NCBI GenBank assembly: GCA_902783545.1
Contig: CACZRD010000054.1
Coordinates: 2,171-66,170, forward strand
Source of the DNA: an uncultured Bacteroidales bacterium
GTDB taxonomy: Bacteria; Bacteroidota; Bacteroidia; Bacteroidales; Paludibacteraceae
Direction of reading: 5' to 3'
Length of the DNA stretch: 64,000 nucleotides
Position numbers and translations under genes: made by a program. Below are positions 1 to 64,000 of the stretch, one piece after another. The notes under the pieces were generated by a model. That model was not told the origin of the DNA and made no database searches. It saw only the letters and a list, made by a program, of their open reading frames with translations. Within the stretch, counting starts at the first letter, position 1. The number at the start of each line of letters is the position of its first letter.

Positions 1-168
1 TAATGGCAGGCGCTCCACTTTCGCTTGTGTCAGATCGTTATCGGGTATCACCAACTTCCCGAGCAAAGGCTGCCGACTTGGTATTGTCAGCGTCACATGG
101 TATAGCCCGACATCTTTCCATGCCCTGCCGGGCTCTTGCCATTGCCATTGTTCGTGATCATTAGCCAT
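1..168 (-). CDS. 5' part of a CDS that runs off the window edge. The N-terminus MANDHEQWQWQEPGRAWKDVGLYHVTLTIPSRQPLLGKL... is reminiscent of IS200/RayT-like Y1 transposase-fold proteins, but the product is uncertain.
   Basis: My own reverse-complement translation from ATG 168-166 gives 56 codons open to position 1. It is absent from the ORF track because it is truncated. Confidence 0.35.
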   Translation of the reverse strand, partial: MANDHEQWQWQEPGRAWKDVGLYHVTLTIPSRQPLLGKLVIPDNDLTQAKVERLPL

Positions 169-213
169 TCTGTCATTGTTCTCTTGTCTGGTATTGCATC
201 AAACCTGCAAAGT

Positions 214-630
214 TCATTGTTTCACGAATCGCAGCTCAGCTAATATTCTTCCGTCGGCGTCATAAACCGTCGTGGTAAGGGTGGGAGGAATGCTCTTAGC
301 ATCTAATGTGAAAGCCTCTGAGCCTTCCCCTACAACATCTCCATCCAGATTGTATTTGGTGTAAAATGTACGAACAATCGTTCCGTTCTCTATGGTATAA
401 GTACCTTTCGTTGTCCTTATGCCTTCGCTTGAGTTGACGGTAAAAGTAAAGTTGCCTTTGCCGTCAAAGACATATACCATATCATATATTTCCTCTGCAG
501 CACTTGAACTGCTAAAAGGAACACACTTCCACGTGCCTTTGAGTATGTTATCCGGAGTCTGCTCGCAAGAAATAAAACAGAGGCTCAACAGTCCCACGAC
601 AAATGCAAAAACATATAACTGCTTCTTCAT
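214..630 (-). CDS. Small hypothetical lipoprotein, possibly with a lipocalin-like beta-barrel
   Basis: 138-aa ORF with a signal peptide and a Cys lipobox (LLSLCFISCEQ). The mature part is rich in beta-strands and contains a GTWKC motif. Confidence 0.55.
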   Translation of the reverse strand: MKKQLYVFAFVVGLLSLCFISCEQTPDNILKGTWKCVPFSSSSAAEEIYDMVYVFDGKGNFTFTVNSSEGIRTTKGTYTIENGTIVRTFYTKYNLDGDVVGEGSEAFTLDAKSIPPTLTTTVYDADGRILAELRFVKQ

Positions 631-765
631 ATTTTATTGTGTTTTTTGCTTTTTATACAAGACACTTTTAGCTTGTATAAATTTTCTTCAGCTTATATAA
701 TGTCCTCAATTGACCTTATTTGAATGCGTCACGGAGTTCACCACGCACTTCCTGGAGTTCTCCAT

Positions 766-1116
766 TTACTTCCCCAGGCCGTCGAGGAGGCCTTCGATGG
801 CACCGCCGAGTTCGATGAACGAGTCGTGCAAGCCTTGTGTGCTCTCGTTGAACGAGTGCTTGGCGAACTGTGCGAGGCAACGCCCCTTGAGCCTACCGAT
901 CTCGCGAAGCTGCTCGTCGGTATAATCGTAACGCTCGATGGTCTGACATATCTCGGAGTAATGCATAGCCGCATCATCCCAGTCGGCTTCCGACCAGCGG
1001 TCGGACTTCTGCTCAATACGCTCGGTGAATGACTGCAGATCATCCATAGCGGTCTGCGAGGGGTGACAGCCTGCCAGCAGCAGGGCTAACAACATGATGG
1101 GGAAAAACTTTTTCAT
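766..1116 (-). CDS. Small hypothetical lipoprotein
   Basis: 116-aa ORF with signal peptide and lipobox (LLLAGCHPS). Its ATG overlaps the ribF stop (ATGA at 1113-1116). Confidence 0.55.
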   Translation of the reverse strand: MKKFFPIMLLALLLAGCHPSQTAMDDLQSFTERIEQKSDRWSEADWDDAAMHYSEICQTIERYDYTDEQLREIGRLKGRCLAQFAKHSFNESTQGLHDSFIELGGAIEGLLDGLGK

Positions 1117-1979
1117 ATTGATGTAAGATCTTTTTGTATCTGTGATTTGAGTTCGTCCAGCGATTCGAAGCGCTGCTCGGAGCGGATACGTTCGATGAAG
1201 TGCAGCGTCAGTGTCTGATTGTACAGATCGCCCTCGAAACCGGGTATGTGCACCTCGATGGTCTGGTGCGTGTTGCCCACGGTCGGGTTCGTACCGATAT
1301 TTACTATCGCCATTGGCTGTTGTCCATTAGCCGTTAGCCGTTCGCCGTTAGCCATTACCTTATACACTCCGGCGGCGGGCACTAACTTGCTTGCATCGGG
1401 CATGATGTTCGCTGTGGGAAAACCTATCTGCCGCCCGATCATCCGCCCGTGCACTACCCTGCCCGTCAGTTGATAGTCATAGCCTAACATCGCGTTCGCC
1501 TCGGCAATATTGCCCTGCAAGAGCAGGTTACGGATCTTCGTGGACGAAGGGCGCAGGTCATTCTCGCTATACGGTTCAGCCCGCAGCACTTTCATGCCTA
1601 CCTGCCGCGCTATGTCGGCGTACTGCTCATCGCTCATGCGACCATCCGAACCGAAGTGATGGTTGTAGCCCATCAGCAGGTGACGCACCTTCCAGCGGTC
1701 GGCGAGGTAGTCGAGGAACTGCAAGGCCGTCAGCGGCTGCACCTCGGCGAAGTCGAAGAAATGCACGTCGCCGTAGTTGCCTAACAGCCGTTCGCGCTCC
1801 TCGGTGGTGGTGAGCAGCGGCGGGCAGTCATGTGTAAGCACACTGCGCGGGTGCTGCAGAAACGTGAAGATAAGCGCTCGCTCATCATACCGCTCAGCAC
1901 ACCCGCGCAGTTGCTCAAACAAGTAGCGATGCCCCTTGTGTACGCCATCGAAGAATCCTATGGTAGCAATAGCCGGCAT
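1113..1979 (-). CDS. ribF: Bifunctional riboflavin kinase / FAD synthetase
   Basis: 288 aa. The N-terminal nucleotidyltransferase motif is IGFFDGVHKGH. The C-terminal riboflavin-kinase segment is GFPTAN...GTNPTVG...EVHI. The start overlaps the infB stop (TAATG). Confidence 0.9.
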   Translation of the reverse strand: MPAIATIGFFDGVHKGHRYLFEQLRGCAERYDERALIFTFLQHPRSVLTHDCPPLLTTTEERERLLGNYGDVHFFDFAEVQPLTALQFLDYLADRWKVRHLLMGYNHHFGSDGRMSDEQYADIARQVGMKVLRAEPYSENDLRPSSTKIRNLLLQGNIAEANAMLGYDYQLTGRVVHGRMIGRQIGFPTANIMPDASKLVPAAGVYKVMANGERLTANGQQPMAIVNIGTNPTVGNTHQTIEVHIPGFEGDLYNQTLTLHFIERIRSEQRFESLDELKSQIQKDLTSI

Positions 1980-4741
1980 TAGAGCGACTTAGCTACCTCG
2001 ATCTCCTCGAACGACTCCAGTATATCGCCTTCCTTCAGATCGTCGTACGCTTTCAGGCTCAAGCCGCACTCGGTGTTAACACCGGCTTCCTTGATATCGT
2101 CCTTGACATGCTTGAGCGATGCGAGCTCGGCAGTCTTAATAACGATACCGTCACGGATGACGCGCACTTTGTTGCCACGTTTGATCTTACCCTCACGCAC
2201 AATACATCCGGCAATCGTTCCGACCTTGGATATATGGAAGGTCTGCAGCACCTCGACGGTAGCAGTAACCTCCTCCTTGATCTCCGGCGAGAGCATACCA
2301 GCCATAGCCGCCTTGACCTCCTCGATAGCGTCGTAGATGATCGAGTACGTGCGGATATCCACCTCCTCTTGCTCTGCCATCTTCTTCGCGGTGCCCGTAG
2401 GACGGACATTGAAGCCTATGATGATCGCGTCGGATGCCGCAGCGAGCATCACATCGCTGTCGCTGACTGCACCTACGGCTTTGTGGATGACGTTGACCTG
2501 GATGTTCTCCGTCGAGAGCTTGATCATCGAGTCTGCCAAAGCCTCCGCCGAGCCGTCCACATCGGTCTTGATGATCAGGTTCAGTTCCTTGAAGTCACCG
2601 ATAGCCAGACGGCGACCGATCTCCTCCAGTCCGACGTGTTTCTTCGTGCGGATCGACTGCTCGCGCTGGAGTTGTTCGCGCTTCGAAGCAATATCCTTGG
2701 CTTCCTGTTCGGTCGGCAATACGTTGAACTCGTCACCTGCCTGCGGCGCGCCGTTCAAGCCAAGCACTACAGCCGGCTCACCGGGCTTGGCTGCCTCGAT
2801 GCGCTGACCACGTTCGTTGAACATCGCTTTGACCTTGCCGTGGAACGTACCGGCCAGCAGCACGTCGCCTATATGCAACGTACCATCGGATACGAGCACC
2901 GTAGCCACGTAGCCACGGCCTTTGTCCAACGAGGACTCGATGATCGAACCTTTCGCACGACGTTTGGGGTTAGCCTTCAGGTCAAGCAGTTCGGCTTCGA
3001 GCAGCACCTTGTCCAGCAGCTCGTGCACGCCTGTACCTTTCTTGGCAGATATATCTTGCGATTGGTACTTTCCGCCCCAGTCCTCGACGAGCAGGTTCAT
3101 GTTCGCCAGCTCCTCTTTGATCTTGTCGGGGTTAGCACCGGGTTTGTCGCACTTATTGATAGCGAATACCATCGGCACGCCGGCAGCCTGTGCGTGGCTG
3201 ATAGCCTCGCGCGTCTGCGGCATCACGCCGTCGTCGGCAGCTACGATGATGATCGCTATATCCGTCACCTGCGCACCACGTGCACGCATGGCGGTGAACG
3301 CCTCGTGACCCGGGGTATCAAGGAACGTGATATGCTTGCCTGATTCGCTGAGCTTGACGTTGTACGCGCCGATATGCTGCGTTATACCGCCCGCCTCACC
3401 GGCGATGACGTTCGTGTTGCGGATATGGTCGAGCAGCGAGGTCTTACCGTGGTCAACGTGTCCCATGACGGTAACGATCGGTGCGCGAGGCTCCATATCC
3501 TCCTCGCTGTAGGCTTCATCCTCCTCGGCGATCTTCTCGGCAACCTTCGCGCTGACGTACTCCGTCTGGAATCCGAACTCCTCGGCAACGATATTGATCG
3601 TCTCGGCATCCAGACGCTGGTTGATGCTCACCATCATTCCCAGCGACATGCACGTACCGATGATCTTCGTCACGGGCACGTTCATCATCACTGCCAGATC
3701 GTTGGCCGTCACGAACTCGGTGAGTTTGAGCACCTTGCTCTGTGCCTGCTCTTGTACGCGCTCGGCAGCAGCTTTCTCGCGTTCTTGCTCACGACGCTCG
3801 CGTTTGTGCTTCGAGGTGGCAGTCTTGCCTTTGTTACCTTGCAGACGTGCTATCGTCTCCTTGATCTGGCGCTGTACCTCCTCGTCGTCCACCTCTACGC
3901 GTACGCCTTTCTTCTTCGAGGCGTTCTTGCCGCCCTTCTGGTTCTTGACGTCGTTGACATCGACCTTGTTCTGCTTGATACGCTCGCGTTTGCGCTTCTC
4001 GCCACCGCCTTGCTGTGCACGACGTTGCTGCTCACGCTCCTCACGCTCTTTCTTCTTCTCCTCCTTCGTCTTCTGGCGCGGATGGGTAGCCTGATTCAGC
4101 GTGTCGAGGTCGATCTTCCCGACAACCTTCGGCTGGCTCTTCAGCACAGGTTTGCCCAGCGAGAAGATCTCCGTTTTCTTTGGCGCTTGGCTCTTGGCCT
4201 TTGGCTCTTCGGCTTCTGACTGCTGATCGCTGACCGCAGATTGCTTCTTAGCAGCCTCAGCTTCTGCGGCAGCTTGCTGTGCGGCCTGTTCCGCCTCACG
4301 GCGCGCCTGCTCTTCGGCTTCGCGCTCGGCAGCTACACGAGCAGCTTCCTCCTCTGCCTTACGGGCAGCTTCGGCGGCACGCTCTGCTTCCTCCTGAGCT
4401 TTCTTGGCAGCTTCCTCCGCAGCTTTCTTCGCGGCAGCGGCAGCTTCCTCTTGAGCCTTGCGCGCAGCCTCGGCGGCTTTCTTGTCAGCCTCCTCTTGCG
4501 CAGAATCCAAAGTGAGCACTTTCTGGATATCGCGCTCCTGCCGCTGTTGCTGCTGACGCTCAGCTTCCATCTTGAGCGCCATATCTTTGTTGAACTCCTT
4601 GGCGAGTTTCATATACACATCATCATCGATGCGCAGGTTCGGGTCGGTGCTAATCTCCACACCCTGTTTGCCTAAGAATTCAACGGCAGTCGACATGCCG
4701 ATATTCAGTTCCTTACACGCTTTAATCAGTTTTATAGCCAT
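1979..4741 (-). CDS. infB: Translation initiation factor IF-2
   Basis: GTPase motifs [17 protein letters not shown] and NKCD, with a Lys/Glu/Ala-rich N-terminal region. I trimmed the ORF-track start (4825) to ATG 4741, which gives [15 protein letters not shown]..., the typical IF2 N-terminal domain start. Confidence 0.93.
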
Positions 4742-4888
4742 TCGTGTTCGGCAATGGGTCGCAATAGCTGAGCGTTTCTCGCTCATCGGGGCTCCCCATG
4801 CCTCCACTCTTCGGTCCGAGTGCACTACGTTAGCGCTCGTCCCGAGTAGGAGACTCCTCTATGCCGAGTGAGAGGGTTATGTTACACA

Positions 4889-6148
4889 TTAATCATCTGC
4901 AAATTCTGCTTCGAGGATACGGATTACGTCGTCGACGGTCTCTTCCTCGAGGTCGGTGCGCTTGATCAGTTCGTCCTTGTCAACAGCCAGCACAGCCTTG
5001 GCGGTATCCAGACCTGCACCTTTCAGCGTGTCGATAACCCACTGATCGATCTCATCGTTGAACTCGTCGAGGTAGATATCTTCGATATCCTCGCCTTCCA
5101 TCTCACGGTAAACCTCAATCTCGTATCCGGTCAGCATGCTGGCGAGCTTGATGTTGTAGCCGCCCTTACCGATAGCCAGGCTGACCTCTTCGCTCTTCAG
5201 ATAAACCTCGGCTTTTTTCTCCTCCTCGTTGATGGTCATCGAGGAGATCTTCGCCGGCGACAGGGCACGCTGGATATACAGGTTGATGTTCGAGCTGTAG
5301 TTGATAACGTCGATGTTCTCGTTGCGCAGCTCGCGCACGATACCATGAATACGTGCGCCTTTTATACCTACGCACGCGCCAACGGGATCGATGCGGTCGT
5401 CGAAGCTCTGCACGGCGACTTTCGCACGCTCACCCGGGATACGGGCGATGTTCTTGATGCCGATCAGTCCGTCATGCACCTCGGGCACCTCTTGCTCGAA
5501 CAGTCGTTGCAGGAACAGCGGGCTCGTGCGGCTCAATATGATCTTCGGGTTCTGGTTCTTGTTATCGACCTGTACCACCACAGCGCGAACGGTATCGCCC
5601 TTGCGGTAGAAGTCCGTCGGGATCTGGTTCTGCTTAGGCAGGTAGAGTTCGTTGTTCTCCTCGTCCAGCAGCAGCATCTCTTTCTTCCATACTTGGTACA
5701 GCTCGCCCGAAACGATCTGTCCGAGTTTCTCGCTGTAACGCATATACAGGTCTTCCTTCTTCAGGTCAAGGATCTTCGTGGCGAGCGTCTGACGCAGGTT
5801 CAGGATCATTCGGCGCCCGAACACGCTGAAGTCCACGCGGTCGGTCACCTCCTCGCCTACCTCGGCTTCGTCGTCGAGCTTGAGAGCGTCGCTCAGGGCG
5901 ATCTGCGTGTTCTCGTTGGCTACATCGTCGTCCTCCATCACCAGACGGTTACGATACACCTCCAGGTCACCTTTGTCGGGGTTGATGATCACGTCGTAGT
6001 TTGCGTCCGTGCCGTACATCTTTGCGATCACGCTGCGGAACGACTCCTCCAGCACATTGATCAGCGTCTGCTTGTCAATGTTCTTGAACTCCTTGAAGTC
6101 CTTAAAAATCTCAATCAGATTGATTGAATCGGTTTTCTTTGTTGCCAT
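4889..6148 (-). CDS. nusA: Transcription termination/antitermination factor NusA
   Basis: 419 aa with NusA-like N-terminal, S1 and KH organisation. It sits in the conserved position between rimP and infB. Confidence 0.93.
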   Translation of the reverse strand: MATKKTDSINLIEIFKDFKEFKNIDKQTLINVLEESFRSVIAKMYGTDANYDVIINPDKGDLEVYRNRLVMEDDDVANENTQIALSDALKLDDEAEVGEEVTDRVDFSVFGRRMILNLRQTLATKILDLKKEDLYMRYSEKLGQIVSGELYQVWKKEMLLLDEENNELYLPKQNQIPTDFYRKGDTVRAVVVQVDNKNQNPKIILSRTSPLFLQRLFEQEVPEVHDGLIGIKNIARIPGERAKVAVQSFDDRIDPVGACVGIKGARIHGIVRELRNENIDVINYSSNINLYIQRALSPAKISSMTINEEEKKAEVYLKSEEVSLAIGKGGYNIKLASMLTGYEIEVYREMEGEDIEDIYLDEFNDEIDQWVIDTLKGAGLDTAKAVLAVDKDELIKRTDLEEETVDDVIRILEAEFADD

Positions 6149-6177
6149 TGTATGTTTTTGTTATTTATATTCTTCTG

Positions 6178-6648
6178 TTAAAACTTCAGATCGTATTTGC
6201 AGTATTTCACCTCATCGTAGCGCCATGTGTGCGTCACGACCTGCGTTTGTTTGCGCTTCTTGCCCTCTACTTCAACTTTTTCTTCGCAATCCACGCTGAA
6301 CGTCTCGTCATCCACACTCACCAATTGTCCTCTGTACTTCTTACCATCGGCGGCAAGAACCTCCACATTATGTCCGAGGTGCTTGTTGTATTGCATCTTT
6401 GTCTTGAACGGATCAACGATGCTCACGCTGCCTACCTCCAGGGCATAGTCCGGCTCGCCGGCGCTCTCCAGGAATTCCACGATCTGCCTGTTCAGCTCTG
6501 CGCAGAAGTCCACATCTGCACCTTCCATTCGGTCCACCTCCACGAGGATATTATCCCCGGGGCGGATTGTCAGTGTTATCAACTCATATCCTGTGCCTTC
6601 AAGCAGCTGTTCGATCTTGCCGCGTAATGTCTGTTCCGTTGTTTGCAT
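6178..6648 (-). CDS. rimP: Ribosome maturation factor RimP
   Basis: 156 aa, RimP-like sequence, and first gene of the rimP-nusA-infB arrangement. Confidence 0.85.
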   Translation of the reverse strand: MQTTEQTLRGKIEQLLEGTGYELITLTIRPGDNILVEVDRMEGADVDFCAELNRQIVEFLESAGEPDYALEVGSVSIVDPFKTKMQYNKHLGHNVEVLAADGKKYRGQLVSVDDETFSVDCEEKVEVEGKKRKQTQVVTHTWRYDEVKYCKYDLKF

Positions 6649-6706
6649 CGTTGCTATTCTTAAAGCGATGAGGAGTCTTGTGCAGACCCCTCACTCATTT
6701 CGCGTA

Positions 6707-6714
6707 CAAAGGTA
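6707..6714 (-). promoter_or_regulatory. Bacteroidetes-type -7 box (TACCTTTG on the minus strand) for the rimP-nusA-infB-ribF unit
   Basis: Matches the TAnnTTTG consensus about 55 nt upstream of the rimP ATG, in an AT-rich context. Confidence 0.55.
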
Positions 6715-6861
6715 CGAAATATTTTGCATATATGCAAGTGTTTGGGCATTTTTTTTTACATATGGTGCATTTTTTTACCATTTCGCTATACCAACACGGC
6801 AGAACAGCCCATAAATACGTTTTTTTTAGTTTAAAAATTTGCAAATATAGATTTTTTTTCG

Positions 6862-6869
6862 TAACTTTG
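6862..6869 (+). promoter_or_regulatory. Bacteroidetes-type -7 box (TAACTTTG) for rimO
   Basis: Matches TAnnTTTG 24 nt upstream of the rimO ATG and is preceded by a T-rich tract. Confidence 0.55.
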
Positions 6870-6892
6870 TGGGCTTTTTGAGTAGATAGCAA

Positions 6893-8224
6893 ATGCATAA
6901 CTCCGAAATAGATATCATCACCTTAGGCTGCTCGAAGAACCTCGTGGATGCAGAGCGCGTGATGCGGCGGCTGGAATGCGCCGGTTACACCTGCGTGCAC
7001 GACGCAGCCGATCCGCAAGGCGAGATAGCTATCATCAACACCTGCGGATTTATCGGTGACGCCAAGGAGGAGAGCGTGAACATGATCCTGAGCATGGTTG
7101 AGCGCAAGAAACGGCGCAAGCTGCGCAAGCTGTATGTCATGGGCTGCCTGAGCCAACGCTACATGCAAGAGCTCACCGACGAGATCCCCGAAGTGGATGG
7201 CTGGTACGGGAAGTTCGATTACGAAAAGTTGATAGAAAAATTATCCGAGTACGGAACACACGGAATAAACGGAAAAGACCGCTGCGATCAAAGACAAAAG
7301 AGTTGCGCTCCGTACGAGCGGACGATCACCACACCGTCGCACTACACCTACGTGAAGATATCCGAAGGATGTAACCGCTTCTGCTCGTATTGCGCTATAC
7401 CGCTGATAACGGGACAGCATCAGTCGCGACCGATGGACGAGATCCTCGACGAAGTACGCTGGCTTGTAGCCAAAGGCGTGAAGGAGTTCAACGTCATCGC
7501 ACAAGACCTATCATCCTACGGATTGGACATTTATAAGGGGCACAAGTTAGCCGAGCTCATCGACCAGATGGCGGAGATTGAGGGTGTGGAGTGGATCCGA
7601 TTGCATTATGCCTACCCTACGGATTTTCCGTACGACATACTGCCGGTGATGGCAAAACACAAGAATGTATGCAAGTACCTTGACATCGCCCTGCAGCATT
7701 GCACGGATCACATGCTCAGCCTGATGCGACGGCACATAACCGCCGCAGAACAGGATGCATTGCTCGAACGTATACGCCACGAGGTGCCGGACATAACACT
7801 GCGCACCACGCTGATGGTTGGTCACCCGGGCGAAACCAACGAGGATTTTGAGGCACTCAAAACTTGGGTACAGAAACAGCGTTTCGACCGAATGGGCGCC
7901 TTCGCCTACAGCGAGGAGGAAGGGACATATGCCGCCAAGCACTACAAAGACGATGTCACCGAAGAAATCAAACAACAGCGACTCGACGAACTGATGCTCC
8001 TGCAAGAGCAGATTGCCGCCGAGAAGAGCGAAGAAAAAGTAGGCACTATCCGGCGTGTGATCATCGACCGCGAGGAAGGCGAATACTTCGTCGGGCGCAC
8101 CGAAGCCGACTCACCGGAGGTGGACTGCGAAGTGCTGATCAGCAATCAGCTGAAAGTGGGCGAATTTTATGACATCAAGATAACAGGCTACGAAGGCGTG
8201 GACCTGTATGGAGAAAGACTATGA
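6893..8224 (+). CDS. rimO: Ribosomal protein S12 methylthiotransferase RimO
   Basis: 443 aa. It has the MTTase N-terminal domain (ITLGCSKNLVDAE), a radical-SAM CxxxCxxC motif (CNRFCSYCAIP) and a TRAM-like C-terminus. Confidence 0.9.
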   Translation: MHNSEIDIITLGCSKNLVDAERVMRRLECAGYTCVHDAADPQGEIAIINTCGFIGDAKEESVNMILSMVERKKRRKLRKLYVMGCLSQRYMQELTDEIPEVDGWYGKFDYEKLIEKLSEYGTHGINGKDRCDQRQKSCAPYERTITTPSHYTYVKISEGCNRFCSYCAIPLITGQHQSRPMDEILDEVRWLVAKGVKEFNVIAQDLSSYGLDIYKGHKLAELIDQMAEIEGVEWIRLHYAYPTDFPYDILPVMAKHKNVCKYLDIALQHCTDHMLSLMRRHITAAEQDALLERIRHEVPDITLRTTLMVGHPGETNEDFEALKTWVQKQRFDRMGAFAYSEEEGTYAAKHYKDDVTEEIKQQRLDELMLLQEQIAAEKSEEKVGTIRRVIIDREEGEYFVGRTEADSPEVDCEVLISNQLKVGEFYDIKITGYEGVDLYGERL

Positions 8225-8505
8225 CAAACAAAGACCTTATACAATCCGTGTCGCAGAAGGCGGCACTGACCAAGCAGGCAACGGAGCAGTTGCTGCATCA
8301 GACCGTGCAGATCATCACCCAGACGCTCAAAGATGGCGGCGACGTGAAGATCCAGCATTTCGGTTCGCTCAGCGTAAGCGCGCGCAAAGCACGCACAGTA
8401 ACTAACCCGCGTAACGGTAAGAAGACGGAGGTCCCCGCCAAACAGGTGTGGACTTTCCGAGCCAACAACAGGCTGAAGAACACCGTGAATAACGCTGAAA
8501 GTTGA
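8221..8505 (+). CDS. HU family DNA-binding protein
   Basis: 94 aa with an HU/IHF-like fold sequence (KIQHFGSLSVSARKARTVTNPRNGKKTEVPAK). ATGA overlap with the rimO stop. Confidence 0.85.
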   Translation: MTNKDLIQSVSQKAALTKQATEQLLHQTVQIITQTLKDGGDVKIQHFGSLSVSARKARTVTNPRNGKKTEVPAKQVWTFRANNRLKNTVNNAES

Positions 8506-8525
8506 ATGTTGAAAGTTGAAAGATT
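8494..8525. repeat. Degenerate 7-bp-period array (CTGAAAG/TTGAATG/TTGAAAG...) spanning the HU stop codon
   Basis: Read directly from the sequence: gctgaaagttgaatgttgaaagttgaaagatta. Confidence 0.8.
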
Positions 8526-9620
8526 ATGGCAGAGCATTTGACATTAGTAGCATTGCGTCGTGCATTGAGTGCACGCGCAGGAGTGAGTGAGAAGGTAGCA
8601 GACGACTTCCTCAACGCCCTGACCGGCAGTATTCAGGACGGATTACAGAAAGACGGCAAGGTGACCGTCAACGGTCTGGGCACCTTCGCCATACAGGATG
8701 TACCCGCACGCGAGAGCGTGAACGTAGCCAACGGCGAACGGTTCACGATTGACGGATATAAGAAAGTAGTGTTCACCGCCGGCAACACGAAGCAATCGGC
8801 TGCCAGCAATCAGCGATCAGAGGATATTGACCCGCTGCAGAAACTTGGCGAGCAAGCCGAAGAGATCAAAGATATTCTGGGCGAACTCAGTGCAATGAGT
8901 ACGGAACCGACGGAACCCACGGAGGCTCCGGTAATTCCGATTATTCCGGAAGCTCCGGTTATTCCGGATATTCAGGATATTCAGGAAGCTCCAGCTTCTC
9001 CAGAACAGCCGGAATCTCCAGAACAACCGACAGCCACTCCGAAAGCCCCTGCCAAGCCGTTTAATCCGTGGCTGACAGGACTGATCACCATCGGCGTGTT
9101 CGCTATGCTGCTGGTTATCGCGTACTTCGTGCTACGTCATCAGATTGTCAACTGGGCAGACGGCATGCGCTCAACCATCGAGCAGCGCGTGAGCACCGAC
9201 GAACAAGTGCCGAGTGCGGAATTCACAGAACCCACGGAAGCACCGGCTACTCCGGAGGCTGCAGAGGCTCCGGAAACTCCAGAAAATTCAGAGACTTCGG
9301 CAGCTCCGGAAATTCAGGAAGCTCCGGCAGTACCATCCAATCCCTGGCTCGATGACTCGCAGCGTAAGTTCACGGAGTTTCAGCGCGACGAGATAGTCGG
9401 GCAAGACAGTCGTCTGGCTTGGATAGCCAAGAAACGTTACGGTGAGAAAGCCTACTGGGTGTTCATCTACGAGGTAAACCGCGACCGCCTGAAATCGCCC
9501 GACCATGTGATGCCGGGCATGCAACTGCGCGTACCCAAATTGCCGAAAGAACTGCGTAACCCGAACGATCCCGAGACGAAAGCCCTACTCGACCGATTGA
9601 GCGAGCAGTACCTTAAATAG
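8526..9620 (+). CDS. Membrane protein with an N-terminal HU-fold domain, Pro/Glu-rich low-complexity segments on both sides of a single TM helix, and a C-terminal LysM-like domain
   Basis: 364 aa. The parts are an HU-like N-terminus (KVTVNGLGTFAIQDVPARESVN), a TM helix (WLTGLITIGVFAMLLVIAYFVL), TEPTEAP/PEAPVIP repeats, and a C-terminus (RLAWIAKKRYGEKAYWVFIYEVNRDRLKSPDHVMPGMQLRVP). Confidence 0.7.
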   Translation: MAEHLTLVALRRALSARAGVSEKVADDFLNALTGSIQDGLQKDGKVTVNGLGTFAIQDVPARESVNVANGERFTIDGYKKVVFTAGNTKQSAASNQRSEDIDPLQKLGEQAEEIKDILGELSAMSTEPTEPTEAPVIPIIPEAPVIPDIQDIQEAPASPEQPESPEQPTATPKAPAKPFNPWLTGLITIGVFAMLLVIAYFVLRHQIVNWADGMRSTIEQRVSTDEQVPSAEFTEPTEAPATPEAAEAPETPENSETSAAPEIQEAPAVPSNPWLDDSQRKFTEFQRDEIVGQDSRLAWIAKKRYGEKAYWVFIYEVNRDRLKSPDHVMPGMQLRVPKLPKELRNPNDPETKALLDRLSEQYLK

Positions 9621-9655
9621 TTGAAAGTTGAAAGTTGAAAGATTAAAGGTGGAAG
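9621..9655. repeat. 7-bp-period array (TTGAAAG x3, ATTAAAG, GTGGAAG) filling the whole spacer between the HU-TM-LysM stop and the uvrA start
   Basis: Read directly. TGA occurs at 9622, 9629 and 9636, so it falls in all three frames. Confidence 0.85.
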
Positions 9656-12502
9656 TTGGCTGAGGGAGTGATCCATATTGAGGGCGCACGAACAAACAAC
9701 CTCAAGAACGTGAGCGTGGATATACCGCGCGACAAGATGGTTGTTATCACCGGCGTCAGTGGCAGCGGCAAATCGTCGCTTGCGTTTGACACGCTCTACG
9801 CCGAAGGCCAACGCCGATACGTAGAGAGCCTGAGCGCCTATACGCGGCAGTTCCTCGGGCGGATGCAGAAACCCGATGTGGATCAGATTGACGGTATTCC
9901 GCCTGCCATAGCCATTGAGCAGAAAGTCAGTTCGCGCAATCCGCGTTCTACCGTTGGTACCGTCACGGAGATCTACGATTATCTGAAGCTCCTATTTGCG
10001 CGCGCCGGCGTGACGATCTCGCCCGTGAGCGGCGCAGAAGTCAAACGTCACACCGTAGCCGATGTGCTTGCTTACCTGCGCTCCCTGCCAAACGGCACCA
10101 GAGTGATGCTGCTGGCAGCGGTTAACGGGTTAGCGGATGAGCGGATGAGCGAGTTAGCGGAGCAAGACAATCTCCAAGCCCGCGCCGCAGCATGGCTGAG
10201 CGAGGGTTATTCGCGACTGCTGCATGTACTCGAAGACGGCAGTGCGGATATACTGCGATTGAGCAGTAGCTTGAGCCCGGAGTTGATAAGCGACATAAGC
10301 AACGTCTATCTGCTCGTGGACCGCATCATCGCCGATGGCGAGCAAGCCACCGAGAACCGCTTTGCGGACTCCATACAGACTGCGTTCTTCGAAGGCAAAG
10401 GTGAGTGCTACCTGCGCGTTGAACTACCGGCAATCAGCAATCAGCAATCAGCGGACAATATTCAGATGGTGCATTTCTCCGAACGCTTCGAGGCTGACGG
10501 TATCCATTTCATCGAACCCACCGAACATCTGTTTAACTTTAACAACCCGCTCGGCGCGTGCCCGACATGCAACGGCTTCGGCAACATCATCGGCATCGAT
10601 GCCGATCTGGTGGTGCCCGACAAGTCCAAGAGTATCTACGAAGATGCCATAACCTGCTGGCGTGGTGAGAAGATGAGCGCCTGGCGCGATGAGTTGATCC
10701 GCCACGCCGCGGAGTTCGACTTCCCTATACATACCCCGTTCTACGCCCTCACACCCGAACAGAAACAACTCATCTGGACGGGCAACGCGTATTTCCGCGG
10801 ACTGAACGACTTCTTCCGCATGTTAGAGAAAGACCAGTACGCAAAGATTCAGTACCGCGTTATGCTTGCACGTTTCAAGGGTAAGACCACCTGCCCGGAC
10901 TGCCGTGGTATGCGTCTGAGGAAAGAGGCGGAATATGTGTGGGTTGGCGGCAAGAGAATTACCGATGTTGCGGCGATGCCCGAGAGCGAGGTTATGGAGT
11001 GGATTACGCATCTCGAACAACTGCAATCTGCCGGCGACAAACATCTTGCCGGCATGAGCGAACTGATCATGGAGATCAAGAGTCGCCTGCAGTTCATGCA
11101 CGATGTAGGACTCAGTTATCTCTCGCTTAACCGAATGGCATCCACGCTCTCGGGCGGTGAGAGCCAGCGTATTAACCTCGCCAAATCCTTGGGTAGCAGT
11201 CTGGTAGGCTCGCTCTATGTGCTGGACGAACCGTCTATCGGTCTGCATGCACGCGACACGCAACGGCTCATCCATGTGCTGCACGAATTGCGCGACCTGG
11301 GTAACACCATCGTGGTCGTTGAGCATGACGAGGATATCATGATGGCAGCGGATCACATGATAGAGATTGGTCCTAAGGCAGGCAGCCACGGCGGTGAGAT
11401 CACCTATGTCGGCAAGCCGCGACTGCAGCAGTTCCCCTCGGTTATACCGCCAGAGCGCCGGCATTGGAGTAACTACATCGAGATCATCGGTGCAGCCGAG
11501 AACAACCTGCAAAATCTCAACGTCAAGTTCCCGCTTGGCGTACTCACCGTCATCACAGGCGTCAGCGGCAGCGGCAAATCGTCGCTGGTGAGCAAGGTGC
11601 TCTACCCCGCCCTGAAGAAGCACTACGGCGGTATAGCCGCCGAACACACAGGCGACTATGGTAGCCTGAAAGGCAGCATGCACCTCATTAGAGACGTGGA
11701 GTTTGTTGACCAGAACCCATTAAGCAAATCCTCGCGTTCGAACCCCGTGACGTACATGAAAGCGTTCGACGAGATACGCCGACTCTTCGCAGACCAGCAG
11801 GCCTCGAAGCAGATGGGCTTCACACCGGCGCACTTCTCGTTCAACACCCCGGGAGGGCGCTGCGAGGAGTGCCAGGGCGAGGGCACGATAACCATTGAGA
11901 TGCAATTCATGGCGGACATCGTCATCGAGTGCGAGCACTGCCATGGCAAACGATACAAACAAGATGTTTTGGAAATAACCTTCGGCGGCAAGAACATCTA
12001 CGATATTCTCGATTTGACCGTGGACGAAGCTATCGACTTTTTCACGGAACATAATTGTGCGAAAGTTGTTCGGCTACTGAAGCCATTGCAAGACGTAGGT
12101 ATCGGATATGTCAAGCTCGGTCAGTCAAGCAGCACCCTCTCCGGCGGTGAGAGCCAGCGCGTAAAGCTCGCCTCGTATATCGCACAGGAGAACAGCCAAC
12201 CGACAATGTTCATCTTCGACGAGCCAACCACAGGTCTGCATCACAGCGATGTGATTGTGCTGCTCAATGCGCTGGAGCGGTTGATCAGCAAAGGTCACAC
12301 CGTGGTAGTCATTGAGCACAACCCCACGCTGATCATGGCAGCCGACCACATCATCGACCTCGGTCCCGAAGGCGGCAAAGACGGCGGCAGGATCGTCGCC
12401 GAGGGCACTCCCGAACAGATCATGCAATGCCCACAGAGTTACACCGGTCAAGCGCTGAAAACCAACAGTTACTTTAAGAAAACAAACGACTCACCGAAGT
12501 GA
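9656..12502 (+). CDS. uvrA: Excinuclease ABC subunit A
   Basis: 948 aa with two Walker A motifs ([14 protein letters not shown] and [14 protein letters not shown]), two LSGGESQR signatures and CxxC zinc modules. After the upstream in-frame TAA (9644-9646), the only possible starts are TTG 9656 or GTG 9668. Confidence 0.93.
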
Positions 12503-12515
12503 GCCGTTTGTTTTT
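12480..12515. terminator. Hairpin terminator between convergent uvrA and exuT; it overlaps the uvrA stop
   Basis: A 15-bp stem (aaacaaacgactcac / gtgagccgtttgttt, one mismatch), loop cgaa, followed by a T-run. Confidence 0.6.
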
Positions 12516-12530
12516 GATAATGAATGTAGA

Positions 12531-13976
12531 TTATTTTACAACAACGGGTTGATGCTTGGGCACGAGGGCTTTCATGACGCACCAGCCGATGAGGTATGCG
12601 ACAGCGCATATGCAGAAGATGATCATGTAGCCTGCAGGTTTGCCGGTAAAGCCTGCGAACCTGAACGCTTCGCCCATGTCAGCAGCGTGGTCAAAAAGCA
12701 TACCTGAACCTTTGTTGATGAGGAACGACCCTACACCGCCGGCCATGGCGCCGATACCGGTGATGGTAGCGACAGCCGACTTGGGGAACATATCACCTGT
12801 GGTGGAGAAGATATTCGCCGACCAGGATTGGTGCGCTGCACCGACAATACCGATGATGATAGCTACAGCCCACGGTCCGTACACGCCACCAAGAGGTTGT
12901 GCGAAAAGAGCGAACAATGGGAAAAATGCGAAGATGAGCATTGCGCGCATACGCCCTGCATACGGCTCCATACCATGCTTCTCTACAAAGATCTTGGGCA
13001 GGTAACCGCCGAACAAGGAAATCACCGTCACAATCGCATAGAGCGTGAAGATCAGGGCTATACCTTGCGGGTCAGAAGCTTTGATACCATATTGGTCTTG
13101 GAAATAAGCCGGTGCCCAGAACAGGAAGAACCACCATACGCCATCGGTCATGAACTTACCAAACGCAAACGACCATGTCTGTTTGTGCTTGAATGCCTCG
13201 CCAAACGACATTTGTTTTTCGTCTGACGGCTGACTGCTGACGGCTGACTGCTTTTCATCGTCTTGTTGTATATACTCCAACTCAGCAGCATTCACGTGCT
13301 TGGACTCCATCGGTTTGTCATAGACAAAGATCCAGATACCAGCCCAGATGAAGCCTAATGCACCGATGATGATGAACGCCATCTCCCAGCCGAGGCTCTT
13401 GGCGAGCAGAGGGATAGTTGCCGGAGCAGCCAACGCACCTACCGACGCACCGGCATTGAACAGGGCGGTAGCAAATGCCCGGTCTTTCTTCGGGAAATAC
13501 TCAGCGGTTACCTTGATGGCTGCGGGGAAGTTACCCGCTTCACCCAATCCGAGGATCAGACGGCAAGCGAGGAACAAATAGACGCTCACCATCGATATAC
13601 TACTCACTATCGTGCCTGTCGCTTCCAACAAAGCCTGCTTGCTCTCCAAGCCAACGATATGCTCGGTTACAAAGCCGCAGCCTGCATGCAGTACAGCGCC
13701 GAGCGACCAAACGATGATCGCCCAGAGATAGCCTTTCTTCGTGCCCATCCAGTCGATGAACTTACCGGCGAAGAGGCAGAAGATAGCATACGCTATAGAG
13801 AACACACCGGTAATCGTTCCGTAGTCGGAGTCCGTCCAGTGGAATTCGGGTTGAATAAACTCTTTAAAGGTCAAGGACAGCACTTGGCGGTCCATATAAT
13901 TGACCGTAGTGGCGAAGAAAAGCATCGCACACATGACCCAACGCCAGTTGGTCATAAGTTTTTGTTGTGTACTCAT
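12531..13976 (-). CDS. exuT: MFS hexuronate transporter (ExuT-like)
   Basis: 481 aa, multi-TM MFS with an N-terminus (FFATTVNYMDRQVLSL) typical of ExuT-type transporters. It is the last gene of the hexuronate cluster. Confidence 0.8.
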   Translation of the reverse strand: MSTQQKLMTNWRWVMCAMLFFATTVNYMDRQVLSLTFKEFIQPEFHWTDSDYGTITGVFSIAYAIFCLFAGKFIDWMGTKKGYLWAIIVWSLGAVLHAGCGFVTEHIVGLESKQALLEATGTIVSSISMVSVYLFLACRLILGLGEAGNFPAAIKVTAEYFPKKDRAFATALFNAGASVGALAAPATIPLLAKSLGWEMAFIIIGALGFIWAGIWIFVYDKPMESKHVNAAELEYIQQDDEKQSAVSSQPSDEKQMSFGEAFKHKQTWSFAFGKFMTDGVWWFFLFWAPAYFQDQYGIKASDPQGIALIFTLYAIVTVISLFGGYLPKIFVEKHGMEPYAGRMRAMLIFAFFPLFALFAQPLGGVYGPWAVAIIIGIVGAAHQSWSANIFSTTGDMFPKSAVATITGIGAMAGGVGSFLINKGSGMLFDHAADMGEAFRFAGFTGKPAGYMIIFCICAVAYLIGWCVMKALVPKHQPVVVK

Positions 13977-13983
13977 AGGATAA

Positions 13984-14826
13984 TTATTTAAGATCAGTTA
14001 TTTTGCTAAAGTCCTGGTCACCGTAGTCGAGGTTCTCGCCGCCCATACCCCAGATGAAAGTGTAGTTATGGGTTGCGGCCGCGGAGTGGATCGACCACTC
14101 GGGTGAGAGCACGGCTTGGTTGCCGCGCATCCATATGTGGCGCGTCTCTTCGACCTCGCCCATGAAGTGGCAGACTGCCTGGTCGTCAGGCACCTCGAAG
14201 TAGAAGTATGCTTCCATTCGACGGCTGTGAACGTGCGCGGGCATGGTGTTCCAGACGCTACCCGGAGCCAGTTCGGTCATACCCATCTGCAGTTGGCAGG
14301 TCGGCAGGACTTGGTTGACGAGCATCTTGTTGATGTCACGTTCGTTGGACATCTCAAGGCTCCCCATATGCGCGACAACGGCATCCGCCTTGGTGACCTT
14401 CTTATCCGGATAAGTGCAGTGAGCGGTAGCGGAGTTGAAGTAGAACAGTGCAGGACGGGCTGCATCAAGGCTCTCAAAACGCACCTCACGATCACCGCGA
14501 CCGAGGTAGAGGGCTTCCTTGTAATCAAGTTCGTAGCTGTGGTCACCTGCAATGACGCGACCTTTGCCGCCTACGTTAAAGATGCCTATCTCACGGCGGG
14601 TAAGGAAGAACGGAGCCTTGAGGGGATCGATAGCCTCGAGCAGCAGGCTCTCGCCGGCAGGCATAGCGCCGCCGACAATCATGCGGTCGTACATCGAATA
14701 GACCATATTCACCTCATTGGGTGCAAACACGCGCTCGATGAGAAAGTCATGGCGCAGACGCGTGGTATCGTACGACTTGGCATCCACAGGATTGGAGGCG
14801 TAACGTACTTCGTAGTTTGTTTTCAT
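13984..14826 (-). CDS. kduI: 5-dehydro-4-deoxy-D-glucuronate isomerase
   Basis: 280 aa. The N-terminus (DTTRLRHDFLIERVFAPNEVNMVYSMYDRMIVGGAMP) is collinear with enterobacterial KduI, and the core is a cupin. Confidence 0.9.
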   Translation of the reverse strand: MKTNYEVRYASNPVDAKSYDTTRLRHDFLIERVFAPNEVNMVYSMYDRMIVGGAMPAGESLLLEAIDPLKAPFFLTRREIGIFNVGGKGRVIAGDHSYELDYKEALYLGRGDREVRFESLDAARPALFYFNSATAHCTYPDKKVTKADAVVAHMGSLEMSNERDINKMLVNQVLPTCQLQMGMTELAPGSVWNTMPAHVHSRRMEAYFYFEVPDDQAVCHFMGEVEETRHIWMRGNQAVLSPEWSIHSAAATHNYTFIWGMGGENLDYGDQDFSKITDLK

Positions 14827-14857
14827 TGTATTGTTAAATTGTTAAACTGTTAAGTTG

Positions 14858-15706
14858 TTAATTATGCCACTCGCTCCACGTTGCACCGAAGTAATAGGTG
14901 AGCGTGTCGCCGAGCTCATAGGGGCGGACGGCGACTAAGTTACCGTCCACGATATCCGTCAGTGTAGCGCCGGGTGTTTTTACAGAGATCTGGATGCGTC
15001 CTTGACTGGTACTACCGTTGTATTCGTAGTTCATGCGAGCCGCCTGTTTGTCGCTGAGCGCATCTTCCTCATAAAAGACATACCCAACCTCGGGAATCGT
15101 CAGGTAGTAGTCCACCGTGTCATGCAGATAGATTCCGCCACCCACCAAGAGCTGAGTGCTAATAGCTGACGGCTGATCACTCGTGAGTACCACCTCCGCT
15201 TTATTCTGCAACTGTCCCGCCTCTGCGGTGATGGTGAGCGACTCGCGGAGTATTTGTCCGGCAACGAGCAGGCTGTCGTACTCCAGGCGGAAGACGAAGC
15301 GGTCGGGTGTCTGTTCGATGATCTCCCAACGATCGTAAGGACCACCTATCCAAGTCTGCTCATCGGCTATAACGACGAGACCGCCAGCACCGCAGGTGTG
15401 AGCCACCTTGTAGCAATCGAGGTTGCCGTCGTAGTTGATGTGGTAGGGACGATGGTCGCGGAGTTCGCGTCCGTACATCGTGTCGATGACGAGCGCGGGA
15501 CTGTTCTTGAGCCATAGGTCAACACCGTTGCTTGGGTTCTCAGGCTTGAGGGCTGCACCGTAGAGGCGGAACGCCGCGTACTCGTTCTCCCAAGCAAAGT
15601 CATCCTTGCGCTCTGGCACGTAGCGACCATAGACCTTGGCTTCCTGTTGAGTCTGGCAAGCAGCAAGGGTCAACAATGCTATAGCGAAAAGTAGAATCTT
15701 TTTCAT
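14858..15706 (-). CDS. DUF4861-like lipoprotein (a family typically found next to kduI/kduD)
   Basis: 282 aa with a lipobox (LTLAACQ) and the motif RKDDFAWENEYAAFRLYG. A 1-nt overlap with the kduD stop. Confidence 0.55.
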   Translation of the reverse strand: MKKILLFAIALLTLAACQTQQEAKVYGRYVPERKDDFAWENEYAAFRLYGAALKPENPSNGVDLWLKNSPALVIDTMYGRELRDHRPYHINYDGNLDCYKVAHTCGAGGLVVIADEQTWIGGPYDRWEIIEQTPDRFVFRLEYDSLLVAGQILRESLTITAEAGQLQNKAEVVLTSDQPSAISTQLLVGGGIYLHDTVDYYLTIPEVGYVFYEEDALSDKQAARMNYEYNGSTSQGRIQISVKTPGATLTDIVDGNLVAVRPYELGDTLTYYFGATWSEWHN

Positions 15707-16509
15707 TATTCTGGTTGTTTTCCGATATAGGCGAGGATTCCGCCATCGACGTAGAGAATGTGACCATTGACTGCATCGGAAGCGTGTGAGGCGAGGAAGA
15801 CAGCCGGTCCGCCGAGTTCATCGGGTTCGAGCCAGCGCCCGGCAGGCGTCTTGGCGCAGATGAACGAGTCGAACGGATGACGACTGCCGTCGGCTTGGCG
15901 CTCACGCAGCGGGGCTGTTTGCGGGGTAGCGATGTAACCCGGGCCAATGCCGTTGCACTGGATGTTGTATGCACCGTACTCGGAGCAGATGTTACGGGTA
16001 AGCATCTTCAATCCACCCTTGGCAGCCGCGTAGGCGCTGACGGTCTCACGACCGAGCTCGGACATCATGGAGCATATGTTGATAATCTTGCCTTCGCGGC
16101 GCTCCATCATCTCGGGCAACACAGCTGCGCTGACGATGTACGGGGCGACCAGATCGATGTCTATGACAGCCTGAAACTCCGATCGCTTCATCTCGTGCAT
16201 GGGGATGCGCTTGATGATACCGGCGTTGTTGACGAGGATGTCGATTTGTCCGACCTCGGCATGAATGCGCTCAACAAGAGCCTTGACAGCATTCTCATCG
16301 GTGACATCGCACACATATCCGTGCACGTTCATAATGCCCTCCGCGTGGTAGTCATCGATTGCTTTAGCGATAGCCTCTTCACTGCGGGCATTAAAGATAA
16401 TTTCCTTAGCCCCTGCTCCGGCAAATGCCTTAGCAATAGCAAAACCGATCCCGTAGCAAGCGCCTGTGATCCATGCATTCTTACCTTCCAATGAAAAAGG
16501 ATTGTTCAT
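15706..16509 (-). CDS. kduD: SDR 2-dehydro-3-deoxy-D-gluconate 5-dehydrogenase / gluconate 5-dehydrogenase
   Basis: 267 aa with an SDR Rossmann motif (TGACYGIGFAIA) and catalytic YAAAK. The kduI context supports the call. Confidence 0.8.
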   Translation of the reverse strand: MNNPFSLEGKNAWITGACYGIGFAIAKAFAGAGAKEIIFNARSEEAIAKAIDDYHAEGIMNVHGYVCDVTDENAVKALVERIHAEVGQIDILVNNAGIIKRIPMHEMKRSEFQAVIDIDLVAPYIVSAAVLPEMMERREGKIINICSMMSELGRETVSAYAAAKGGLKMLTRNICSEYGAYNIQCNGIGPGYIATPQTAPLRERQADGSRHPFDSFICAKTPAGRWLEPDELGGPAVFLASHASDAVNGHILYVDGGILAYIGKQPE

Positions 16510-16533
16510 ATAGTATTAAAATTTTATAATTTA

Positions 16534-17571
16534 TTATTTCAGTTTGGCAGCCCAGTTGCGCAGGTATGTCAACCATTCTGTCATGTTGGTAGCCACGGGG
16601 TTAGCCTCCTTGGTAGCACCGACGCAGGTGAGGTAGAAGTGTGCTGATGCACACATTTGTGATTTGTGATTTTTGGTTTGTGACTGCTTGAGAAGGCAGA
16701 GTTGGTTGGATTGGTCATGAACGAGATCTCCGGCATACTGCTTGGGAATGAACACGGCTAAGCCCACCGTTTCTTTTGCATATTTGACGGTATCATTCAC
16801 CGGATAGTCTGTTCCCCACGATGCGAGCAGCACTCCGTTAGGCAACTCAAGGTGCGTCCATTCGGGGTTGACTGATTTGACGGGTATAGCCTGAACACCG
16901 GTGCATAGTCCGGCAACGGGACTGCTGAGGTTGACATCGCATCGCATATCGCGATGTCCGGCACAAAGCGTATATTGTACTGCCATGTCCACTTTTTTGT
17001 CCTCAATCTCCCACTGCTTGACAGCCACCTCAACGGTAGCTTTGTCATGCGACTGCTGTACGATGCGCTGCGAACGCTCGGCTACGGGTTCAATGTGAAC
17101 GTGTTTCTCCCCGTTCCAATACTTAACCGAGCCGACACCAACCGTGCCTGAAACGCGTAGTATATCATCGCCGTAACCGGCAGCCAAGAGGCTGTCGTTG
17201 GGATACCAGTAACTTTGCGCCAACTCGAGCCCAGGTGTGCGTTTGCAATATGGGTCGATGGTCTGTTTCTTGTCGAAATAGATGCGGTACGCCATCTGTT
17301 CGCTCTCCACAGCCACGCCATGGTGATGCAGGCTATGGTAGGTATCCTTGTCCGGGGTGTCTGTCCACCGGGTGATGGGATAGCAGTGACGAACTTTCTT
17401 GCCCTCATGCAATACAGCATAGCCTACCCTTGTCGAGTCGGCGGATGTACCGATTCGCCAGAAAGAGGTTGCCACTCTCGGGGAGCAGGAAACCAGGAAA
17501 CCTAGGCTCCATAGGAATCCTAAGCGTCCTAGTATTTTAGTTGATCTTAACATTCTCAACAGTAGGAGCAA
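16534..17571 (-). CDS. Second DUF4861-like pectin-locus lipoprotein (function unknown)
   Basis: 345 aa with a lipobox (GFLVSCSP) and the motif ESEQMAYRIYFDKK. The start is uncertain: Met 17571 or Met 17553, both overlapping the upstream GH28 stop. Confidence 0.5.
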   Translation of the reverse strand: MLLLLRMLRSTKILGRLGFLWSLGFLVSCSPRVATSFWRIGTSADSTRVGYAVLHEGKKVRHCYPITRWTDTPDKDTYHSLHHHGVAVESEQMAYRIYFDKKQTIDPYCKRTPGLELAQSYWYPNDSLLAAGYGDDILRVSGTVGVGSVKYWNGEKHVHIEPVAERSQRIVQQSHDKATVEVAVKQWEIEDKKVDMAVQYTLCAGHRDMRCDVNLSSPVAGLCTGVQAIPVKSVNPEWTHLELPNGVLLASWGTDYPVNDTVKYAKETVGLAVFIPKQYAGDLVHDQSNQLCLLKQSQTKNHKSQMCASAHFYLTCVGATKEANPVATNMTEWLTYLRNWAAKLK

Positions 17572-19084
17572 ATATGAGTGGTTCGCCTTTGGTTACCGAT
17601 ATTTGTACGTTATCAAGCGTCAAGCCGTCGGTTTGGCGGAACAATGCTCCTTCTTTCGCACTGATGGTGACATTGCGCAGGGTAACGTTCTGAATCTTCA
17701 TCTCCGGCAGTCCGTTGAACAGGATTGCCTTCTTGATGTTGGCTCCTTTGACATTCTCGATGACGATGTTGCGGAAAGCCGGAGTCTCTTCACTGACCTC
17801 GGGTGCTTCGGCACTCATGCGCGCCGCCAGCTCTTCCTCAGTCTCTTCACCGGATCCTTTGCCACCGTAGTAGAGGTCAAATATCAGCCCTTCGTTGGGG
17901 ATGTTGACCATGTTGACATCTTTGATGTAGATGTTCTCGACCACTCCACCACGTCCACGTGTGGACTTGAACCGCAGGCCGACATCCGTACCGATATACA
18001 AGTTCTTGCGCACCTCAACATTCTTTATTCCTCCCGACATCTCCGATCCGCATACAAACCCTCCGTGACCGTGATAAACCACACAGTTATCGACCACGAC
18101 ATTCTCGGTAGGTATGCCACGATCTCGTCCGGGCTTATCCTTACCGGACTTCATGCAGATGGCATCATCGCCTACGTCGAAGGTGGAGTTAGCTATCACT
18201 ACATTCTTGCATGACTCAATATCAATGCCGTCACCGTTTTGGCTATACCAAGGGTTGCGGATGGTGACGCTATTGACAACCAGATTTTCGCAGCACATGG
18301 GATGCACATTCCACCCCGGTGAGTTCTCAAAGGTTACACCCTCCAACAGAATATTCCGGCATCCCACAAAATGCAGAAGTACGGGACGCAGGAACGATTT
18401 GACTTGCGCCCAGAGGGCATCATCATTGATGACTGGCACATTCTGGTCAACACAGTAGGATTGCGCTACGATTGAGCCTGAGTCGGGATACCAGATGTTG
18501 TTCTCGGCAACAATACCGCCTTTCTCTTTGAGATGACTCTTCCACTGCGTTTCAGACATCTTAGGCTTCTTGACCGGTCGCCACCAATCGCCGTTGCCGT
18601 TGAACGTACCATGACCGGTGATGGCTATATTCTCGGCACCCTGCGCATTGAGCGGGCTGGTGCAACGTTTGGTAGGGATACCCTCGAACCACTCATCATG
18701 GATCTCGTACAAACTCAGGTCATGCGAGAACAGGACGAAACAGTTATAGTCGGTATAGAGTCTGACATTGGATTTGAGGGTTAGCGGTGCGGTGTGGTAT
18801 ATACCTTCGGGTATAACCACCGTACCTCCACCGGCAGCAGAGCACTCATTGATAGCACGTTGGATGGCATCGGTGGACAGCGTTGCGCCTGTAGGGTCAG
18901 CACCGTAGTCCAGCACAGAGAAGGTGCGATTAGCAAACTGCGGCAAGCTAACTCGCGGCATAGCGAATGCAGCCGAGCGGGTCAGACCGTCAATATCTAC
19001 CTGACGGGTAGTCTGATACTCCGGTTTGCCAGCGCAGGCGGTAAGGATAAGCGCCGAAAAGATAAGAGAAAGGAACTTGTTCAT
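17537..19084 (-). CDS. GH28 polygalacturonase / exo-poly-alpha-galacturonosidase (lipoprotein)
   Basis: 515 aa with a lipobox (LILTACAG) and GH28 motifs NGDGIDIES, GDDAICMKSG, GHGGFVCGSE and RFKSTRGRGG. Confidence 0.85.
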   Translation of the reverse strand: MNKFLSLIFSALILTACAGKPEYQTTRQVDIDGLTRSAAFAMPRVSLPQFANRTFSVLDYGADPTGATLSTDAIQRAINECSAAGGGTVVIPEGIYHTAPLTLKSNVRLYTDYNCFVLFSHDLSLYEIHDEWFEGIPTKRCTSPLNAQGAENIAITGHGTFNGNGDWWRPVKKPKMSETQWKSHLKEKGGIVAENNIWYPDSGSIVAQSYCVDQNVPVINDDALWAQVKSFLRPVLLHFVGCRNILLEGVTFENSPGWNVHPMCCENLVVNSVTIRNPWYSQNGDGIDIESCKNVVIANSTFDVGDDAICMKSGKDKPGRDRGIPTENVVVDNCVVYHGHGGFVCGSEMSGGIKNVEVRKNLYIGTDVGLRFKSTRGRGGVVENIYIKDVNMVNIPNEGLIFDLYYGGKGSGEETEEELAARMSAEAPEVSEETPAFRNIVIENVKGANIKKAILFNGLPEMKIQNVTLRNVTISAKEGALFRQTDGLTLDNVQISVTKGEPLIFAPTVENVKIN

Positions 19085-19092
19085 ACCAATAA

Positions 19093-20580
19093 TTATTCCA
19101 CTATGTCACCGTTATAGATGACGTTTTTGATTTTCTTGTACTCCTCAATAGGCATTGGCTTGGGGTTGATATTGCAGTTGAGGAACTTGATATTCTCCGC
19201 CCACTCTATTTTGATTCCGCCTTTGTTACCAATAACAGTCACGTTGTCAAAGAGTACGTTGTGCACGGGTTTTCCCTTGAGTCCCTGAATATCAACGGCT
19301 TGTTTGGAACCGATGCAGGTTATATTGCGGAAGGTGATGTTTGACCAATCAGGGAAGAATGCTTCCTTATTATCTTTGTCGGTTGCGCTGACTCCTGCTC
19401 CGCGGTCAGCATAGCCGGATTGGATAAGGAAAGCAGACTCGATGATATCTTTCATGATGATATCGTAGCAGTATATATCCTCGCACCAACCGCCTCGCCC
19501 GGGAGCCGATTTGAAGCGGCAACCGATGTCTGTTCCCTCGAATCGGCAATCTTTGACAACGAGTCGTTGCATACCACCGCTGAACTCGGAACCGATGACG
19601 AATCCACCGTGTGCGCGATAGACGGTATCGTTGCAAATGAGGAAGTCGCGTTGTGGTCCTGCCTCGACACCCTTCTCGCCCACGCCGCCTTTCATACAAA
19701 TACCATCATCACCGCAGGATATATTGCAGTTAACGATAAGTGCTACTTGTACATTACCCGGGTCCATAGCATCACCGTTCTGCGCCCAATGCGGGCAGCG
19801 GATGTTGACACCGTCAATGATGAGGTTCTGTATTCGCGTCGGCACGAAATGGAACTTCGGGGAATTAAGCAAATGTACATTCTCCATCAGCACATTACGT
19901 GAGTCAGTGATATTAACCAAATGCGGTCGCATTTTCTCTTGGGTGATGGCATCTGCTGCAATATTAGGAACGCTAAGATCCTTATTCAGATTGAACGGAT
20001 ACCACACTTTCCAGTTCTTGCTATTACCGTCCTGCTGTACGGTCCCCCCCATCTCCAACAAGCTGTACCATATTCCTTCGGTCACTTTCTTTTGCTTCAC
20101 AGGACGCCAGTAGATACCTTGTCCGTCGAGTGTACCGTGACCGGTGATGGCCACATTCTCGAGTTTGGAGCCGTGTATGAGTGCATGGCATTTCTTGCTT
20201 CCGTCACGCAGTGTATCGGAAGGTTGCACATACAATTCCTTGTTTGGCGAGAAAACTATAGTCGCATTGTCAGCAAGATGGAGATCAAAATTGCTGATGA
20301 GCTTAATGGGACCGGTAAGCCACTTGCCGTCAGGAACGATGAGGTGCCCTCCGCCTTGTTTCTTCAGATGTTTGAGCGCAGTTGCAAAGGCTTCAGAGCA
20401 ATCAGTTTGTCCGTCTCCCACACCTCCGAAGTCAACGATGTTGACGGTGTAGTCAGGGATAACGACTTCTTGTACTTGCTCCACTGCGCATGGCAAATTC
20501 GTATAGTAATGCGAGTACTTGGTTTGCGCGAGAGCCATTACACTGACCAGCGTCAAAACAGAAAGAAATAGATGTCTCAT
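19093..20580 (-). CDS. GH28 family glycoside hydrolase
   Basis: 495 aa with a signal peptide and motifs NGDAMDPG, GDDGICMKGG, AHGGFVIGSE and RFKSAPGRGG. Confidence 0.85.
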   Translation of the reverse strand: MRHLFLSVLTLVSVMALAQTKYSHYYTNLPCAVEQVQEVVIPDYTVNIVDFGGVGDGQTDCSEAFATALKHLKKQGGGHLIVPDGKWLTGPIKLISNFDLHLADNATIVFSPNKELYVQPSDTLRDGSKKCHALIHGSKLENVAITGHGTLDGQGIYWRPVKQKKVTEGIWYSLLEMGGTVQQDGNSKNWKVWYPFNLNKDLSVPNIAADAITQEKMRPHLVNITDSRNVLMENVHLLNSPKFHFVPTRIQNLIIDGVNIRCPHWAQNGDAMDPGNVQVALIVNCNISCGDDGICMKGGVGEKGVEAGPQRDFLICNDTVYRAHGGFVIGSEFSGGMQRLVVKDCRFEGTDIGCRFKSAPGRGGWCEDIYCYDIIMKDIIESAFLIQSGYADRGAGVSATDKDNKEAFFPDWSNITFRNITCIGSKQAVDIQGLKGKPVHNVLFDNVTVIGNKGGIKIEWAENIKFLNCNINPKPMPIEEYKKIKNVIYNGDIVE

Positions 20581-20607
20581 ATTCGTTTAATAATTGTGTT
20601 CATTCGT

Positions 20608-22041
20608 TTAGAACAGATATTGTACCAAACTATTCATATAAACTTCCAGATTGGTATAATTCTTATCGAGCGTATAAGAACCACCATCTTTAGAAGATGT
20701 CTTATCAAGGCCGTTCGCATCTTCCCATACGTCAGGCATGCCGTCCCGATCGGTATCAGTAAGTGCTTCACCTGCGGCCAGATCCGGATATCCACCCACA
20801 TCTGTCGGTGAGTCAATCAATCCTTTGGTCGAACCATTTGAACCGGTGTAGGTGTATGTCCCCTTACGCACCTCATCAGCAATACGCGCATCAATGATGT
20901 CGCGATGGAGCGAACAACCGGCTTTCGCCAGCACGGTCTCACATGCTTGTTCAGCAGTTTGCTCGCTTGTGAGCATAGTCAGTCCCTCTGTCCAGCGGGC
21001 AGAGGCTTTGACGTTAGTTCCCTGTTGAGTTGAGCCTTTCCAATTGTCAGCCGTGACATTGGGATCATTGAACATAAAGTTTCCGTCCAACCAGAACTTA
21101 CCGGGAATCAGGCTATGTCCATCAGAGCAGAAAGAACAGCTGACGGTCGGATCAACCAGACGATTCTTCTTACTTGTTGCGGGGCCATACTTGTAATAGT
21201 TATTGACCATATTAATCTTTCGAACCTGATCGTAACCTTCACCGCCGTAAGTAGAATTGCCGCCCCAGTTATAGACCACATTGTTGACATAGTCCACCGG
21301 ACCAAAGCAGCGATTGTTTACGTACGAATGGTCAAAACGGGGATTTCGGCTGTCGTGGTGAGCGAGCAGATTATGATGGAAGGATGCGTTCGTACCTCCC
21401 CATATACCTCCGTAGCCATGATTTCCCTTAACGTGAACGGATTTACGCAAACTTTCGGTAATGAAGCAATACTGCAATGTGAAATCGGTGTTGCCATAAC
21501 AACTTACGCACTCATCCGTGCTCCAGGAGAACGAACAGTGATCAATGATGATATTCTGGTTATCATTAATGGACAACGCATCGCCTTCCACATTATTTTG
21601 ATCCCCCATACGGAAACGCAAGAAACGAATAATCACATTGCTCGCCTTTACCACGACCGGGTAACCGGCAATACAAATACCGTCACCGGGTGCAGTCTGA
21701 CCGGCTATGGTCACATTTCCGCTCGCGATTTCCAATTGCTTGGTCAAATGAATCGTACCCGCCACATCGAATACTATCGTACGCGTACCATCCGTCTGAA
21801 TTGCTTTGCGCAAAGTTCCGATAAGCGGTTGACCTGTATTCGGATCTTTTGCATCTTCCAATGTCGTCACATGCATCACCACACCGCCACGGCCTCCCGT
21901 AGCGTATTTACCTCCTCCATCCGCGCCGGGAAATGCCGGCACGGATGAAGTGGGTGTGGGGTTCGGTTCCTCACCTTTGCAAGCGCAAAGGCACAAGGTC
22001 AAACCGACAAGTAATATGCTTGATTTAATATTCATAATCAT
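20608..22041 (-). CDS. PL1 pectate lyase (lipoprotein) with an Asp-rich calcium-binding-type C-terminal repeat
   Basis: 477 aa with a lipobox (LCLCACKG), N-terminal GGGKYATGGRGGVVMHVTTLED, IIIDHCSFSWSTDE, SRNPRF, and a C-terminal DTDRDGMPDVWEDANGLD. Confidence 0.8.
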   Translation of the reverse strand: MIMNIKSSILLVGLTLCLCACKGEEPNPTPTSSVPAFPGADGGGKYATGGRGGVVMHVTTLEDAKDPNTGQPLIGTLRKAIQTDGTRTIVFDVAGTIHLTKQLEIASGNVTIAGQTAPGDGICIAGYPVVVKASNVIIRFLRFRMGDQNNVEGDALSINDNQNIIIDHCSFSWSTDECVSCYGNTDFTLQYCFITESLRKSVHVKGNHGYGGIWGGTNASFHHNLLAHHDSRNPRFDHSYVNNRCFGPVDYVNNVVYNWGGNSTYGGEGYDQVRKINMVNNYYKYGPATSKKNRLVDPTVSCSFCSDGHSLIPGKFWLDGNFMFNDPNVTADNWKGSTQQGTNVKASARWTEGLTMLTSEQTAEQACETVLAKAGCSLHRDIIDARIADEVRKGTYTYTGSNGSTKGLIDSPTDVGGYPDLAAGEALTDTDRDGMPDVWEDANGLDKTSSKDGGSYTLDKNYTNLEVYMNSLVQYLF

Positions 22042-23965
22042 TCCAAAGAGTACCGTTTGAAGAAGCGATGTTTACATCAAAAATCGGCCAATACTGATGC
22101 ATGTCAATATGTGCACCCGGAACATACAGATACCAATTTTCTGTATTGATGACCGGGTCATCGTCCTTCGTAAAGAATGATTTAGCTACCCATCCGTTTG
22201 CCTTATCATACTCAGCCGGACGTTCAGCATCCAAATCGATTCCCACAAAGCGATCAAATACAAACGCTGCTCCTATCTGCGAATAATTGTCATTACGGGT
22301 ATAATGGAAATAAACCGAATCCGGACGGCCGGCATAAGCCCCTACTCCCTTCTGCAAGTCATACACATCTGATTGCGCTTTCTCCAAACGCTCCTTCAGT
22401 AATCCCCAACGCATCAAGTCATACTTACGGATGTTCTCTCCGCAGAACTCAAATGCGCGCTCGTCAACAATAGCATTGAAACTCAGCGGTTTGGAAGCCA
22501 AGCCTGCGCGCTCGCGAACTTTATCAAAGCACTCCTGCGCGCTTATTCCATACAACTCACTCGGAGCATTACCTTCTTTGGAACCAATTGCCGCTTCTGC
22601 GAACATCAGCAGAATATCTGCATAACGAAGTACCGGCATATCAATGCAGTCCTCGTTAGATGCATAACTGCGTTCCATCCACTCTACACGCAGTTTGCCC
22701 AAATACATTTGACTTGCGTTGGATTGCTTCTGATAGAGTTTCTTATCCGCTGCATCCACACCGGGGAAGACGACGTCAGTATAAGACGAAGCCATACCAT
22801 CACCATTGTCATACTCCCATGTCCAAGGCAGAATAGTTATGTCGCGACGTTTATCCGCTTTGTCATATGCGTAGTAGAAAGTCGGCACTATCTCTATCAT
22901 CGCCTGCGTTTTTGCGTTGTTATTGTTTCCTGAGCCATACGAGATTGTATTGATCAGCGCACCTGGACAGTTACTGGACATCTTATTGCCCGTCAAGGCC
23001 AACACTTGTCCGCGTGCTCCATCCAAGAACGGCAGTGCCCAAATCCATTCCGATTTGGAGTAGTCGGTAACATCCTTACACAAATCTTTGAACACATCTG
23101 CGAAATCATCTTTGAACTTGAAGCTCTCTTGTTTGATGATTTGTGCACATGCCCAAACGGCCTCTTGATATAATTCCCTACGAACATCCGCGTCTTTAAC
23201 ATTATACTGAACTGAACATGCGCGCGTTCCACCTACGGTGAACACATCCGGACGCATGGCCAGACCGGCATACATCAGATCCATTCGCGCCAACAAGCCC
23301 AATGCTAAGGCTTTACTCGGACGACCTGTATAATTAGCCGCATTACCCGGGCATTGAGCCGACCAAGGTAGCAAATTCGCCGCATCTTTGAGGTCAATAC
23401 GCAATTGGTTATACACCACATTACGGTCTTGCTTGGCGGTATAGAGTACATCCGGGTTATAGCCGTTAAAGGACTCGAAACTGGCCGGCACATCTCCCCA
23501 TAACTTCACCATCTCCAGATAACAGAATGCACGCAGTGTCAAGGCTTCACCTAACAGGTACCGGAACGTCTGATCCGTTGTATCCGAATGCTGGCGAATA
23601 CCATCAATCACTACATTTGCCCGTTCGATTGCCGAGTTGAGATAAGCCCACGGATCCTTACCATTCGATGTAGATAAGTTACCCGTTCCACCGGTCATGT
23701 TATAGGCTGCATACTCTGCATCTTCCGTTTTAGAGCAATGCTCAATATCGGTGTTCATCGCCACATAACCACCGCAAAGACGGTTACGAAACGACTTATC
23801 CTCTCCGAATGTATTATAGATAGCTCCGATAGCTTGCGCCGTGAGGTCGGTTGACTTGAAGACTGCTTCGTCCATTGCCGAAGGAGATTCTGTTTCAAAG
23901 AAATTCGGCTCACAAGCAATCAATGTAAGTGCAAGTGCACCTAAAATCAAATATTTTGCCTTCAT
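22025..23965 (-). CDS. SusD/RagB-family nutrient-binding outer-membrane lipoprotein
   Basis: 646 aa with a lipobox (LTLIACEP) and a TPR-like SusD sequence. It lies immediately downstream of a SusC-like gene. Confidence 0.88.
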   Translation of the reverse strand: MKAKYLILGALALTLIACEPNFFETESPSAMDEAVFKSTDLTAQAIGAIYNTFGEDKSFRNRLCGGYVAMNTDIEHCSKTEDAEYAAYNMTGGTGNLSTSNGKDPWAYLNSAIERANVVIDGIRQHSDTTDQTFRYLLGEALTLRAFCYLEMVKLWGDVPASFESFNGYNPDVLYTAKQDRNVVYNQLRIDLKDAANLLPWSAQCPGNAANYTGRPSKALALGLLARMDLMYAGLAMRPDVFTVGGTRACSVQYNVKDADVRRELYQEAVWACAQIIKQESFKFKDDFADVFKDLCKDVTDYSKSEWIWALPFLDGARGQVLALTGNKMSSNCPGALINTISYGSGNNNNAKTQAMIEIVPTFYYAYDKADKRRDITILPWTWEYDNGDGMASSYTDVVFPGVDAADKKLYQKQSNASQMYLGKLRVEWMERSYASNEDCIDMPVLRYADILLMFAEAAIGSKEGNAPSELYGISAQECFDKVRERAGLASKPLSFNAIVDERAFEFCGENIRKYDLMRWGLLKERLEKAQSDVYDLQKGVGAYAGRPDSVYFHYTRNDNYSQIGAAFVFDRFVGIDLDAERPAEYDKANGWVAKSFFTKDDDPVINTENWYLYVPGAHIDMHQYWPIFDVNIASSNGTLWNDYEY

Positions 23966-23986
23966 AACTCTAATTATTTACGGTTG

Positions 23987-26900
23987 TTAAAATTGAATAT
24001 TTAAACCTACATTGACTCCGCGACTCTTGGGATAAGCAGAGAAATCAACACCCGGTGTCAGCGGATTCTTGCTCGAACGGGTATCTACCTCCGGATCCAA
24101 ACCGCTATACTTCGTTGCGCAGAATAAATTCGTACCCTGAACGTATACGCGGATATTGCTAATCACTTTTGTCTTCTCCATCCAAACCTTCGGCAATGAA
24201 TAACCGAGTGTCAACTGATTCAAACGCAAGAACGAACCATCTTCCATATGTTGATCCGTAACCACGTAATGCGACATAATAGGACTATATGTATTCGCGC
24301 CCTTATCAGCATTAGCTTGATCCAACTGTTGTGCAAAAGCAGAATATGCGTCACCGAACATCAGAGCTGAAGTAGCATATATGTCCGGTAAATACGATCC
24401 ATTAGCATTATACAGCGAATAACGGTTATTAAATGCCATGGTTGAAATCAAGTTACGCATCTTCGTTTTCTCCGTTACCGTCGTATATTCCATCTTCGAG
24501 AGATTCAGGATCTTGTTGCCGAACGCAAATGTGAAATTCGCAGCTAAATCAAACTTACCCCATTTATCTCCCCCGATATTGAAATTCAGATTGAAACCAC
24601 CCGAATGCGTCGGAACGGTATTTCCTAATACCACTTTGTCTTTTTCATCAATCACCCCGTCTCCGTTTTGGTCTTTAAACTTAATGGAACCCGGAACCGG
24701 GCTGTTCGTTAAGAATCCGTCTCCGTAATTCGGCACACCATCTGCTAAGCCCCAAGTATGCGTACTGGGTACATAACTTTGGAAGTCCGCAGCCGTATAG
24801 TAACCGTCCGTCTCGTAACCGATCACATTACCTACCGGTTGCCCGACTTCTAACAGGAACTCTGCTGTTGTCAGATATTCCGATGAGCCAAAGCAACTCG
24901 TCTGCGCTAACATCGAGGACATGTTACCTAAATCCTCAACACGCGTCCTATTGAAAGAGATATTGGCATCAACGCTTAAGTTATAACTCAAGTTCTTCGA
25001 CTTTCTATCCAGGATTATACCCTTTATAGAGAACTCCATACCCATATTGCGCGTAGAACCGATATTCTGGTATTGGAAATTATAACGTGCCGGCATATTC
25101 TGACGAATGATTAGGTCCTTCGTTGTATTCCAATACAGATCGATTGTTCCGGTCAAACGCTCGTTAAAGAAACCATAATCAATACCGAAGTCACGCGTGA
25201 TTGTCGTTTCCCATTTCAAGTTCGGGTTAGAAGCAATTTTATCGCTTCCACCTACTACCAATATATTACTCGTACCTTGTCCCATGTCAAAATACGTCAT
25301 CGATTGCGACAGGAAATCAGGGTGTAAGTATCCTAAATCTACGTTGTTGTTACCGGCCATACCTAACGACAAGCGGAATTTGAGGTTGCTCAACCAAGAA
25401 GAAGCGTCTTGCATAAACTCCTCATCCGACATACGCCAAGCAACAGCTGCCGAGGGGAAATACCCCCACTGGTTTCCTTTCGCGAAACGAGTAGAGCAGT
25501 CCGCACGGAAAGTGCCGGTAATATAATAACGTCCCTTGTAATCATAGTTAGCCCTGGCAAGGAACGAAAGTTGGTTATCACGCGGATACACATAATTCTC
25601 AAACTCACTGTAAGCAGCCTGGCCTAAGTAATTGAAGATCTCGCCATTAAGAACATCGTAACTGCCTTTATAACCAAAGCCATTCTCCAATCGGTTTTCG
25701 CCTTTACGTATCACGGTCTCCTCTCCGACCAGCACACTCACATTGTGTTTTGAGTCGAATGTTTGTTTCCACTCCAAGGTGTTATGGTTGGTTAATGTGG
25801 ACGTATATTCGTCTTTCACCTGAATCTGCGCCGTTCCCCCATCAATACCCGGACGTCCGGTATTACGTGCATAATAAGTGGTCGGACCATAATAGCGATC
25901 GGTGCGTATATGACGATTCTCATATCCTATATCCACGCGAGCCGTGAAATGTTTGGCGAACTTGTAACTCACGTATCCTTGGATATTCCATTTCTTATCG
26001 GTCTTCAATTTGTAGTTGTCACGAATCGTCGTGATCGGATCATACAGCGAGCCAAACGTTTCATCTTCTTCTCCTCCTGTTCCGTCATCTTTTGCCAAAA
26101 GCGTTGTCGGAGTATATACCACGCAGTTACGCAAACGCGATTCCGTAGCGGTACCGTTATCCTTCACTGCATTCGATCCCGAACCTAACACCTCGGTAGA
26201 CGTATAGCGGGTCGTGAAACCTACCGTGAAATCCTTAAACGGTTTGAACTTTGCTTTCGCAGAAACATTATTACGTGTGTAGTTTGATTGCTCCATGATT
26301 GCCTTGTCATCCACACGGTTGTAGGAAAGAGTGAAGTTCGCATTCCTATTGCCGCCACTCATACTAACCGATTGATTCGAGTTAAAACCGGTACGACCGA
26401 ACGTGCGGTCTTGCCAATCAATGAACTCGTGCAACGAAGCATCTTCATATTCTGCTAACAGTGTACTGATTGGAGTCGTCTTAACCTCAGATGGAGTTTT
26501 ATACTTTGTGTCATTGTATAATTTATCGAAATAAGCGTAGAACTGGCCACGCAAATCCGAATTAGCCGGATCGATTGTTTTATACTTCATTGAAGCCCAC
26601 TCGTATTGCATCAATGCAAAATCACGCGGATCCATCACCTCGTATTTCTTCGCAATCTTCTTCCAGCCGATATACCCCGTATAGTCAACATGGAAAACCA
26701 TCTTATCGTCATTCGAATCGGAATCTTTGGTGGTAATGATAATAACGCCATTAGCACCTTGCGCACCGTAAATAGCCGTAGCCGCGGCATCCTTCAAGAC
26801 ATCCATCGATGCGATATCACTCGGAGCAATATCAGAGATCGAACTCACCGGCATACCATCCACAATGTACAACGGGTCATTGCTCTGGGTCAACGATGTA

Positions 26901-27391
26901 CCACCACGCACGCGGACTTTGATATCTGCATCGGGAGCACCCTCCGTCGTCGTAACGGTCACACCCGCCAATTTTCCTTGCAAAGCCTCGCTGGCTGATG
27001 CAACCGGCACATCTTTTAATTGGTCGGCACCCACTGAAGCGACCGAGGTGACCACATCACGTTTCTTGGTCGTGCCATAGCCGGTGACAACCACTTCTTC
27101 CAGCACTTGGTTGTCCTCCTTGAGAACAACGGAGAGGGTTTCACCTGTAACCGGAAGTTCTTGAGTGACCATTCCTAAATACGAGAATACCAAAGTCGCA
27201 TTCTCCGGCACATCAAGTGAATAGTTTCCGTCAAAATCGGTGATTGTGCCGGCCGTTGTGCCTTGAACCACCACGTTTGCACCGATGATTGGTTCGCCGT
27301 TCGAGTCTGTGACTTGACCTGTCACCACCTTGGCTTGCACCATCATCGGCAGTAACACTACGGCTAAAATGTAAAATAATCGTTTCATCAT
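23987..27391 (-). CDS. SusC/RagA-family TonB-dependent outer-membrane transporter
   Basis: 1134 aa. It has a carboxypeptidase-regulatory-like N-domain (VTGQVTDSNGEPIIGANVVVQGT), a plug, a beta-barrel and a terminal aromatic residue (...GLNIQF). Confidence 0.9.
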   Translation of the reverse strand: MMKRLFYILAVVLLPMMVQAKVVTGQVTDSNGEPIIGANVVVQGTTAGTITDFDGNYSLDVPENATLVFSYLGMVTQELPVTGETLSVVLKEDNQVLEEVVVTGYGTTKKRDVVTSVASVGADQLKDVPVASASEALQGKLAGVTVTTTEGAPDADIKVRVRGGTSLTQSNDPLYIVDGMPVSSISDIAPSDIASMDVLKDAAATAIYGAQGANGVIIITTKDSDSNDDKMVFHVDYTGYIGWKKIAKKYEVMDPRDFALMQYEWASMKYKTIDPANSDLRGQFYAYFDKLYNDTKYKTPSEVKTTPISTLLAEYEDASLHEFIDWQDRTFGRTGFNSNQSVSMSGGNRNANFTLSYNRVDDKAIMEQSNYTRNNVSAKAKFKPFKDFTVGFTTRYTSTEVLGSGSNAVKDNGTATESRLRNCVVYTPTTLLAKDDGTGGEEDETFGSLYDPITTIRDNYKLKTDKKWNIQGYVSYKFAKHFTARVDIGYENRHIRTDRYYGPTTYYARNTGRPGIDGGTAQIQVKDEYTSTLTNHNTLEWKQTFDSKHNVSVLVGEETVIRKGENRLENGFGYKGSYDVLNGEIFNYLGQAAYSEFENYVYPRDNQLSFLARANYDYKGRYYITGTFRADCSTRFAKGNQWGYFPSAAVAWRMSDEEFMQDASSWLSNLKFRLSLGMAGNNNVDLGYLHPDFLSQSMTYFDMGQGTSNILVVGGSDKIASNPNLKWETTITRDFGIDYGFFNERLTGTIDLYWNTTKDLIIRQNMPARYNFQYQNIGSTRNMGMEFSIKGIILDRKSKNLSYNLSVDANISFNRTRVEDLGNMSSMLAQTSCFGSSEYLTTAEFLLEVGQPVGNVIGYETDGYYTAADFQSYVPSTHTWGLADGVPNYGDGFLTNSPVPGSIKFKDQNGDGVIDEKDKVVLGNTVPTHSGGFNLNFNIGGDKWGKFDLAANFTFAFGNKILNLSKMEYTTVTEKTKMRNLISTMAFNNRYSLYNANGSYLPDIYATSALMFGDAYSAFAQQLDQANADKGANTYSPIMSHYVVTDQHMEDGSFLRLNQLTLGYSLPKVWMEKTKVISNIRVYVQGTNLFCATKYSGLDPEVDTRSSKNPLTPGVDFSAYPKSRGVNVGLNIQF

Positions 27392-27406
27392 GATATATTT
27401 AAAAAA

Positions 27407-28567
27407 TTATTGTTTGCTTAATTCGATACACGCAAGTATGAGCGGGGCGACACCTTTCGGGTCGTTGTCGCATATACGCTCATGAATGTAATAGTCGAAC
27501 GAGCCATCGCGGAAAGGGTTACCACCTAATCCGGCTACAGCACAGCAGTCAATGAGTGACAAGGTACCGTCATCGTTCATCAGCAACTTATTGGACTTGA
27601 GTCCTTCAATCACCCGTTTTGCCTCATCACGGTAGGTGTCAGGCAGCACTCCTATGTTCACGCCTTTGGCCATCGCGTATGCGTACATGGCGGAACATGT
27701 TGACTCAAGGTAGTTACCTTCTTGTTCGCCTTTGTCCGGCACTTGATACCAGAGGTGCGTGTCTTGATCTTGCACGGTGAGCAGTGCTTCCATGACGCGA
27801 CTGAGTATAGCGATGAGTTCTCCCCTATCTGGTTGGTCTGCGGGCATCAACTCCAGCACATCACACAGCGCCATCACGTACCAGCCTTCCGCTCGTCCCC
27901 AAGTCTCAGCACTACAACCGGTCAGCGAGTCTGCCCAAGCCATCTGGCGGCTCTCGTCCCAGCCGTGGTGATTCAGCCCGTTGGCTTTGCGCGTATGCTG
28001 GTCCACTACGACGAACTGGTTGGCTATGTCGCTCCACGCCTCGGGTTCGGGTTTCCACCCCGCATAGCGGGCATAGAACGTTGTGCCGGTGAACAATCCA
28101 TCCAACCACATCTGGTGCTCATACACCTGCTTGTGCCAGAATCCGCCCTCCTCTGTACGCGGTTGCTCACGCAACTGGTCACGCAGCGTCTCAATGGCAA
28201 TGGCATATTGCGGCTGCGGGTTAATAGCATTGAGCAGGATCAGGAAATTACCTCCTTGAATACGATCCATGTTATACAGGCTCTTCTTGTAGGTCAAGAT
28301 CGTTCCGTCCTCCCCGATGAACTGATCCGCAAAACGCTGTGCTTGAGTTAAATAGGTTGTATCGCCCGTTGCTGTGTATAGCTCCAAGAAAGCCCGAGCC
28401 ATCAGTGTAGGCGTATATTCCCATTTGGGTTTTTGCGCTCCGTCACATGTCCACAACTCGGGATGATGCTTCATCTCGGATTGCGCCACTTGCTCAGCGA
28501 GTTGGAGATATGCGTTAGACGTACAAGCCGACAACACGACAGTTGCTATTAGCACGAACTTATTCAT
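27407..28567 (-). CDS. GH105 unsaturated rhamnogalacturonyl hydrolase (GH88/GH105 fold)
   Basis: YteR-like sequence (QMWLDGLF, GWDESRQMAWAD, WGRAEGW). I trimmed the start to MNKFVLIATVVLSAC (ATG 28567), which removes the overlap with uxaA. Confidence 0.8.
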   Translation of the reverse strand: MNKFVLIATVVLSACTSNAYLQLAEQVAQSEMKHHPELWTCDGAQKPKWEYTPTLMARAFLELYTATGDTTYLTQAQRFADQFIGEDGTILTYKKSLYNMDRIQGGNFLILLNAINPQPQYAIAIETLRDQLREQPRTEEGGFWHKQVYEHQMWLDGLFTGTTFYARYAGWKPEPEAWSDIANQFVVVDQHTRKANGLNHHGWDESRQMAWADSLTGCSAETWGRAEGWYVMALCDVLELMPADQPDRGELIAILSRVMEALLTVQDQDTHLWYQVPDKGEQEGNYLESTCSAMYAYAMAKGVNIGVLPDTYRDEAKRVIEGLKSNKLLMNDDGTLSLIDCCAVAGLGGNPFRDGSFDYYIHERICDNDPKGVAPLILACIELSKQ

Positions 28568-28577
28568 TCCCAGATTC

Positions 28578-30059
28578 TTACAGCGTAACACCATTCTTGA
28601 ATATGGCTATCTCATGGTAGCCGTTCTTCTCGTTATTCGTCTTCTCACCGTTAGCCACCGCTATGACATAGTCAGCAAAACGTCGTGCAACCTGATCCAT
28701 CGGTTCGCCTTCCGCTATAACACCGGCATTGAAGTCAATCCAGTTCGGCTTGTTCTTTGCCAAGTTCGAATTGGTGGATACTTTCATTGTCGGGACATAG
28801 GTGCCAAACGGCGTGCCTCGACCGGTGGTGAACAGCACCATATGGCAACCTGAGGAAGCCAATGCCGTGGAGGCTACAAGGTCGTTTCCGGGTGCAGACA
28901 ACAGATTCAGTCCCTTGACTTGCAAGCGCTCGCCGTAAGCCATCACGCCGCGTACGAGGGATGTGCCGCACTTCTGCGTACAACCGAGGGCTTTGTCTTC
29001 AAGGGTCGATATACCTCCGGCTTTGTTACCCGGACTCGGATTCTCCCCCACAGGCTCGCCGTGACTGAGGAAATAGTCCTTGAAGTCGTTGATCAGGCTT
29101 ACCGTCTGGTCAAACAGCTCACGGTTGGCACAACGATCCATCAGAATAGTCTCCGCTCCGAACATTTCAGGCACTTCGGTCAGTACAGTCGTGCCACCTT
29201 GTGCTACGAGCCAGTCGCTTAAGCAACCGAGCAGCGGGTTAGCGGTTATACCGCTGAATCCGTCACTGCCACCGCACTTCAATCCTACTCGCAGTTCACT
29301 CAAGGACACCGGAACACGTTTGTCGTGCATCGTCTTGGTATAGAGTTCACGTAAGATCGGCATGCAGTACTCTACCTCATCGCCTTGGATCTTCTGCGTT
29401 ACGACGAACTTGACGCGCTCTTCATCTATCTCGCCGCAGAACTCACGGAATACATCCGGCTGGTTGTTCTCACAACCGAGCGAAACAACAAGGATAGCAC
29501 CTGCATTCGGGTGATGAATCATGTCACGCAGGATATTCTTGGTATTCTCGTGGTCGTCACCAAGCTGGGAACAGCCGTAGTTATGCGGGAAAGCAAAGAT
29601 ATTGTCTGCTCCGGTCTCTTGACGCAGACGCTCGGCGCATTTCTGGATGATACCATTGACACAACCTACCGTCGGGATGATCCAAACCTCATTACGGATA
29701 CCCACCTGACCGTCTTTGCGGCGGTAGCCCATGAAGGTACGTTTCTCATCGGGGATATTGAGTACAACATCCTTGGGATGATACTCATAGGAGAGCAAGC
29801 CTGCGAGGTTGGTCTTGATATTGTTCTCATTCATCCAACTGCCGGCTTTCTTTGCCTCACGAGCATGCCCGATGGGGAAACCGTACTTGATGACATTCTC
29901 GCCCTCAGCCAAGTCGCAGATGGCTATCTTATGTCCGGCAGGCACGTCTTCGAGTACGGTGATCTGCTTGCCATCCACTTCAATAACCGCACCCGCCGAT
30001 TGCGGTTGTATAGCTACAACCACATTATCGGCAGGATGGATTTTCAAGATATTCGTCAT
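28578..30059 (-). CDS. uxaA: Altronate dehydratase
   Basis: 493 aa with an SAF N-domain (IHPADNVVVA) and a UxaA-type C-domain. It is adjacent to uxaB. Confidence 0.88.
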   Translation of the reverse strand: MTNILKIHPADNVVVAIQPQSAGAVIEVDGKQITVLEDVPAGHKIAICDLAEGENVIKYGFPIGHAREAKKAGSWMNENNIKTNLAGLLSYEYHPKDVVLNIPDEKRTFMGYRRKDGQVGIRNEVWIIPTVGCVNGIIQKCAERLRQETGADNIFAFPHNYGCSQLGDDHENTKNILRDMIHHPNAGAILVVSLGCENNQPDVFREFCGEIDEERVKFVVTQKIQGDEVEYCMPILRELYTKTMHDKRVPVSLSELRVGLKCGGSDGFSGITANPLLGCLSDWLVAQGGTTVLTEVPEMFGAETILMDRCANRELFDQTVSLINDFKDYFLSHGEPVGENPSPGNKAGGISTLEDKALGCTQKCGTSLVRGVMAYGERLQVKGLNLLSAPGNDLVASTALASSGCHMVLFTTGRGTPFGTYVPTMKVSTNSNLAKNKPNWIDFNAGVIAEGEPMDQVARRFADYVIAVANGEKTNNEKNGYHEIAIFKNGVTL

Positions 30060-30060
30060 A

Positions 30061-31548
30061 TTAGAGAATCGATTTAACGGTTTCTAACATTCCCTTCTTC
30101 TCAATGTCTTCCAAGAATTTAACAACCATATCTGTCAAGCCCGGGATCTTGTTGAGATCCTGCTTGCTTTCTTTCCAGATCACGTCGGTTGCACCGAGTA
30201 CACCTTCAGCCACCTTGCGTTTGTCGCCGGTAGCCCAGAGTTGCTTGAGTAGATCCATGATCTCCTGTGCATCGTTCGGCTCAATCGGTGCGCCATCGGC
30301 ACGTACACCACCCTTGTAGTAGGTGATGATAGCAGCCAAACCGAGTACCAAGCCTTTCGGCAGTTCGCCCTTACGCTCCAGGTAAACCTTCAAGCCCGGC
30401 AGGTCACGCGTCTCGAATTTCGGGAACGAGTTCAGCATGATGCTCGTCACAGCGTGGTCAACGTACGGGTTATTGAAACGCTCCAGTACGCTCTCGCCAT
30501 AAGCCTTCAGTTCATCCTTCGGCAGATTGAGGGTTTCGAGCAACTCATCGAACATCACCTTGTTGATGTACTTACCCAGCACCTCGTGGTTGCAAGCGTC
30601 ACGAACGATGTTCACGCCGCTCAGGTACGTAACAGGACTGAGCACGGTATGCGGGCCGTTGAGCAACGTCACCTTACGCTCGTGGTAGGGTTTTTCACTT
30701 TCAGCAATGAGTACGTTCAAACCTGCCTTGTTTGCAGGGAACTCGGCTTCGAGTTCTTCTATACTCATATTCTCGGGTTTCTCAATTACCCAGAGGTGGA
30801 AGATCTCCGCTTGTACAACGAGGTTATCGTTGTAACCCACCTTCTCCTGAATAGCGGCGATATCCTTGCGTGGGAAGCCCGGTACGATGCGGTCTACCAA
30901 GGTAGCGCAAACGTAGTTATACTTCTCAAACCACTCTTTGAAGCCCGCATAGTCTGCTCCGAAATCGTCTTTCCACAGCTCGATATACTTGCGGATGCAA
31001 TCTTTCAAGTGGTGACCGTTGAGGAAGATCAGCTCGCACGGCATAAAGATCCAACCCTTTGTCGGATCACCGTTGAAGGTCTTGTAACGACGGAACAACA
31101 GTTGTACCAACTTGCCCGGGTATGCACTTGCCGGTGCGTCGGTGAACTTGCAGCTCGGATCGAAGGTGATACCTGCCTCAGTGGTGTTGGAGATCACAAA
31201 ACGAATCTCCGGCTGCTCTGCCAGCGCCATGTATGCCCAGTTCTGACTGTACGGATTGAGTGCGCGCGAGATAACGTCTATACGCTCCAGCGAGTTGACA
31301 GGCTCGCCTTTCAGACGGCCTTGCAGGTTCACATGATACAGGCAGTCCTGACCATTGAGCCACTCTACCATTCCTTTGTCAATAGGTTGAACGACTGCCA
31401 CCGAACCGTTGAAGTTCGTCTTGGCGTTCATGTTCCATATGATCCAGTCCACAAATGCGCGGAGGAAGTTACCTTCACCAAACTGGATGATTCTCTCGGG
31501 AGCAACGCTCTTAGGCGCGGTCCACTTAGTTAATGCTTTTTTTGCCAT
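30061..31548 (-). CDS. uxaB: Tagaturonate reductase (altronate oxidoreductase)
   Basis: 495 aa, mannitol-dehydrogenase-family sequence (IIQFGEGNFLRAF). It lies 1 nt from the uxaA start. Confidence 0.88.
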   Translation of the reverse strand: MAKKALTKWTAPKSVAPERIIQFGEGNFLRAFVDWIIWNMNAKTNFNGSVAVVQPIDKGMVEWLNGQDCLYHVNLQGRLKGEPVNSLERIDVISRALNPYSQNWAYMALAEQPEIRFVISNTTEAGITFDPSCKFTDAPASAYPGKLVQLLFRRYKTFNGDPTKGWIFMPCELIFLNGHHLKDCIRKYIELWKDDFGADYAGFKEWFEKYNYVCATLVDRIVPGFPRKDIAAIQEKVGYNDNLVVQAEIFHLWVIEKPENMSIEELEAEFPANKAGLNVLIAESEKPYHERKVTLLNGPHTVLSPVTYLSGVNIVRDACNHEVLGKYINKVMFDELLETLNLPKDELKAYGESVLERFNNPYVDHAVTSIMLNSFPKFETRDLPGLKVYLERKGELPKGLVLGLAAIITYYKGGVRADGAPIEPNDAQEIMDLLKQLWATGDKRKVAEGVLGATDVIWKESKQDLNKIPGLTDMVVKFLEDIEKKGMLETVKSIL

Positions 31549-31578
31549 GTTATTATTATTTATAAGGTTATACTAATT

Positions 31579-32247
31579 TTATTTGCGGCAAGTTGCAATA
31601 ATGTCAAAACATTCTTTGCACTTGTCAGTCACATACTGCCAATCACTTGCTTTTACTTTGTCGGACGGGAAGAGTTTGCTACCCATTCCTACGCAATAGA
31701 CACCTGCAGCGAACCACTTCTCCAGATTCTCTTTCTCCGGAGCCACACCGCCGGTCACCATGATCTTCGACCACGGCATCGGAGCCATCAGCCCCTTCAC
31801 CATGTTCGGACCATAGACATCGCCCGGGAACAGTTTAGTCAGGTCACTGCCTAACTCTTGCGCCTTACCTATCTCGCTTACCGAGCCGCAACCCGGGCAA
31901 TAAGGTACGAGGCGACGGTTACATACCGGAGCAATCTCGGGGTTGAACAACGGGCCTACTACGAAGCAAGCACCCAACTGGATGTACAGCGCAGCCGTCG
32001 GAGCATCCACTACCGAGCCTACGCCCAGTGCCAGTTCGGGGCACTCAACAGCAGCCCACTTTACCAGCGGACCAAATACCTCGTGTGCGAAGTCACCACG
32101 GTTGGTGAACTCGAACGCGCGTACGCCGCCGTCATAGCATGCCTTCACCACATTCTTGCATACTTCCAAATCTTTGTGGTAGAACACAGGCACCATCGGT
32201 GCAGCCTTGATCTTGGCCATCACCTGAATTTTATCGAATCTTGCCAT
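31579..32247 (-). CDS. eda: KDPG / 4-hydroxy-2-oxoglutarate aldolase
   Basis: 222 aa, Eda-like TIM-barrel sequence, with the kdgK context. Confidence 0.8.
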
Positions 32248-32294
32248 AGTTTAATTCTTTTTTTCGATATTTCGCTTAATCGATATTCCGAGCC

Positions 32295-33320
32295 TTAGCG
32301 CTGAACGCGGCCGTTGGCATTGCCACCGGCAAGCGAGAGCACTTCGTCCTCGCTGACAAGGTTGTAGTCGCCGTTGATAGTGTGCTTGAGTGCGGATGCA
32401 GCTACAGCAAACTCCAGAGCCGATGCTTGGTCGCCAGGGTACTTGAGCATGCCGTGAATCAGACCGCCGGAGAAGCTGTCACCGCCACCTACGCGGTCGA
32501 TGATCGGGTTGATCTCATAACGCTTGGACTGATAGAACTCCTTGCCGTCGTAGATCATCGCCTTCCAGCCGTTGAAGGTAGCACTGAAACTCTCGCGCAA
32601 TGTAGAAACGACATACTTGAAGCCGAACTCTTTCATCATCTGCTCGAAGATTCCTTTGTAGCCTTCGGCATTGGTCTCGCCGCCTTCTACATCTGCGTCG
32701 GGTTTGAATCCAAGGCAGAGTTCTGCATCCTCTTCGTTACCGATACATACATCCACGTACTTCATCAGCGGACGCATGATCGAGATCGCTTTCTCGCTCG
32801 TCCAGAGTTTCTTGCGGAAGTTGAGGTCAACCGATACGATTACGCCGTGACGCTTGGCAGCCTCGCATGCAAGTTTGGTGATCTCTGCAGCTTTGTCGGA
32901 GATAGCCGGAGTGATGACACTCCAGTGGAACCAAGCAGCACCTTCCATGATCTTGTCGAAGTCAAAATCCTTCGGGTCAGCCTCAGCGATAGCCGAGTGA
33001 GCACGATCGTAGATGACTTTCGACGGACGCATCGAAGCACCTGTCTCGCAGTAGTACAGACCTACGCGGTCACCGCCACGAACGATGTAATCGTCCTTCA
33101 CGCCATAACGGCGCAACGAGTTAACGGCTATCTGGCCGATCTCGTGTTTCGGCAGTTTGGTTACCAGATACGCCTCGTGACCATAGTTGGCACACGAGAT
33201 AGCCACATTTGCCTCACCGCCACCCGGGATAATACGGAAATGGTCGGATTGAACGAAGCGGTCTTGTCCTTCCGGACTCAGGCGGAGCATAATCTCGCCC
33301 AATGTAATAATTTTAGCCAT
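32295..33320 (-). CDS. kdgK: 2-dehydro-3-deoxygluconokinase (PfkB family)
   Basis: 341 aa with the PfkB signature (DRVGGGDSFSGGLIHG). It lies between uxaC and eda. Confidence 0.85.
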   Translation of the reverse strand: MAKIITLGEIMLRLSPEGQDRFVQSDHFRIIPGGGEANVAISCANYGHEAYLVTKLPKHEIGQIAVNSLRRYGVKDDYIVRGGDRVGLYYCETGASMRPSKVIYDRAHSAIAEADPKDFDFDKIMEGAAWFHWSVITPAISDKAAEITKLACEAAKRHGVIVSVDLNFRKKLWTSEKAISIMRPLMKYVDVCIGNEEDAELCLGFKPDADVEGGETNAEGYKGIFEQMMKEFGFKYVVSTLRESFSATFNGWKAMIYDGKEFYQSKRYEINPIIDRVGGGDSFSGGLIHGMLKYPGDQASALEFAVAASALKHTINGDYNLVSEDEVLSLAGGNANGRVQR

Positions 33321-33344
33321 TATATTAAATTTGAAATTTGAATT

Positions 33345-34760
33345 CTAAAATTTGAAATAATTCTTAGCGTTATTGTAGCAAATATCCTCCACCATCTGTT
33401 GAACACGAGCTTTCTCGTAACCGGTGTACGGGATCATGCCGTTCTCGATGTCGTTGCCGAGGACGTTACAGAGCGTGCGACGGAAGTACTCATGACGCGG
33501 GTACGAGAGGAAAGAACGGCTGTCGGTCAACATGCCGACGAGACGAGAGAGAAGACCAAGGTTCGAGAGCGCCATCATCTGCTTCTCCATACCGTCCTTC
33601 TGGTCGAGGAACCACCAGCCCGAGCCGAACTGAATCTTACCGGGAACAGAGCCATCTTGGAAGTTACCCAACATGGTTGCGATTACTTCGTTGGCGCACG
33701 GGTTGAGGTTATAAAGGATGGTCTTAGCCAGATGTCCTTCGCTGTTCATCTCATCGAGGAAATGACTCATGGCCTTAGCCGTTGTGAACTCACCGATGGA
33801 GTCAAAACCGGTGTCGGCACCAAGTTGTGCGAACATCTTCGAGTTATTGTTACGGATTGCGCCGTAGTGGTATTGCTGCGTCCAACCCGAAGCGTAGTCC
33901 ATCTCCGCCTGAGCGTGCAGGTAAGCGTGCTTGTACTGACGGATCTCGTATGTGGTCAGTTCTTTGCCAGCGAGGGCTTTCTCGAAGATGGCGTTGATCT
34001 CTGCATCGGTGTACGGCTCGTCGTAGAACTCCTCTATACCGTGGTCACTCAGGCGGCAACCCATCGACTCAAAGAAGTCATGACGTTTCTGGAGGGCATC
34101 TACTAAATCGCCAAAATTGGCGATTGCAACACCGCTTACAGCGGAGAGTTTCTCGATGTATGCTTTCCAAGTAGCGGCTTCGATGTTCATACCTGCGTCG
34201 GGACGCCAAGTCGGCAACATGCGTACCTCTGCGGTCGGGTCTTCCTTTACCATCTTGTGCCACTCAAGCGAGTCAGCCGGATCATCGGTCGTACAAACGA
34301 GCGCTACGTGGTAGTGCTTCATGAGTCCGCGCGGACAGAACTTCGGATCGTTGGCAATCAGGTCGTTGCACTTGTCATAGATCGCACGTGCCGTCTCGGG
34401 ATTCAGTCGCTCCTCTATGCCGAAGGCGGTCTTGAGCTCCAGATGCGTCCAGTGGTAGAGCGGGTTGCGGAAAGTATAAGGAACGGTCTCTGCCCATTTC
34501 TCGAACTTCTCCCAGTCCGTTGTGTCCTTACCCGTGCAGTAACGCTCATCCACACCGTTGGAGCGCATAGCACGCCACTTGTAGTGGTCACCCATGAGCC
34601 AGATCTGTGCGATTGACTCAAAACGTTTGTTCTCCGCCACCATCTGCGGAATAAGATGACAATGGTAGTCAATGATCGGCATCTTAGCTGCATGCTGGTG
34701 GTACAACTCCTGTGCAGTCTGAGTCTGCAACAGGAAATCTTTGTCCATAAATGGTTTCAT
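33345..34760 (-). CDS. uxaC: Glucuronate (uronate) isomerase
   Basis: 471 aa with the canonical N-terminus FMDKDFLLQTQTAQELYHQHAAKMPIIDYHCHL. Confidence 0.93.
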   Translation of the reverse strand: MKPFMDKDFLLQTQTAQELYHQHAAKMPIIDYHCHLIPQMVAENKRFESIAQIWLMGDHYKWRAMRSNGVDERYCTGKDTTDWEKFEKWAETVPYTFRNPLYHWTHLELKTAFGIEERLNPETARAIYDKCNDLIANDPKFCPRGLMKHYHVALVCTTDDPADSLEWHKMVKEDPTAEVRMLPTWRPDAGMNIEAATWKAYIEKLSAVSGVAIANFGDLVDALQKRHDFFESMGCRLSDHGIEEFYDEPYTDAEINAIFEKALAGKELTTYEIRQYKHAYLHAQAEMDYASGWTQQYHYGAIRNNNSKMFAQLGADTGFDSIGEFTTAKAMSHFLDEMNSEGHLAKTILYNLNPCANEVIATMLGNFQDGSVPGKIQFGSGWWFLDQKDGMEKQMMALSNLGLLSRLVGMLTDSRSFLSYPRHEYFRRTLCNVLGNDIENGMIPYTGYEKARVQQMVEDICYNNAKNYFKF

Positions 34761-34780
34761 ATCATTAGTATTTAAAGTTA

Positions 34781-36625
34781 TCAGCGGTCAGTTATCTGCC
34801 TGCCTAAGGCATCGTAGGTCTTATTGTCACGCACGATGAGCAGTTGTCCGTTGCGCAGCACCTTTGTACTTTGTCCCTTGTCACTTTGCACCTTCCCCAC
34901 ATCGCTGCTTCCCCGCTTCGTACAGGTCAGGGTGATGATCATACATGCCTGCTTGCCTGCGAGCCGAAACGCCAGTTCATCGGTCACGGGATGCGCCGTG
35001 TGGTCGATGTCGTGCGTCACCCACTGTGCATTACCGTTTTTGGTTCGCGGGAAGAAATAGTCCTCGGCAGTGTAGGTCGTATTGTTCCACATCTGCACAT
35101 ACGCGTCCGGTTCATCCCAGTTGTCATACCCGAACAGTTTGGCTTTGGTTACCTGCAGGTCTTGCGGGATATGGATCGTATAAGTCACATCGGCGTTATA
35201 GCGTATGCTGTTCGCCTTAGCGGTCGAATACCCTACTCCGCCATCGTTGGTGATGGTGAACGCATTGTCGAATGTATAGGTCTGATCGCCATTCTTCGAC
35301 ACACTACTCTCGGTTGACAGAATATACGTACCGTCGTCGTGTATTCCGTACTTGACTTTCCACGCCGGGTACTCGGTCTCTATCACGCGCTGACACCACG
35401 AACCGATATACTGGTAGCCGACGCGGTTTCCACGCAGTAGTGAGGTGTAATACGGACAGCCCTTTTCGTCAATCGCTTTCGGTGTATCCTCGTAGTTGTA
35501 CAGGAACCGGTAGTACATGTGCTTAATCGAATCATTGTAGATGGCATAGACCGGTTCGTATGCCTTGTCGGGATTGTAGTTGGCACGTGCCAGTTCTTCC
35601 TCAGTATAGGTGTACGTAGTGCCGTTGTATGTATAACTGCGTGTTTTGCCACGGTTCTTCAGTTTATTGAAAAACTTCTCATATACCTGCGCACCTGTGT
35701 TTCCTCCTATCTGGATGAACCGTCCCCACAGATGCGTACCTTTCTGCTCCACAATACGCCGGTCTTTCTGTTGGTCGGCATTGGTGTAGTCTTCCACGGC
35801 GTGGTCGGCTATCTTATGCTCGTCCAGCCACGTAACGGCGGCTGTGATACGTGTCTTGAGCTCATCCGAGGGGTTGTCGAGCGACATAAGGAACGACAGC
35901 AGGTTAGCCGATTCGTACCCGCTGACTGACGGCAACTCTTGCGGACGCCCTTCGGTAGGCAGGTACGGCGCAACGGTATCGTGCTGGGCACACCAAGCGG
36001 CATACGTACCGTCGATGATGATCTGGCAGTCCAGGATGCATTGCACACCGCGGTCGAAAGCAGCCTGACAAGCTTCACGCGTAGCGGCATCGGTGATGCC
36101 GGCAAAGTCGCCCGTGTTGGTATATATATCCCTGAGCAACTTCAGCACATTGACCACCAGATCGTCGTTGAAGGTGACGTAATCCTGATAGCCGTTATCG
36201 TTGCTCAGCGGCAGGTACTGACTCCATCCGCCGCAGCCCTTCTGTGCCACGCGAATCATCTGCAATCCGCGCAAGAACGCCTGGCGGCAGTCTTCGTTGC
36301 CTGTAGCTTTCCACACCCGCGCCAGATAACGCATCTCTTGGGTGGTTGCCATGTTGTCCAGACAGGAACGACCGCTCTTCTCATTGATCAGGCGTTGGTA
36401 CTCTGACTGCGAGAGCTTATGCAGCTGGTCATTCTTCATCCAGCCGCCGTTGGTCTTCTGCACGGCTATCACGATGGCGGCAATATCCAGTGCCTCCTGC
36501 GATCCGTACCACTCAGCCGACATCCCGCCCAAGCAGACTTTCTGCCAAGTCAGGTCACTCACACCCGCTGTCAGTCCCCCACAGCCGGAAAGAATAAGCA
36601 GTATGATAAACAATACCTTTTTCAT
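34781..36625 (-). CDS. PL10-like pectate lyase with a C-terminal beta-sandwich module and the short shared tail
   Basis: 614 aa with a possible lipobox (LSGCGG). The N-terminal half resembles the alpha/alpha-barrel pectic-acid lyases (QKTNGGWMKND, DNMATTQEMRYLA, GCGGWSQY, TFNDD). The tail is KVLRNGQLLIVRDNKTYDALGRQITDR. Confidence 0.7.
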   Translation of the reverse strand: MKKVLFIILLILSGCGGLTAGVSDLTWQKVCLGGMSAEWYGSQEALDIAAIVIAVQKTNGGWMKNDQLHKLSQSEYQRLINEKSGRSCLDNMATTQEMRYLARVWKATGNEDCRQAFLRGLQMIRVAQKGCGGWSQYLPLSNDNGYQDYVTFNDDLVVNVLKLLRDIYTNTGDFAGITDAATREACQAAFDRGVQCILDCQIIIDGTYAAWCAQHDTVAPYLPTEGRPQELPSVSGYESANLLSFLMSLDNPSDELKTRITAAVTWLDEHKIADHAVEDYTNADQQKDRRIVEQKGTHLWGRFIQIGGNTGAQVYEKFFNKLKNRGKTRSYTYNGTTYTYTEEELARANYNPDKAYEPVYAIYNDSIKHMYYRFLYNYEDTPKAIDEKGCPYYTSLLRGNRVGYQYIGSWCQRVIETEYPAWKVKYGIHDDGTYILSTESSVSKNGDQTYTFDNAFTITNDGGVGYSTAKANSIRYNADVTYTIHIPQDLQVTKAKLFGYDNWDEPDAYVQMWNNTTYTAEDYFFPRTKNGNAQWVTHDIDHTAHPVTDELAFRLAGKQACMIITLTCTKRGSSDVGKVQSDKGQSTKVLRNGQLLIVRDNKTYDALGRQITDR

Positions 36626-36635
36626 ATCTCATTAT

Positions 36636-38621
36636 TTATTGCAATCTTGCCCCAAGTATGGTATATTCCACTCCATCGCGGATGATTACCATCTGCCCGT
36701 TGCGGATCATCTTATCAGCCAAACTTGGCTGATTGTCCTGTTGGAGCTCCACTTCCGTCGGCGTACCCTCGTCTGCCAGCGTTACCACGGCGATGAAACA
36801 CACCTGCTTGTCACTGAACGTGAACGTAAACTCATTGGCGGGTTTTGCCAATGTCTTGGTAATATGCGTCGGGTTAGCATAATCCTTGATGGACGACACC
36901 TCATCCGAACAGCTTGTCCCGTTAAACTCCGACAGTTTGCCAGGACCTGCATCATTATTGGTTGTGGCATAGAACTCCACTTTCGCTGCCTTCTGTCCTG
37001 CCGCCAGCTTAAGCGTATTCTGTGCTCCGTTGGAGTTCTTGAGCGTCATATAACTCGTGCCCTCGTACTTGATGCTGCCATTGCCGTTGCTCCAGTTCTT
37101 GTCGGCATTGCCGGTGATGGTAAGTTTCCAATTGTCGACTACCGTGATGGTATTTGCAGCCGTCGTGCCGTCTTCCCAATACACCACCTGCTTGACTGCC
37201 GGCACGCTGCTATTCCATGTATAGCTGCCTTTGTATTGCTCCTCTATCAGCGCACCGGGCAGTTCAGTCTCCGTCGAAGTCACATTGCCCACCTTGATGG
37301 AGCAGTCCTTGAATTGGATACCCGAGCAGAAGTTCAGCTTCAGACCTTTGGTGTGCTCGATGTGCACATTATCGAAGGTCACATCCTTCACGTAACTCTC
37401 CGGACGGCCGTAGATGAAGATCCCGTAGCCGTTCTTGCCGCTGGTCGTAGTACTCTTGCATCCGCTGATGGTCACGTCCTTAAGGGTGATGTCATGGAAT
37501 CGCGGAGTCTTATCTACCAGCGCCGGCGCATGGGCGTCTATCCATGTGGGGTTAGGCAACGAGTCGTACCAGCAGGTGATCGAGATTGGGCTGAGCACAT
37601 TCGTCATCGTACAGTTACGGAATACAATATTATATACATCGCCGCTGCGGTCGTTGTTGGACTTGAGGCGGAAACCGGCATCCGTACCGTTCATCGTCAG
37701 ATCTTCGTAGATGATATCGTGCATGTTCGTTGTGTAGCTGCCAAACGATGCGCCGTGACCTGCCAGCATCGTGCAATTCCATACATGTACATATTGTGCA
37801 TTCTCGTCACAAACAACATTATCGTCACCGGTATCTATCTCGCAGTCATAGATGTTGACGTACTGCGTCCATATGGGGAATCCGTCGGTGTTGTGCGAGG
37901 GGTCGTCCACACCGTGCGAGGCGGGGTTCTTGACGGTTATAGCGTGTGCCGTTGCGTTGGCTCCTTTACCGCTACGACCGATGGTGATATTCGTGTTCGG
38001 GGCGTTCTGGATGCGGAAGTTGCGGAACAAGTACCGCTCGCCCTGCCAGAATCGGATCAGCGCACTGCGGGTGGTGCTCTTCTTCGCGACTTTGGCGTCT
38101 TCCACCTGATCCCACCAGGGTGCACCTTGTCCGTCTATGATCGACGTCGTGCGGCTCTCGCCCTCAATCACGACATCCGATGCTTTGTTCTTACCCGTGA
38201 TGAACGGCGACTCCATCTTATAGTAGCCGTTGCCGTCCTTCGGGAAAGTCGTCATAGCCAGCATCTTCAGTGTGGCGTTCTCACTCAGGTGCAATATCGT
38301 CTTCGAACCAACTGTCAGACAACCGCTCAGGAACGTACCGGCAGGTATAACCACCATACCTCCACCGGCATTAGCCGCAGCGTCGAGCGCGGCTTGGATA
38401 GCCGTCGTGTTGTCCGCAGCTTCAGTCTTTGCGCCGTACGCGGTGATCACAAACGTATTCGTCTCGGTGATGGTAGGCAGACCGGTGGGCAGTTGGACGG
38501 CTGTCCAGCCCGCGGGAGTGTTCTTGTCCGCCGCCTCGGCATCCATCGAGAACGGGATTACCGCTGCCATCGCTTGCATGCTCAATAGGGCGATTGCCAA
38601 AAGAAGTGTTGCTTTCTTCAT
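36636..38621 (-). CDS. GH28-type polygalacturonase with a C-terminal beta-sandwich module and the short shared tail
   Basis: 661 aa with an SPI signal and motifs HNTDGFP, GDDNVVCDE, GHGASFGSY and RLKSNNDRSG. The tail is KMIRNGQMVIIRDGVEYTILGARLQ. Confidence 0.78.
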   Translation of the reverse strand: MKKATLLLAIALLSMQAMAAVIPFSMDAEAADKNTPAGWTAVQLPTGLPTITETNTFVITAYGAKTEAADNTTAIQAALDAAANAGGGMVVIPAGTFLSGCLTVGSKTILHLSENATLKMLAMTTFPKDGNGYYKMESPFITGKNKASDVVIEGESRTTSIIDGQGAPWWDQVEDAKVAKKSTTRSALIRFWQGERYLFRNFRIQNAPNTNITIGRSGKGANATAHAITVKNPASHGVDDPSHNTDGFPIWTQYVNIYDCEIDTGDDNVVCDENAQYVHVWNCTMLAGHGASFGSYTTNMHDIIYEDLTMNGTDAGFRLKSNNDRSGDVYNIVFRNCTMTNVLSPISITCWYDSLPNPTWIDAHAPALVDKTPRFHDITLKDVTISGCKSTTTSGKNGYGIFIYGRPESYVKDVTFDNVHIEHTKGLKLNFCSGIQFKDCSIKVGNVTSTETELPGALIEEQYKGSYTWNSSVPAVKQVVYWEDGTTAANTITVVDNWKLTITGNADKNWSNGNGSIKYEGTSYMTLKNSNGAQNTLKLAAGQKAAKVEFYATTNNDAGPGKLSEFNGTSCSDEVSSIKDYANPTHITKTLAKPANEFTFTFSDKQVCFIAVVTLADEGTPTEVELQQDNQPSLADKMIRNGQMVIIRDGVEYTILGARLQ

Positions 38622-38646
38622 ATCGCTGTTTGTTCAATTATCAGAT

Positions 38647-40743
38647 TTAATACACAACGGCTTTCCCAAATCCTCCGCGGCTGTTAGCCTGACGGATGGT
38701 CTTGCCCTTGTGTTCTGCTGTCAGTTGCGAACCTTTCACTACAGCCACAAATGCACCGTTGTCCTCAACCAGGTAAGCGGCATCGGCATCAATAGCTTTA
38801 GGGTTAGCCGTTACTTGGGCTGCAATAGATGCTGCGTCCCAGTTATCGGCACCCAGAATCACATTCTCGTAGGTATATATACCCGGGCTGTCCAGATCGA
38901 CGGGATCGGAGTCGGCTGCGTAGTTCAAGCCGTTGACGTTATGTCCGGTGATGACCGTGCCGTCCGCCCTACGGGTGTTGTATTCATGAAAGCGCACTTT
39001 GAGTCCTGCGTTCATGTGGGTGTAGCCTTGTGCGGAAGGAGCGATGAGGCAGGTGGTGTTGAGCCATGTGCCTGCCGGCGAGTGTTTCCATCCGCGACCG
39101 AGGTGCCAGCGCCCGGCTTGTGAGGCTACGCCGTCTATCGTACAGTTACTGAACACATAGCCGTAGTGCGTAGTCGGTTCGGTAGCCGGAGCGATGATCA
39201 CATCGTCGTTCTTGCGGTCGTTGTTGTACAGCAGTACGTTCTCAAACCATATATCTCCGCCGCCGCAGATATAATCCACAGTACCTTCGATCCGCCCGTC
39301 GCCAAACCATCCGCGTTGGGTGGCTGCGCCGTTGGAGTAATAGGTGTCTTGATTGCCCTGTAGGCTGACGTGCTGAAATATGCTCTTATCGCCTTGGACT
39401 TGTACGGCAATCCCCACCCCGTGCGCCATGCTGGTCGGATACGACACATCGCAGCGGATACCGAGGTCTTGCATGTAGATGTTGTCCGCCTTGAGCACCA
39501 GTGTCTCGGCGTTGTTCATACCCGAGGCGAGCGGGTGGTTGACGATCAGCACGCCGTCCATCGACTGCCCGATCAGGCTGATCTGCGCGTTGATGGGAGT
39601 GAGCGTCTCATGCCCTAAATCGTACGTACCGTCGGGCAGGAAGATATTGTCGCCGTCCTGTGCCGTTGCCAGTAGCAGTTGCAATGCAGCCCCGTCACCG
39701 GCGCTGAGCACATAGTATCCTGCCTCGTTCCGTGCAGGGATAGTTGCCACATTATATACTTTCACGCCACGCACATGTTCGCCCATACGCGGAGTAAACG
39801 TGAGCGTGGTGGCTGCACCTTCGTATCGGTAGGTCGTCGGCTCGCCGTCGGTGAGGATGTTCACGACAGCGTTTCCTGCTACTTGCACGGACAGCGTGCC
39901 GTCGCTCACGGTTAGCAGCTCATGCTCCTCGGGGTAGAAGGAGTCCTTCGCCATGTCGTAGTAGTAATAACTGCCTACCCTTGCCTGCTCGATGTCCGTA
40001 ACTTTGGCAAACAGACTGATGTCAGCCGTTACCGGTGTACCTTCATCGACCTTCCGCTCGTCACCGTTTCGCCATCCGCGGAACGCCTGTCCTGCAGGAA
40101 TAGTCACGTCGGCTACGGTGTACTTGTATCGCAGCTTGCTACCTTGCTCCACTGTGTCCCGCCCGAGCAGAGTACCGTTGCTATCGAAGTAGCGCACCAC
40201 GGGCGGCTCGGGCCTCGAGCCGTCATCGGGCAGCTCAATCGTGAAGCCTGCGATGAAGAAGTCCCCGCCGTAGCCCGACAGATAGTACGTGCCTGCCTCA
40301 TTCAGATGGATCGTCCACACCGGCATATTAACCGGCTGCTTGGCGTAGTACGGATCGGAGGTGTTGGTGCGGTCGTGCTTGCTCAGTATCAGCCCACGCT
40401 CCTCACGAAGCTCGGTGTAGAACGTCACGCTGCAGGTGTCTGTCACCCGGAACGCTAACTTGTTCTGCACATTCTTCAGCCTCAGGCAGTTCAGGTGCGA
40501 CTGCCCGTGGATCGTTGACTTGCCTTTCGACTGCGCCACCGTGTTTCCGGTCGGTGTGAACAAACGGTTATCGGCACGCAGCGTGTTGGCTGTCCATTCG
40601 CTCGTGCCGTTGTTGGTATATTCATCCGCAGTGATGGTGCAGCTGCGGCGGATGGTTATCAGGTCATCCACAGTCACACCCCACGCGCTGACGCTTATCA
40701 GCGCGCAGAGTATGATGGTAACTATGGATTGCCTGCGTAACAT
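38647..40743 (-). CDS. CE8 pectin methylesterase with an N-terminal beta-sandwich module; it lacks the shared tail
   Basis: 698 aa with CE8 motifs GNQDTYYSN, GTVDYICGGG and LGRGWKHSP. It ends ...ANSRGGFGKAVVY. Confidence 0.85.
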   Translation of the reverse strand: MLRRQSIVTIILCALISVSAWGVTVDDLITIRRSCTITADEYTNNGTSEWTANTLRADNRLFTPTGNTVAQSKGKSTIHGQSHLNCLRLKNVQNKLAFRVTDTCSVTFYTELREERGLILSKHDRTNTSDPYYAKQPVNMPVWTIHLNEAGTYYLSGYGGDFFIAGFTIELPDDGSRPEPPVVRYFDSNGTLLGRDTVEQGSKLRYKYTVADVTIPAGQAFRGWRNGDERKVDEGTPVTADISLFAKVTDIEQARVGSYYYYDMAKDSFYPEEHELLTVSDGTLSVQVAGNAVVNILTDGEPTTYRYEGAATTLTFTPRMGEHVRGVKVYNVATIPARNEAGYYVLSAGDGAALQLLLATAQDGDNIFLPDGTYDLGHETLTPINAQISLIGQSMDGVLIVNHPLASGMNNAETLVLKADNIYMQDLGIRCDVSYPTSMAHGVGIAVQVQGDKSIFQHVSLQGNQDTYYSNGAATQRGWFGDGRIEGTVDYICGGGDIWFENVLLYNNDRKNDDVIIAPATEPTTHYGYVFSNCTIDGVASQAGRWHLGRGWKHSPAGTWLNTTCLIAPSAQGYTHMNAGLKVRFHEYNTRRADGTVITGHNVNGLNYAADSDPVDLDSPGIYTYENVILGADNWDAASIAAQVTANPKAIDADAAYLVEDNGAFVAVVKGSQLTAEHKGKTIRQANSRGGFGKAVVY

Positions 40744-40756
40744 GGTTCAGATAGCT

Positions 40757-43528
40757 TTACTTGATCGTCTGTCCTATTGCGTTGTACTCAATGCCGCCGC
40801 GGATGAAGATCAGTTGTCCGTCGCGCATCACCTTCCGCACGCTGACCGCTGACTGCTGACCGCTGACCGCCTCAACAGCCGTCTCGTCTCCTATCACGAC
40901 CGCCTCACCGAATCCGCCGCGGGCGTTAGCCTTACGGACAGCTATCAGGGCGTCATCCGGGAAGATCTCCTCAGCCAGCTGTGTACCGGTCATCATCATT
41001 GCATTGCCGTTCTCCGCTTCTACCAGGTAGATTCCCTCTGCTTCGATATTTTGCAGATCGCATGCTGCCTGCTTGGCATCGTTGGCAGCGGTAGCAGCCC
41101 ACTCGCCGAGGGTGTACTCCATCGTATAAGTCGCAGCCTCATCAGCCGTCAGAACGGTCTGAATATCCTGTGTGGCGTTAGCGCTCTTGGTATCAATGAA
41201 GGTCACTACGTTGCTTGCAGGTGTGAGAACAGTGCCGTCTGCCAGATGGGTGTTGTACTCGCCGAATTGCGGCCACGCGTTCGGGTTCATCAGCTCTTTC
41301 GTCCAGCGCTCGATCTTACTGCCGTCCGTGAAGCTGAACTCACCTTCGCTATAATCGAACAAGGTGTTGAGGAAAGCCACTTTCGGCGAGTTGTTCCATG
41401 CGCGGCCGAGCGATACGACCGGGCACTCACTCATGAGCGTACAGCCCTCAAACACGTAACCTTTGTCGCTTGCCTGACCGTTATTCGCCGTCAGTGCATC
41501 GCTACCACCGCCGTCTTTCTTGCGCATCTCGGCATACAGCAGGTTGTTCTTGAAATACACACTGCCGTCACCGCAGATGAAATCGACAGCACCGTGGATC
41601 TCGCAATCCTCCATGTACCTGACAGCCCCCGGCAGGTTGCTGTAGTATGTATCTTGGTGGGACAGCAGACGTACGTTCTTGCATACGGTCTTCGTTCCCT
41701 GATCCCACAAGGCTACGGCACGACCGTTGTCGTTCTTGTAGTAATCCAGATCGTTCTGGATCGTCAGGTCTTGCAGATAGATACCGCTCACGTTCTTTGC
41801 AATGCGCAGGGTGGCTGTCTTGTCTATACTCTCGTTCTTAACGTCCGGAGCGTTCTTTATTCTCACCTCTGTCATCGACTGACCGATGATCGCTATGTTG
41901 CTCTTGCTGATGGTCGTCAGTACGGTCTCGCCCAGGTCGTACGTGCCGTTCGGCAGGAAGATCTTGTCGCCGCTCTCAGCCATCGCGAGCGTCAGGATGA
42001 ACGCTGCTGCGTCACCCGACGGCACCTCATAATAACCTGTTGTCGTATTTTTCTCCGGGAATTCATTCACATTATATACGACTACCTTGTGGATATACTG
42101 CTTGGCCGTCCAGTTGATGGTCAGCCAGCCGGCATTACCGGTATATTTAGCCGTCACCTCTGTGCCGTCCGGAGTCTCGTTCTTTACTACTGCATAGGAC
42201 GCCAGCTCTTGCTCGCTATCCATCACTTTGACATCACCCGACTCCGAATATTTGCAGAGCGTAACGACTACCACCGCGTTACCGGCTACTTGCACGCGGA
42301 TCGAACCGTTCTGACCGAAGAGCCAACCGTGATTGTTATAATAACTGCCGTCATACACCTCTACCGTCTCGTGATCCTCCGGGTAGAAGATCGGGTTGGC
42401 GAAGTCATAGGTCTGTACGCTACCTATAATCACATCCTCGATCGGCGTCACCTTGGCTTGGATCGTCGTATTGCCATTGATGATATCGCCCACTTTCGCT
42501 TTCTTGTCGTTCATGTAGAACCAGCCGCGGAACTTATCTGTTGCTGCTATAGCCGGCAGGTCTGCCTCGGTGTAAGGGATAGCCTCAAGGGTTGCACCTT
42601 CGATGGTCTCGACCTTGCCCAGCACACCACCGTTCTGGTCCTTGAACGTAACCGTGCAAGGCGTTACGTCACAAGCCTCTGCGAAGAAGTACGGCACGTA
42701 CGTGTTACCTGCCACCTCAAATGTCAGCGTACTTGCACCACCCGTGTAGGTGTACGTCACGAACTGATCGAAATGACCTGCCGTCTCGCCGCAAGCGTCT
42801 TTGTTATTCACGGTCGCATAAGCCAGTCCGTCTTTCAGGACGCTGATCGGCGTGCCGCTGTACTGGCAGGCACCGATGGTGAACTTCACCGGGCCGTCAA
42901 CAGGCACCGTGATCGTACCGCCTTGTACACCATGCTGACCATCTTTATAGGTAGTGCCTGCGATGCTTACGCCTTCAGGCAGTACGCCGCCTTCGGGGAG
43001 TAGCACTGTATAAGGGTTGTCACGGAACTCGATCTTGAAGTCCACGAACGTACGGGCTACGTTCTCCTTGAACTCGATCTTGCTCAATACTCCCTCGGAA
43101 CTTGTCTTACGCTCGATGTACACACCGGTCACCTCTGACGACAGTTCAATCGTCGCTGACCCGCCAAATTCTACATTTTCAGTGTCAGCGATCTTCTCTC
43201 CCTTGACCGGATTCTCTCCGTCAGCTTTCGTTGCGTTATATACAGAAACGGCATAAGCAGTCTGCGCTGTGCGGTTGGCGAATGTCAGTTTCAACTTACC
43301 TGCCACATTCGCTTTCTTAAAATATGCCCAACCGCCGTTGTTCAGCTTTACGCCTTTTAATCCGTTGTTCGTTCCGGCAGCGTCATTGACCTTACTGCCG
43401 TAATACAGTCCGTTGTCCGGATTAGCACTCGGAGCCTGCTCCGTGTAGTCCCACAGCAGGTCATTCGTTCCTGCCATCATGGTAAGGCTCGTCAGAGCCG
43501 CAAACATCAAAGAATAGATTTTTCTCAT
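40757..43528 (-). CDS. CE8 pectin methylesterase, multi-module, with the short shared tail
   Basis: 923 aa with CE8 motifs SHQDTYYSN, GAVDFICGDG and LGRAWNNSP. The tail is KVMRDGQLIFIRGGIEYNAIGQTIK. Confidence 0.85.
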   Translation of the reverse strand: MRKIYSLMFAALTSLTMMAGTNDLLWDYTEQAPSANPDNGLYYGSKVNDAAGTNNGLKGVKLNNGGWAYFKKANVAGKLKLTFANRTAQTAYAVSVYNATKADGENPVKGEKIADTENVEFGGSATIELSSEVTGVYIERKTSSEGVLSKIEFKENVARTFVDFKIEFRDNPYTVLLPEGGVLPEGVSIAGTTYKDGQHGVQGGTITVPVDGPVKFTIGACQYSGTPISVLKDGLAYATVNNKDACGETAGHFDQFVTYTYTGGASTLTFEVAGNTYVPYFFAEACDVTPCTVTFKDQNGGVLGKVETIEGATLEAIPYTEADLPAIAATDKFRGWFYMNDKKAKVGDIINGNTTIQAKVTPIEDVIIGSVQTYDFANPIFYPEDHETVEVYDGSYYNNHGWLFGQNGSIRVQVAGNAVVVVTLCKYSESGDVKVMDSEQELASYAVVKNETPDGTEVTAKYTGNAGWLTINWTAKQYIHKVVVYNVNEFPEKNTTTGYYEVPSGDAAAFILTLAMAESGDKIFLPNGTYDLGETVLTTISKSNIAIIGQSMTEVRIKNAPDVKNESIDKTATLRIAKNVSGIYLQDLTIQNDLDYYKNDNGRAVALWDQGTKTVCKNVRLLSHQDTYYSNLPGAVRYMEDCEIHGAVDFICGDGSVYFKNNLLYAEMRKKDGGGSDALTANNGQASDKGYVFEGCTLMSECPVVSLGRAWNNSPKVAFLNTLFDYSEGEFSFTDGSKIERWTKELMNPNAWPQFGEYNTHLADGTVLTPASNVVTFIDTKSANATQDIQTVLTADEAATYTMEYTLGEWAATAANDAKQAACDLQNIEAEGIYLVEAENGNAMMMTGTQLAEEIFPDDALIAVRKANARGGFGEAVVIGDETAVEAVSGQQSAVSVRKVMRDGQLIFIRGGIEYNAIGQTIK

Positions 43529-43582
43529 TGTATTTAGATTTTTCGGTTAGTTTGTGCGTCGGTCTTATATGTAATATAAAAA

Positions 43583-43647
43583 TCGATGCAAAGGTACAAA
43601 ATTTCGCGCACATATATGTGTAAAAATTCGTCAAATGGGTGGAATTC
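43583..43647 (-). promoter_or_regulatory. Promoter region of the 923-aa CE8 gene. This is copy A of a perfect 65-bp direct repeat containing a -7 box (TACCTTTG, 43589-43596) and the motif TTTGACGAATTTTTACAC (43618-43635).
   Basis: Identical base for base to 44528-44592. The -7 box lies about 60 nt upstream of the ATG at 43528. Confidence 0.7.
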
Positions 43648-43683
43648 CACAATACTGACAGATATTTTGCCCCATTTGCGAAC

Positions 43684-43713
43684 AAAAAAGACGGCTCACG
43701 TATGTGAACCGCC
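43684..43713 (-). terminator. Intrinsic terminator after the 235-aa gene
   Basis: The minus-strand RNA GGCGGUUCAC-AUAC-GUGAGCCGUC forms a 10-bp stem (two G-U pairs) followed by UUUUUUG. Confidence 0.7.
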
Positions 43714-43750
43714 TTGTTGTTTTAACAGCTGATCGCTGACTGCTGATCGC

Positions 43751-44458
43751 TTAACGGATCTCTGTGCCGAGAGCGTTGTACTTAACGCCGTTCTTGATGA
43801 TAACGAGTTGACCGTTCTCAATCGTCTTAACCGACTTAACGTCAGCGTTGATGTTATCAACAGCGGTGCTTGTACCTACCTCGATTTTAGAGATACGATA
43901 GCCACCGTCGAACTCCTTGATCTGAACATCACCGCCAATAGCCATGAACTCCAGCACTTTCCATACATAACCATCCTCGTCAGCACCTTCGCTACCCTTT
44001 GCCGGCAATGTGAGGTCAGTCGAAACAGCGATAGCATTCTTCGGGAATGTACCTGCTCCATCCAAGAAGTTAGCAGCTTTATCCCCCTTGGCAGCTACGG
44101 TCAGTTTGATAGCGTCACCGGCTGCGGTATTCTTAATAACCAGGATACCGTTCTTGCCACCGTACTCAAAGCATTTGCCCGGATAAATAACGAAAGCTTT
44201 GGATTTAGCACTCGAGTTCTTTGTCTGGAATACAAGGCTTGCTTCGTTCTTGATAACGGTCTCGTTTGGATCTTCGCCGCCAGGGATGTCATAGACGTAC
44301 TTACCTTTCTCTGTGTCCGATGCACTCTCGTTCAGGGTAGCCTGTGCACCCGGAGTCCATTCGTCAATAGATGTAGCAACAGCCGTGAGGTCGATAACCT
44401 TTGCGTTTACTGTCAAGGCTGCAATAGCAGCAGCTGCAAAAAGGAAAAATTTCTTCAT
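43751..44458 (-). CDS. Secreted non-catalytic beta-sandwich protein with the short shared tail
   Basis: The start is set at MKKFFLFAAAAIAALTVNAKV (ATG 44458), because the -7 box at 44534-44541 lies inside the longer ORF-track version. The tail is KTIENGQLVIIKNGVKYNALGTEIR. The gene has its own promoter and terminator. Confidence 0.75.
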   Translation of the reverse strand: MKKFFLFAAAAIAALTVNAKVIDLTAVATSIDEWTPGAQATLNESASDTEKGKYVYDIPGGEDPNETVIKNEASLVFQTKNSSAKSKAFVIYPGKCFEYGGKNGILVIKNTAAGDAIKLTVAAKGDKAANFLDGAGTFPKNAIAVSTDLTLPAKGSEGADEDGYVWKVLEFMAIGGDVQIKEFDGGYRISKIEVGTSTAVDNINADVKSVKTIENGQLVIIKNGVKYNALGTEIR

Positions 44459-44527
44459 GATTTTGACTTGTTTTGTGAGCCTTCCGGCTCGGTTAATGAA
44501 TATAGCTTGTTTGCTTGGTTGCAAAAT

Positions 44528-44592
44528 TCGATGCAAAGGTACAAAATTTCGCGCACATATATGTGTAAAAATTCGTCAAATGGGTGGAATTC
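44528..44592 (-). promoter_or_regulatory. Promoter region of the 235-aa gene. This is copy B of the perfect 65-bp repeat (-7 box 44534-44541; TTTGACGAATTTTTACAC at 44563-44580).
   Basis: Identical to 43583-43647. Weaker similarity continues about 40 bp further upstream. Confidence 0.7.
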
Positions 44593-44756
44593 TACACCAT
44601 TGGCAAATATTTAGTCCCTAATTGCCCAACTATCAGCTATCGGCTATCGGTTATTACCTATCGCCAATCGACTATTTTTATACTCTTCAGTTAGTCGATG
44701 ACCATTGTGTTCTTAGTAGGAACACAGCAGGGTTATGTCTGCTTATAGTCAGCACT

Positions 44757-44816
44757 CGTTGTCGTGTTGTTGCCGTGTCGTTGCCGTGTCGTTGCCGTCT
44801 TTTTGCCGTGTTTTGC
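44757..44816. repeat. Approximately 11-bp-period tandem repeat (GTCGTTGCCGT-like units)
   Basis: Read directly: ...gttgttgccgtgtcgttgccgtgtcgttgccgtctttttgccgtgttttgc. Confidence 0.8.
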
Positions 44817-44865
44817 ATGTGAAAGGATGATGATTGTACCGAGGAACGCCTTTGGACGCATAGGT

Positions 44866-44892
44866 CAAAAAAAGCAGCCCAAGCGGGCTGCT
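44866..44892 (-). terminator. Intrinsic terminator ending the PL1-giant-CE12-439aa transcription unit
   Basis: A perfect 8-bp stem (AGCAGCCC / GGGCTGCT), a 4-nt loop, and a run of 7 U on the minus-strand RNA. Confidence 0.8.
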
Positions 44893-44898
44893 TTTGAT

Positions 44899-44968
44899 GT
44901 TAAGCTGTTAAACGGTTTAGCCGTTAGGCGGTTAAGCTGTTAGGCGGTTAAGCCGTTAAACTGTTAAC
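44899..44968. repeat. 8-bp-period degenerate array (GTTAAGCT/GTTAGGCG/GTTAAGCC...) abutting the stop of the 439-aa gene
   Basis: Read directly; about 8 units. Confidence 0.85.
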
Positions 44969-46283
44969 GAACCTCTACGCCCTGCGCGTTGTAGGTCTTG
45001 CCGTTCAGCTCGATGATCACTTGCCCGTTCACGATGCGCTTGGCAGCCTTGGTGGCAACAGCGGTATTCTCGATTGCGGTCGGAGCCGGCGAATCCGGCA
45101 GGGTGACCTCAGCGATCGGTTCGTTGATCATGATCTGCTTGATCACAACAGTCTTGTCGCTTGTCGTGGTGAGCTTCATGTAGCAGTCATAAGGTACGTT
45201 GGTGATCTCCAGCTTTCCAGCCACCTGAGTCCACTGGTCAGGCGTAATGGTCGCCTCTTCGCCGTTGGCGCTGACGATGACATTATCGCCTACGAATCCG
45301 AGTTTCAAGCGGATGGACGATCCTTGCTTGATCCACAATCCCACGAAAGCACCTGCTTTCTTGAGTTTCAAGCCCAAGTACGGTTCGTTACGAGCGGTCT
45401 TCTCATCGTTGAGCGAGTCGAGTTCGTTGATGTTCTCAAAATCAATATGAGCCGCTTGAAGCACTGCTTGGAAAGCCTGATTGTCCTTGCCGTTATCCAG
45501 TACCCACTGCTCGATGTTCACCGATGCACCGTACTCATAGTTCGTATCGAAGGTAGCGGAATAAGCGATAGTAACCTCTTTGGTCAATGCGCCGATAGTG
45601 AGGCTGACCTTGGTCGAACCGGCTTCAACGTCTGCTGTCGGAGCGAATCGGATTACCACCTTGGCATTGAGCTTGCCGTCCTCGCCTACCGTTACGCTTG
45701 CCGGATTAACGTACAGACCTGACAAATTAGGCACGACCAACGTATAGTTGCCGGCAGCCAGGTTCTTGCCGCTGAAGGTAACCTCAGCCTTCGGAGCCGG
45801 ATTAGCCGCAACAGCGTTGAGCTCAACGGACTCTTTATCTACGTTAAGTACGGGATCAGAAGTAATCTCCTCGTAGGTATATCCAAAGGTCTTCACTTTG
45901 AAGTCGTCTTCTGTGTAGAAATGCAGATACGGCTTGTTGTCATCACGTACCATGACGTCGGAAGAAGTGAAGCCAATCGTTGCGCCCTCTTTAGACATTA
46001 CCATCGCACGGCTTTCGTCTTTCACAGCGCCGCCGTTCTTATAGATATACAAGAAACGTGCTGCCTGATTGTCACTTGCCACAACGGTAAACGTACCCTC
46101 TACGTTTTCCGAAGGTAACTCCACATAAACGTGGGCTTTCTTGATGGCTTTCTTGTTCAAGTCTGCCGTAATGTACGAATTGCCGGTCTTTGTCATGTCG
46201 GACAAAGCGACTACAAAATCATCTGCTGCAAACATTGTCACTGCGAACAATGTTGCTGCGAAAAGGGAAAATAATTTTTGCAT
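44964..46283 (-). CDS. Secreted non-catalytic multi-module protein (beta-sandwich and Ig-like modules) with the short shared tail
   Basis: 439 aa with an SPI signal (LFAVTMFAADD) and no recognisable catalytic motif. The tail is KRIVNGQVIIELNGKTYNAQGVEVR. Confidence 0.75.
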   Translation of the reverse strand: MQKLFSLFAATLFAVTMFAADDFVVALSDMTKTGNSYITADLNKKAIKKAHVYVELPSENVEGTFTVVASDNQAARFLYIYKNGGAVKDESRAMVMSKEGATIGFTSSDVMVRDDNKPYLHFYTEDDFKVKTFGYTYEEITSDPVLNVDKESVELNAVAANPAPKAEVTFSGKNLAAGNYTLVVPNLSGLYVNPASVTVGEDGKLNAKVVIRFAPTADVEAGSTKVSLTIGALTKEVTIAYSATFDTNYEYGASVNIEQWVLDNGKDNQAFQAVLQAAHIDFENINELDSLNDEKTARNEPYLGLKLKKAGAFVGLWIKQGSSIRLKLGFVGDNVIVSANGEEATITPDQWTQVAGKLEITNVPYDCYMKLTTTSDKTVVIKQIMINEPIAEVTLPDSPAPTAIENTAVATKAAKRIVNGQVIIELNGKTYNAQGVEVR

Positions 46284-46363
46284 GATTTAAATAAATTTAG
46301 TTAATAATAGTGTTATCTTGAGATTACCTCATGTATTCTTTACTCCTTCACTCCTCTACTCCT

Positions 46364-47743
46364 TTACTCTTTCACTCCTTCCACCCTCACATTACTCAAG
46401 TAGATATACTTGCCGGAGCGCGGGGTTGCTTCGTCGTTGAGCCATGGCAGGATGCGGATATGCAACGTCTGTCCGGCAGGAACAGTGAGATGCGTAGGCA
46501 CAATCTTCACCGTTATCGGGGTGCGTTGCGGCATAGCAACCTTCTCGTAGAACGTGTGCACATCGGTGAAATTCTCGCCGAAACCCGTGTTGATGTGGCA
46601 ACTCATCGTTGACGTGCCTACTGCCGCCAGATCCATCATGATGCCGGCGATGCGCAGGGCAGAATCCGCGGGGGCGGTGACAGCCAGGTCGATATAGCGC
46701 ACGGCATTCTCATCGATCTCGTCAGCCGGCCACGGGGTCTTCGTCTTGCCGTTGTCGGAGTTGTGGAACCGCTGCATGCCGCCCTTGGTATCAGCGCAGA
46801 GGTTGCGCGTGGAGAGTTGATAGTTGAAAGCTGAAAGTTGAAAGTTCTCGGCTCTTGACTCTTGGCTCTCAACTCTTGACTCTTGGCTAATCTCCGGCAG
46901 CTCTGCCGGAATAGTGATATACTCCGCGAGAATTCCTGCCTCCTTGAGCAGCTCGGCTGCAAGGCGGGCAATCATCTTCGCTCCTAATTCCGAGGTGTGG
47001 GTCTTATCGCCCTGGCAGAACAGATTCGCCGTGCAGTACGCATCGCCGTATTGCAGGTACAGGTCATGCGTAGCAGTAGTCAGGTCGATATAGGGCACAT
47101 CCATCTGAGCCGCCACCTGGCGCATCTGCCAGACATAGTCCATCGAGTGGTCGTCGGCAGGAACGGACTGATTCTCCAGCAGCACCCCACCCTCTATCTT
47201 ATTGAACTTATCACCCAGATCGTGCTGACCATTACGGCGCAAGGTAACGGAGTCCACAAAGTACTTGCGGCATATAGGTCCTACTAACACGGGCGTACAC
47301 CCGAGCGCGCGTACCTCATCTATAAAACGGATGAGGTTAGCTTTGTAGGTCGTGTTCGGGCACGTGCCGCGCAGGTCGGTGAGAGCAGGCTGACCATTGG
47401 CTACGAGGTAGTCGTTGTATTCGAGGACATCCACGCCGTTGCATTTCTCGTCGTTGTGCGCAAACTGTATGAGCACGTAGTCACCGACGCTCATCTGCGT
47501 CTTCACTGACGGCCAGAGATTAGGCTGCTCGTAGAACGTACGCGTCGATGCGCCCGACTTGCCGCGGTTGTTGACAGTCACATAGGTCGAGTCGAAGAAC
47601 AGACCGAGGTACGTCCCCCACCCGCGTTTGTCCGTGGCGGAAGGTTTGTAGTCCGACATCGTGCTGTCGCCTATAGTGTGTACCTTGACGGCGCTCACCG
47701 GCAGACACAGCACCGCTGCCAATATGGTAAGGACTTTTTTCAT
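46364..47743 (-). CDS. CE12/SGNH rhamnogalacturonan acetylesterase fused to a C-terminal beta-sandwich domain through a repeat-encoded linker
   Basis: 459 aa with SGNH blocks GDSTMSDY, GKSGASTRTF and GDKTHTSELGA. The linker is SQESRVESQESRAENFQLSAFNYQLST. Confidence 0.8.
   Translation of the reverse strand: MKKVLTILAAVLCLPVSAVKVHTIGDSTMSDYKPSATDKRGWGTYLGLFFDSTYVTVNNRGKSGASTRTFYEQPNLWPSVKTQMSVGDYVLIQFAHNDEKCNGVDVLEYNDYLVANGQPALTDLRGTCPNTTYKANLIRFIDEVRALGCTPVLVGPICRKYFVDSVTLRRNGQHDLGDKFNKIEGGVLLENQSVPADDHSMDYVWQMRQVAAQMDVPYIDLTTATHDLYLQYGDAYCTANLFCQGDKTHTSELGAKMIARLAAELLKEAGILAEYITIPAELPEISQESRVESQESRAENFQLSAFNYQLSTRNLCADTKGGMQRFHNSDNGKTKTPWPADEIDENAVRYIDLAVTAPADSALRIAGIMMDLAAVGTSTMSCHINTGFGENFTDVHTFYEKVAMPQRTPITVKIVPTHLTVPAGQTLHIRILPWLNDEATPRSGKYIYLSNVRVEGVKE
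46816..46888. repeat. Two adjacent short-period arrays inside the CE12 gene, encoding the inter-domain linker
   Basis: gttgatagttgaaagctgaaagttgaaagtt, followed by ctcggctcttgactcttggctctcaactcttgactcttggct. Confidence 0.8.
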
Positions 47744-47776
47744 GGTAATGGTCTTAAATTGTCTTTAATAGTTGAC

Positions 47777-48145
47777 CTAAATAACCCTTCTTCTATAAAC
47801 GACAAATAGCAACGCCATCAGTAGCAGCGGGAGAGCGGCATCGCCGAGGGGCATCGGATCGGTTCCCGGATTAGGAGGTATTATACGGCGTGGGTTACGC
47901 GGCACATCTGTCGAGGTGCTACTGCCGCTACCGCCACCGTATATCGCTTTGCCGTCCGCATTCAATGAGGGGTTGAATGAGTGGGGACTGCCGCTTGGGG
48001 TCATACAGCTTGTGGAGCAGAACGCCGCAACAGGTGCCTTGACCGGAGCGAATGGGGTAGCAGTTGTACTCCATTGCGCCATGGCTGGCAGTGCGAACAC
48101 TGCCGCCATGATGATCACAATCGTTCTATTTATTCGGTGCCTCAT
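47777..48145 (-). CDS. Small secreted Gly/Ser/Pro-rich protein with a C-terminal motif + TM helix + Arg-cluster architecture
   Basis: 122 aa with a signal peptide (AVFALPAMAQW). The C-terminus is DPMPLGDAALPLLLMALLFVVYRRRVI. Confidence 0.6.
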   Translation of the reverse strand: MRHRINRTIVIIMAAVFALPAMAQWSTTATPFAPVKAPVAAFCSTSCMTPSGSPHSFNPSLNADGKAIYGGGSGSSTSTDVPRNPRRIIPPNPGTDPMPLGDAALPLLLMALLFVVYRRRVI

Positions 48146-48170
48146 AATTCATTGTCTTTCTGCGTTCAAC

Positions 48171-51100
48171 TTATTTAACCGTCACACCTGTCACGTCGTA
48201 CATCTGACCGTTGCGGATGATGAATACGTGATCGTTGATGACAATCTTGCGGACTGCGGACTGCTGACCTCTGCCAGTTGACAGATCAATACCCGTCGCC
48301 ACATGGTGTATCGGCGTGCGGCTGATGATGAACCGTGCCACCATATCCTCATCCGAAGCCATGAACATATAACGACTCTCTGAGCTGATCAGCGTCGATG
48401 TCTGCTCACGGAGGTCATTCAGATACCACGTGTTCTCGCCGTTGTACTCGAACGTGAAGGTATAGACGTCGTCCTCTGTACCTTTGCGGAACCCGAGCAC
48501 CGTGCCTTCCCAATCCGGTACGCAGTTCACTGCCATCTCGCCATCCGGCGTGATAGCGTAGAGTTGCGGTGCATAACTCTCGCCGAACAGCTTGCGACCG
48601 TCCCAGCCGTTCTCAAAGCCTTCGGTGAAATCCTCGCGCTCCCACATGTAGAGCATATCGCCGTAACCGTCTTCCGTACGTACGAACAGTCGCATCTTAT
48701 CCGCCTCGTCTTCCGATGCACCGGCACGCTTCGGAGCTTTGTTTGGTGTTGGCGTTGTACCTGCCAAAGCCGGAGCATATACGATTCTGTTGTAGTCCAG
48801 AGTTACCGAAGCAGTGTTGCCGGTAGTGAATACCGAGAACGACTGCATGGCGGGGATTAAGTCTGTCTCCTCACAGGTTCCTACGGTAGTTGTAATATAG
48901 TTACCGGCAAAACCTTCCTCTAAATAGGATGTACTATCCGTGGATTTGAAGATATAGATCGTTGCGTCTGCGTTGACGAAGTCGGTTGTCTGCATCGCTT
49001 TGATCTTAATCGGAGCCATCCATGAGTTAGCGAGCAGGTTCTCGTTGTTACCGTTGGCAGCGCCCGAACCGCTCTCCCAGTTCAGACCCGAGCACGTGTG
49101 GTTCTCGCTGGAAACGAGTGTTCCCTGCATCCAGTACGTGTGACCTGCGTCATTACCCCACGCATCAGCCGAGAATACGCAGTAGCCCTTGAACGGAGTC
49201 ATGCCATCGCCTTCATGCATGAGCTCCCAACCAATGACTTTATTATCGTAAACGATTTTATATACCCACGAGTTGTACCAGTTGTACAGGATGTTCGTCT
49301 CGTCGTTGAACGGCGTGCCGACATACTGGGCAACCGATGTTTCATTTTTCTTACCGGTTGACTTCGTGTAGAAGTTCACGGTTGCCTTGTTCTTGCCGTC
49401 GTGGCTACCCATGACGAGTGCACCCAGTCCGGCACCCGATGTCGAATTGAAGACTATATCATTCTCGCCTGTAGCGGTATAAGTGCTGCCGTTGGTGGTC
49501 TTGCATACCGTTCTGGAAACAACGAGTTCCTTGCCAGCATCCAGAATCAGTTGACCGGTGTTGCCGCTGTGCTGGTCAAGAACAACATCTGCTGCTTTCG
49601 CGTTCGTCACGTTTACTGCAACCGGTTTCTTGATTACCGCGCGATCAGCTATCGTCGGCAGACCGGCTCCACGACCTGTTGCGCCAATCCAATTGGTTGC
49701 TGTTCCCCAATTGCCATTCGTCTTGGCATCGTACAATACCACATCCGGACAAGTGTAACGTTTAACACGAACCCAGAAGATATCGTGGTTCTGTCCAACA
49801 TTGCCATTACGCATAATGAGCACTTTGTTATTGGTATTAAAACTTGCTGCTAATGCGCTAGTCAACGGGATTTCTATATCTACTGTTTGACTTGTAGTCA
49901 AATCTGTTTTTGACCAAACGGCATTACTTGTCGTCAAATCAGTACTATAGTCCGTATTGTGAATATATATGTACGATTGTTTTGTATATATCCTATAGAC
50001 TATTGTGTCGTTTTCTTTGAACGTATAGCCATTAGCTAAACCAAATAGCAAGTATTTGCCACTTCCTGTTAATTTGTAACATCCTGCCGGATCTTTATCG
50101 TCTTTTGGGCCCAAAACCACCGTTGCAGTTGCATTGGTTTTGTCCGCTTTCGTAGCTGAAGTTAAATCAACTTTAGCAATATAATTACTACCGCAATCCA
50201 TAGTTTTTACGGTAATATTGCATGAAACTGTATTTCCGCAGTGCGTACCATCCGCATCTATGGTTGCAGTAATAGTAGTTGTACCGTGTGCAACAGCAGT
50301 TACCACACCCGTGGACTCATTCACCGTTGCCGCATCTGTGTTACTGGAGCTATACGTTACACTTCCTGTGCTACCGTCCTTATTCAAGGTCGGAGTAGCC
50401 ACAGATTCACCTACCCAAATAGTTGTGTTATCATACGTCAGCGTCGGAGTGATAGGTGTACAATCTGCACAACCGGCTACAGAGATGGTGTTAAGCATCA
50501 CTTGGTCGGTACTTGCAACACGGCGAATTGTGAAACTGCTTGTTCCTTCTATGCCGTCGCCATCAGTTACTACATAACGCTGAGATATGCTGTTATTGGA
50601 GGTACTTGAAACAACGGTGGCAGGAGACATACTATTGCCGCTGACTTTCAAGCCATTCGTATGCGACGATGAAGATGCTGTTCCATAACTACCGATAACG
50701 ATGACCGTTCCTTCCTGCAACATGCCGCCAGAAAGATTAACTGTCAGCTCGTCATTATCATTATTAAATATCAAACCTTTGGCATTACCATTCAGACCCG
50801 CGGCATCCGTTCCGGTGTAAGTCAGCGTACCGCCTGTGATAGTACCGTTAATCATGCCACCAGCCGTAATAACTGTTCCGGCAGGCTGTCCGTCCGGCAT
50901 CGTTTTCTTCGACGCATCCGATACATTGAAGCACGGACTGCCCCAGGCGGCATAGAGGGTTGTCGCAGTTGAAGGCATCGTATAGGTTGCACCCGGTTGG
51001 TACATAGTGCCCGTACCGCTGCTGTTGGTATTCCATCCAAGGAATACATATCCGCTACGCGTCGGGATAGTACTGCTCAGCGTCGTACTACCCGGAGCGA

Positions 51101-53681
51101 CATACGATGAACCCGGTGCATCGCTTCCGCTGTTAGCGTTGTAACTTAACAGATGCTTGTTATCCACCGTCACGGTGATCATATTAGAATAAACTGGGTC
51201 ACCGCAGGTACCACTAACCTTCACCTTATAATAATACGTACCTGTGGACTTGGATGTTGTATAGGTAGTACTTGTCGCACCGGCTATCTCCGCTTCACCT
51301 GCACCGCCGGAACTCGTGTAACTGTACCACTTATAAGTCAGGCTTGCACCGGAAGCAACGAGATTCGTTCCAACGGTGAAACTCACGCCGTCATGTCCGG
51401 TAACACTCGTCGTTGGCTGTGTAGTTATCGTCGTCCCTGCATAAACGGTTGCGCTCTTGCTCGGCGTGCTTGCTGAATTGCTCCACTCGCCACAAGCGGT
51501 GTTTTTTGCACGCAGATACATGGTATAAGTGCCTGCGGAGGTAGATGTCGTATAATTACTGGAGGCTGGATAAGTGGTGCTTGTACCGTTTGCTGCCGTT
51601 TGCCAGTACCATGTGACGTAACTCGGCAGACCGGCTGTATTAGCACTGAACGTAACACCTGTTCCCGCACAACTCGAACTCGGCGTCACAGTGATCTTCG
51701 CTGCTGTCGGAGCGTCAGGAGTGATACAGTTCCATACTGCGAACAGTTCTGTATCGGCTGATATTGTGATGTCATCTCCTGCCTCATAATCCACTGTTCC
51801 GGATGACGCACGACTTGAACTTGTTGCCCAACCGGCAAACGTGTAACCGGTTCGCGTCGGCTCTGTAGCCGATATATATATCCTACGATGACTATCATCG
51901 CCTTCCGAAGCTACATATACTGCTGCCGGAGCGCCGCTACCGCTATTCGCATTATATGACAGCGTGTAAACCGGAACAAAGTGACAGCGCCAGTTGTCAT
52001 AACCGGTAGCATCTTGCCACATTCGGAAGAATCCTTTCGCACCGGCAGACAGCGTACTTACATTGCCGCCCCATGTATCCGTTGTTTTGTTATACGTACC
52101 CATCGAACCGACAGTCAGCGTATTACTCTTATACCAATACGCCACACCATCATCGGCTTTCAAGATTCCCACATAGTATTTATACGAAGATATCTGCTCA
52201 CTCGTCAAAGTTACCACCTCAGAAGTCCACTCGTTTTCATATCCCGAAGGATAGAATTTGACAGGACTCCAAGAAGAGCCATCCTTTCCCCAAATGAGAG
52301 AATACTGCTTCGGAGTAAACTCGATATAGAGGTTGTTGTATGTCGAATTATCATACACAAAGAATCGTGCCAATACACCTTGCGAACCGGTTCCTAACTT
52401 GACACTACGGTTACCTTTCAAGCATAAGTCCTCTAATCGCTCATTGGCAGAACTTGCACCGCTATTTCCTAAATCTCCGGTTTTCCACGAACCACCTTTA
52501 CCAACCCAGAAATTATTTGTACTTGTTTTGTAATTCGGAACCTCTAAATCCAATATTTGCATATCATCATAACCGGAATACGTAAAGTACTTCATCTGGT
52601 CACTCACGTTCAGGTTGTACATACTGATACAGTACGAACCACTGGTAGAAGCCGTGATCCATTGGGCATAGAGTGTGGTGTTAGCACTCAATGTAAATGA
52701 TTCCCACTCTTTATATTCCGTTCCACTACCATTAGCTTTTGTATTCCAGCACTTAAATATCTTGCCGGAAGGAGGAGTGAACGAGGTGTTTTGACTTGCA
52801 TGCACCGTTGTCTCGGAAATAAAGTCATGCGACGGCATACTGCCCGAACCACCATTCGCGTCATACGAAAGGGTGTACCAAGTCGGTGCAGCATTCACGG
52901 TCGTAAATGTACTACCCGTCAATGCTTTCCACGGACTTTTCTCTGTACTACTATATTTGCTACGCACCCAGCAGTAATAAGTTGTTCCATCGCTTAAACT
53001 TGTCAGCGTAGGCGTTTTACTCGTGAATGTTGCTGTTGCCGTTGAACTGGAAGTCGGGGCAGTACTTGCCGTGTTGTAATAGAACTCATAATTATTAGTA
53101 TTACCTCCGTCAGTTACCGTCATTGGGCAAGTCGTTTCTGTAGCAGTTCCTTTTGTCAACGCTGTCGGAGCGGTATAAACCTTAATGCTATTTACCCAGG
53201 TTTCCTTACCATCTTTCTCTATTCGCACATAGCGATATAGTGTGGAATTAAAAGTAACAGTTACAGTACTATACTTGTCATTTCCCAAAACATATATATT
53301 GTCTGTGCTTGTGCTAGTTGTACCTGTTCCTCCACTCACAGTAACACCAGATGACAATGTTGAATATGTTGAGCCATCAGTTGAGACAGTTACATTACAC
53401 GATTGAGTTGAACTTCCTGAGGAATTATAACACGCCGTAAAGACAATTTTGTAAATATTAGCCGTCGTACTTGTAATAGATGTCGGTTTTGAATCGACTT
53501 TCCATACTTTCGTACTTGCGGTACCGTTGAATGTTTTGCTTTGGATACTATTACTGGATGAAACAGTAATGTTATTTGTAGTAATAGAATTAGACGAAGG
53601 ACTTGTTATATTAAACGTCTGTCCCCACACTTGCCCTAAACCGAGGAAGAGAAGAATTGTTGCAAAAAATATTTTTTTCAT
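48171..53681 (-). CDS. Giant secreted multi-domain protein. It has three Listeria-Bacteroides-type repeats, Ig-like and Big_2-like domains, several beta-sandwich modules and the short shared tail. No catalytic motif was recognised.
   Basis: 1836 aa with an SPI signal (LGLGQVWGQT). Repeats: YTLSYDANGGSGSMPS, YTLSYNANSGSGAPAA and LLSYNANSGSDAPGSS. Big_2-like segment: ATVNESTGVVTAVAHGTTTITATI. Tail: KIVINDHVFIIRNGQMYDVTGVTVK. Confidence 0.8.
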   Translation of the reverse strand: MKKIFFATILLFLGLGQVWGQTFNITSPSSNSITTNNITVSSSNSIQSKTFNGTASTKVWKVDSKPTSITSTTANIYKIVFTACYNSSGSSTQSCNVTVSTDGSTYSTLSSGVTVSGGTGTTSTSTDNIYVLGNDKYSTVTVTFNSTLYRYVRIEKDGKETWVNSIKVYTAPTALTKGTATETTCPMTVTDGGNTNNYEFYYNTASTAPTSSSTATATFTSKTPTLTSLSDGTTYYCWVRSKYSSTEKSPWKALTGSTFTTVNAAPTWYTLSYDANGGSGSMPSHDFISETTVHASQNTSFTPPSGKIFKCWNTKANGSGTEYKEWESFTLSANTTLYAQWITASTSGSYCISMYNLNVSDQMKYFTYSGYDDMQILDLEVPNYKTSTNNFWVGKGGSWKTGDLGNSGASSANERLEDLCLKGNRSVKLGTGSQGVLARFFVYDNSTYNNLYIEFTPKQYSLIWGKDGSSWSPVKFYPSGYENEWTSEVVTLTSEQISSYKYYVGILKADDGVAYWYKSNTLTVGSMGTYNKTTDTWGGNVSTLSAGAKGFFRMWQDATGYDNWRCHFVPVYTLSYNANSGSGAPAAVYVASEGDDSHRRIYISATEPTRTGYTFAGWATSSSRASSGTVDYEAGDDITISADTELFAVWNCITPDAPTAAKITVTPSSSCAGTGVTFSANTAGLPSYVTWYWQTAANGTSTTYPASSNYTTSTSAGTYTMYLRAKNTACGEWSNSASTPSKSATVYAGTTITTQPTTSVTGHDGVSFTVGTNLVASGASLTYKWYSYTSSGGAGEAEIAGATSTTYTTSKSTGTYYYKVKVSGTCGDPVYSNMITVTVDNKHLLSYNANSGSDAPGSSYVAPGSTTLSSTIPTRSGYVFLGWNTNSSGTGTMYQPGATYTMPSTATTLYAAWGSPCFNVSDASKKTMPDGQPAGTVITAGGMINGTITGGTLTYTGTDAAGLNGNAKGLIFNNDNDELTVNLSGGMLQEGTVIVIGSYGTASSSSHTNGLKVSGNSMSPATVVSSTSNNSISQRYVVTDGDGIEGTSSFTIRRVASTDQVMLNTISVAGCADCTPITPTLTYDNTTIWVGESVATPTLNKDGSTGSVTYSSSNTDAATVNESTGVVTAVAHGTTTITATIDADGTHCGNTVSCNITVKTMDCGSNYIAKVDLTSATKADKTNATATVVLGPKDDKDPAGCYKLTGSGKYLLFGLANGYTFKENDTIVYRIYTKQSYIYIHNTDYSTDLTTSNAVWSKTDLTTSQTVDIEIPLTSALAASFNTNNKVLIMRNGNVGQNHDIFWVRVKRYTCPDVVLYDAKTNGNWGTATNWIGATGRGAGLPTIADRAVIKKPVAVNVTNAKAADVVLDQHSGNTGQLILDAGKELVVSRTVCKTTNGSTYTATGENDIVFNSTSGAGLGALVMGSHDGKNKATVNFYTKSTGKKNETSVAQYVGTPFNDETNILYNWYNSWVYKIVYDNKVIGWELMHEGDGMTPFKGYCVFSADAWGNDAGHTYWMQGTLVSSENHTCSGLNWESGSGAANGNNENLLANSWMAPIKIKAMQTTDFVNADATIYIFKSTDSTSYLEEGFAGNYITTTVGTCEETDLIPAMQSFSVFTTGNTASVTLDYNRIVYAPALAGTTPTPNKAPKRAGASEDEADKMRLFVRTEDGYGDMLYMWEREDFTEGFENGWDGRKLFGESYAPQLYAITPDGEMAVNCVPDWEGTVLGFRKGTEDDVYTFTFEYNGENTWYLNDLREQTSTLISSESRYMFMASDEDMVARFIISRTPIHHVATGIDLSTGRGQQSAVRKIVINDHVFIIRNGQMYDVTGVTVK

Positions 53682-53698
53682 GATAGTTATGTGTTACG

Positions 53699-53735
53699 TA
53701 ATTCGATCAGCAGTTACTTAATTCGATCAGCAGTT
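53699..53735. repeat. Direct repeat of a 17-mer (TAATTCGATCAGCAGTT x2, 20-bp register) just upstream of the giant gene start
   Basis: Read directly at 53699-53715 and 53719-53735. Confidence 0.8.
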
Positions 53736-53806
53736 TTACTTAACCTCGCAGCCGAGGGCGTTACTGGTTGTGCCGTTGCGAGTGATGCAGTTGGCCACCG
53801 AGGGCG

Positions 53807-55669
53807 TTAGAACTTGTTGAAACGCAGCGCGCCGTCCGTGCTGACAGCGATATACGTGCCGGCAGGCAGATGATCAACAGCGATTGTCTCGCGGGTGGTT
53901 GTACCTGCGCAAGCGCCGCTGATAGCGTATACACGGATCACTTTGCGTGCGGGGTTATACAGAACATTGCCGCGGAACGACAGCGTGTTGTCGGTAACCA
54001 TAGCCGTTGATGTGATCGTTGAAGAATGATCATCGATGCCGAAGATGCTCTGGAGCGAACTTGTATAGTTCACAATGAGGTTCGACAACTCAGTGCTGAT
54101 ATTGTAGTCGGCGGGAGCGAAGTTAGCGAGGCTGAAATCAATATCGCTGTGGAACATACGACCTGCGCCATGCGTGCCGGTCACGATCTCAGGGATATTA
54201 TTGGGATCATCGGGCGTGATTGCCGGCATCACAGACGAATTGGTATCGAAGTTGTCATATTTCGAACCACCAAGCTTGGCGGTTACGTTTGACGGCACTT
54301 GCTCGTCACGAGTCTGTGCCAGATAAGCATCGAAATGAACCGGATTCTTGTCCGCATCATAATACGACATCTCGATAGTACGTGTTCCGGCATAGACATT
54401 ATTGAACGCTTTGATAATGCCACCGTTTTCTTTCGAGAATGTCGGAGCATCGCTTTCGTCCGTACCGTTCTTAGTGTCCGTACCTTGCATCGAAATCAGC
54501 ATCGGATGCGAGCAGTTGAGGAAGTAGTTATTCTCTACAAATACCGACGAACCGGTTGTGGCACCTACGCAGTATTTAGCTACGCCATCGAAATAGTTAT
54601 TGAATACGTGCACCGACATCGTACGAACACGCGGATGACGGGAGTCGGAGTGGTCGAACCAGTTGTGGTGATAGGTGATATAGTTGGGACCACTCTCACT
54701 CTTCATACCGCACAGATGCGACTTGCCGGTATCCCAGAGGTGGCAATACGAAACCGTTACATATTTCGAATCGCTCTTCACATCAATAGCACCATCGCCT
54801 TTGGCCTTATCTCCACTACCCTTCTTGCCATAGAACACATCCAAGTGATGCAACCAGATATTGCTGTTATCGGTATCGAGCGAAACGCCATCGTCCATGC
54901 AGGACATGATAGCCAGATTGCGGATCTCTACACTCTTACTGTTACGAACCAAGAATCCGAATCCACGAATCGTTGCATCGTTACCAACGCCCTCGATAGT
55001 CATATTCAGCACGGCATCGGCATTCTTACCTTTGATCTGTACACCTTCCGCCGAACTGCCGAACTCATCCATATCGCTTGCCTGCAGCAGACCCAGGATA
55101 CGAACGTCCAACGGACGCGTCTCATTGCCCTTCTGATAGCCGGTAATGATAGCCTGAATACCTGTACAAGTAGTCTTGGGCTTGCCTGATTTCTCTACTT
55201 GAATATCCATCGAGATAGTCTTGGCGTTACCCTTGTGAACATACAGCACGATCGTGCCGTCCTTCAACATACCATTGTCCTTGTACGCACCTACGCCCTG
55301 AGTCCAGTTGCTATGCGCAAAACCACGCCGGTCGTGAGCACGAACAGTGAGAATATCGGTCTCACTGGCTTCGCTTTCCACATCAGCATTGTCCTTGACA
55401 GGCACAACCTTCAGCTGATACTTGCCGGCGTAAAGACCTAATGCGTCAGCGCGGCAATAGTCGCCGTAGCTACGCAGCAATGGCTTGTCAAGCACGGTAT
55501 AGCTGCCGCCCTCGGGACGGACATATACGTTGTAATCCGAATAACCGCTCAGAGCTGTCCACTCAACGAAAGCACTCTCCAACCAGCCCTCAGCACTCTT
55601 GATTTGTACTGCGGCATTAGCACTCAGACAAGAAAAGAAGATAATGGTAAACACCAAGAATTTTTTCAT
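53807..55669 (-). CDS. PL1 pectate lyase with an N-terminal Fn3-like domain and a longer C-terminal region resembling a T9SS-type sorting domain
   Basis: 620 aa with motifs IWLHHLDVFYG, DGAIDVK and SRHPRVR. The C-terminus is ...VIRVYAISGACAGTTTRETIAVDHLPAGTYIAVSTDGALRFNKF. Confidence 0.8.
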   Translation of the reverse strand: MKKFLVFTIIFFSCLSANAAVQIKSAEGWLESAFVEWTALSGYSDYNVYVRPEGGSYTVLDKPLLRSYGDYCRADALGLYAGKYQLKVVPVKDNADVESEASETDILTVRAHDRRGFAHSNWTQGVGAYKDNGMLKDGTIVLYVHKGNAKTISMDIQVEKSGKPKTTCTGIQAIITGYQKGNETRPLDVRILGLLQASDMDEFGSSAEGVQIKGKNADAVLNMTIEGVGNDATIRGFGFLVRNSKSVEIRNLAIMSCMDDGVSLDTDNSNIWLHHLDVFYGKKGSGDKAKGDGAIDVKSDSKYVTVSYCHLWDTGKSHLCGMKSESGPNYITYHHNWFDHSDSRHPRVRTMSVHVFNNYFDGVAKYCVGATTGSSVFVENNYFLNCSHPMLISMQGTDTKNGTDESDAPTFSKENGGIIKAFNNVYAGTRTIEMSYYDADKNPVHFDAYLAQTRDEQVPSNVTAKLGGSKYDNFDTNSSVMPAITPDDPNNIPEIVTGTHGAGRMFHSDIDFSLANFAPADYNISTELSNLIVNYTSSLQSIFGIDDHSSTITSTAMVTDNTLSFRGNVLYNPARKVIRVYAISGACAGTTTRETIAVDHLPAGTYIAVSTDGALRFNKF

Positions 55670-55710
55670 GATATAAAAATTTTAGTTTGATTTGTTTGCA
55701 AATTTGGGCG

Positions 55711-55757
55711 CAAAATTACAAATTTTATTTCATAAAATAGTGTAAAATCTGGTCAAA
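55711..55757 (-). promoter_or_regulatory. Promoter of the PL1-giant gene unit, with a -7 box (TAATTTTG, 55711-55718) and the motif TTTGACCAGATTTTACAC (55740-55757) 21 nt upstream of it
   Basis: The motif family and the 21-nt spacing match the 65-bp repeat promoters at 43.6 and 44.5 kb. Confidence 0.6.
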
Positions 55758-55812
55758 TAGGTGCAAAAACAAAAAAGTTGGCGAATTTTTTGCATTTATG
55801 AATATTTTTTCG

Positions 55813-55820
55813 TACCTTTG
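55813..55820 (+). promoter_or_regulatory. -7 box (TACCTTTG) for the divergent regulator gene
   Basis: Matches TAnnTTTG 23 nt upstream of ATG 55844. Confidence 0.55.
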
Positions 55821-55843
55821 TAGCAGAAATTTATCGCACCACT

Positions 55844-58258
55844 ATGAACCGAATCCTTTCATTTATCATAGCAATCAGCATTCAGTTATCAACAATCTGC
55901 TTCGGGCTATCTGCCGGAGAGTATTCTCTGCGCTTCTATGACGACTCCGACGGCTTGAGTCACTGGCACACCACACGCACGCTACAGGACAGCACGGGTG
56001 TGATCTGGATAGCTACGTACAACGGCCTGAACCGCTTCGACGGCTACCGCTTCGTTGCGTTCAAAGCTGCAGACAGCGACGGCCTGTCAATGTCCTCCGA
56101 CCGCATCCGGAAAATGGAACTGACCGCTGACAACAATATCATTTGCCTGATTGACGACGATAATGTCGCATTGTTCAACACCAAGACATGCCGCTTTGAG
56201 GCGTTGGATGAAGAGGCTGGCAATGCAGCGCTGGAGAGGTTGCGGGTGCATCACAACCTGAACCTGTGGAAGGAGAAAGAGGTATATACCGACTTAGGTA
56301 ACCTGCATCTGAAGAACATCCGTCGCGATGACATCGACCGCCAAGGCAACCACTGGCTCATCGATGACCACGGGATATTTGTGGCGACGCCTGTACACCC
56401 CCGCGGAACGCGCATTAACAACGAAGAGGTGCGCGCGATGCTCCGGCTGCATGACGGTGCCATCATTACCTCCGGCCGCAGCAGCAAGCAGGTGATAGTC
56501 TATGACTCCGCCTTTCACCTTATCGGCTACATGCATCCGGACGGACATCTGAGCAAGTCGCCTGCGTCTTTCGGCGACCAGCCCTACTGCTTCTATGAGA
56601 GCCGCGACTGCAAGCACGCGTGGATAGGTTGCAAACCCGGCTGTCTGCTGCGCAGTGACAACGATCCGCGTCACCATGGTATCAAGCGCTACGAGTACGT
56701 GCGCAACGTCTATGAGATAGCCGAGGACTCCGACGGCACAATCTGGGCTGCCACCTACGGATTTGGCCTGTGGAAGCAACAAGGCGAGACCTTCGTGCAG
56801 ATCCCCGGCACGGAAACGATGTCCATCCGGCGTCTGCTCATCATGGACGACAACACTATTCTTGCCGCAACGAGCAAGGGACTGCTCGTTGTCGATAAGC
56901 GAGGACTGCGTCTGCACCAACGCGAAGGCGGTCGGGCAACATCGCTGAGCAACGATATCGTGATGTGTATGTGCCTGAAGAACGGACAACTGTACGTCGG
57001 TACCGAAGGCGGAGGCATCAACCTGTTGACGAGTGACGACATCCATGCTGACGTGCTGGAGTTCGCGCATATAACCCAAGCCGACGGACTACACTCCGAT
57101 ATTGTGTTTGATATTATGCCGTGGTCGGAGAACGAACTACTGGTGCAAGGCAACAGTGCGCTGTCCATTCTGGAAATTAAAAATGAAAAATTAAAAATTA
57201 CCAATTTCGGCAAGTCGTTCTTCCAGACACCCGACAGACGGCCGTTCATCTTAGGCGAGACGTGGCCTATAGACCTCGGTGACGGACGGATATTGCTGGC
57301 GCCGCTGGACGGACTGCTGCTGCTCAACAAATCGGAGCTGACGCCCGAGACGGAGCCGGTACGTATAGCCCTGAGTGCCATCTACCTGGAGGGCAAACCG
57401 AACTACGCCGTCGATGAACTCACCCGCATCACCCTGGCTCCCAACGAACGCAGTATGGGTATAACGTTTGCGGCATTAGACTACCGCGACAACACCGATA
57501 TCCAGTACCGCACGCGATTCTACACCAAGGACGAGAACGACGTACAGTGGAGTGCACCTACCAAACTGAGTCAGATGCTTATTCAGGATCTCAACCCGGG
57601 AGAATATATCTTTGAGGTGCAATCAACCAACGCCTTAGGGCAATGGCAGGACAACACCCGCCGTCTGCTGATCACCGTCACTCCTACGTTCTGGGAGAGC
57701 TCCGCGGGCTGGGTGCTGCAGCTGGGACTGCTGCTGCTGATCACTGTAGCTATCACCGTGCAGACCGTCCGCGTGCGCATGCACCGCAAGCAGCGGGCAG
57801 AGACGCTTGAGGCTTACCTCGATCTGCAGGAGCGCTACCTGCTTATCAGCGACCGATCGGATACGCCTCAGCAGCCAGCGCAAGAGCCGCTACCCGTTCC
57901 CGAGATTCTGGTGCCCGGCTACTCCAGCACGAACGAGCGGTTCCTGAACACCCTGCATCAGTTTATGGAGCAGCATATAAGCGACAACAACCTCTCCATC
58001 GACGATATAGCCGACGTGACGAACATGAGCCGCTCGTCGCTGAACAGGAAAATGCACGAACTGTTTAACCTCTCAGCCAAGGATTTCGTTCAAGCGGCGC
58101 GTATCAAACACGCATGTAACCTACTCCGCACCACGGATATGGCAACCAAAGAGGTCGCCTATGCCTGCGGCTTTAGCGACCCGCGTTACTTCTCCAAGTG
58201 CTTCAAAGCAAGTATCGGTAAGACTCCTACCGAGTACCGAGAGCAGGGATCCGTTTAG
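55844..58258 (+). CDS. Membrane-spanning sensor/regulator with periplasmic two-component-regulator-propeller and Y_Y_Y-type domains, one TM helix and an AraC-type HTH. It has no histidine kinase or receiver domain.
   Basis: 804 aa. Propeller-like repeats (IWIATYNGLNRFDGY, IWAATYGFGLW, LYVGTEGGGINL), a Y_Y_Y-like segment (IQYRTRFY...GEYIFEVQSTN), a TM helix (WVLQLGLLLLITVAITVQTV) and a C-terminal AraC HTH (ACGFSDPRYFSKCFKASIGKTPTEYR). Confidence 0.8.
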   Translation: MNRILSFIIAISIQLSTICFGLSAGEYSLRFYDDSDGLSHWHTTRTLQDSTGVIWIATYNGLNRFDGYRFVAFKAADSDGLSMSSDRIRKMELTADNNIICLIDDDNVALFNTKTCRFEALDEEAGNAALERLRVHHNLNLWKEKEVYTDLGNLHLKNIRRDDIDRQGNHWLIDDHGIFVATPVHPRGTRINNEEVRAMLRLHDGAIITSGRSSKQVIVYDSAFHLIGYMHPDGHLSKSPASFGDQPYCFYESRDCKHAWIGCKPGCLLRSDNDPRHHGIKRYEYVRNVYEIAEDSDGTIWAATYGFGLWKQQGETFVQIPGTETMSIRRLLIMDDNTILAATSKGLLVVDKRGLRLHQREGGRATSLSNDIVMCMCLKNGQLYVGTEGGGINLLTSDDIHADVLEFAHITQADGLHSDIVFDIMPWSENELLVQGNSALSILEIKNEKLKITNFGKSFFQTPDRRPFILGETWPIDLGDGRILLAPLDGLLLLNKSELTPETEPVRIALSAIYLEGKPNYAVDELTRITLAPNERSMGITFAALDYRDNTDIQYRTRFYTKDENDVQWSAPTKLSQMLIQDLNPGEYIFEVQSTNALGQWQDNTRRLLITVTPTFWESSAGWVLQLGLLLLITVAITVQTVRVRMHRKQRAETLEAYLDLQERYLLISDRSDTPQQPAQEPLPVPEILVPGYSSTNERFLNTLHQFMEQHISDNNLSIDDIADVTNMSRSSLNRKMHELFNLSAKDFVQAARIKHACNLLRTTDMATKEVAYACGFSDPRYFSKCFKASIGKTPTEYREQGSV

Positions 58259-60015
58259 AACTGGAAGTAGATGAACGGCTGCATGTCGGCGGTGATGAAC
58301 TGGTAGGCGAGCAGCACGGCTGCGGCGGCGGCGAGGATGATCAGCGGCAGAGGCATAGCAGCGAACCACAGGCGATAACGACGCTTGAAGCGATCGGGCA
58401 GCCAGTGGATGATCATGCCGGCAACGAACAAGAGCACGACGTACTTGTACTCCTGAATGAACGGCAGGATGATCGAGTTATCCCACGCGCAGCCTATCTG
58501 ATGCACCATCTGCTTGGCAGTCTGCCAGGCTTCGCGGTTGGCGGTAGCCGGATCGAGGTTACTTGCCGAACGGAAGAACAGACGGGTGAAGGAGATGAAC
58601 ACGAAGGTCTGGATGATTGCCCACGCATTGTCTATCCAACGTACGAAACGGTTGGTATCCGTACGGAAGCCCCACAGCCAGCCGACGTACCAGATAGACG
58701 TACCGACCCAGAGGATGAGTACCCACACCTCTACCATATTTACGAGCGCGTACGCGTCGTGCGTGAGTTGGCGCGCGGCAACCATGGCGACTGCCAACAG
58801 AAGCATGAGGATATAACGGATATGTTCGTTCAAGGCACGCCAACACTTGTTAATAATCATTCCCACCCCATTGAGTGCACCCCAGATGACAAAGTTCCAG
58901 CTTGCGCCGTGCCACAAGCCGCCGATGAGCATCGTGAGGAACGAGTTGCAGTTCGACGCAAGAAGTTTGCTTGCGGGACGCCCGAGCAGCGTGCGGTTGC
59001 CGCCGAGAGGGATATAGACATACCCTTTCAGCCATCGCGAGAGCGACTGATGCCAGCGACGCCAGAACTCCTGCGGGTTGCGGGACTTATACGGCGAGTC
59101 GAAGTTCTGCGGCAGGTAGAATCCCATAAGCAGCGCCACGCCGATAGCGATATCCGTGTAGCCGGAGAAGTCCGCATAGACCTGCATCGAGTACGTGAGC
59201 AGGGCGAAGAAGTTCTCGAAGCCGGAGAAGAGCATCGGGCTCTGGAACACACGGTCGATGAAGTTGACTGCAAGGTAGTCGGAGAGGATGATCTTCTTCA
59301 ATAGGCCATTCAGAATCCAGAACACCGCTATGCCGAACTGCCGGCGGGTGAGGAAGAACGGACGATAGAGCTGCGGCACGAACTCCGAGGCGCGGACGAT
59401 AGGGCCGGCTACGAGCTGCGGGAAGAACGAGACGTAGAAACCGAAGTCCAAGATGTTCTTCACCGGCTCAATCTTCCCACGGTAGATGTCCACCGCGTAG
59501 GAGATAACCTGGAAGATATAGAACGATATACCCACCGGCAGGATGATCCGATCGACGAGGAATCGCCCATCGTGACTGAAACCGTTGCCTATATACGCGA
59601 AGATATCGAAGACCTGCACCGACGTGCCGAACAGGTCATTGAAGATGTTCGTGAAGAAATACGCGTACTTGAAGTAGAACAGCAGCGAGAGGTCGATGCA
59701 TACACTGAGAATCAGCCAAAGCTTGCTGATCGCTGATTGCTGACTGCTGATTGCTTTATAGATCCGCTTGCCGATGAGCCAGTCGCTGAGCGTGATGAAG
59801 GCGAGGATGAGCAGGAAGATACCAGAGGTCTTGTAATAGAAGAACCACGACGCAGCCATGAGGTAGATATTGCGGGCGTGGAGTCGACCGCGGTTGACTC
59901 CGGCGCGCTGCATGATGAGGGTGAAGCCGGCATAGACGATAGCGAAGAACGCCCAGAAGTAGAACTGGGTGAACAGCAACGGGTGCGCGGGATCATATGT
60001 CAGCCACTCTAACAT
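58255..60015 (-). CDS. MBOAT-family O-acyltransferase (AlgI/DltB/PatA-like)
   Basis: 586 aa, multi-TM, with motifs WRRWHQSLSRWLKGYVYIPLGGNR and GGLWHGASWNFVIWG. Its stop codon overlaps the convergent regulator's stop (58255-58258). Confidence 0.85.
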   Translation of the reverse strand: MLEWLTYDPAHPLLFTQFYFWAFFAIVYAGFTLIMQRAGVNRGRLHARNIYLMAASWFFYYKTSGIFLLILAFITLSDWLIGKRIYKAISSQQSAISKLWLILSVCIDLSLLFYFKYAYFFTNIFNDLFGTSVQVFDIFAYIGNGFSHDGRFLVDRIILPVGISFYIFQVISYAVDIYRGKIEPVKNILDFGFYVSFFPQLVAGPIVRASEFVPQLYRPFFLTRRQFGIAVFWILNGLLKKIILSDYLAVNFIDRVFQSPMLFSGFENFFALLTYSMQVYADFSGYTDIAIGVALLMGFYLPQNFDSPYKSRNPQEFWRRWHQSLSRWLKGYVYIPLGGNRTLLGRPASKLLASNCNSFLTMLIGGLWHGASWNFVIWGALNGVGMIINKCWRALNEHIRYILMLLLAVAMVAARQLTHDAYALVNMVEVWVLILWVGTSIWYVGWLWGFRTDTNRFVRWIDNAWAIIQTFVFISFTRLFFRSASNLDPATANREAWQTAKQMVHQIGCAWDNSIILPFIQEYKYVVLLFVAGMIIHWLPDRFKRRYRLWFAAMPLPLIILAAAAAVLLAYQFITADMQPFIYFQF

Positions 60016-60037
60016 TTACGATTTATTCATTTACCAT

Positions 60038-61420
60038 TTATTCATTTATTGAGTCATTTGGTGATTGGACTATTGTATCAGCAAGGGCTTCGGTGAAGAA
60101 GTCGTAATCTTCGAGCAGTTGCGCGGCGAGCATCTCGCCGACTTTCTTGGCTCCGGCACGGGTGAAGTGAATCATATCATCCCCGGCGAGCCCCATATCT
60201 CGCCAACTGATCATGCTCCCTGCGCCGCCCATGAGGCGGAAGAGCGAGTAGTACGCTCCACCCTCTTCGGCAACCATCGTTGTCAACGCACTGTCCAACT
60301 GCGGCAGCAAGGGATACGTCTGCTGTTCGCCATCAACGGTAGTGATCATATCTGACGGTCCGATGAACAGCAACGAAGCGTTCGGGGCTGCAGACATCAG
60401 GAAGTGAATCTGTTGGCGCATAGCCAGCACGTACTTATCCAAGCCTGCCTTCGTGCGGATAGACGGCATCGCATTGCCGCCGAACTGCATGATGATCAGG
60501 GCAGTGTTCGTCTCGCGGAAGTAGTCAGCGAACATCTGTTTGTTCATCGTGGTGAAGTTCGTTCCCGCCGCACCGCGCATGGGGATATTATCCACCTGCA
60601 CGCCTGTGGCTGTCTCCAGCGAGATACCGTAGACGTAGCCTTCGCCTTCGAAGTGGATGATTGCGCTGCGATGCGTTGCACTGTCAGTAACGAAAGTGAA
60701 TCGGACACTATCCGTGCAGAGGACGCGGATGCGGTCGTAGTCGTAGGTAGGTACGCGGTCGCGGAGCAGCTCAATGTTGACATCAATCGGCTCGGTGATA
60801 TATGCTACCTGTGCCATTGGTCCGTAGCGGTTGTCGTCCTTCAGACGCATGGACGACGGTCCGTACGCCACGTAACGCTTGATGGCAGAGTTGGGCACCT
60901 CGTGGCCGTTCTGCTCCAGGGTCTGTTTGGCAGTATAGGTGGGGATAGTCTGTACCATCGGCACGAGACCTATACCTCCCCCGCCAAAGCGGTCTTGCAG
61001 ACGGCGGCGGATGATCATCGATATGCGGTCTTCCTCGATCTGCGAGTCGCCGTAATGCACGATGCGGACGGACTGCTCGTCTGCCTTGCCAAGTGCCGCG
61101 TAGAACTGCGGGAGGAACAAAGTCGTCTGCGGCAATGTTTCCGGCAGCTTAACGACCTTCGGTTGGTCAGGAGTGCTATCCATGGCAGGCTGCCCGACAG
61201 GTTCAGCCGACAGGGTGTCGGCAACCGCAAGGACGGTGTCAACCAACGGCTCATCGTCTGCCAACAAACTATCCGGAGTTGTGCGGGCGGGGAGATCAGG
61301 TAAGAACGATTCGATAGAAGGAACACGCACCAGCTCGCTTCTGCCTGCGCCTACGACACACACCGCCGCAAGAACGGCAAAGGTGGAGAGGATGCAGAGA
61401 AGGATCTGGTGGGGTTTCAT
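60038..61420 (-). CDS. SGNH/GDSL-type hydrolase/acyltransferase partner of the MBOAT protein
   Basis: 460 aa with an N-terminal TM/signal anchor, the Ser block HYGDSQIEED and the Asp-x-x-His block GDDMIHFT. Confidence 0.7.
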   Translation of the reverse strand: MKPHQILLCILSTFAVLAAVCVVGAGRSELVRVPSIESFLPDLPARTTPDSLLADDEPLVDTVLAVADTLSAEPVGQPAMDSTPDQPKVVKLPETLPQTTLFLPQFYAALGKADEQSVRIVHYGDSQIEEDRISMIIRRRLQDRFGGGGIGLVPMVQTIPTYTAKQTLEQNGHEVPNSAIKRYVAYGPSSMRLKDDNRYGPMAQVAYITEPIDVNIELLRDRVPTYDYDRIRVLCTDSVRFTFVTDSATHRSAIIHFEGEGYVYGISLETATGVQVDNIPMRGAAGTNFTTMNKQMFADYFRETNTALIIMQFGGNAMPSIRTKAGLDKYVLAMRQQIHFLMSAAPNASLLFIGPSDMITTVDGEQQTYPLLPQLDSALTTMVAEEGGAYYSLFRLMGGAGSMISWRDMGLAGDDMIHFTRAGAKKVGEMLAAQLLEDYDFFTEALADTIVQSPNDSINE

Positions 61421-61459
61421 TAACGGATTAGTGGATTAGCGGGTTAATGGATTAGCGGT
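61421..61459. repeat. 8-bp-period array (TTAACGGA/TTAGTGGA/TTAGCGGG/TTAATGGA/TTAGCGG) filling the spacer between trkH and the SGNH gene
   Basis: Read directly. Confidence 0.85.
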
Positions 61460-62977
61460 CTATTTTCTCCACAGGGCGGGTGAGAAGAGCAGTATAACGG
61501 TGAAGATCTCCAGACGGCCGATGAGCATCACGAGGGTCATCACCCACTTGGCAACAACGGGGAAGTTCGCGTAGTTACCTGCGGGACCGTATTGTCCGAG
61601 GCTCTCGCCTACATTACCCATTCCGCTGACAGCCGTTGCAAACGCCTCGCTGGGCGATATGCCGCAAGCGATGAACACGAACGTAGCGAGGATGATGATC
61701 ACGACATAGAAGAACAGGAACGCCATGACATTGTTCGTCACGGTCTGCGTCAGCGGTCGTCCGTTGAAGCGGATAGGAATAACCGCATTCGGGTGAATAC
61801 GACGGTACATCTCGGCGTAGGCGTTCTTGGCGAAGATCGCTATACGTACCCACTTGATACCACCGGCAGTACTGCCTGAGGCACCGCCTGTGAACATCGT
61901 GAGGAACACAAACACCCAGATGATCTTCGGCCAGAGCATATAGTCCGCCGAAGCAAAACCTGTACTGGTGATCGTGGCGCAGATGGTAAAGAAGGCATTG
62001 CGGAACGCCCACTCGACATGCGTGGCATAGCCGCGGATAACATTATTGCCCACCAGCCTGGGCAACCATTCAGCCTGATTGATCCATGTGTAATAGACAA
62101 GCAATGCGATGGTCAGTATAGCCGTGCAGATAAGCACAGCGCCTACGTACCAACGCGTCTCTTCATCGTGATATAGTTTCTCGGGTTTGCCACGCATAAA
62201 GAAGATCAGTTGCGTGAAGTTGATGCCCGACAGCAACATAAACACGGCAACCGTATATTGGATAGCCGGACTGCAGAGCATAAGTGAGGTGTTCTTGGTG
62301 GAGAATCCGCCGGTGGAGATCGTAGCCATGGAGTGACAGACAGAGTCGAACATATCCATGCCGAAGAAGTTCAGCAGTAACGTTTCAAGAACGGTGAGCA
62401 ACACATATGTACCCCACAGCAGTCGTGCCGTGCTGTTGATGCGCGGTGATAGTTTCTCATAGCTCACACCCGTCACCTCTGCTGCATAAAGCTGCATTCC
62501 ACCCAAGCCGAACAGTGGGAGAACCGCCACACTGAGCACGATGATACCCATACCTCCGAGCCATTGCATGAGCGCACGCCAGAGTAAGATAGCGTGGGAC
62601 ATGACTTCGACATTCTCAATAACCGTAGCGCCCATGGTCGAGAAGCCTGCCATGGTCTCAAACCACGAGTCGGTAACCGTATTCAGCGCGCCGGACAGAT
62701 AGAACGGCAACAAGCCAAACACCGAGAACACGATCCAGACGAGTGCCACAATCAGGTAGCCCTCGCGCTCACCGACACGCCTCGGTGCGTCGCGGCCAAT
62801 GCGCATAGCTATCCAGCCGGCAATGAGCGTGATGAACGTGCTCACCGCAAACGCACCACCATCCGGATCGCCGTACAGATACGCCACGACGGTTGGTGCT
62901 GCCATGAACAGCGCCTCGATGAGCAGCAGCGAGCCGTACGTGCGGAATACTATTTTCCAGTTGAATGTTCTTGTCAT
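61460..62977 (-). CDS. trkH: TrkH-family potassium uptake protein
   Basis: 505 aa, multi-TM, with TrkH-like repeated M1-P-M2 segments (GFSTMGAT, STGGFSTKN, TSTGFASAD). It is adjacent to trkA. Confidence 0.88.
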   Translation of the reverse strand: MTRTFNWKIVFRTYGSLLLIEALFMAAPTVVAYLYGDPDGGAFAVSTFITLIAGWIAMRIGRDAPRRVGEREGYLIVALVWIVFSVFGLLPFYLSGALNTVTDSWFETMAGFSTMGATVIENVEVMSHAILLWRALMQWLGGMGIIVLSVAVLPLFGLGGMQLYAAEVTGVSYEKLSPRINSTARLLWGTYVLLTVLETLLLNFFGMDMFDSVCHSMATISTGGFSTKNTSLMLCSPAIQYTVAVFMLLSGINFTQLIFFMRGKPEKLYHDEETRWYVGAVLICTAILTIALLVYYTWINQAEWLPRLVGNNVIRGYATHVEWAFRNAFFTICATITSTGFASADYMLWPKIIWVFVFLTMFTGGASGSTAGGIKWVRIAIFAKNAYAEMYRRIHPNAVIPIRFNGRPLTQTVTNNVMAFLFFYVVIIILATFVFIACGISPSEAFATAVSGMGNVGESLGQYGPAGNYANFPVVAKWVMTLVMLIGRLEIFTVILLFSPALWRK

Positions 62978-63013
62978 TGTTAGCTGTCAGTTATCAGCGG
63001 TCAGCAGTCAGTT

Positions 63014-64000
63014 TTATTTAAAGAACTTCTCAATGCGTTGAAGGTTATTGCTCTTGCAGAACACTACGACCTGGTCGCCCGGTAGGAGTTGGGTGTCGCC
63101 ATTGACCAGGATACCTTCACCGGCACGTACGAGCGCGCCGATATTACACTCCTGGGGCAGACGCATATTCTTGATCACATCACGCGTGATGCGGCTGTCC
63201 TCGGTGACCACAAACTCCACGATCTCCGCATCAGCGGCTGTGAGGTGCTGTACGTTCTGCACCGAGGCTTTCATCAGCAGACGGTAGATGTAACTGGCGG
63301 CAATGGTTTTCTTGTTAAGCATCGCGCCAACCTCCAGCTGCTCTGCCAGGTTGATATAATCCATGTTCTCGATCTCGGCTATCGTCTTACGCACACCAAA
63401 CCGCCGTGCAGCCAGGCAGGCGAAGATGTTCGCCTCGCTATGGTCGGTAACAGCTACAAACGCATCGGCGTCCTCTATACCCTCCTCTTTCAATACGCTC
63501 ATGTCGCTACCGTCAGCGTGGATGATCATCGCGTCGCCGAGTTTCTCCGAGAGACGTTCACACAGTTCGCGGTCAGCCTCCAGCACCTTGACGGTCTTTC
63601 CTTCGGGCAAGGACATCACGGCTTTCTGTGCAATCTTGCTGCCGCCGAAGAAGATGATATTGTTGATCTCGCGCTCGCTCTTGCCGGCTTCCTTGCGGAG
63701 CACGGACATATTCTCTCGCGTGCAGACAGCGTATATCATGTCGCCGACTTCGACTGCATCCGCGCCACCCGGGATAATCGTATCTTGCCCGCGTTTGATG
63801 GCTACGATGCGGTAGTCGCTGTGCGCAAAGTATCCTGACATAAACTGCTTACCGACCATCGGTGCACCCTCGCGGATCTTCACGACGCACAGGTCGAGTT
63901 GTCCGTTGCAGAGCGTCAGGTGATAGCGCATCCAGTTCTTCTTGAGCGACTCGCAGATCTCCTGTGCCGCAAGCACCTCGGGGTAGATGAGGTGGTTGAG
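63014..64000 (-). CDS. trkA: Trk system potassium uptake protein TrkA (C-terminal 328 codons; the 5' end lies beyond the window)
   Basis: The frame stays open to position 64000 (LNHLIYPEVLAAQEI...). It has a second Rossmann/RCK domain (IIFFGGSKIAQKAV). The ORF-track start at 63976 is an internal GTG. Confidence 0.85.
   Translation of the reverse strand, partial: LNHLIYPEVLAAQEICESLKKNWMRYHLTLCNGQLDLCVVKIREGAPMVGKQFMSGYFAHSDYRIVAIKRGQDTIIPGGADAVEVGDMIYAVCTRENMSVLRKEAGKSEREINNIIFFGGSKIAQKAVMSLPEGKTVKVLEADRELCERLSEKLGDAMIIHADGSDMSVLKEEGIEDADAFVAVTDHSEANIFACLAARRFGVRKTIAEIENMDYINLAEQLEVGAMLNKKTIAASYIYRLLMKASVQNVQHLTAADAEIVEFVVTEDSRITRDVIKNMRLPQECNIGALVRAGEGILVNGDTQLLPGDQVVVFCKSNNLQRIEKFFK

Follow-up and report, generated by a model that had tools for sequence, protein, structure and literature searches.

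The gene junctions in this 64,000-nt stretch of Paludibacteraceae DNA (the window) raise the question of why so many short spacers consist of imperfect tandem repeats with a period of 7 or 8 nt. Cyanobacteria, Xanthomonas and Beggiatoaceae have for decades been known to carry heptanucleotide repeats, which to our knowledge have no established mechanism or function; the best reading of the arrays described here is that they belong to this known but unexplained class.

The arrays themselves are real. With a score cut-off of at least 30, Tandem Repeats Finder (TRF) recovered nine of the twelve sites listed in the window by an earlier sequence-only reading, and two more (43728-43750 and 62978-63013), which lie below the TRF threshold, are clear by eye (Table 1). 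The remaining site, 34775-34800, did not convince us as an array, and at 33327-33358 the array was recovered with a period of 7 in place of the 8 first assigned to it. An Rfam search of the window gave no match. Genome-wide, the proposed TRF survey found 457 period-7 arrays against 23-46 in order-1, order-3 and order-5 Markov simulations, a 10-20-fold excess, and 159 period-8 arrays against 33-50. The preference for seven is sharp: three successive AAAT cores occur 144 times at period 7, twice at period 6 and 42 times at period 8, and the corresponding counts for CAGC are 125, 7 and 1. Arrays cover 22-27% of the bases of co-directional spacers of 16-50 nt and 0.57% of coding DNA.

Table 1. Tandem arrays in the window, in window coordinates; p, period found by TRF.
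Coordinates	Strand	Array	Position	Basis
1327..1357	-	coding heptamer, TTAGCCG x4.4		TRF, gene map
4180..4214	-	coding heptamer, TTGGCTC x4.9	in infB	TRF, gene map
8496..8522	+	heptamer, TTGAAAG x3.9	spans stop of 94-aa HU gene, fills 20-nt spacer before 364-aa HU-domain gene	TRF, sequence, spacer table
9619..9658	+	heptamer, TTGAAAG x5.7	fills 35-nt spacer from stop TAG (9618-9620) to uvrA start TTG (9656)	TRF, strain and orthologue comparison
10430..10452	+	coding, GCAATCA x3.3	in frame in uvrA; encodes ISNQQSA, a ~7-aa insertion in a variable UvrA loop relative to orthologues	TRF, orthologue alignment
13223..13252	-	coding heptamer / 14-nt, CTGACGG CTGACTG		TRF
14830..14861	-	octamer, + strand ATTGTTAA x4	fills 31-nt spacer in minus-strand operon	TRF p8, spacer table
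33327..33358	-	heptamer, sense AAATTTC/CAAATTT x4.6	in 24-nt spacer, extends into end of next gene	TRF p7, spacer table
40840..40870	-	coding heptamer, CGCTGAC x4.4	near 3' end of 923-aa gene	TRF
43728..43750	-	CAGCNRT family, 3-4 units, sense GCGATCA GCAGTCA GCGATCA (+ strand GCTGATC GCTGACT GCTGATC)	directly 3' of stop of gene 43751-44458	by eye, below TRF threshold
44630..44676	-	heptamer / 21-nt, CTATCGG-type	within 505-nt intergenic region	TRF p7/p21
44898..44967	-	octamer, GTTAAGCN x8.8	between stop of gene 44964-46283 and intrinsic-terminator-like hairpin plus T run (44877-44897)	TRF p8, sequence
46338..46381	-	octamer, + strand CTTCACTC x5.5, sense GGAGTRAA	spans stop of gene 46364-47743	TRF p8
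46815..46885	-	two adjoining coding heptamer arrays, AGTTGAA x4.6 and CTCTTGA x4.9		TRF
59723..59755	-	coding heptamer, TTGCTGA x4.7, sense CAGCAAT family	in MBOAT gene	TRF
60013..60050	-	AAATGGT family, sense TAAATGG TAAATGA ATAAATCG TAAATG	holds both the upstream gene's stop and the MBOAT gene's ATG	TRF p7/8/15
61419..61458	-	octamer / 16-nt, GGATTAGN	fills 39-nt spacer	TRF p8/16
62978..63013	-	heptamer, ~4-5 units, sense AACTGAC TGCTGAC CGCTGAT AACTGAC (TAACTGA/CAGC-like); four + strand units TCAGNNN by eye	fills 36-nt spacer	by eye, below TRF threshold

Their proposed placement at gene junctions holds across the genome. The midpoints of 137 of the 457 period-7 arrays fall 0-40 nt past a stop codon and those of 143 fall 0-40 nt ahead of a start, an enrichment of about 10-fold on both sides, and 41% of array bases are intergenic in a genome whose intergenic share is 12.3%. 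The junction arrays end at the start codon or follow a -7 promoter box. The statement that nearly every short spacer is built in this way was too strong, as a period-7 or period-8 array is found in only 113 of 313 (36%) co-directional spacers of 16-50 nt genome-wide and in approximately 7-8 of the approximately 20 short co-directional spacers of the window. A further 233 of the 457 arrays lie wholly inside genes, where they form in-frame insertions of about 21 nt (steps of 21-24 nt), are distributed evenly along the proteins and encode peptides rich in S, Q, A, N, K and P. Long AAATCAG-type arrays stand at the start of the short-read contigs C100 and C137.

The repeat unit had been described as differing from site to site, and this did not survive the genome-wide comparison. 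There are 136 canonical units among the 457 arrays, the most frequent being AAATGGT (31 arrays), AACAGCC (29) and AATCAGC (26), and a few strand-specific families recur. Coding arrays show strand biases of 24:0, 18:0, 17:0 and 16:0, and junction arrays are oriented in the sense direction (19:2 for AAATGGT, 7:0 for AAATCAC). Units have a conserved core of 4-5 nt together with variable positions. The choice of unit is non-random: array formation does not follow the singleton counts of heptamers (Spearman -0.02), and the top array unit, AAATGGT, ranks 934th as a singleton, which rules out seed abundance as the source of the unit families.

Comparisons between strains, made with other assemblies found by exact-protein look-ups, reveal changes in whole units. 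A metagenome scan yielded no strains, its matches being relatives with 80% identity or less. The assembly ERZ1029116 is 99.85-99.9% identical over the approximately 14 kb aligned, and the only indels that separate it from our genome are two deletions of exactly one 7-nt unit in junction arrays, at window position 9619, where ERZ1029116 has one unit fewer, and at C17:8872. At the orthologous junction upstream of uvrA there is (TTGAAAG)x5 in this genome, (TTTAGAG)x6 in relative L003, a single TTTAAAG in L008 and no spacer in L001 and L011 (1 nt in L001), so the array has expanded in situ. Inside genes, a strain of 97.5% identity carries 24 additional nucleotides of GCCAAYR units in a coding array. 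These unit-sized indels and the in-situ expansion bear out the suggestion that the arrays are slippage products.

The explanation that we prefer, and consider probable though by no means secure, is that the arrays are heptanucleotide, and in some cases octanucleotide, simple-sequence repeats that are prone to slippage and filtered by selection. Gain and loss of whole units would create and resize the arrays, most likely by strand slippage during replication or repair; we infer slippage as the molecular mechanism, and likewise the reason for the preference for seven. Loops of 7 nt are expected to escape mismatch repair. An intact MutL (MutL_C) is encoded by this genome and by 115 of 120 relatives, and therefore no loss of mismatch repair is needed for arrays to form; such a loss is ruled out as their cause. 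Selection would then decide which arrays persist. Spacers between stop and start codons and 5' leaders may tolerate any number of units, while inside genes only three-unit steps (21 nt, or seven amino acids) would survive, so that arrays would pile up at junctions and seem to build the spacers. The coding orientation that survives would be the one lacking stops in every frame and giving hydrophilic loop peptides rich in S, Q, A, N, K and P, and the strand biases of the coding arrays fit this combination of stop avoidance and peptide tolerance. Units such as TAAATGG may represent amplified stop-plus-start junctions.

The slippage explanation is also preferred because the patchy, species-specific distribution of the arrays matches that of published heptanucleotide long simple-sequence repeats (SSRs). 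Arrays of four AAAT units number 0-146 per genome among 120 genomes of the family and 0-293 among 200 genomes of the phylum. The feature had been called genome-specific, which is correct for the unit repertoire, with 125 CAGC-type arrays in this genome and no more than 7 in any of the 120 family genomes, and incorrect for the phenomenon, which is spread patchily over the family and the phylum. Heptanucleotide long SSRs were surveyed by Mrázek, Guo & Shah (2007, PNAS), and as summarised in PMC4679880 and PMC4692102 the richest genomes were those of Burkholderia, cyanobacteria, actinobacteria and Xanthomonas. In these summaries the long SSRs, like our arrays, are dominated by period 7, biased toward intergenic DNA, patchy and variable in length between close relatives, and they are attributed to polymerase slippage; the four features of excess at period 7, non-coding bias, strain variation in unit number and patchiness are all found here. 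By comparison with what is summarised there, our arrays occur in a rumen member of the Bacteroidales, about half of them lie in frame within genes, and they are concentrated in very short operon spacers. The GGGAATC/GGGGAYT heptamers of Xanthomonas and Nostoc (Rehm et al. 2015, PMC4692102) and the cyanobacterial STRR heptamers likewise are intergenic near starts and stops, and vary extensively in length and sequence between close relatives at the same junctions. The GGGAATC/GGGGAYT units, however, are G-rich and capable of forming quadruplexes, whereas the units here are A-rich or of CAGC or GCCAA type and lack G-tracts.

Several observations count against slippage. Of 1172 heptamer classes only 97 are found as arrays, variation within arrays is uneven and confined mostly to one or two unit positions, array density spreads about 10-fold among congeners, and a 21-nt core (3x7) lies in phase inside arrays at 9-11 loci. 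Where the flanking coding sequences of strains are 98-99% identical, one strain may have and another lack a 48-nt TCGATWTA array, and the FtsL junction has been replaced wholesale, in both cases with no visible seed. The sequence-only reading denied that the arrays form a dispersed repeat family, which holds only in part, since their units belong to recurring families and the arrays are accompanied by three small dispersed elements.

An alternative account, which we regard as possible although unlikely, derives the arrays from small elements that colonise junctions, as their relics, solo arms or by-products, with slippage only resizing them afterwards. The main candidates are hairpins that carry a PF05635 gene (23S-rRNA-IVP / four-helix-bundle, Avd-like) between inverted heptamer arrays and would spread by insertion or ectopic conversion. 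In five relatives, at all five of the loci inspected, a PF05635 gene lies in the gap from a stop codon to the following ATG and is bracketed by inverted heptamer arrays, as in L185 with (AGCTACA)x12, the gene and (TGTAGCT)n. All 20 family genomes with at least ten arrays of four AAAT units are PF05635-positive and none of the 36 PF05635-negative genomes reaches ten, although the genomes compared are kin and so do not provide independent evidence; similarly, 200 kb of PF05635-rich genomes hold 12 arrays of at least three copies, and 180 kb of PF05635-negative genomes hold 1. In our genome the PF05635 gene (C1:12979-13293) is flanked by the 23-nt core2, which forms its arms, and by TAATTAGGCTTT motifs, and the same motifs make five gene-less hairpin copies at other junctions. 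The presence or absence of whole arrays between near-identical strains and the failure of unit families to follow seed abundance point in the same direction. Arrays would start as element arms, be copied between junctions and remain as solo arms.

The bulk of the arrays in this genome, and those of the window, do not have this architecture. They are solo direct arrays; inverted partners lie near 26 of 221 arrays, compared with 27-29 of 221 in reversed and complement controls, which rules out hairpin arms as the general form here. The genome has one PF05635 gene for its 457 arrays, PF05635-rich relatives have a lower array density than this genome, and the coding arrays do not fit an element of this kind. 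REP/BIME palindromes, which are mobilised by RAYT, are likewise short, dispersed and found in intercistronic spacers 3' of stop codons, and the core2/TAATTAG hairpins and TCGATNNN palindromic arrays of this genome resemble them. Unlike REP/BIME, however, the arrays here are mostly direct, non-palindromic tandem repeats, no Y1 transposase was found, and neither RAYT (PF01797) nor reverse transcriptase (PF00078) was detected in the 78%-complete genome.

It is less likely still that the arrays at junctions serve as functional elements of mRNA leaders, where A-rich sites recurring at a fixed period would be recognised by a translation factor or regulator (S1, Csp or CsrA-like) and tune initiation or coupling in a phylum without Shine-Dalgarno pairing. 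The same proposal was made by MacGregor (2015, PMC4679880) for the direct TAACTGA repeats found in Beggiatoaceae, Cyanobacteria and five Bacteroidetes, Paludibacter propionicigenes among them. These repeats resemble our arrays in being tandem heptamers in forward orientation a few nucleotides 5' of start codons, with singleton abundance uncorrelated with repeat number. That system has one dominant unit and seldom repeats related heptamers, whereas here there are many families (AAATGGT, AAATCAC, TTGAAAG, GCCAANR, CAGCNRT) and the TAACTGA class (AACTGAT) is minor, with 6 of 457 arrays. The sense orientation of junction arrays, their ending at start codons or following the -7 box, the conserved unit cores, the TAACTGA-type units and the occurrence of similar A-rich heptamer arrays in many Bacteroidota would all suit a leader element. 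Arrays are present in just about a third of short spacers, however, and orthologous junctions fail to conserve them between species and even between strains. The favoured units vary among congeners despite a common translation machinery, array spacers match the others in composition and folding, and the same periodicity is found inside genes.

That the arrays were selected as all-frame stop pads for out-of-frame or read-through ribosomes is very improbable. The example given for this idea, TGA at 9622, 9629 and 9636 with one stop per frame, is correct, and stops in all three frames occur in 54% of array spacers and 18% of other spacers, a difference that persists in length-matched comparisons (44 vs 8%, 38 vs 20% and 72 vs 29%). 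All-frame stops nevertheless arise automatically because the units are A/T-rich and the period is coprime to 3; we estimate from spacer composition that a stop triplet would be present in approximately 47% of random A/T-rich heptamers. The frequent units AAATCAC and AAAAGCC have none, and 46% of array spacers are without all-frame stops. The related suggestion of structure-free spacers fares no better, since minimum free energy (MFE) per nucleotide is equal for array spacers, non-array spacers and shuffled sequences, with simple arrays and non-array spacers alike near zero and the two kinds of spacer equally A-rich. These comparisons speak against both as selected functions, and all-frame stops and lack of structure would be side effects.

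Chance low-complexity sequence or assembly artefact, a reading that draws on the many short, imperfect arrays and on TRF rows of 2.1 copies that are at chance level, is already refuted by the excess at period 7, by its contrast with periods 6 and 8, and by identical arrays in more than 10 independent ENA, Logan, JGI and NCBI assemblies.

The link between heptamer arrays and PF05635 genes is seen in Paludibacteraceae, and if the arrays were the mark left by an active junction-colonising system that is sequence-specific and tied to PF05635 hairpin elements, which we hold to be unlikely, this would explain why unit families are species-specific, why a 21-nt core lies in phase and how whole arrays arrive between near-identical strains. 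Arrays of this kind break short-read assemblies, shift start-codon calls and add low-complexity insertions to conserved proteins. Rumen Paludibacteraceae are an added array-rich lineage with many near-identical public assemblies, and therefore the gain and loss of units, the turnover of whole arrays and in-frame insertions can be tracked at strain resolution.

The heptamer arrays at the gene junctions of the window are real and highly non-random, yet they were overstated in the sequence-only reading, which had placed them in nearly every short intergenic spacer. Tandem Repeats Finder (TRF; score at least 30) called arrays at nine of the twelve junctions that this reading had listed; by eye, those at 43728-43750 and 62978-63013 are clear heptamer arrays of three to five units, and that at 34775-34800 is unconvincing. 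Across the whole home genome, which contains the window (G000:C54:2171-66170; 1.92 Mb in 149 contigs, 52% GC, 78% complete), TRF found 457 period-7 arrays against 23-46 in Markov simulations of order 1, 3 and 5, together with 159 arrays of period 8 (33-50 simulated), 141 of period 14 (7-9) and 51 of period 21 (0-1). A TRF-independent motif test agrees with the period-7 excess: at periods 7, 6 and 8, respectively, AAAT x3 occurs 144, 2 and 42 times, CAGC x3 125, 7 and 1 times, and TGA x4 198, 0 and 14 times. Since identical arrays are present in many other assemblies, they are no artefacts. By exact-protein look-up the species turns up in many assemblies of cattle rumen; the window's UvrA shares 66-71% identity with its counterparts in Paludibacteraceae MAGs from rumen and gut. 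Two contigs start within long arrays, AAATCAG/ATTTCTG in 12-14 units, which are probably opposite sides of a single array exceeding the reach of short-read assembly; a period-7 array reaches 7 of the 298 contig ends. The genome also has 111 arrays of period 11, a separate periodic feature, where about 37 would be expected; 83 lie in intergenic DNA, and such arrays are common in congeners too (7-15 per 63-80 kb).

Placement was judged against a crude gene map based on codon usage (1399 genes covering 88% of the home genome), by which intergenic sequence makes up 12.3% of the genome but holds 41% of the bases in period-7 arrays. In co-directional spacers 16-50 nt long, arrays cover 22-27% of the bases; the figure falls to 1-2% where spacers exceed 150 nt and is 0.57% for coding sequence, so that the claimed enrichment at junctions stands. 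"Nearly every" does not, because 113 of the genome's 313 short co-directional spacers (36%) have a period-7 or period-8 array, as do about 7-8 of the window's roughly 20. Array midpoints lie 0-40 nt past a stop in 137 of the 457 cases and 0-40 nt ahead of a start in 143; 118 arrays straddle a gene end and 233 lie wholly within genes. Many junction arrays span from stop codon to ATG or come after a -7 box (TAnnTTTG), and some extend into signal-peptide n-regions.

The units, described earlier as differing from site to site, in fact recur: the 457 arrays are built from 136 canonical units, led by AAATGGT (31 arrays), AACAGCC (29), AATCAGC (26), ACTGCTG (22), AAATCAC (21), ACCGCTG (17) and AAAGTTG (15). 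Their orientation is tightly coupled to gene strand. Junction arrays carry AAATNNN-type units on the sense strand (sense to antisense 19:2 for AAATGGT, 7:0 for AAATCAC, 5:1 for AAAGTTG and 5:0 for AAAAGCC), and coding arrays carry CAGCNRT or GCCAANR (24:0, 18:0, 17:0 and 16:0). The latter are evenly distributed over protein length and encode peptides rich in S, Q, A, N, K and P; in UvrA, (GCAATCA)x3.3 makes an insertion of about seven residues, ISNQQSA, in a loop that varies among orthologues. An octamer array on the minus strand at 46338-46381 reads GGAGTRAA on the sense strand and so repeats AGGAG-like motifs just 5' of the next ATG. The phylum Bacteroidota is thought not to use Shine-Dalgarno pairing.

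The best-supported reading, which we consider somewhat more likely than not, is that these are slippage-prone heptanucleotide repeats filtered by selection. Against ERZ1029116 (99.85-99.9% identity), about 14 kb of alignment shows no indels other than losses of one 7-nt unit each within junction arrays, and in a strain of 97.5% identity the acyl-ACP thioesterase gene has gained 24 nt of GCCAAYR units in frame. The junction 5' of uvrA, TAG(TTGAAAG)x5 in the window, holds (TTTAGAG)x6 in the relative L003 and one lone TTTAAAG in L008; in L001 and L011 the spacer is 1-3 nt long. The array has thus expanded in situ. MutL is intact at home, as it is in 115 of the 120 relatives. A 44-nt deletion in ERZ1041988 (locus L112; window 59662) lies outside any array and interrupts the MBOAT gene, leaving two ORFs.

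Plain slippage does not explain everything. Unit choice is unaccounted for: arrays are formed by only 97 of the 1172 classes of heptamer, and how many arrays a class has does not follow how often it occurs as a singleton (Spearman -0.02); AAATGGT, the top unit, ranks 934th as a singleton. Nor does it explain why differences between neighbouring units cluster at one or two positions (in CAGCNRT, 0.50 at position 5 and 0.06 at position 7), or the wholesale changes at two junctions. Strain L161 wholly lacks the 48-nt array (TCGATWTA) that lies downstream of an FKBP gene; its identity with the home type is 99.3-99.5% in the two flanking genes, and 1.8% of coding sites differ over the 3.6-kb locus. 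This 48-nt array is one copy of the palindromic (TCGATATN)x4-5 type, its presence or absence having been scored in the comparison of L161 with L162. The FtsL-PBP junction is exchanged wholesale among strains with 98-99% identical flanking genes; other arrays are stable across the strains compared. Also unexplained are three dispersed sequences. The 21-nt core CACGGCTNTGCCGATCGAAAG sits in exact phase (3x7) within heptamer arrays at 9-11 home-genome loci, with a matching unit to its left and right at any one locus but a different unit from locus to locus; it includes a mini-hairpin, CGGC-NNN-GCCG, is frequently found in 5' leaders and is species-specific (9 exact-pattern copies, against no more than one per genome in 120 from the family). 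The 23-nt core2 (GACCGCTNCGCTNAAAGA...) has 32 matches, and palindromic TCGATNNN octamer arrays recur near-identically at several junctions.

Locations of array-associated features (C, home-genome contig)
Feature	Location	Strand
CACGGCTNTGCCGATCGAAAG core	C50:3204, C52:11085, C98:21831, C125:1894, C36:29585, C76:15778	
CACGGCTNTGCCGATCGAAAG core	C65:2419, C89:4887, C92:5355, C124:71265, C135:12904	(-)
Near-identical palindromic octamer arrays, (TCGATATN)x4-5	C3, C9, C16, C23, C46	
Gene-less hairpins, core2-TAATTAG-reverse core2 (n=5), at other gene junctions	C23, C46 (x2), C56, C124	
PF05635 gene	C1:12979-13293	
PF05635 locus	C1:12767-13394	
Single-unit deletion in ERZ1029116 (AGTTGAA)	window 9619	
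Single-unit deletion in ERZ1029116 (GCCAAAA)	C17:8872	
Contigs starting within an array	C100:1-97, C137:1-81	
Period-11 array, GTTGCCGTGTT x5.5	window 44758-44816	

An origin from hairpin elements of the PF05635 family (23S-rRNA-IVP, four-helix bundle) is, in our estimation, unlikely. The gene occurs in 85 of 121 family genomes; by our own tally all 20 genomes with at least ten AAATNNN x4 arrays carry it and the 36 genomes that lack it all stay below ten, an association among kin that is therefore not independent evidence. Sampling of PF05635-rich genomes gave 12 arrays of at least three copies in 200 kb, that of PF05635-negative ones 1 in 180 kb. All five loci inspected in relatives are placed after a stop codon and before the following ATG, with inverted heptamer arrays on both sides. 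The single home copy (a TIGR02436 match) is flanked by core2 units, forward and reverse, plus a TAATTAGGCTTT motif. Array density is nevertheless lower in PF05635-rich relatives than in the home genome, and inverted partners beside home arrays show no excess (26 against 27-29 of 221 in reversed and complement controls). The link is supported at family level, not as the cause of the window's arrays.

A function in leaders is slightly less likely still. An Rfam search of the window gave no match. Two other suggested roles fare no better. TGA does fall at 9622, 9629 and 9636, in all three frames, and stops occupy three frames in 54% of array spacers against 18% of others, but we read this as a by-product rather than a selected function, because about 47% of random heptamers would carry a stop triplet (estimated from spacer composition), which a period coprime to 3 spreads through all frames, and frequent units such as AAATCAC contain none. 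As for structure-free spacers, simple arrays do lack structure, though no more than other spacers do: folding energy per nucleotide is equal in array spacers, non-array spacers and shuffles, and composition is the same with or without arrays (A 0.40).

The arrays had also been called genome-specific, which holds for the CAGC type (125 at home; among 120 family genomes, five congeners included, none exceeds 7). AAATNNN x4 arrays number 70 at home and are patchy elsewhere in the family (146, 122, 110, 98 and 96 in five genomes, 0 in many), favourite units differ by species, and period-7 density in congeners is 0.025-0.275 per kb (63-80-kb samples) against 0.24 at home. Across 200 Bacteroidota genomes the distribution is likewise patchy, with 0-293 AAAT-type arrays per genome. 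In the accounts of Mrázek (2007) given in PMC4679880 and PMC4692102, heptameric SSRs are the most abundant class of long SSR in many prokaryotes and are attributed to polymerase slippage. TAACTGA repeats lie directly 5' of start codons in Beggiatoaceae, cyanobacteria and five Bacteroidetes including Paludibacter propionicigenes, with singleton and repeat counts uncorrelated there as well (MacGregor 2015, PMC4679880), and GGGAATC and GGGGAYT arrays differ among close relatives (Rehm 2015, PMC4692102). Given these published repeats, the arrays of this genome belong to a known class.

Follow-up and report, generated by a model that had tools for sequence, protein, structure and literature searches.

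A short C-terminal tail common to six pectin-related proteins of a Paludibacteraceae bacterium looks like a shrunken, block-swapped relative of type IX sorting signals

Introduction

[quoted passage not shown] In the type-A C-terminal domain (CTD; models TIGR04183 and PF18962; archetype RgpB CTD, PDB 5hfs/7pq4) this signal spans 70-100 residues and forms a seven-strand Ig-like sandwich. Its carriers are Sec-exported proteins with SPI signal peptides, among them CAZymes, proteases and adhesin-like repeat proteins, and they are encoded by dispersed genes with no dedicated neighbouring partner. A linker precedes the domain, and a basic residue stands at or near its end. The reported cleavage motif of PorU is T/E/D/N followed by G/A/S (PMC10202324), and, according to cryo-EM work, PorV and SprA recognise type-A CTDs as a folded seven-strand shape (PMC10994853). 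Much shorter signals may act as well: the last 22 residues of HBP35, a C-terminal beta-hairpin with motifs D and E and a basic end, reportedly suffice for T9SS export of GFP (review PMC10202324).

Type-B CTDs (TIGR04131/PF13585) and type-C CTDs (ChiA-like, cl41395) are alternative C-terminal T9SS signals of 100 or more residues, and cargo genes of type B adjoin PorP/SprF-like genes. Both types coexist with type A in one organism; thus several signal classes per genome are normal. Polysaccharide utilization loci (PULs) of Bacteroides also equip the cell surface with endo-acting enzymes and glycan-binding proteins, but by an SPII signal with a lipoprotein export signal, that is, by an N-terminal lipid anchor and not by a C-terminal peptide tag.

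Here we analyze a 64,000-nucleotide stretch of a Paludibacteraceae genome (the window), for which six pectin-related proteins had been predicted from the sequence to share a C-terminal sorting or assembly tag much shorter than a canonical T9SS CTD. We describe the tail, its family and passengers, and its relationship to known CTDs.

Results

Translation of the window yielded six minus-strand open reading frames at the predicted positions, all of which end in the predicted tails and stop 0-2 residues beyond them (6/6). When all six reading frames of the window were searched with an HMM of the six tails, these six alone scored (42.7-48.6 bits); the next-best match is a possible partial relic (E 0.008), and all others have E > 1. 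Leave-one-out HMMs recovered 5/6 tails (E 1.4e-9 to 9.1e-5), with the 1836-aa protein as the outlier (E 0.66), while an HMM built from other genomes only recovered all six, each at the C-terminus (E 1.9e-22 to 1.7e-6). The tails are 45-64% identical at the nucleotide level and share no exact word longer than 11 nt, hence they are not recent DNA copies. A common tail on these six pectin-degrading or pectin-binding proteins is confirmed.

The PL10 pectate lyase gene (34781-36625, minus strand; Pec_lyase/TIGR02474 passenger) encodes its tail at 34784..34879 (minus strand), as seen by translation and by the external-only HMM (E 1.1e-10). The tail core, KVLRNGQLLIVRDNKTYDALGRQIT, is followed by two extra residues (DR), and the HMM alignment spans residues 584-612 in the stop-to-stop segment of 615 residues around the 614-aa protein. 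In the GH28 polygalacturonase-like gene (36636-38621, minus strand; Glyco_hydro_28 passenger, SPI signal) the tail lies at 36639..36725 (minus strand; translation and external HMM, E 1.2e-12). The linker motif and tail of the 923-aa CE8 pectinesterase (40757-43528, minus strand) occupy 40760..40885 (minus strand; translation and external HMM, E 7.4e-11). Its untailed paralog CE8_698 (38647-40743) terminates at '...GGFGKAVVY', exactly where the 923-aa enzyme runs on into the linker and tail.

Two of the tailed genes encode smaller proteins. The 235-aa CBM-like protein (43751-44458, minus strand) resembles in its passenger the carbohydrate-binding domain of a putative pectate lyase (PDB 8wc1/8x8h) and has its linker motif (TSTAVDNINADVKSV) and tail at 43754..43873 (minus strand; external HMM E 1.9e-22). 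The 439-aa protein (44964-46283, minus strand; SPI signal) is of unassigned fold and matched no Pfam or NCBIfam family; its linker motif (APTAIENTAVATKAA) and tail are at 44967..45086 (minus strand; external HMM E 5.9e-18). The most divergent tail of the six, KIVINDHVFIIRNGQMYDVTGVTVK (48174..48260, minus strand; external HMM E 1.7e-6), belongs to the 1836-aa Flg_new/Big_2 repeat protein (48171-53681, minus strand).

A neighbouring, co-oriented gene of the same locus encodes a 620-aa PL1 pectate lyase (53807-55669, minus strand) with a CTD-like C-terminus (53810..53974, minus strand), a module distinct from the tail. It matches TIGR04183 below the cut-off (14.1 bits, E 0.036; cut-off 23) and is kept in six orthologs; the AF2 model is unusable (pLDDT 41). 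Just downstream of the PL1 stop codon, 53739..53786 (minus strand) may, with low confidence, hold an out-of-frame tail relic (ITRNGTTSNALGCEVK, then a stop), as a partial HMM match covers tail positions 10-25 (E 0.008-0.02, 10-12 bits). No such relic is present downstream of the closest PL1 orthologs.

The original prediction placed a low-complexity linker before a tail of ~25 residues. The shared tail stands, but neither its length nor the linker description does: most members carry a conserved T-A-[IVL]-[DE]-N-[TV] followed by K-A-V-K, therefore the conserved unit comprises ~38 residues. In the family alignment conservation starts abruptly at ~38 residues before the end. At linker position 10, 93% of tails have A, G or S, and in 77% a T precedes it. 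Near-invariant positions across unrelated passengers are K22 and G42 (100%) and G27 and I31 (99%). Tail subtypes covary, E25 occurring with K33-N34 and R25 with R33-D34 (odds ratio 6.9), and the tail usually ends in K or R. In the AF2 model of the 235-aa protein, the passenger (residues 20-197, pLDDT > 90) is followed by a linker (199-205, pLDDT < 50) and by three strands (210-214, 217-222 and 225-227; pLDDT about 72-80). The tail is thus modelled as a separate three-strand beta unit behind a disordered linker, which argues against its being the last part of a normal CTD of 70-100 residues.

At E <= 1e-3 the tail family numbers 13,305 representative clusters, and at the stricter E <= 1e-10 there are 1,593; nearly all genome matches are to Paludibacteraceae-like rumen/gut MAGs. 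The tail is C-terminal in 149/150 best matches of the family search, and 129/130 tails, drawn from 80 loci, have at most 5 residues between their end and the stop codon; in these surveys it is never internal or repeated, in line with the predicted C-terminal tag. Many loci hold several tails, and single genomes contain pairs of tailed and untailed paralogs, the latter ending exactly where the passenger ends. The tail matches neither a Pfam or NCBIfam model nor a solved structure. Even at E <= 10, none of the sorting-domain models, TIGR04183, TIGR04131 and PF18962 included, matches the C-terminal 100 residues of any of the six, and a joint scan of 79 carriers gave the same outcome; the original prediction withstands this check.

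The tail marks exported proteins. Five of the six have SPI-type signal peptides and the PL10 enzyme a possible lipobox (LSGC), as had been described; in the family, an SPI-like signal peptide is found in 116/119 complete carriers. Among exported proteins, a lipobox is rare with the tail (3/115) and common without it (102/186; odds ratio 0.022, p 5e-24), so the tail is anticorrelated with lipoprotein signals and almost mutually exclusive with a lipid anchor. None of the 144 surveyed carriers has a cytoplasmic-type passenger. The passengers are all of extracellular types (Big_2, CHB_HEX_C_1, Fn3_assoc, Flg_new, CBM26/X25, F5/8-C, BspA-type LRR, Peptidase_M6, GH32 with a BT1760-like C-terminal domain, and pectinases), and the carriers span unrelated PUL types (pectin, fructan, starch), proteases and phosphoesterases. 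No PorU- or PorZ-like carrier is among the listed passenger families. T9SS component genes were not found in the window, its flanks or ~1 Mb of partly annotated DNA from ~60 tail-bearing MAGs (~12 kb per genome), and no partner gene recurs beside tail genes in 80 loci. With regard to the GH32 enzymes that carry the tail here, BT1760 itself, in B. thetaiotaomicron, is a lipoprotein of the cell surface.

Three C-terminal modules alternate among orthologs of the PL1 passenger: six carry the CTD-like domain, four the tail, and 16 a module of ~45 residues, the mini-CTD, as counted by a motif search in the ends of these same proteins; the tail is interchangeable with CTD-type modules. The mini-CTD has the consensus T-G-I-x-x-h ... 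V-Y-[DN]-L-x-G-[QR]-x-V ... K-G-I-Y-I-x-N-G-K-K-h-h-h-K. It occurs on gut and rumen Bacteroidales enzymes, including residues 641-682 of a rumen arabinanase (PDB 4kca) and the C-terminus of 7jvi, and as a class it has no description in the literature searched. Across 39 of the PL1-ortholog loci there are 37 C-terminal mini-CTD matches on any protein. The same contigs (L102, L105) bear both tail and mini-CTD, and a form bridging the two was found (L050:9011-9955).

The tail is similar to the mini-CTD in length and has the same C-terminal position. Both have a T-[AG]-I linker motif upstream, and both have the Y-N-x-x-G-x-x-V and G-x-h-h-I-x-N-G-x-K blocks, but blocks 2 and 3 are in reversed order. 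In native order, the two profiles give two order-swapped local matches (P 1.4e-4 and 9e-3); with the hairpin blocks swapped they align over 38 columns (probability 95.9%, P 5e-9). This permutation test is post hoc, as the swap was noticed before it was tested. A scan of all 25 cut points has one optimum, and 0/200 column shuffles attain even the native score. The mini-CTD HMM matches 30/259 swapped versus 1/259 native tails, and none in each of 20 shuffles (HMMER), while similarity between single sequences is weak (median 6.5 bits). The mini-CTD itself aligns collinearly with the verified RgpB CTD profile (31 columns, P 6.5e-5); the direct comparison of the tail with RgpB is not significant (P 0.07-0.11). 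The original prediction likened the end of the tail to one internal CTD motif, and the profiles indeed place Y-N-x-x-G-x-x-V on the internal Y-x-L-x-G-Q-x-V of compact type-A-like CTDs. By these profiles, the tail looks like a shrunken, block-swapped relative of the mini-CTD and of type IX secretion signals; that the mini-CTD is a T9SS signal is suggested by one moderate RgpB profile match and motif resemblance.

Discussion

The tail is probably a lineage-expanded, miniaturised and permuted C-terminal sorting signal of the T9SS type-A CTD lineage. The absence of CTD-model matches, the C-terminal position and the SPI signals support the original reading of a sorting or assembly tag common to these proteins and far below a canonical CTD in length. 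With type-A CTDs it shares the extreme C-terminal position on Sec-exported SPI proteins of Bacteroidota, the types of cargo, the basic end, dispersed genes and an indirect profile link via the mini-CTD; its linker T followed by A, G or S fits the reported PorU motif. It differs in its ~38 conserved residues, three short predicted strands, swapped hairpin blocks and lack of a curated-model match. The HBP35 signal makes a very short T9SS signal mechanistically plausible, although it is an experimental truncation of a full P. gingivalis CTD, whereas thousands of proteins naturally conserve the short form of the tail, and with its motifs in a different order.

It is very improbable that the tail represents merely the last strands of an ordinary 70-100-residue type-A CTD with an upstream part too divergent to be seen. 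Occurrence on Bacteroidota proteins with SPI signals, the terminal basic residue and the CTD-like end of the neighbouring PL1 gene would suit such an origin. It is contradicted by the missing CTD-model matches, by the ends of untailed paralogs, by the abrupt onset of conservation and by the AF2 model, in which the disordered linker directly follows the final strand of a confident CBM-like passenger. Sorting signals are typically found strictly at the extreme C-terminus, as the tail is, and binding modules seldom are. A function other than sorting, such as docking or oligomerisation on a surface receptor or SusCD-type complex, or minimal binding of glycan or cell envelope, seems quite unlikely, even though an autonomous beta mini-domain on a flexible linker recalls dockerins and CBMs, co-regulated enzymes and a CBM-like binding protein of one PUL share it, and several tails cluster at many loci. 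A receptor could not be PUL-specific, because unrelated PUL types, proteases and phosphoesterases use the tail. Moreover, proteins with SPI signals still need passage across the outer membrane, and near-exclusion from lipoproteins is expected if the tail is an alternative route to the surface.

Somewhat more credible, but still unlikely, is that the tail directs sorting or anchoring by a dedicated route other than the classical PorV/PorU pathway, with a CTD-derived sequence re-used for a new partner. Such a route might run through a specialised carrier or anchor (compare type-B CTDs with PorP/SprF-like partners) or through T9SS-independent export or docking at the outer membrane. Recognition of a seven-strand shape by PorV and SprA counts against the T9SS reading, since a three-strand unit cannot reproduce it, and the fold and size of the tail are incompatible with that shape. 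The coexistence of tail and mini-CTD in the same genomes suggests two signals with separate meanings, and extreme conservation over unrelated passengers implies one specific partner; subtype covariation and the lack of T9SS genes in the sampled DNA point the same way. However, no partner gene recurs at the 80 loci, unlike for type-B cargo, and the kinship with type-A-like CTD profiles together with interchangeability on orthologous passengers most simply means shared machinery. In Bacteroidales, large soluble proteins of SPI type are also not known to have another way across the outer membrane.

For the T9SS-type sorting signal, we propose that carriers cross the inner membrane through Sec by a plain SPI signal peptide. 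The small three-stranded unit formed by the last ~25 residues would then be offered to an outer-membrane export and attachment machinery, presumably the T9SS, and the conserved T-[AG] dipeptide of the flexible linker would suit cleavage between T and A by a PorU-type sortase. In this way tailed enzymes, carbohydrate-binding proteins and giant repeat proteins would reach the cell surface or the medium, while untailed paralogs would remain periplasmic or lipid-anchored. The tail may have arisen from a ~45-residue mini-CTD by a hairpin-block swap resembling circular permutation, and in Paludibacteraceae-like rumen/gut Bacteroidales it may have largely displaced conventional CTDs. The family to which it belongs is very large, has gone uncatalogued and escapes current annotation models; its members appear to be C-terminal export tags of rumen/gut Bacteroidales.

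Detection and divergence of the six tails

The original prediction described a common C-terminal tail on six minus-strand genes of the window, which encode a PL10, a GH28, a 923-aa CE8 and proteins of 235, 439 and 1836 aa. Translation placed all six genes where predicted and the quoted tails at the ends of their products, which confirms the observation. An HMM built from the six tails and run against the six-frame translation of the window scored them at 42.7-48.6 bits, all C-terminal and clearly separated from other matches: the next best was a partial relic (E 0.008), and all remaining matches had E > 1. Leave-one-out models and a model from other genomes alone served as guards against circularity. 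The former recovered five of the six tails (E 1.4e-9 to 9.1e-5), the tail of the 1836-aa protein reaching only E 0.66, and the latter matched all six (E 1.9e-22 to 1.7e-6). In DNA sequence, the six tails are 45-64% identical to one another and 28-60% identical at third codon positions, and their longest common word is at most 11 nt. This divergence rules out recent gene conversion or recent copying among them, and thus the tails are old and have been kept by selection at the peptide level.

Anatomy and predicted structure of the tail

The conserved unit comprises ~38 residues, as defined from 259 distinct examples in a sample biased to high scorers. In these 259 tails, a linker motif T-A-[IVL]-[DE]-N-[TV] (T 77%, A 76%, N 87%) is followed by four variable residues, by K-A-V-K, the last lysine of which is 100% conserved, and by the core x-[IF]-E-N-G-Q-L-V-I-I-K-N-G-V-[KR]-Y-N-A-[LQ]-G-x-x-[LVI]-[KR]. 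Within the core, G42 is conserved in 100% of tails, G27 and I31 in 99%, and Q28, G35 and Y38 in 96%. The last profile position is K (55%) or R (37%) and is absent in 39% of tails; K or R stands at the very end in 98 of 144 representative matches. Linker positions 9-10 carry T (77%) and then A, G or S (93%), a candidate PorU-type site.

The tails fall into covarying subtypes, E25 occurring with K33-N34 and R25 with R33-D34 (odds ratio 6.9, p 2e-9 over 259 sequences, kinship ignored). In the window, the first subtype ('IENGQ...IIKNG') is found on binding-type proteins, and the second ('RNGQ...IRDG') on the PL10, GH28 and CE8 enzymes. The two subtypes might direct their proteins to different fates, for example release or attachment.

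The 235-aa carrier (window 43751-44458, minus strand) was modeled with AlphaFold2 from a 39-sequence alignment, as a single model. It is predicted to consist of a CBM-like β-sandwich (residues 20-197, pLDDT > 90), a disordered linker (199-205, pLDDT < 50) that coincides with the conserved T-A-x-D-N motif, and the tail as a separate unit of three strands (210-214, 217-222 and 225-227, pLDDT 72-80). The disordered linker and the separate unit in this model argue that the tail does not form the final strands of a larger Ig-like CTD (T9SS C-terminal sorting domain), and we rejected the notion that it is the mere end of a normal CTD.

Family size and taxonomic distribution

A homolog search seeded with the short tail alignment returned 16 fragments, so the tail exists beyond the window; this search picks its candidates by word density and is unfit for statistics. 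Scanning species-representative genomes with a degenerate pattern gave at least 597 matches, and 456 were confirmed among the matches listed. By label, the best 80 loci belong to 'Paludibacteraceae bacterium' (28), uncultured Bacteroidales (48), other Bacteroidia (two) and two obviously mis-binned names, and derive from MAGs of rumen, deer, pig and human gut. In these loci, 129 of 130 tails end within five residues of a stop codon, 105 of them exactly at the stop, and 37 loci possess two to four tails each. When 1.84 billion representative proteins were searched exhaustively with the profile, 13,305 clusters emerged at E <= 1e-3, including 1,593 at E <= 1e-10; the names of the cluster members carried no taxonomic information. 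Of the best 150, 149 have the match at their very C-terminus; the single exception, the top match P0137, proved to be a false positive with Calx-like repeats. Among 2.9 million viral contigs only two matches were confirmed (L091 and L092, both from IMG/VR), which may represent mis-binned bacterial DNA or secreted proteins borne by prophages. The tail thus defines a very large, lineage-restricted family. It has no match in Pfam, NCBIfam or the sequences of the entire PDB. The literature searched contained neither a description of it nor an account of T9SS in Paludibacteraceae or RF16, or of CTDs that are short or permuted.

The pectin locus

The window is a large pectin utilisation locus. It encodes three GH28, two PL1, one PL10, two CE8, a GH88/105, an SGNH esterase and two DUF4861 proteins, together with SusC/SusD, KduI/KduD, UxaA/B/C, KdgK, Eda, an MFS transporter and an HTCS-like AraC regulator. 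The untailed lipoproteins are SusD, GH28_515, a PL1-like 477-aa protein, GH88 and both DUF4861 proteins, and the rest of the untailed exported proteins possess a plain Sec signal peptide (SPI). Together with many hypothetical proteins, the 235-aa protein makes up a large family of 1,026 clusters (90% identity), most members being 230-240 aa long. In the PDB, its passenger domain is best matched by 8wc1 and 8x8h, the carbohydrate-binding domains from a putative pectate lyase. It is probably a secreted or surface pectin-binding protein with an SGBP role in these PULs.

The regulator (window 55844-58258, plus strand; 804 aa) combines Reg_prop, Y_Y_Y and AraC HTH domains, histidine-kinase and receiver domains being undetected, which points to a truncated HTCS-like architecture. 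Beside the PUL, at 58255-61420 on the minus strand, an MBOAT acyltransferase (586 aa) and a 460-aa protein with weak SGNH/GDSL similarity form a putative AlgI/AlgJ-like O-acetylation pair. About 10 kb beyond the right end of the window, the same contig encodes a 2,394-aa NRPS-like protein (L089:1-3097) with Condensation, AMP-binding, two PP-binding and terminal reductase domains. Beyond the left end, nine small ORFs (42-355 aa; L087/L088:10864-15971) with no Pfam match on record adjoin ribF and could be a mobile or defence islet.

Carriers, signal peptides and gene neighbors

An SPI-type signal peptide is present in 116 of 119 complete carriers. Within the tail loci, a lipobox is found in 3 of 115 tailed and 102 of 186 untailed exported proteins (odds ratio 0.022, p 5e-24). 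The passengers of all 144 carriers surveyed are extracellular-type modules, including Big_2, CHB_HEX_C_1, Fn3_assoc, Flg_new, CBM26, X25, F5/8-C, fn3, cadherin-like and BspA-type LRR domains, as well as enzymes (Peptidase_M6, phosphoesterases, GH43, pectinases, and five GH32 with a BT1760-like C-terminal domain). Single genomes contain paralog pairs, one member ending with its passenger and the other continuing into linker and tail. In the window, the untailed CE8 (38647-40743, 698 aa) ends '...GGFGKAVVY', and its 923-aa paralog runs on from exactly that point with linker and tail. Across the 80 loci no gene family recurs beside the tail genes except PUL components; the recurrent neighbors are SusD, GH28, PL1-like lipoproteins and GH32, with no outer-membrane barrel partners. 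Together, these signal peptide, lipobox, passenger, paralog and neighbor statistics form the pattern expected of a secretion or surface-sorting signal that provides an alternative to lipid anchoring.

Comparison with known signal classes and T9SS machinery

The type-A CTD models TIGR04183/PF18962 did not match the tail, either in whole proteins (E <= 1) or in their last 100 residues (E <= 10), and were not recurrent among 79 carriers at E <= 5. A type-A CTD is a seven-strand Ig-like β-sandwich of 70-100 residues, whereas the tail has ~38 conserved residues and a predicted three short strands. Both are extreme C-terminal on proteins with a Sec signal peptide (for the tail, 129/130, 149/150 and 116/119 SPI). 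A type-A CTD also has a near-invariant lysine near the C-terminus and an upstream PorU-type site, to which the terminal K or R and the T-[AGS] of the tail may correspond. The type-B models (TIGR04131/PF13585) did not match, and no PorP/SprF-like partner gene recurs beside the tail genes. Membership in the type-C class (ChiA-like, cl41395, ~100 residues) is unlikely on the basis of length. A layout of the LPXTG, PEP-CTERM or GlyGly-CTERM kind was not seen, as the tail profile contains no hydrophobic stretch longer than ~5 residues and no such NCBIfam model recurs. Overall, the initial proposal of a short sorting tag distinct from canonical CTDs is supported and made more precise.

Neither T9SS genes (sprA/sov, porV, porU, porK-N and others) nor a dedicated outer-membrane partner gene were found in the window or its two 10-kb flanks, which contain housekeeping genes, the NRPS-like gene and small ORFs without an assigned family. 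T9SS genes were likewise absent among the matches listed for envelope-targeted genes of the 80 loci (~1 Mb, ~12 kb per genome), and no OMP-like candidates were found among tail-locus genes. In an alignment-based NCBIfam scan of the tail loci, TPR, PBP and GH families dominate the matches listed. Ten ambiguous envelope proteins considered as T9SS parts were assigned to PCMD, WG-repeat, DUF4837, GH5, M23 and TPR families, the rest being unassigned. A large ORF considered as SprA (L067:3-4763, plus strand) proved TamL-like instead; this protein exceeds 1,587 aa versus a model of 747 positions, and its gene lies directly upstream of two tail genes in one MAG.

PL1 orthologs and the mini-CTD

Orthologs of the 620-aa PL1 pectate lyase (window 53807-55669, minus strand) provide the decisive evidence on the relation of the tail to T9SS signals. 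Six of them end, like the window protein, in a CTD-like domain of ~55 residues and four in the tail. Others have an untagged CBM-like end, and 16, by a motif screen of their own C-termini, a compact CTD-like end of ~45 residues that we call the mini-CTD. The mini-CTD has the consensus T-G-I-x-x-h ... V-Y-[DN]-L-x-G-[QR]-x-V ... K-G-I-Y-I-x-N-G-K-K-h-h-h-K. Counting any protein, it gave 37 C-terminal matches across 39 of the PL1-ortholog loci. It is common on gut and rumen Bacteroidales enzymes (L093-L172) and occurs in the crystallised enzymes 4kca_A (641-682, E 4e-11) and 7jvi_A (812-842, E 6e-7), and no description of it as a class was found in the literature searched. Two contigs (L102 and L105) encode a tailed PL1 and a convergent neighboring gene with a mini-CTD, so both tags are present in one genome. 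In a tail-bearing MAG, a 315-aa SPI protein (L050:9011-9955, plus strand) ends 'PTALETVRVLKNGVRYNLLGQEVNEYYKGIVILDGKKMLVK', an apparent intermediate that would join the second half of the tail to the last hairpin of the mini-CTD.

Across metagenomes (L093-L172), the PL1 passenger is combined with at least four kinds of C-terminal module. The 3' end of the PL1 gene is a recombination hot spot. The window and a related strain (L090:17309-19378) were compared from a point upstream of the gene, and their DNA is 96% identical for the first 1431 nt; L090 then continues with a wholly different CBM-like C-terminus and different downstream genes. Directly 3' of its stop codon, at 53739-53786 on the minus strand, lies an out-of-frame tail-like remnant, ITRNGTTSNALGCEVK, followed by a stop (10-12 bits). 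It may go back to an older tail whose place the CTD-like module took; no such remnant was found 3' of the closest PL1 orthologs, and therefore we did not use it as evidence. The CTD-like end of the window PL1 scores 14.1 bits against TIGR04183, below the cut-off of 23, and has essentially no relatives in 5.8 billion proteins and no PDB sequence match. Because its AlphaFold2 model is also unusable (pLDDT 41), it was dropped as an internal T9SS control and is a weak indicator.

A probable block swap between the tail and the mini-CTD

The mini-CTD and the CTD of RgpB, whose reference sequence was verified against PDB 7pq4/5hfs, align collinearly in hhalign over 31 columns, from 'IFDMNGRRV' to 'NGVY' (P 6.5e-5), and the mini-CTD profile weakly matches the RgpB CTD among PDB sequences. 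Direct comparison of the tail with the RgpB CTD was not significant (P 0.07-0.11); a collinear match to the last 22 residues of RgpB (NGVYAVRIATEGKTYTEKVIVK) is suggestive by eye and was likewise not significant.

In its native order, the tail fails to match the mini-CTD profile collinearly beyond a local 12 columns, and hhalign gives just two local matches, in swapped order. The terminal Y-N-A-L-G block falls on the internal Y-x-L-x-G-Q block of the mini-CTD (P 1.4e-4), which bears out the earlier remark that the tail resembles one internal CTD motif, and the first hairpin falls on the final hairpin of the mini-CTD (P 9e-3). A longer match emerges only after the two blocks are swapped, the alignment then covering 38 columns with a probability of 95.9% (P 5e-9). 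When all 25 circular cut points were tried, one optimum stood out, between '...IIK' and 'NGVKYNALG...', and each of 200 column shuffles scored below even the native order. HMMER agrees qualitatively: the mini-CTD HMM matches 1 of the 259 tails in native order (E < 1e-3; median 1.8 bits) and 30 of 259 swapped tails, with low scores per sequence (median 6.5 bits), versus none in each of 20 shuffles.

Discussion

Overall, the tail is best explained as a compact derivative of the type-A CTD lineage in which two blocks have been swapped. It would act as a C-terminal export or sorting signal of Sec-exported non-lipoproteins in Paludibacteraceae-like Bacteroidales; for this model we infer that export depends on T9SS, that the T-A site is cleaved and where the proteins end up. 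A T9SS-type signal is plausible because T9SS export of GFP needs no more than the last 22 residues of HBP35 (PMC10202324), because PorU cleaves between T/E/D/N and G/A/S (PMC10202324), in line with the T-[AGS] of the linker, and because several CTD classes coexist in one organism (PMC10202324, PMC10994853). Since CTDs are not interchangeable between species (PMC11285876), lineage-specific signals are to be expected.

The main rival to T9SS export is that the tail serves a dedicated carrier or anchor, or else a new route in which a CTD-derived tag has been put to use again. Structural work indicates that what is recognised in type-A CTDs is their folded seven-strand shape, with contact through one conserved lysine (PMC10994853). 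The three-strand unit cannot imitate this shape, and T9SS genes were not seen in the window, its flanks or the ~1 Mb of loci, at ~12 kb per genome. The strict terminal position of the tail and its exclusion from lipoproteins make it less likely that it is only a docking or binding module. The tail is an uncatalogued and very abundant signal, and there is a real chance that it is a separate class. The stronger claim, that it is a fourth Bacteroidota class of C-terminal sorting signals, circularly permuted, ~38 residues long and served by its own carrier or anchor or a T9SS-independent route rather than in the type-A manner, we regard as improbable. If true, the tail would mark out which proteins an abundant uncultured family of the rumen and gut places on its surface or secretes, and no smaller natural tag for outer-membrane export would be known in the phylum. 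If the block-swapped ~38-residue, three-strand unit is instead a T9SS signal, seven-strand recognition by the translocon and PorV would be challenged and the minimal recognised element narrowed down. Such a short natural export tag would be useful for secretion engineering in Bacteroidota.

The exchange of tail, mini-CTD, CTD-like and untagged ends on orthologous passengers suggests that surface versus periplasmic location is re-assigned by swapping C-terminal modules. The tail marks at least 13,305 protein clusters, among them pectinases, fructanases, starch-binding proteins, proteases and giant adhesin-like proteins. T9SS cargo of gut and rumen Bacteroidales is usually listed via TIGR04183/PF18962 (e.g. 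PMC5831590, PMC11107044). Because these models miss the tail, the secretomes of Paludibacteraceae-like bacteria and their extracellular fibre-degrading capacity are probably under-called, which a dedicated tail HMM would mend.

Follow-up and report, generated by a model that had tools for sequence, protein, structure and literature searches.

[quoted passage not shown] In the PGF-CTERM/archaeosortase A (ArtA) system, the C-terminal helix of the substrate is removed and the new C terminus is joined to a lipid-type moiety. The same outcome is described for GlyGly-CTERM/rhombosortase (cited in PMC7468200). In the exosortase model, the substrate is cut near its motif, the helix is left in the inner membrane, and the new C terminus is joined to a carrier, which for PEP-CTERM/exosortase is unknown (PMC7468200). 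Within the Bacteroidota, biofilm formation is abolished in F. johnsoniae when xrtF is mutated, just as it is when the T9SS attachment components PorU and PorZ are lost, and the substrates of Bacteroidota exosortases are stated to be unknown (PMC10936215). This was the only functional study on a Bacteroidota exosortase found in the literature that we searched, which made no mention of PID-CTERM or XrtX, a system curated in databases (NF046080/NF046081).

Here, we compare these systems with a small gene that lies directly behind a giant surface-protein gene in a 64-kb window (the whole stretch of DNA that was analyzed). When the comparisons below are taken together, its product is probably a Sec-exported, disordered protein that carries a divergent, PID-CTERM-type signal of the exosortase class and acts as the cassette partner of the giant. 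The features of the locus are as follows:

47777..48145, minus strand: small gene, 122 aa plus stop, encoding a predicted signal peptide, a disordered Pro/Ser/Thr/Gly-rich part and a putative C-terminal sorting signal.
48074..48145, minus strand: predicted signal peptide, residues 1 to 24 (MRHRINRTIVIIMAAVFALPAMA, followed by Q), from sequence reading, hydropathy and a predicted helix at residues 2 to 22.
48008..48022, minus strand: F-x-S-T-S motif, residues 42 to 46, with F42, S44, T45 and S46 invariant in alignment A1 of the homologues.
47885..47893, minus strand: P-R-R, residues 85 to 87, 13 residues N-terminal of P-L-G-D, with R86 invariant in alignments A1 and A2.
47780..47851, minus strand: putative tripartite sorting signal, residues 99 to 122 (P-L-G-D, helix AALPLLLMALLFVVY, RRRVI), from the conserved alignment, hhalign and the A4 profile.
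48171..53681, minus strand: giant surface protein, 1836 aa, with Flg_new (Listeria-Bacteroides) repeats and a Big_2 domain.
48249..48773, minus strand: beta-sandwich domain with linker, N-terminal to the giant's tail (...YMFMASDEDMVARFIISRTP...), from alignment A6 and AlphaFold2 (AF2); the small partner correlates with this domain.
48174..48248, minus strand: 25-aa C-terminal tail of the giant, KIVINDHVFIIRNGQMYDVTGVTVK, common to ~54 proteins in the source genome.

The 122-aa ORF, which translates as MRHRINRTIVIIMAAVFALPAMAQWSTT...GGGSGSSTSTDVPRNPRRIIPPNPGTDPMPLGDAALPLLLMALLFVVYRRRVI, is confirmed as it stood in a preliminary description of this DNA: a signal peptide, a low-complexity part, P-L-G-D, a helix and RRRVI follow one another, and the gene is separated by 25 bp from the stop of the 1836-aa gene and by 33 bp from the start of a GDSL/CE12 esterase gene (46364..47743). 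Hydropathy and AF2 agree with this layout. The only hydrophobic segments are residues 5 to 25 and 98 to 119, and AF2, given an alignment of 12 sequences, predicted helices at residues 2 to 22 and 104 to 121 with no order between them (mean pLDDT, 56.6). Because the model consists of two helices and disorder, a fold comparison was ruled out. In the predicted signal peptide, cleavage would fall after an A-x-A site (A-M-A) and leave Gln in position +1, and ALPAMAQ is kept across alignment A1. From the cleavage site to the motif there are 78 residues, among them 13 Pro, 11 Ser, 8 Thr and 8 Gly. F-x-S-T-S is present in 17/17 proteins of the own-genus subfamily, 15 of which also carry a dibasic P-R-[RK] 13 to 25 residues before P-x-G-D. 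The P-R-R of the small protein may be a processing or recognition site, and the two ectodomain motifs hint at either a specific interaction or an additional step of processing. A promoter and terminator scan of positions 46200 to 54200 returned fewer sites than shuffled sequence and none in either intergenic gap; the empty 25-bp and 33-bp gaps are compatible, as weak evidence, with co-transcription of the small gene with its neighbors.

A short, low-complexity ORF such as this could be a chance open frame between two genuine genes, and neither Pfam nor NCBIfam returned a significant match for the small protein or for six longer relatives. Against the curated sorting-domain models, the sole match of the small protein was MYXO-CTERM, at an E value of 4.1. 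Conservation refutes this explanation, whose probability we consider negligible. A word-indexed search returned 11 homologues of 35 to 93% identity and the same layout, all of them metagenomic and without names, which have in common a signal peptide, F-x-S-T-S...S-G-S, P-R-[RK] and P-[LIV]-G-D-A-A-L-P-L-L-L followed by R-R. The source genome (1.92 Mb in 149 contigs, 78% complete) holds 7 paralogues, on contigs C54 (the window), C124, C48, C36, C2, C149 and C90. Among 1.84 billion representatives, the family profile matched 1203 clusters (at 50% identity) with an E value of ≤1e-3 and 384 with an E value of ≤1e-10, and most of the 1203 clusters are 100 to 170 aa long and matched over their full length. 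Since the homologues, paralogues and clusters exceed what chance would give, and since the conserved motifs persist down to 35% identity and the gene order described below is kept, the small gene is a genuine conserved gene.

It belongs to a large family of small secreted proteins with a sortase-type tail that are encoded behind giant surface-protein genes. None of the small-family proteins tested matched Pfam and none reached an NCBIfam cut-off, which leaves an annotation gap of ~1200 clusters at 50% identity with neither a name nor a domain. The preliminary description had proposed looking through the proteome for the same ending; it is shared by the 7 paralogues in the source genome and by dozens of proteins in related genera. 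It had also named a motif that does not recur, with no syntenic homologues, as grounds for giving up its reading; the motif does recur, and homologues do occupy syntenic loci. The A2 profile additionally matched the N-terminal regions of ORFs of 1900 to 2500 aa at L033, L060 and L061 (G343:C31, G314:C2 and G330:C25), which look like low-complexity false positives or fusions.

All 7 paralogues in the source genome lie on the same strand as, and 1 to 55 nt downstream of, a gene for a large tail-tagged protein. Five of these large proteins are complete, at 1450 to 2962 aa, and two run off their contigs after no fewer than 490 and 2390 aa, respectively. A small partner accompanies 6/6 tail proteins that have the beta-sandwich motif versus 1/48 that do not, so the small partner tracks the beta-sandwich domain and not the tail. 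Three other long tail-tagged proteins with assembled downstream DNA have no small partner, and the same is true of the pectin enzymes. The small protein had been put forward in the preliminary description as a membrane anchor or partner for the tail-tagged proteins as a group. For the adjacent giant this proposal held, but it failed for the other tail-tagged enzymes: 47 of the 54 tail proteins have no small neighbor, which is found only beside giants, and a role as partner of all tail-tagged proteins was rejected.

The same pairing is found beyond the source genome. Homologues P0010 and P0012 are each encoded immediately behind a giant that has Flg_new repeats (2303 and 3053 aa, respectively), in the company of toxin-antitoxin and ATPase genes and no pectin genes. 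Because homologous pairs occupy unrelated neighborhoods, the pectin setting of the pair in the window is incidental. The giant-then-small order is seen at loci L001 to L005 and L024 to L026, three genome records repeat it, and the whole window arrangement is repeated in a red-deer Paludibacteraceae MAG. Among 40 relatives' loci, which cover more than 20 genera within the family, 26 have a small or medium protein after a large T9SS-domain or tail protein, the upstream protein having a type-A C-terminal domain in 21 cases and a short tail in 5; about a third of the 40 loci have no obvious cargo gene upstream. The preliminary description had suggested a check of synteny; homologues do sit beside giant repeat proteins in related genomes, and giant and small gene form a conserved two-gene cassette in which the small gene comes second. 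One locus (L026:861-10923) encodes a giant, a small protein and a second giant of 1242 aa with no second small gene. The second giant has the same domain before its tail and the same tail as the first, and one small protein may serve two giants here.

Of the described systems, the SprF/PorP partners (sprB-sprF) are like this cassette in gene order, with a dedicated partner encoded directly 3' of a giant T9SS adhesin gene and a pair that duplicates as a unit. They differ in the partner itself and in the cargo, as the small protein here is disordered with one helix, whereas SprF and PorP are barrels, and the cargo upstream has a type-A domain or a short tail.

At its C terminus, the giant has a tail of ~25 aa that is found on ~54 ORFs genome-wide, for example at positions 34781-, 36636-, 40757-, 43751- and 44964- of the window. 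Before it lies a beta-sandwich of ~130 aa with the consensus ...GFENGWDG...EGTVxGFRxG...YTFTFEY...WYLNDL...Y.F...ARFIISxTP, which ends in Y-x-[FLVI]-x5-18-[RK]-[FY]-x-[ILV]. For the last 200 residues of the giant, AF2 gave a moderate beta-sandwich at residues 26 to 151 of that segment (pLDDT, 62.6), and a Foldseek comparison of this C-terminal model with the PDB returned nothing at an E value of ≤0.001. The 1836-aa giant did not match the model of the T9SS type-A C-terminal domain (TIGR04183). Its tail, however, aligns weakly to the first, N-terminal strands of that domain (hhalign P = 4.6e-4, probability 33%) in the pattern 'i..nG.L.I.n....v.vYD..GR.v', and the alignment ends where the second half of the domain would start. 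Relatives' giants carry a full type-A domain at the place of the short tail, and the tail may be a truncated T9SS C-terminal domain. The source genome encodes SprA, a PorU-like C25 peptidase and 9 true type-A C-terminal domains.

When 43 family members from more than 20 genera were aligned on the motif, only the C-terminal layout proved to be conserved: an acidic/Pro run, P-[LIV]-G-[DEGNS], a helix of ~18 residues (xxxLLLxAxxY), a K/R cluster and the end of the protein. The N-terminal parts, 60 to 230 residues long, are of low complexity and mutually unrelated. A conserved C terminus behind variable N-terminal parts is the pattern expected of a sorting signal. Below the curated thresholds, family members match JDVT-, PID-, MYXO-, PEP- and IPTL-CTERM and LPXTG models. 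The preliminary description had called the architecture PEP-CTERM-like, but there is no P-E-P motif in the family and only 1/41 members matches PEP-CTERM (TIGR02595), at an E value of 0.22. The closest catalogued signal is that of PID-CTERM (NF046080), which gave 22 bits for a same-genus relative and 17.2 bits for the best-scoring paralogue of the source genome (contig C2), against a cut-off of 26 bits, and which is matched by only 1/41 family members; the window protein itself had no match to NF046080 at an E value of ≤10 and does not reach the cut-off of 26 bits.

The tripartite signal and the N-terminal signal peptide of PID-CTERM proteins are nevertheless both present in the small protein and its family. 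A search of 201 Bacteroidales genomes from 148 families with a profile of the C terminus (A4) matched 40 genomes, and the matches outside the own family are mini-proteins of 70 to 100 aa, in which a signal peptide and a Pro/Gly stub lead into A-P-[IV]-G-[GS]-G or P-I-D-G-G, with a helix and then a cluster of Lys behind it. NF046080 is matched by 8/10 of these mini-proteins, two of them above the cut-off (30.8 and 35.6 bits), and in 13/16 fetched loci from other families the mini-protein is encoded directly after a protein with a T9SS C-terminal domain. By hhalign, the family and the PID-CTERM mini-proteins align in register over 33 columns (probability 97.5%, P = 6.7e-12; reversed control, 0.8%), the mini-protein set having itself been retrieved with A4. 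One locus (L086:6491-6982, in G070) has two tandem PID-CTERM mini-protein genes, of 73 and 75 aa, behind a single T9SS cargo gene; one product has A-P-L-D-G-G and the other A-P-V-G-E-G, a D/G-E variation within one locus.

The likeness to PID-CTERM/exosortase X covers a signal peptide, a motif that begins with Pro, a small/hydrophobic helix with a conserved Tyr, a terminal basic cluster, co-occurrence with an XrtX-like enzyme and a location downstream of T9SS cargo genes. There are also differences. The motif here is P-[LIV]-G-[DE] and not P-I-D-G-G or A-P-I-G-G-G, the helix is Leu-rich and not Gly-rich, and the mature part has ~75 to 230 residues with conserved motifs of its own in place of a 10- to 25-residue Pro/Gly stub, while both signal and enzyme fall below the curated cut-offs and the enzyme gene is unlinked. 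In common with PEP-CTERM/exosortase (EpsH, XrtA), the family has a tripartite signal and low-complexity substrates rich in Ser, Thr and Gly, with many of them to one enzyme, and this enzyme belongs to the same superfamily (by the TIGR04178 signature), but the genomic link here is to T9SS cargo genes and not to an exopolysaccharide locus. These sequence comparisons support the reading of the small protein's C terminus as a divergent PID-CTERM-type sorting signal of the exosortase class. The family is a divergent variant of a database-catalogued system and stands out by a genuine ectodomain and by how strictly it is paired with giant adhesins.

No sortase-like gene is found within the 64-kb window, as the preliminary description had said, and its suggestion of searching the genome for processing enzymes led to a single exosortase-family gene outside the window (C8:1569-2129, 186 aa). 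With 68.1 bits for TIGR04178 (cut-off, 23) and a score above the cut-off for PF09721 (34.8 bits), the candidate enzyme is placed by its sequence signature in the exosortase/archaeosortase superfamily, and an alignment of 5 enzymes keeps the Cys, N-x-x-R and His columns. Where an XrtF-like enzyme had been suggested as one option, the best subtype is instead XrtX (NF046081), at 83.7 bits and far below the cut-off of 170, compared with 54 bits for XrtF (cut-off, 90). The XrtX cut-off of 170 bits was reached in 0/201 Bacteroidales genomes, the best score being 135.7 bits. NF046082, the XrtX-associated membrane protein, had no match in the 78%-complete source genome or in any control genome. In the own family, the exosortase gene adjoins tsaD, the only conserved gene beside it, and is linked to neither the proposed substrates nor a partner gene. 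In the source genome, it is convergent with the gene of a tail-tagged protein (G000:C8:145-2129; 416 aa visible, ...KFFENGQLFIRRGDVIYTIQGVRVK). A generic scan of this genome for a C-terminal helix followed by a basic cluster returned mostly polytopic membrane proteins, and no other motif recurred among the matches.

The signal and the enzyme tend to occur together. Of the 151 genomes in a family-level sample, 113 have the enzyme and 46 the small family; 44 of these 46 have both. Among six genera without the enzyme, the small family was not detected in five, and in the sixth the match is doubtful (E = 9.4e-4). At the level of the order (201 Bacteroidales genomes, 148 families), 37 genomes have both signal and enzyme, 3 the signal only, 54 the enzyme only and 107 neither; in other words, 37/40 signal-positive genomes have the enzyme and 3/110 enzyme-negative genomes have the signal (Fisher's exact P = 4e-12, a value that overstates the support because the genomes are related). 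Two of the three signal-only exceptions are weak matches or fragmented genomes. As 54/91 exosortase-positive genomes have no detectable signal, the exosortase may have other substrates. Occasionally, the two genes are neighbors: the order T9SS cargo, mini-protein, exosortase is found in G083, G107 and G110, which represent three different families, and in G136 and G070 the exosortase gene lies ~5 kb downstream of the mini-protein gene on the same strand. The conserved layout, the co-occurrence with the enzyme and the adjacency in three families bear out the earlier suggestion that the C terminus is a sorting signal, and the preliminary interpretation as a whole is partly supported.

These distributions also bear on which enzyme would act on the signal. 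Another intramembrane enzyme, either a rhomboid or a CPBP/Rce1-type protease as in the JDVT-CTERM/MYXO-CTERM systems, might process it, and four family members do show weak matches to JDVT-CTERM (best E = 0.0018), others matching MYXO-CTERM or GlyGly-CTERM. A rhomboid gene is present in the source genome (contig C32), but it is uninformative because rhomboids are universal, being found in 14/14 control genomes, and no CPBP/Rce1-like gene was found in the 78%-complete source genome. Adjacency and co-occurrence both favor an exosortase, and we consider processing by one of these other enzymes very unlikely.

An alternative that deserves more weight, though still an unlikely one in our judgment, is that the small protein is an uncleaved, bitopic inner-membrane protein whose helix is a permanent anchor and whose disordered periplasmic part would tether the giant, or act as its chaperone, en route to the type IX translocon. 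The signal peptide, C-terminal helix and cytoplasmic Arg cluster would fit a type I membrane protein, F-x-S-T-S and P-R-R suggest a function beyond sorting, and no curated sorting model is reached. A permanent anchor, however, leaves unexplained why P-[LIV]-G-[DE], immediately outside the helix, is conserved better than anything else among ectodomains that are otherwise unrelated, why the signal hardly occurs in genomes that lack an exosortase, and why it is also carried by mini-proteins that have almost no ectodomain and are encoded beside the enzyme gene.

For the preferred reading, that of an exosortase-class signal on a partner of the giant, a mechanism can be proposed because of the analogy to PEP-CTERM/exosortase, PGF-CTERM/ArtA and GlyGly-CTERM/rhombosortase; the latter two have other motifs, enzymes and taxa and serve as a model for the mechanism only. 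After export, the C-terminal helix would hold the small protein in the inner membrane, where the XrtX-like exosortase encoded on contig C8 would cut at or near P-L-G-D. By the same analogy, the enzyme would then transfer the peptide of ~75 residues onto a lipid or glycan carrier that would bring it to the cell surface. The giant, an adhesin-like protein, would be exported to the surface by type IX secretion or by a route derived from it, and the small peptide would most likely work together with this one giant, be it as a dedicated anchor at the surface, as a spacer or as a partner in assembly. We infer the cleavage, the attached moiety, the final location and the contact with the giant from these parallels.

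More tentatively, the exosortase-processed peptide could be a dedicated surface anchor or acceptor, covalent or not, for the neighboring giant T9SS-type adhesin, by which two surface-attachment systems would be coupled; we regard this as a possibility worth naming and not as the expected outcome. If it is true, every giant would come with an anchor of its own, and the exosortases of Bacteroidota would assist type IX secretion as accessory factors; the coupling would also account for the likeness of xrtF mutants to porU and porZ mutants. In the gut and rumen Paludibacteraceae, where such pairs are found with giants inside polysaccharide-degrading loci, the small family provides concrete candidate exosortase substrates with real ectodomains, each paired genetically with one giant adhesin. 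It raises the question of whether exosortase sorting and type IX secretion cooperate in building the cell surface, and it points to a link between these two bacterial surface-attachment systems.

Follow-up and report, generated by a model that had tools for sequence, protein, structure and literature searches.

A pectin and hexuronate utilisation locus of 43 kb lies complete on the minus strand of the window (the whole stretch of 64,000 nucleotides analysed here); its 26 genes form three transcription units, and the questions that it raises are (i) which DNA element these units share; (ii) which protein reads that element; and (iii) with which sign it acts. The first-pass annotation had proposed an 18-bp motif, found at a fixed distance from the -7 box in three promoters, as a candidate operator for the adjacent AraC-type regulator. 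With transcription start sites inferred from the -7 consensus, the units and their borders are:

55711-55718, minus strand: -7 box of promoter P3 (TAATTTTG), heading the genes for PL1, an 1836-aa protein, a 122-aa ORF, a CE12/GDSL esterase and a 439-aa protein
53807-55669, minus strand: PL1 pectate lyase gene, the first gene of the P3 unit
44867-44891, minus strand: terminator-like hairpin and T-run ending the P3 unit, read directly from the sequence
44534-44541, minus strand: -7 box of promoter P2 (TACCTTTG), driving the gene for a 235-aa secreted protein at 43751-44458
43684-43713, minus strand: terminator-like hairpin and T-run ending the P2 unit, just upstream of operator O1
43589-43596, minus strand: -7 box of promoter P1 (TACCTTTG), heading a 20-gene run from 43528 down to 12531

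The genes of the P1 run, which are separated by gaps of 47 nt or less, encode two CE8 and three GH28 proteins, a Pec_lyase protein, UxaC, KdgK, Eda, UxaB, UxaA and GH88, as well as SusC, SusD, two DUF4861 proteins, KduD, KduI, an MFS transporter and one product without a Pfam match; the 1836-aa protein of the P3 unit has Flg_new/Big_2 domains. A Pfam scan with a 40-residue N-terminal fragment of one downstream gene returned no match. On the gene strand, the interval from 12 to 56 kb has no intergenic TAnnTTTG boxes other than the three that the motif accompanies:

43618-43635, minus strand: proximal half-site of O1, TTTGACGAATTTTTACAC, then 21 nt, then TACCTTTG
44563-44580, minus strand: proximal half-site of O2, TTTGACGAATTTTTACAC, then 21 nt, then TACCTTTG
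55740-55757, minus strand: proximal half-site of O3 (the reported motif), TTTGACCAGATTTTACAC, then 21 nt, then TAATTTTG

On re-reading, the coordinates, sequences and 21-nt spacing reported for these three sites were exact, and their common form is TTTGAC-N4-TTTTACAC, placed exactly 21 nt 5' of TAnnTTTG. We scanned both strands of G000, the 1.92-Mb, 78% complete assembly that holds the window, and found TTTGAC-N3-4-TTTTACAC three times, in each case at one of the three promoters of this locus, as compared with about 0.02 exact copies expected from base composition; the motif is thus far from background frequency, which is what its proposers had suggested checking. A second pattern, TTTTACAC-N19-23-TAnnTTTG, also gave three matches, identical to the three motif sites, while TTTTACAC occurs 27 times and TAnnTTTG 1264 times in G000 as a whole. 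When up to three mismatches were allowed, the window contained five matches against 4.3 expected, which is no excess, so that the signal consists of the three exact copies alone.

These three copies do not, however, amount to three independent samples. Sites 1 and 2 lie within a duplicated 96-nt promoter cassette whose copies are 91% identical and share a 65-nt identical core:

43578-43673, minus strand: promoter/operator cassette, copy 1 of the 96-nt duplication
44523-44618, minus strand: promoter/operator cassette, copy 2 of the 96-nt duplication

Site 3 aligns with this cassette at 60% identity over 96 nt. The description of a motif shared by three promoters is therefore accurate as to the sites present, but they count as two independent observations.

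The proposed 18-mer is also only part of the element. Aligning the promoters beside regulator orthologues, together with further pattern matches in the same genomes, we found an operator of about 39 bp with two half-sites repeated at a 21-bp period, (..TTnCAC)-N3-(TTTGRY-N4-WWTTnCAC)-N21-TAnnTTTG, of which the reported motif is the proximal half. In the window, the complete elements are:

55740-55778, minus strand: full operator O3
55761-55778, minus strand: distal half-site of O3, ACTTTTTTGTTTTTGCAC, with its TTnCAC core 21 bp upstream of the proximal core
44563-44601, minus strand: full operator O2, with its distal half-site at 44584-44601 (AATGGTGTAGAATTCCAC)
43618-43656, minus strand: full operator O1, with its distal half-site at 43639-43656 (AGTATTGTGGAATTCCAC)

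Examples are window site 2, AATGGTGTAGAATTCCAC-CCA-TTTGACGAATTTTTACAC; the operator of genome G222, AATGGTGTGGAATTGCAC-GTG-TTTGGCGAATTATTACAC; and the operator of a clade whose regulator is 47% identical, TTTTATAC-GTC-TTTGGTGAGTTTTTGTAC. The distance between the two TTnCAC cores of an operator is 21 bp at every window site, as it is at 25 related, non-redundant sites. Across these 25 sites, all from other genomes, the distal core columns -48, -47, -44 and -43, which lie outside the pattern by which the sites had been selected, show T, T, A and C at frequencies of 0.88, 1.00, 0.84 and 0.84, compared with 0.34, 0.45, 0.23 and 0.27 at the same columns of general G000 promoters. The distal half-sites are otherwise degenerate and score only -3.8 to 7.0 bits with the proximal matrix. 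Within each half-site the two boxes lie about 10 bp apart, a distance that, we infer, would fit the two HTH units of one AraC domain. Compared by eye, the motif and the MarA/SoxS marbox bear a loose resemblance, both having a GCAC box and an A/T tract.

The candidate reader of this operator is encoded next to it:

55844-58258, plus strand: gene of the candidate cognate regulator, 804 aa, divergent from P3

This protein has a signal peptide, a periplasmic Reg_prop/Y_Y_Y propeller sensor, one transmembrane helix at about residues 621-643, a linker of about 60 aa and a C-terminal AraC-type HTH (HTH_18, HTH_AraC) at 722-801. Pfam finds only Reg_prop, Y_Y_Y, HTH_18 and HTH_AraC in it, with no HisKA, HATPase_c or REC. 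Its DNA-binding domain is of the HTCS type, the best PDB match being the HTCS protein 12aw_A (2e-22), and an order-wide search with this domain at an overly strict threshold of E<=1e-25 gave a single match, 43% identical, within an HTCS-sized frame. No other domain of this type is encoded near the locus. G000 encodes seven proteins with an AraC-type HTH, none of them HTCS-sized; the nearest paralogue, a periplasmic-binding-protein/TM/AraC protein, is 36% identical in the DNA-binding domain and has a counterpart of 511 aa in genus genome G015 that adjoins a GH32 gene. The 511-aa AraC proteins of G015, G001 and G062 were considered as alternative binders and rejected; that of G015, the only one examined, belongs to a fructan system beside GH32. 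Among the orthologues of the 804-aa regulator, HTH-1 (MSRSSLNRKMHELF) is nearly invariant, and HTH-2 changes from SDPRYFSK to SNP(H/Q)YFAT in a clade whose operators have GTAC or ATAC boxes instead of nCAC. This covariation would link the regulator to the operator and, the independent events being few, is suggestive.

We favour, with a probability of about 70%, the reading that the element is an HTCS-type tandem operator from which a dimer of the adjacent membrane regulator activates all three promoters upon binding a ligand. Because they form a direct repeat with a 21-bp period, the two half-sites of about 18 bp would lie on the same face of the helix; a dimer of the 804-aa regulator would set one AraC-type DNA-binding domain on each half-site, and the TTTGRY and TTnCAC boxes would be contacted by the two HTH units of one domain. 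With the operator standing where the -33 TTTGCA would be, we propose that the three promoters are intrinsically weak and would fire only when the ligand-bound regulator is docked, in a class-II-like activation. The ligand would presumably be pectin oligosaccharides, and the three sites would place the entire locus, with its 26 genes, under a single sensor.

The promoter layout bears on the sign of this regulation. Based on 271 TAnnTTTG boxes that precede long ORFs, the general G000 promoter is TTTGCA-N18-TAnCTTTG, with TTTG ending exactly 20 nt before the TA in 134 of the 271. In the regulated promoters, the operator's CAC occupies -24 to -22 relative to TA and there is no TTTG at this place: none of the 25 non-redundant regulated promoters (0/25) retains the -33 TTTG, and the window sites read CACA or CACT at -24 to -21, so that the 18-bp motif does not qualify as an ordinary -33 element. 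Although the motif resembles the canonical Bacteroidota -33 element in being T-rich, in containing a G and in lying upstream of a -7 box, its TTTG ends 35 nt and its TTTT run 25 nt from TA, as opposed to 20 nt for the canonical TTTG, and it is confined to three promoters whereas the canonical element is present in about half of all G000 promoters. The earlier argument against equating the motif with the -33 element is hence sound: CAC stands where TTTG belongs, and the motif has the wrong distance from TA. As the operator occupies the place of the missing -33 element, the layout is that of an activator-dependent, class-II-like promoter.

The divergent promoter of the regulator gene, by comparison, possesses this element:

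55789-55794, plus strand: -33 element TTTGCA of the regulator promoter, its TTTG ending 20 nt before the -7 box TACCTTTG at 55813-55820

The first-pass annotation had described GTTGGCGAATTTTTTGCA (55777-55794, plus strand) as a weaker relative of the motif, 18 nt upstream of this -7 box. The sequence is present and spaced as described, but its 3' part is TTTGCA, the ordinary -33 of the regulator promoter. Considered as a fourth operator copy, it was rejected, since it is a canonical -33 at the canonical 20-nt spacing and its score is undistinctive (4.8-8.2 bits with the half-site matrix, equalled by 459-1602 genome positions). O3 ends 34 nt upstream of the regulator's own -7 box, and autoregulation of the regulator gene from O3 is possible given this arrangement.

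Between operator and -7 box, two of the three promoters contain a further element:

43602-43612 and, as a second copy, 44547-44557, minus strand: GC-rich spacer element TGTGCGCGAAA

At -16 to -7, where TATGCGnnAAA is conserved, TATGCGCGAAA or TACGCGTA is present in most sites of the genus; among the aligned promoters, the element is absent from P3 and its close orthologues. A similar element is found at an unrelated SusC promoter in G000 (C79). Possible roles of the spacer element are to weaken the promoter or to serve as a further site of control.

The same protein might act at the same site with the opposite sign, repressing the three promoters until a pectin oligosaccharide releases it from the DNA. 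With its operator abutting and overlapping the -33 position, the regulator would be as well placed for steric repression as for class-II activation, and the closest studied relative provides a precedent: a constitutively active, detached receiver-DNA-binding fragment of BT4124 represses local genes, lowering those for homogalacturonan (PMC13292587), so that activation is not guaranteed here and a repressor stays alive as a reading. The authors of that study qualify their result, however, as the detached fragment is unable to dimerise (PMC13292587), and the membrane-bound PUL regulators SusR (PMC3878776) and BguR (bioRxiv 10.64898/2026.01.10.698779) are activators. Moreover, one would expect a promoter under repression to retain a strong core, in contrast to the absence of the -33 TTTG from all 25 regulated promoters. 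We consider repression unlikely.

Activation by the adjacent regulator presupposes that regulator and operator belong together, and this was examined across the genus. A scoring matrix of 41 columns, built only from sites outside G000 and with the -7 box left out, was applied to 3.83 M positions and ranked the three window sites first to third (O2, 46.3 bits; O1, 45.8 bits; O3, 39.5 bits), with the next-best position at 25.2 bits. An orthologue of the regulator (37-83% identity, 780-890 aa) is encoded by 23 of the 200 genus genomes besides G000, and close relatives are found in herbivore-gut Bacteroidales/Paludibacteraceae MAGs. Wherever the divergent promoter could be aligned (47-83% identity), TTTGRY-N4-WWTTnYAC is kept exactly 21 nt from the -7 box. 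Conservation of this spacing beside orthologues of as little as 47% identity favours the original proposal that the motif is a candidate operator for the adjacent AraC-type regulator.

A search of 60 relatives with the strict pattern TTTGAC-N4-TTTTRCAC was abandoned, as it gave 10 matches against 6 in the control, the half-site being degenerate beyond the closest species; a degenerate composite pattern was used instead. This pattern, TTTGRB-N4-WWTTVYMB-N21-TAnnTTTG, has 42 matches in 26 of the 201 genus genomes, and its reversed control has two. It is present in 20 of the 23 regulator-positive genomes and in five of the 177 regulator-negative ones (Fisher 5e-20) or, with regulator-adjacent sites left out, in 8/23 and 5/177 (8e-6). 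Some circularity attaches to these tests, the pattern having come from regulator-adjacent promoters, and the genomes are kin rather than independent. We regard this co-occurrence as strong but not formal evidence for a link to the regulator.

The five regulator-negative genomes that contain the pattern are instructive. The sites in G094 and G188 look like chance matches, both being devoid of a distal half-site and one preceding lepA, while those in G001 (82% complete) and G062 (63% complete) precede pectin-locus genes. In G015 (95% complete), the site stands beside a kduD fragment that is cut after residue 103 and directly adjoins an MBOAT gene; since an MBOAT gene also flanks the regulator gene in the window, the G015 site is a deletion relic.

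In the other genomes, the genes that follow the sites are those for PL1, CE12, CE8, GH28 and relatives of the 1836-aa and 235-aa proteins, and a site also heads a kduD-DUF4861-kduI-eda-uxaB-uxaA-GH88 operon. While kduD and GH28 are internal to the long operon of the window, they have their own operator-promoter elsewhere, and the cassette has evidently moved or been duplicated to head further operons; the 96-nt duplication in the window is an example of such mobility. Some of the similarity among sites is indeed shared descent, promoter cassettes in the genus spreading by duplication.

It is conceivable, though we think it quite improbable, that the element is bound by another factor, or is a recognition element for a dedicated sigma factor or co-factor, and that its link to the 804-aa gene is mere synteny. 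Other factors may act at these promoters, given the second conserved element TATGCGCGAAA that they share with the unrelated SusC promoter, and G015, at 95% completeness, has a site and no regulator. The latter is accounted for by the deletion beside the truncated kduD, however, and the -7 box is of the ordinary housekeeping type. The tandem 21-bp direct repeat combined with the CAC-N21 geometry is the signature of HTCS-type AraC domains; no other AraC domain of G000 exceeds 36% identity to that of the regulator; and the boxes co-vary with the regulator's HTH-2. Descent of duplicated cassettes alone, with a motif under no functional constraint, is strongly disfavoured and very improbable: although sites 1 and 2 arose by a recent duplication of 96 nt, to which site 3 can be aligned, half-site columns are conserved while flank and spacer columns are randomised among promoters that drive different genes and whose regulators share only 47% identity, a matrix built from foreign genomes singles out the window sites, and a related geometry exists in Bacteroides.

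Returning to activation by the adjacent regulator, we can extend it to a broader proposal, for which we would give even odds: that a kinase-less, receiver-less HTCS derivative, anchored in the membrane by one helix and a 60-residue linker, reads a tandem operator of the same 21-bp geometry as that of full HTCSs and activates -33-less promoters without a phosphorelay, in which case the phosphotransfer modules would be dispensable for operator recognition and transmembrane signalling; that the 43-kb locus is run by three cassettes spread by duplication; and that inducible PUL promoters of the genus have in TATGCGCGAAA another point of control in common. Judged by its sequence features, HTCS operator geometry would then survive in a regulator that has lost kinase and receiver. 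For an uncultured herbivore-gut Bacteroidales, a complete regulon of one sensor, three cassettes and 26 genes can be read from sequence. For annotation, the half-site-N21-TAnnTTTG combination marks the heads of pectin operons in regulator-bearing genomes of the genus with almost no background, and the 804-aa protein with its predicted 39-bp site would make up a compact, ATP-independent sensor-promoter pair that could possibly be used as a pectin-inducible switch in Bacteroides.

Among known systems, class II activation in the AraC family offers a parallel. At araBAD, the half-sites I1 and I2 form a direct repeat that overlaps the -35, with some 21 bp from one to the next, and one two-HTH domain of AraC sits on each. 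Both there and in the window, the promoter has no good upstream hexamer, and the proximal half-site abuts or overlaps this position. Unlike the AraC system, however, the window promoters are of the Bacteroidota -33/-7 type, the regulator is membrane-tethered, and neither looping nor a second operator is evident.

In architecture, the regulator resembles the one-component pattern of BguR, a propeller-Y_Y_Y-TM-GerE activator of laminarin PULs (bioRxiv 10.64898/2026.01.10.698779). Both proteins have a signal peptide, a propeller, Y_Y_Y, a single TM helix, a helical linker and a C-terminal HTH, and operate without phosphorelay modules; BguR activates the adjacent PUL, with a conserved motif between the regulator gene and the first PUL gene, as is seen here. 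In contrast, BguR has a GerE/LuxR-type HTH, two propellers and 940 aa, whereas the window protein has an HTCS-type AraC HTH and 804 aa; it is this AraC domain that goes with an HTCS-type tandem operator. The substrates differ as well, being beta-glucan for BguR and pectin for the locus of the 804-aa regulator. Compared with a classical HTCS, the regulator has the Reg_prop/Y_Y_Y sensor and the AraC HTH but not the phosphorelay domains HisKA, HATPase_c and REC.

The operator itself has its nearest counterparts in gut Bacteroides. The operators that Ravcheev et al. (2013; PMC3878776) predicted for 16 HTCSs of B. thetaiotaomicron are without exception direct repeats, 21 bp apart on average, and the RegPrecise alignments contain ..ATTGCAC-N21-TAnnTTTG at BT4114, BT4116 and BT2818 (PMC3878776), the BT2818 site reading TTGTGCACCTAATTTGGTGAATATTGCAC (PMC3878776 supplement). 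Sites of the pectin HTCS_Rgu-1 (BT4108/BT4114/BT4116) include CAAAAAATGCAC-N9-CAAAAAATGCAC (PMC3878776). BT4124 binds the bt4114 promoter in EMSA (PMC11253607), and DNase I footprints of BT4124 confirm a pair of half-sites, some 21 bp from each other, where they had been predicted (PMC13292587). Like these HTCS operators, the window operator is a direct repeat in which two half-sites, each ending in WWTT(A/G)CAC, follow one another at an interval of some 21 bp, and it heads PUL operons beside the gene of an AraC-domain regulator, both kinds serving pectin PULs; at BT4114, BT4116 and BT2818, as in the window sites, the proximal CAC is 21 nt upstream of TAnnTTTG. The BT2818 operator, TTGTGCAC-CTA-ATTTGGTGAATATTGCAC, and window O3, TTTTGCAC-CTA-TTTGACCAGATTTTACAC, are of nearly the same sequence. 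There are differences: the 5' box of the window type is TTTGAC or TTTGGY where Rgu-1 sites have an A-tract, and the GC-rich spacer element that accompanies most window-type sites is genus-specific.

The window operator, as predicted from sequence, displays the direct-repeat spacing, the position relative to the -7 box, the same-locus HTCS-type AraC regulator and the phyletic co-occurrence of HTCS tandem operators. This likeness to footprinted operators, together with the co-occurrence and a coherent pectin regulon, supports the motif's original assignment as a candidate operator of the regulator. The design was already known from gut Bacteroides, which makes the finding solid but fairly ordinary: the operator belongs to the known class of HTCS operators, and the sole unusual aspect is its pairing with a regulator that has neither kinase nor receiver.

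G000, the 1.92-Mb assembly that holds the window, has an unusually rigid general promoter consensus, as 271 promoters taken genome-wide show: TTTGCA(A/T)AT is followed by TAnCTTTG, and the distance from the end of TTTG to TA is exactly 20 nt in 49% of cases. In these promoters the -7 box is preceded by G in 74%, and A/T tracts phased at 10–11 nt reach back to -60.

Most regulated promoters of the genus conserve a GC-rich element (TATGCGCGAAA, TGTGCGCGAAA or TACGCGTA) at -16 to -7, with the operator, the predicted 39-bp tandem site, on one side and the -7 box on the other; P3, the promoter of the PL1 pectate lyase unit, lacks it.

43602-43612 and 44547-44557, minus strand: GC-rich element, window
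about 6375 on G000 contig C79, minus strand: GC-rich element at a SusC promoter

The latter promoter is unrelated and has different upstream repeats. The element may represent either a second point of control or a characteristic of inducible polysaccharide utilisation locus promoters.

Secreted-protein genes carry repeat arrays at or just beyond their 3' ends, with the stop codon on one side and a terminator on the other.

44899-44970, 43728-43756, 40841-40869, 48249-48277 and 44630-44800: arrays with a 7–8-nt period, window

The units of the window arrays are GTTAAGCT/GTTAGGCG, GCTGACC/GCTGACT, ctatcgg and gttgccgtgtc. Hairpin-like repeated units (CCGAAAAAGAACCTGCCAAGGTTGTTTTTCGGAGAGCGGAGGC...), which may represent a small mobile or repeat element, break up the regulator–PL1 intergenic region upstream of the regulator orthologue in two other genomes (L024, G147:C12; L026, G141:C64).

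Beyond the 804-aa regulator lie four genes convergent with it, which have no operator and are probably outside the regulon.

58255-63976, minus strand: MBOAT-family acyltransferase and three more genes, window

In G015, another genome of the genus, the MBOAT gene that flanks the regulator in the window directly adjoins a truncated kduD.

5381-7678 of L083 (G015:C22): tandem operator, -7 box and kduD fragment

The operator and -7 box are intact upstream of this fragment, which ends after residue 103. The site is a deletion relic, and G015 seems to have lost both the pectin locus and the regulator.

A second 'HTCS' (hybrid two-component system) architecture without a kinase occurs in the genus, combining a periplasmic sugar-binding-protein domain, a TM helix and an AraC HTH.

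1638-1859 on G000 contig C4: such a protein, 530-aa frame
1498-3033 of L080 (G015): such a protein, 511 aa

In G015 its gene adjoins a GH32 gene. This architecture appears to be a one-component equivalent of the BT1754 type, which senses fructose.
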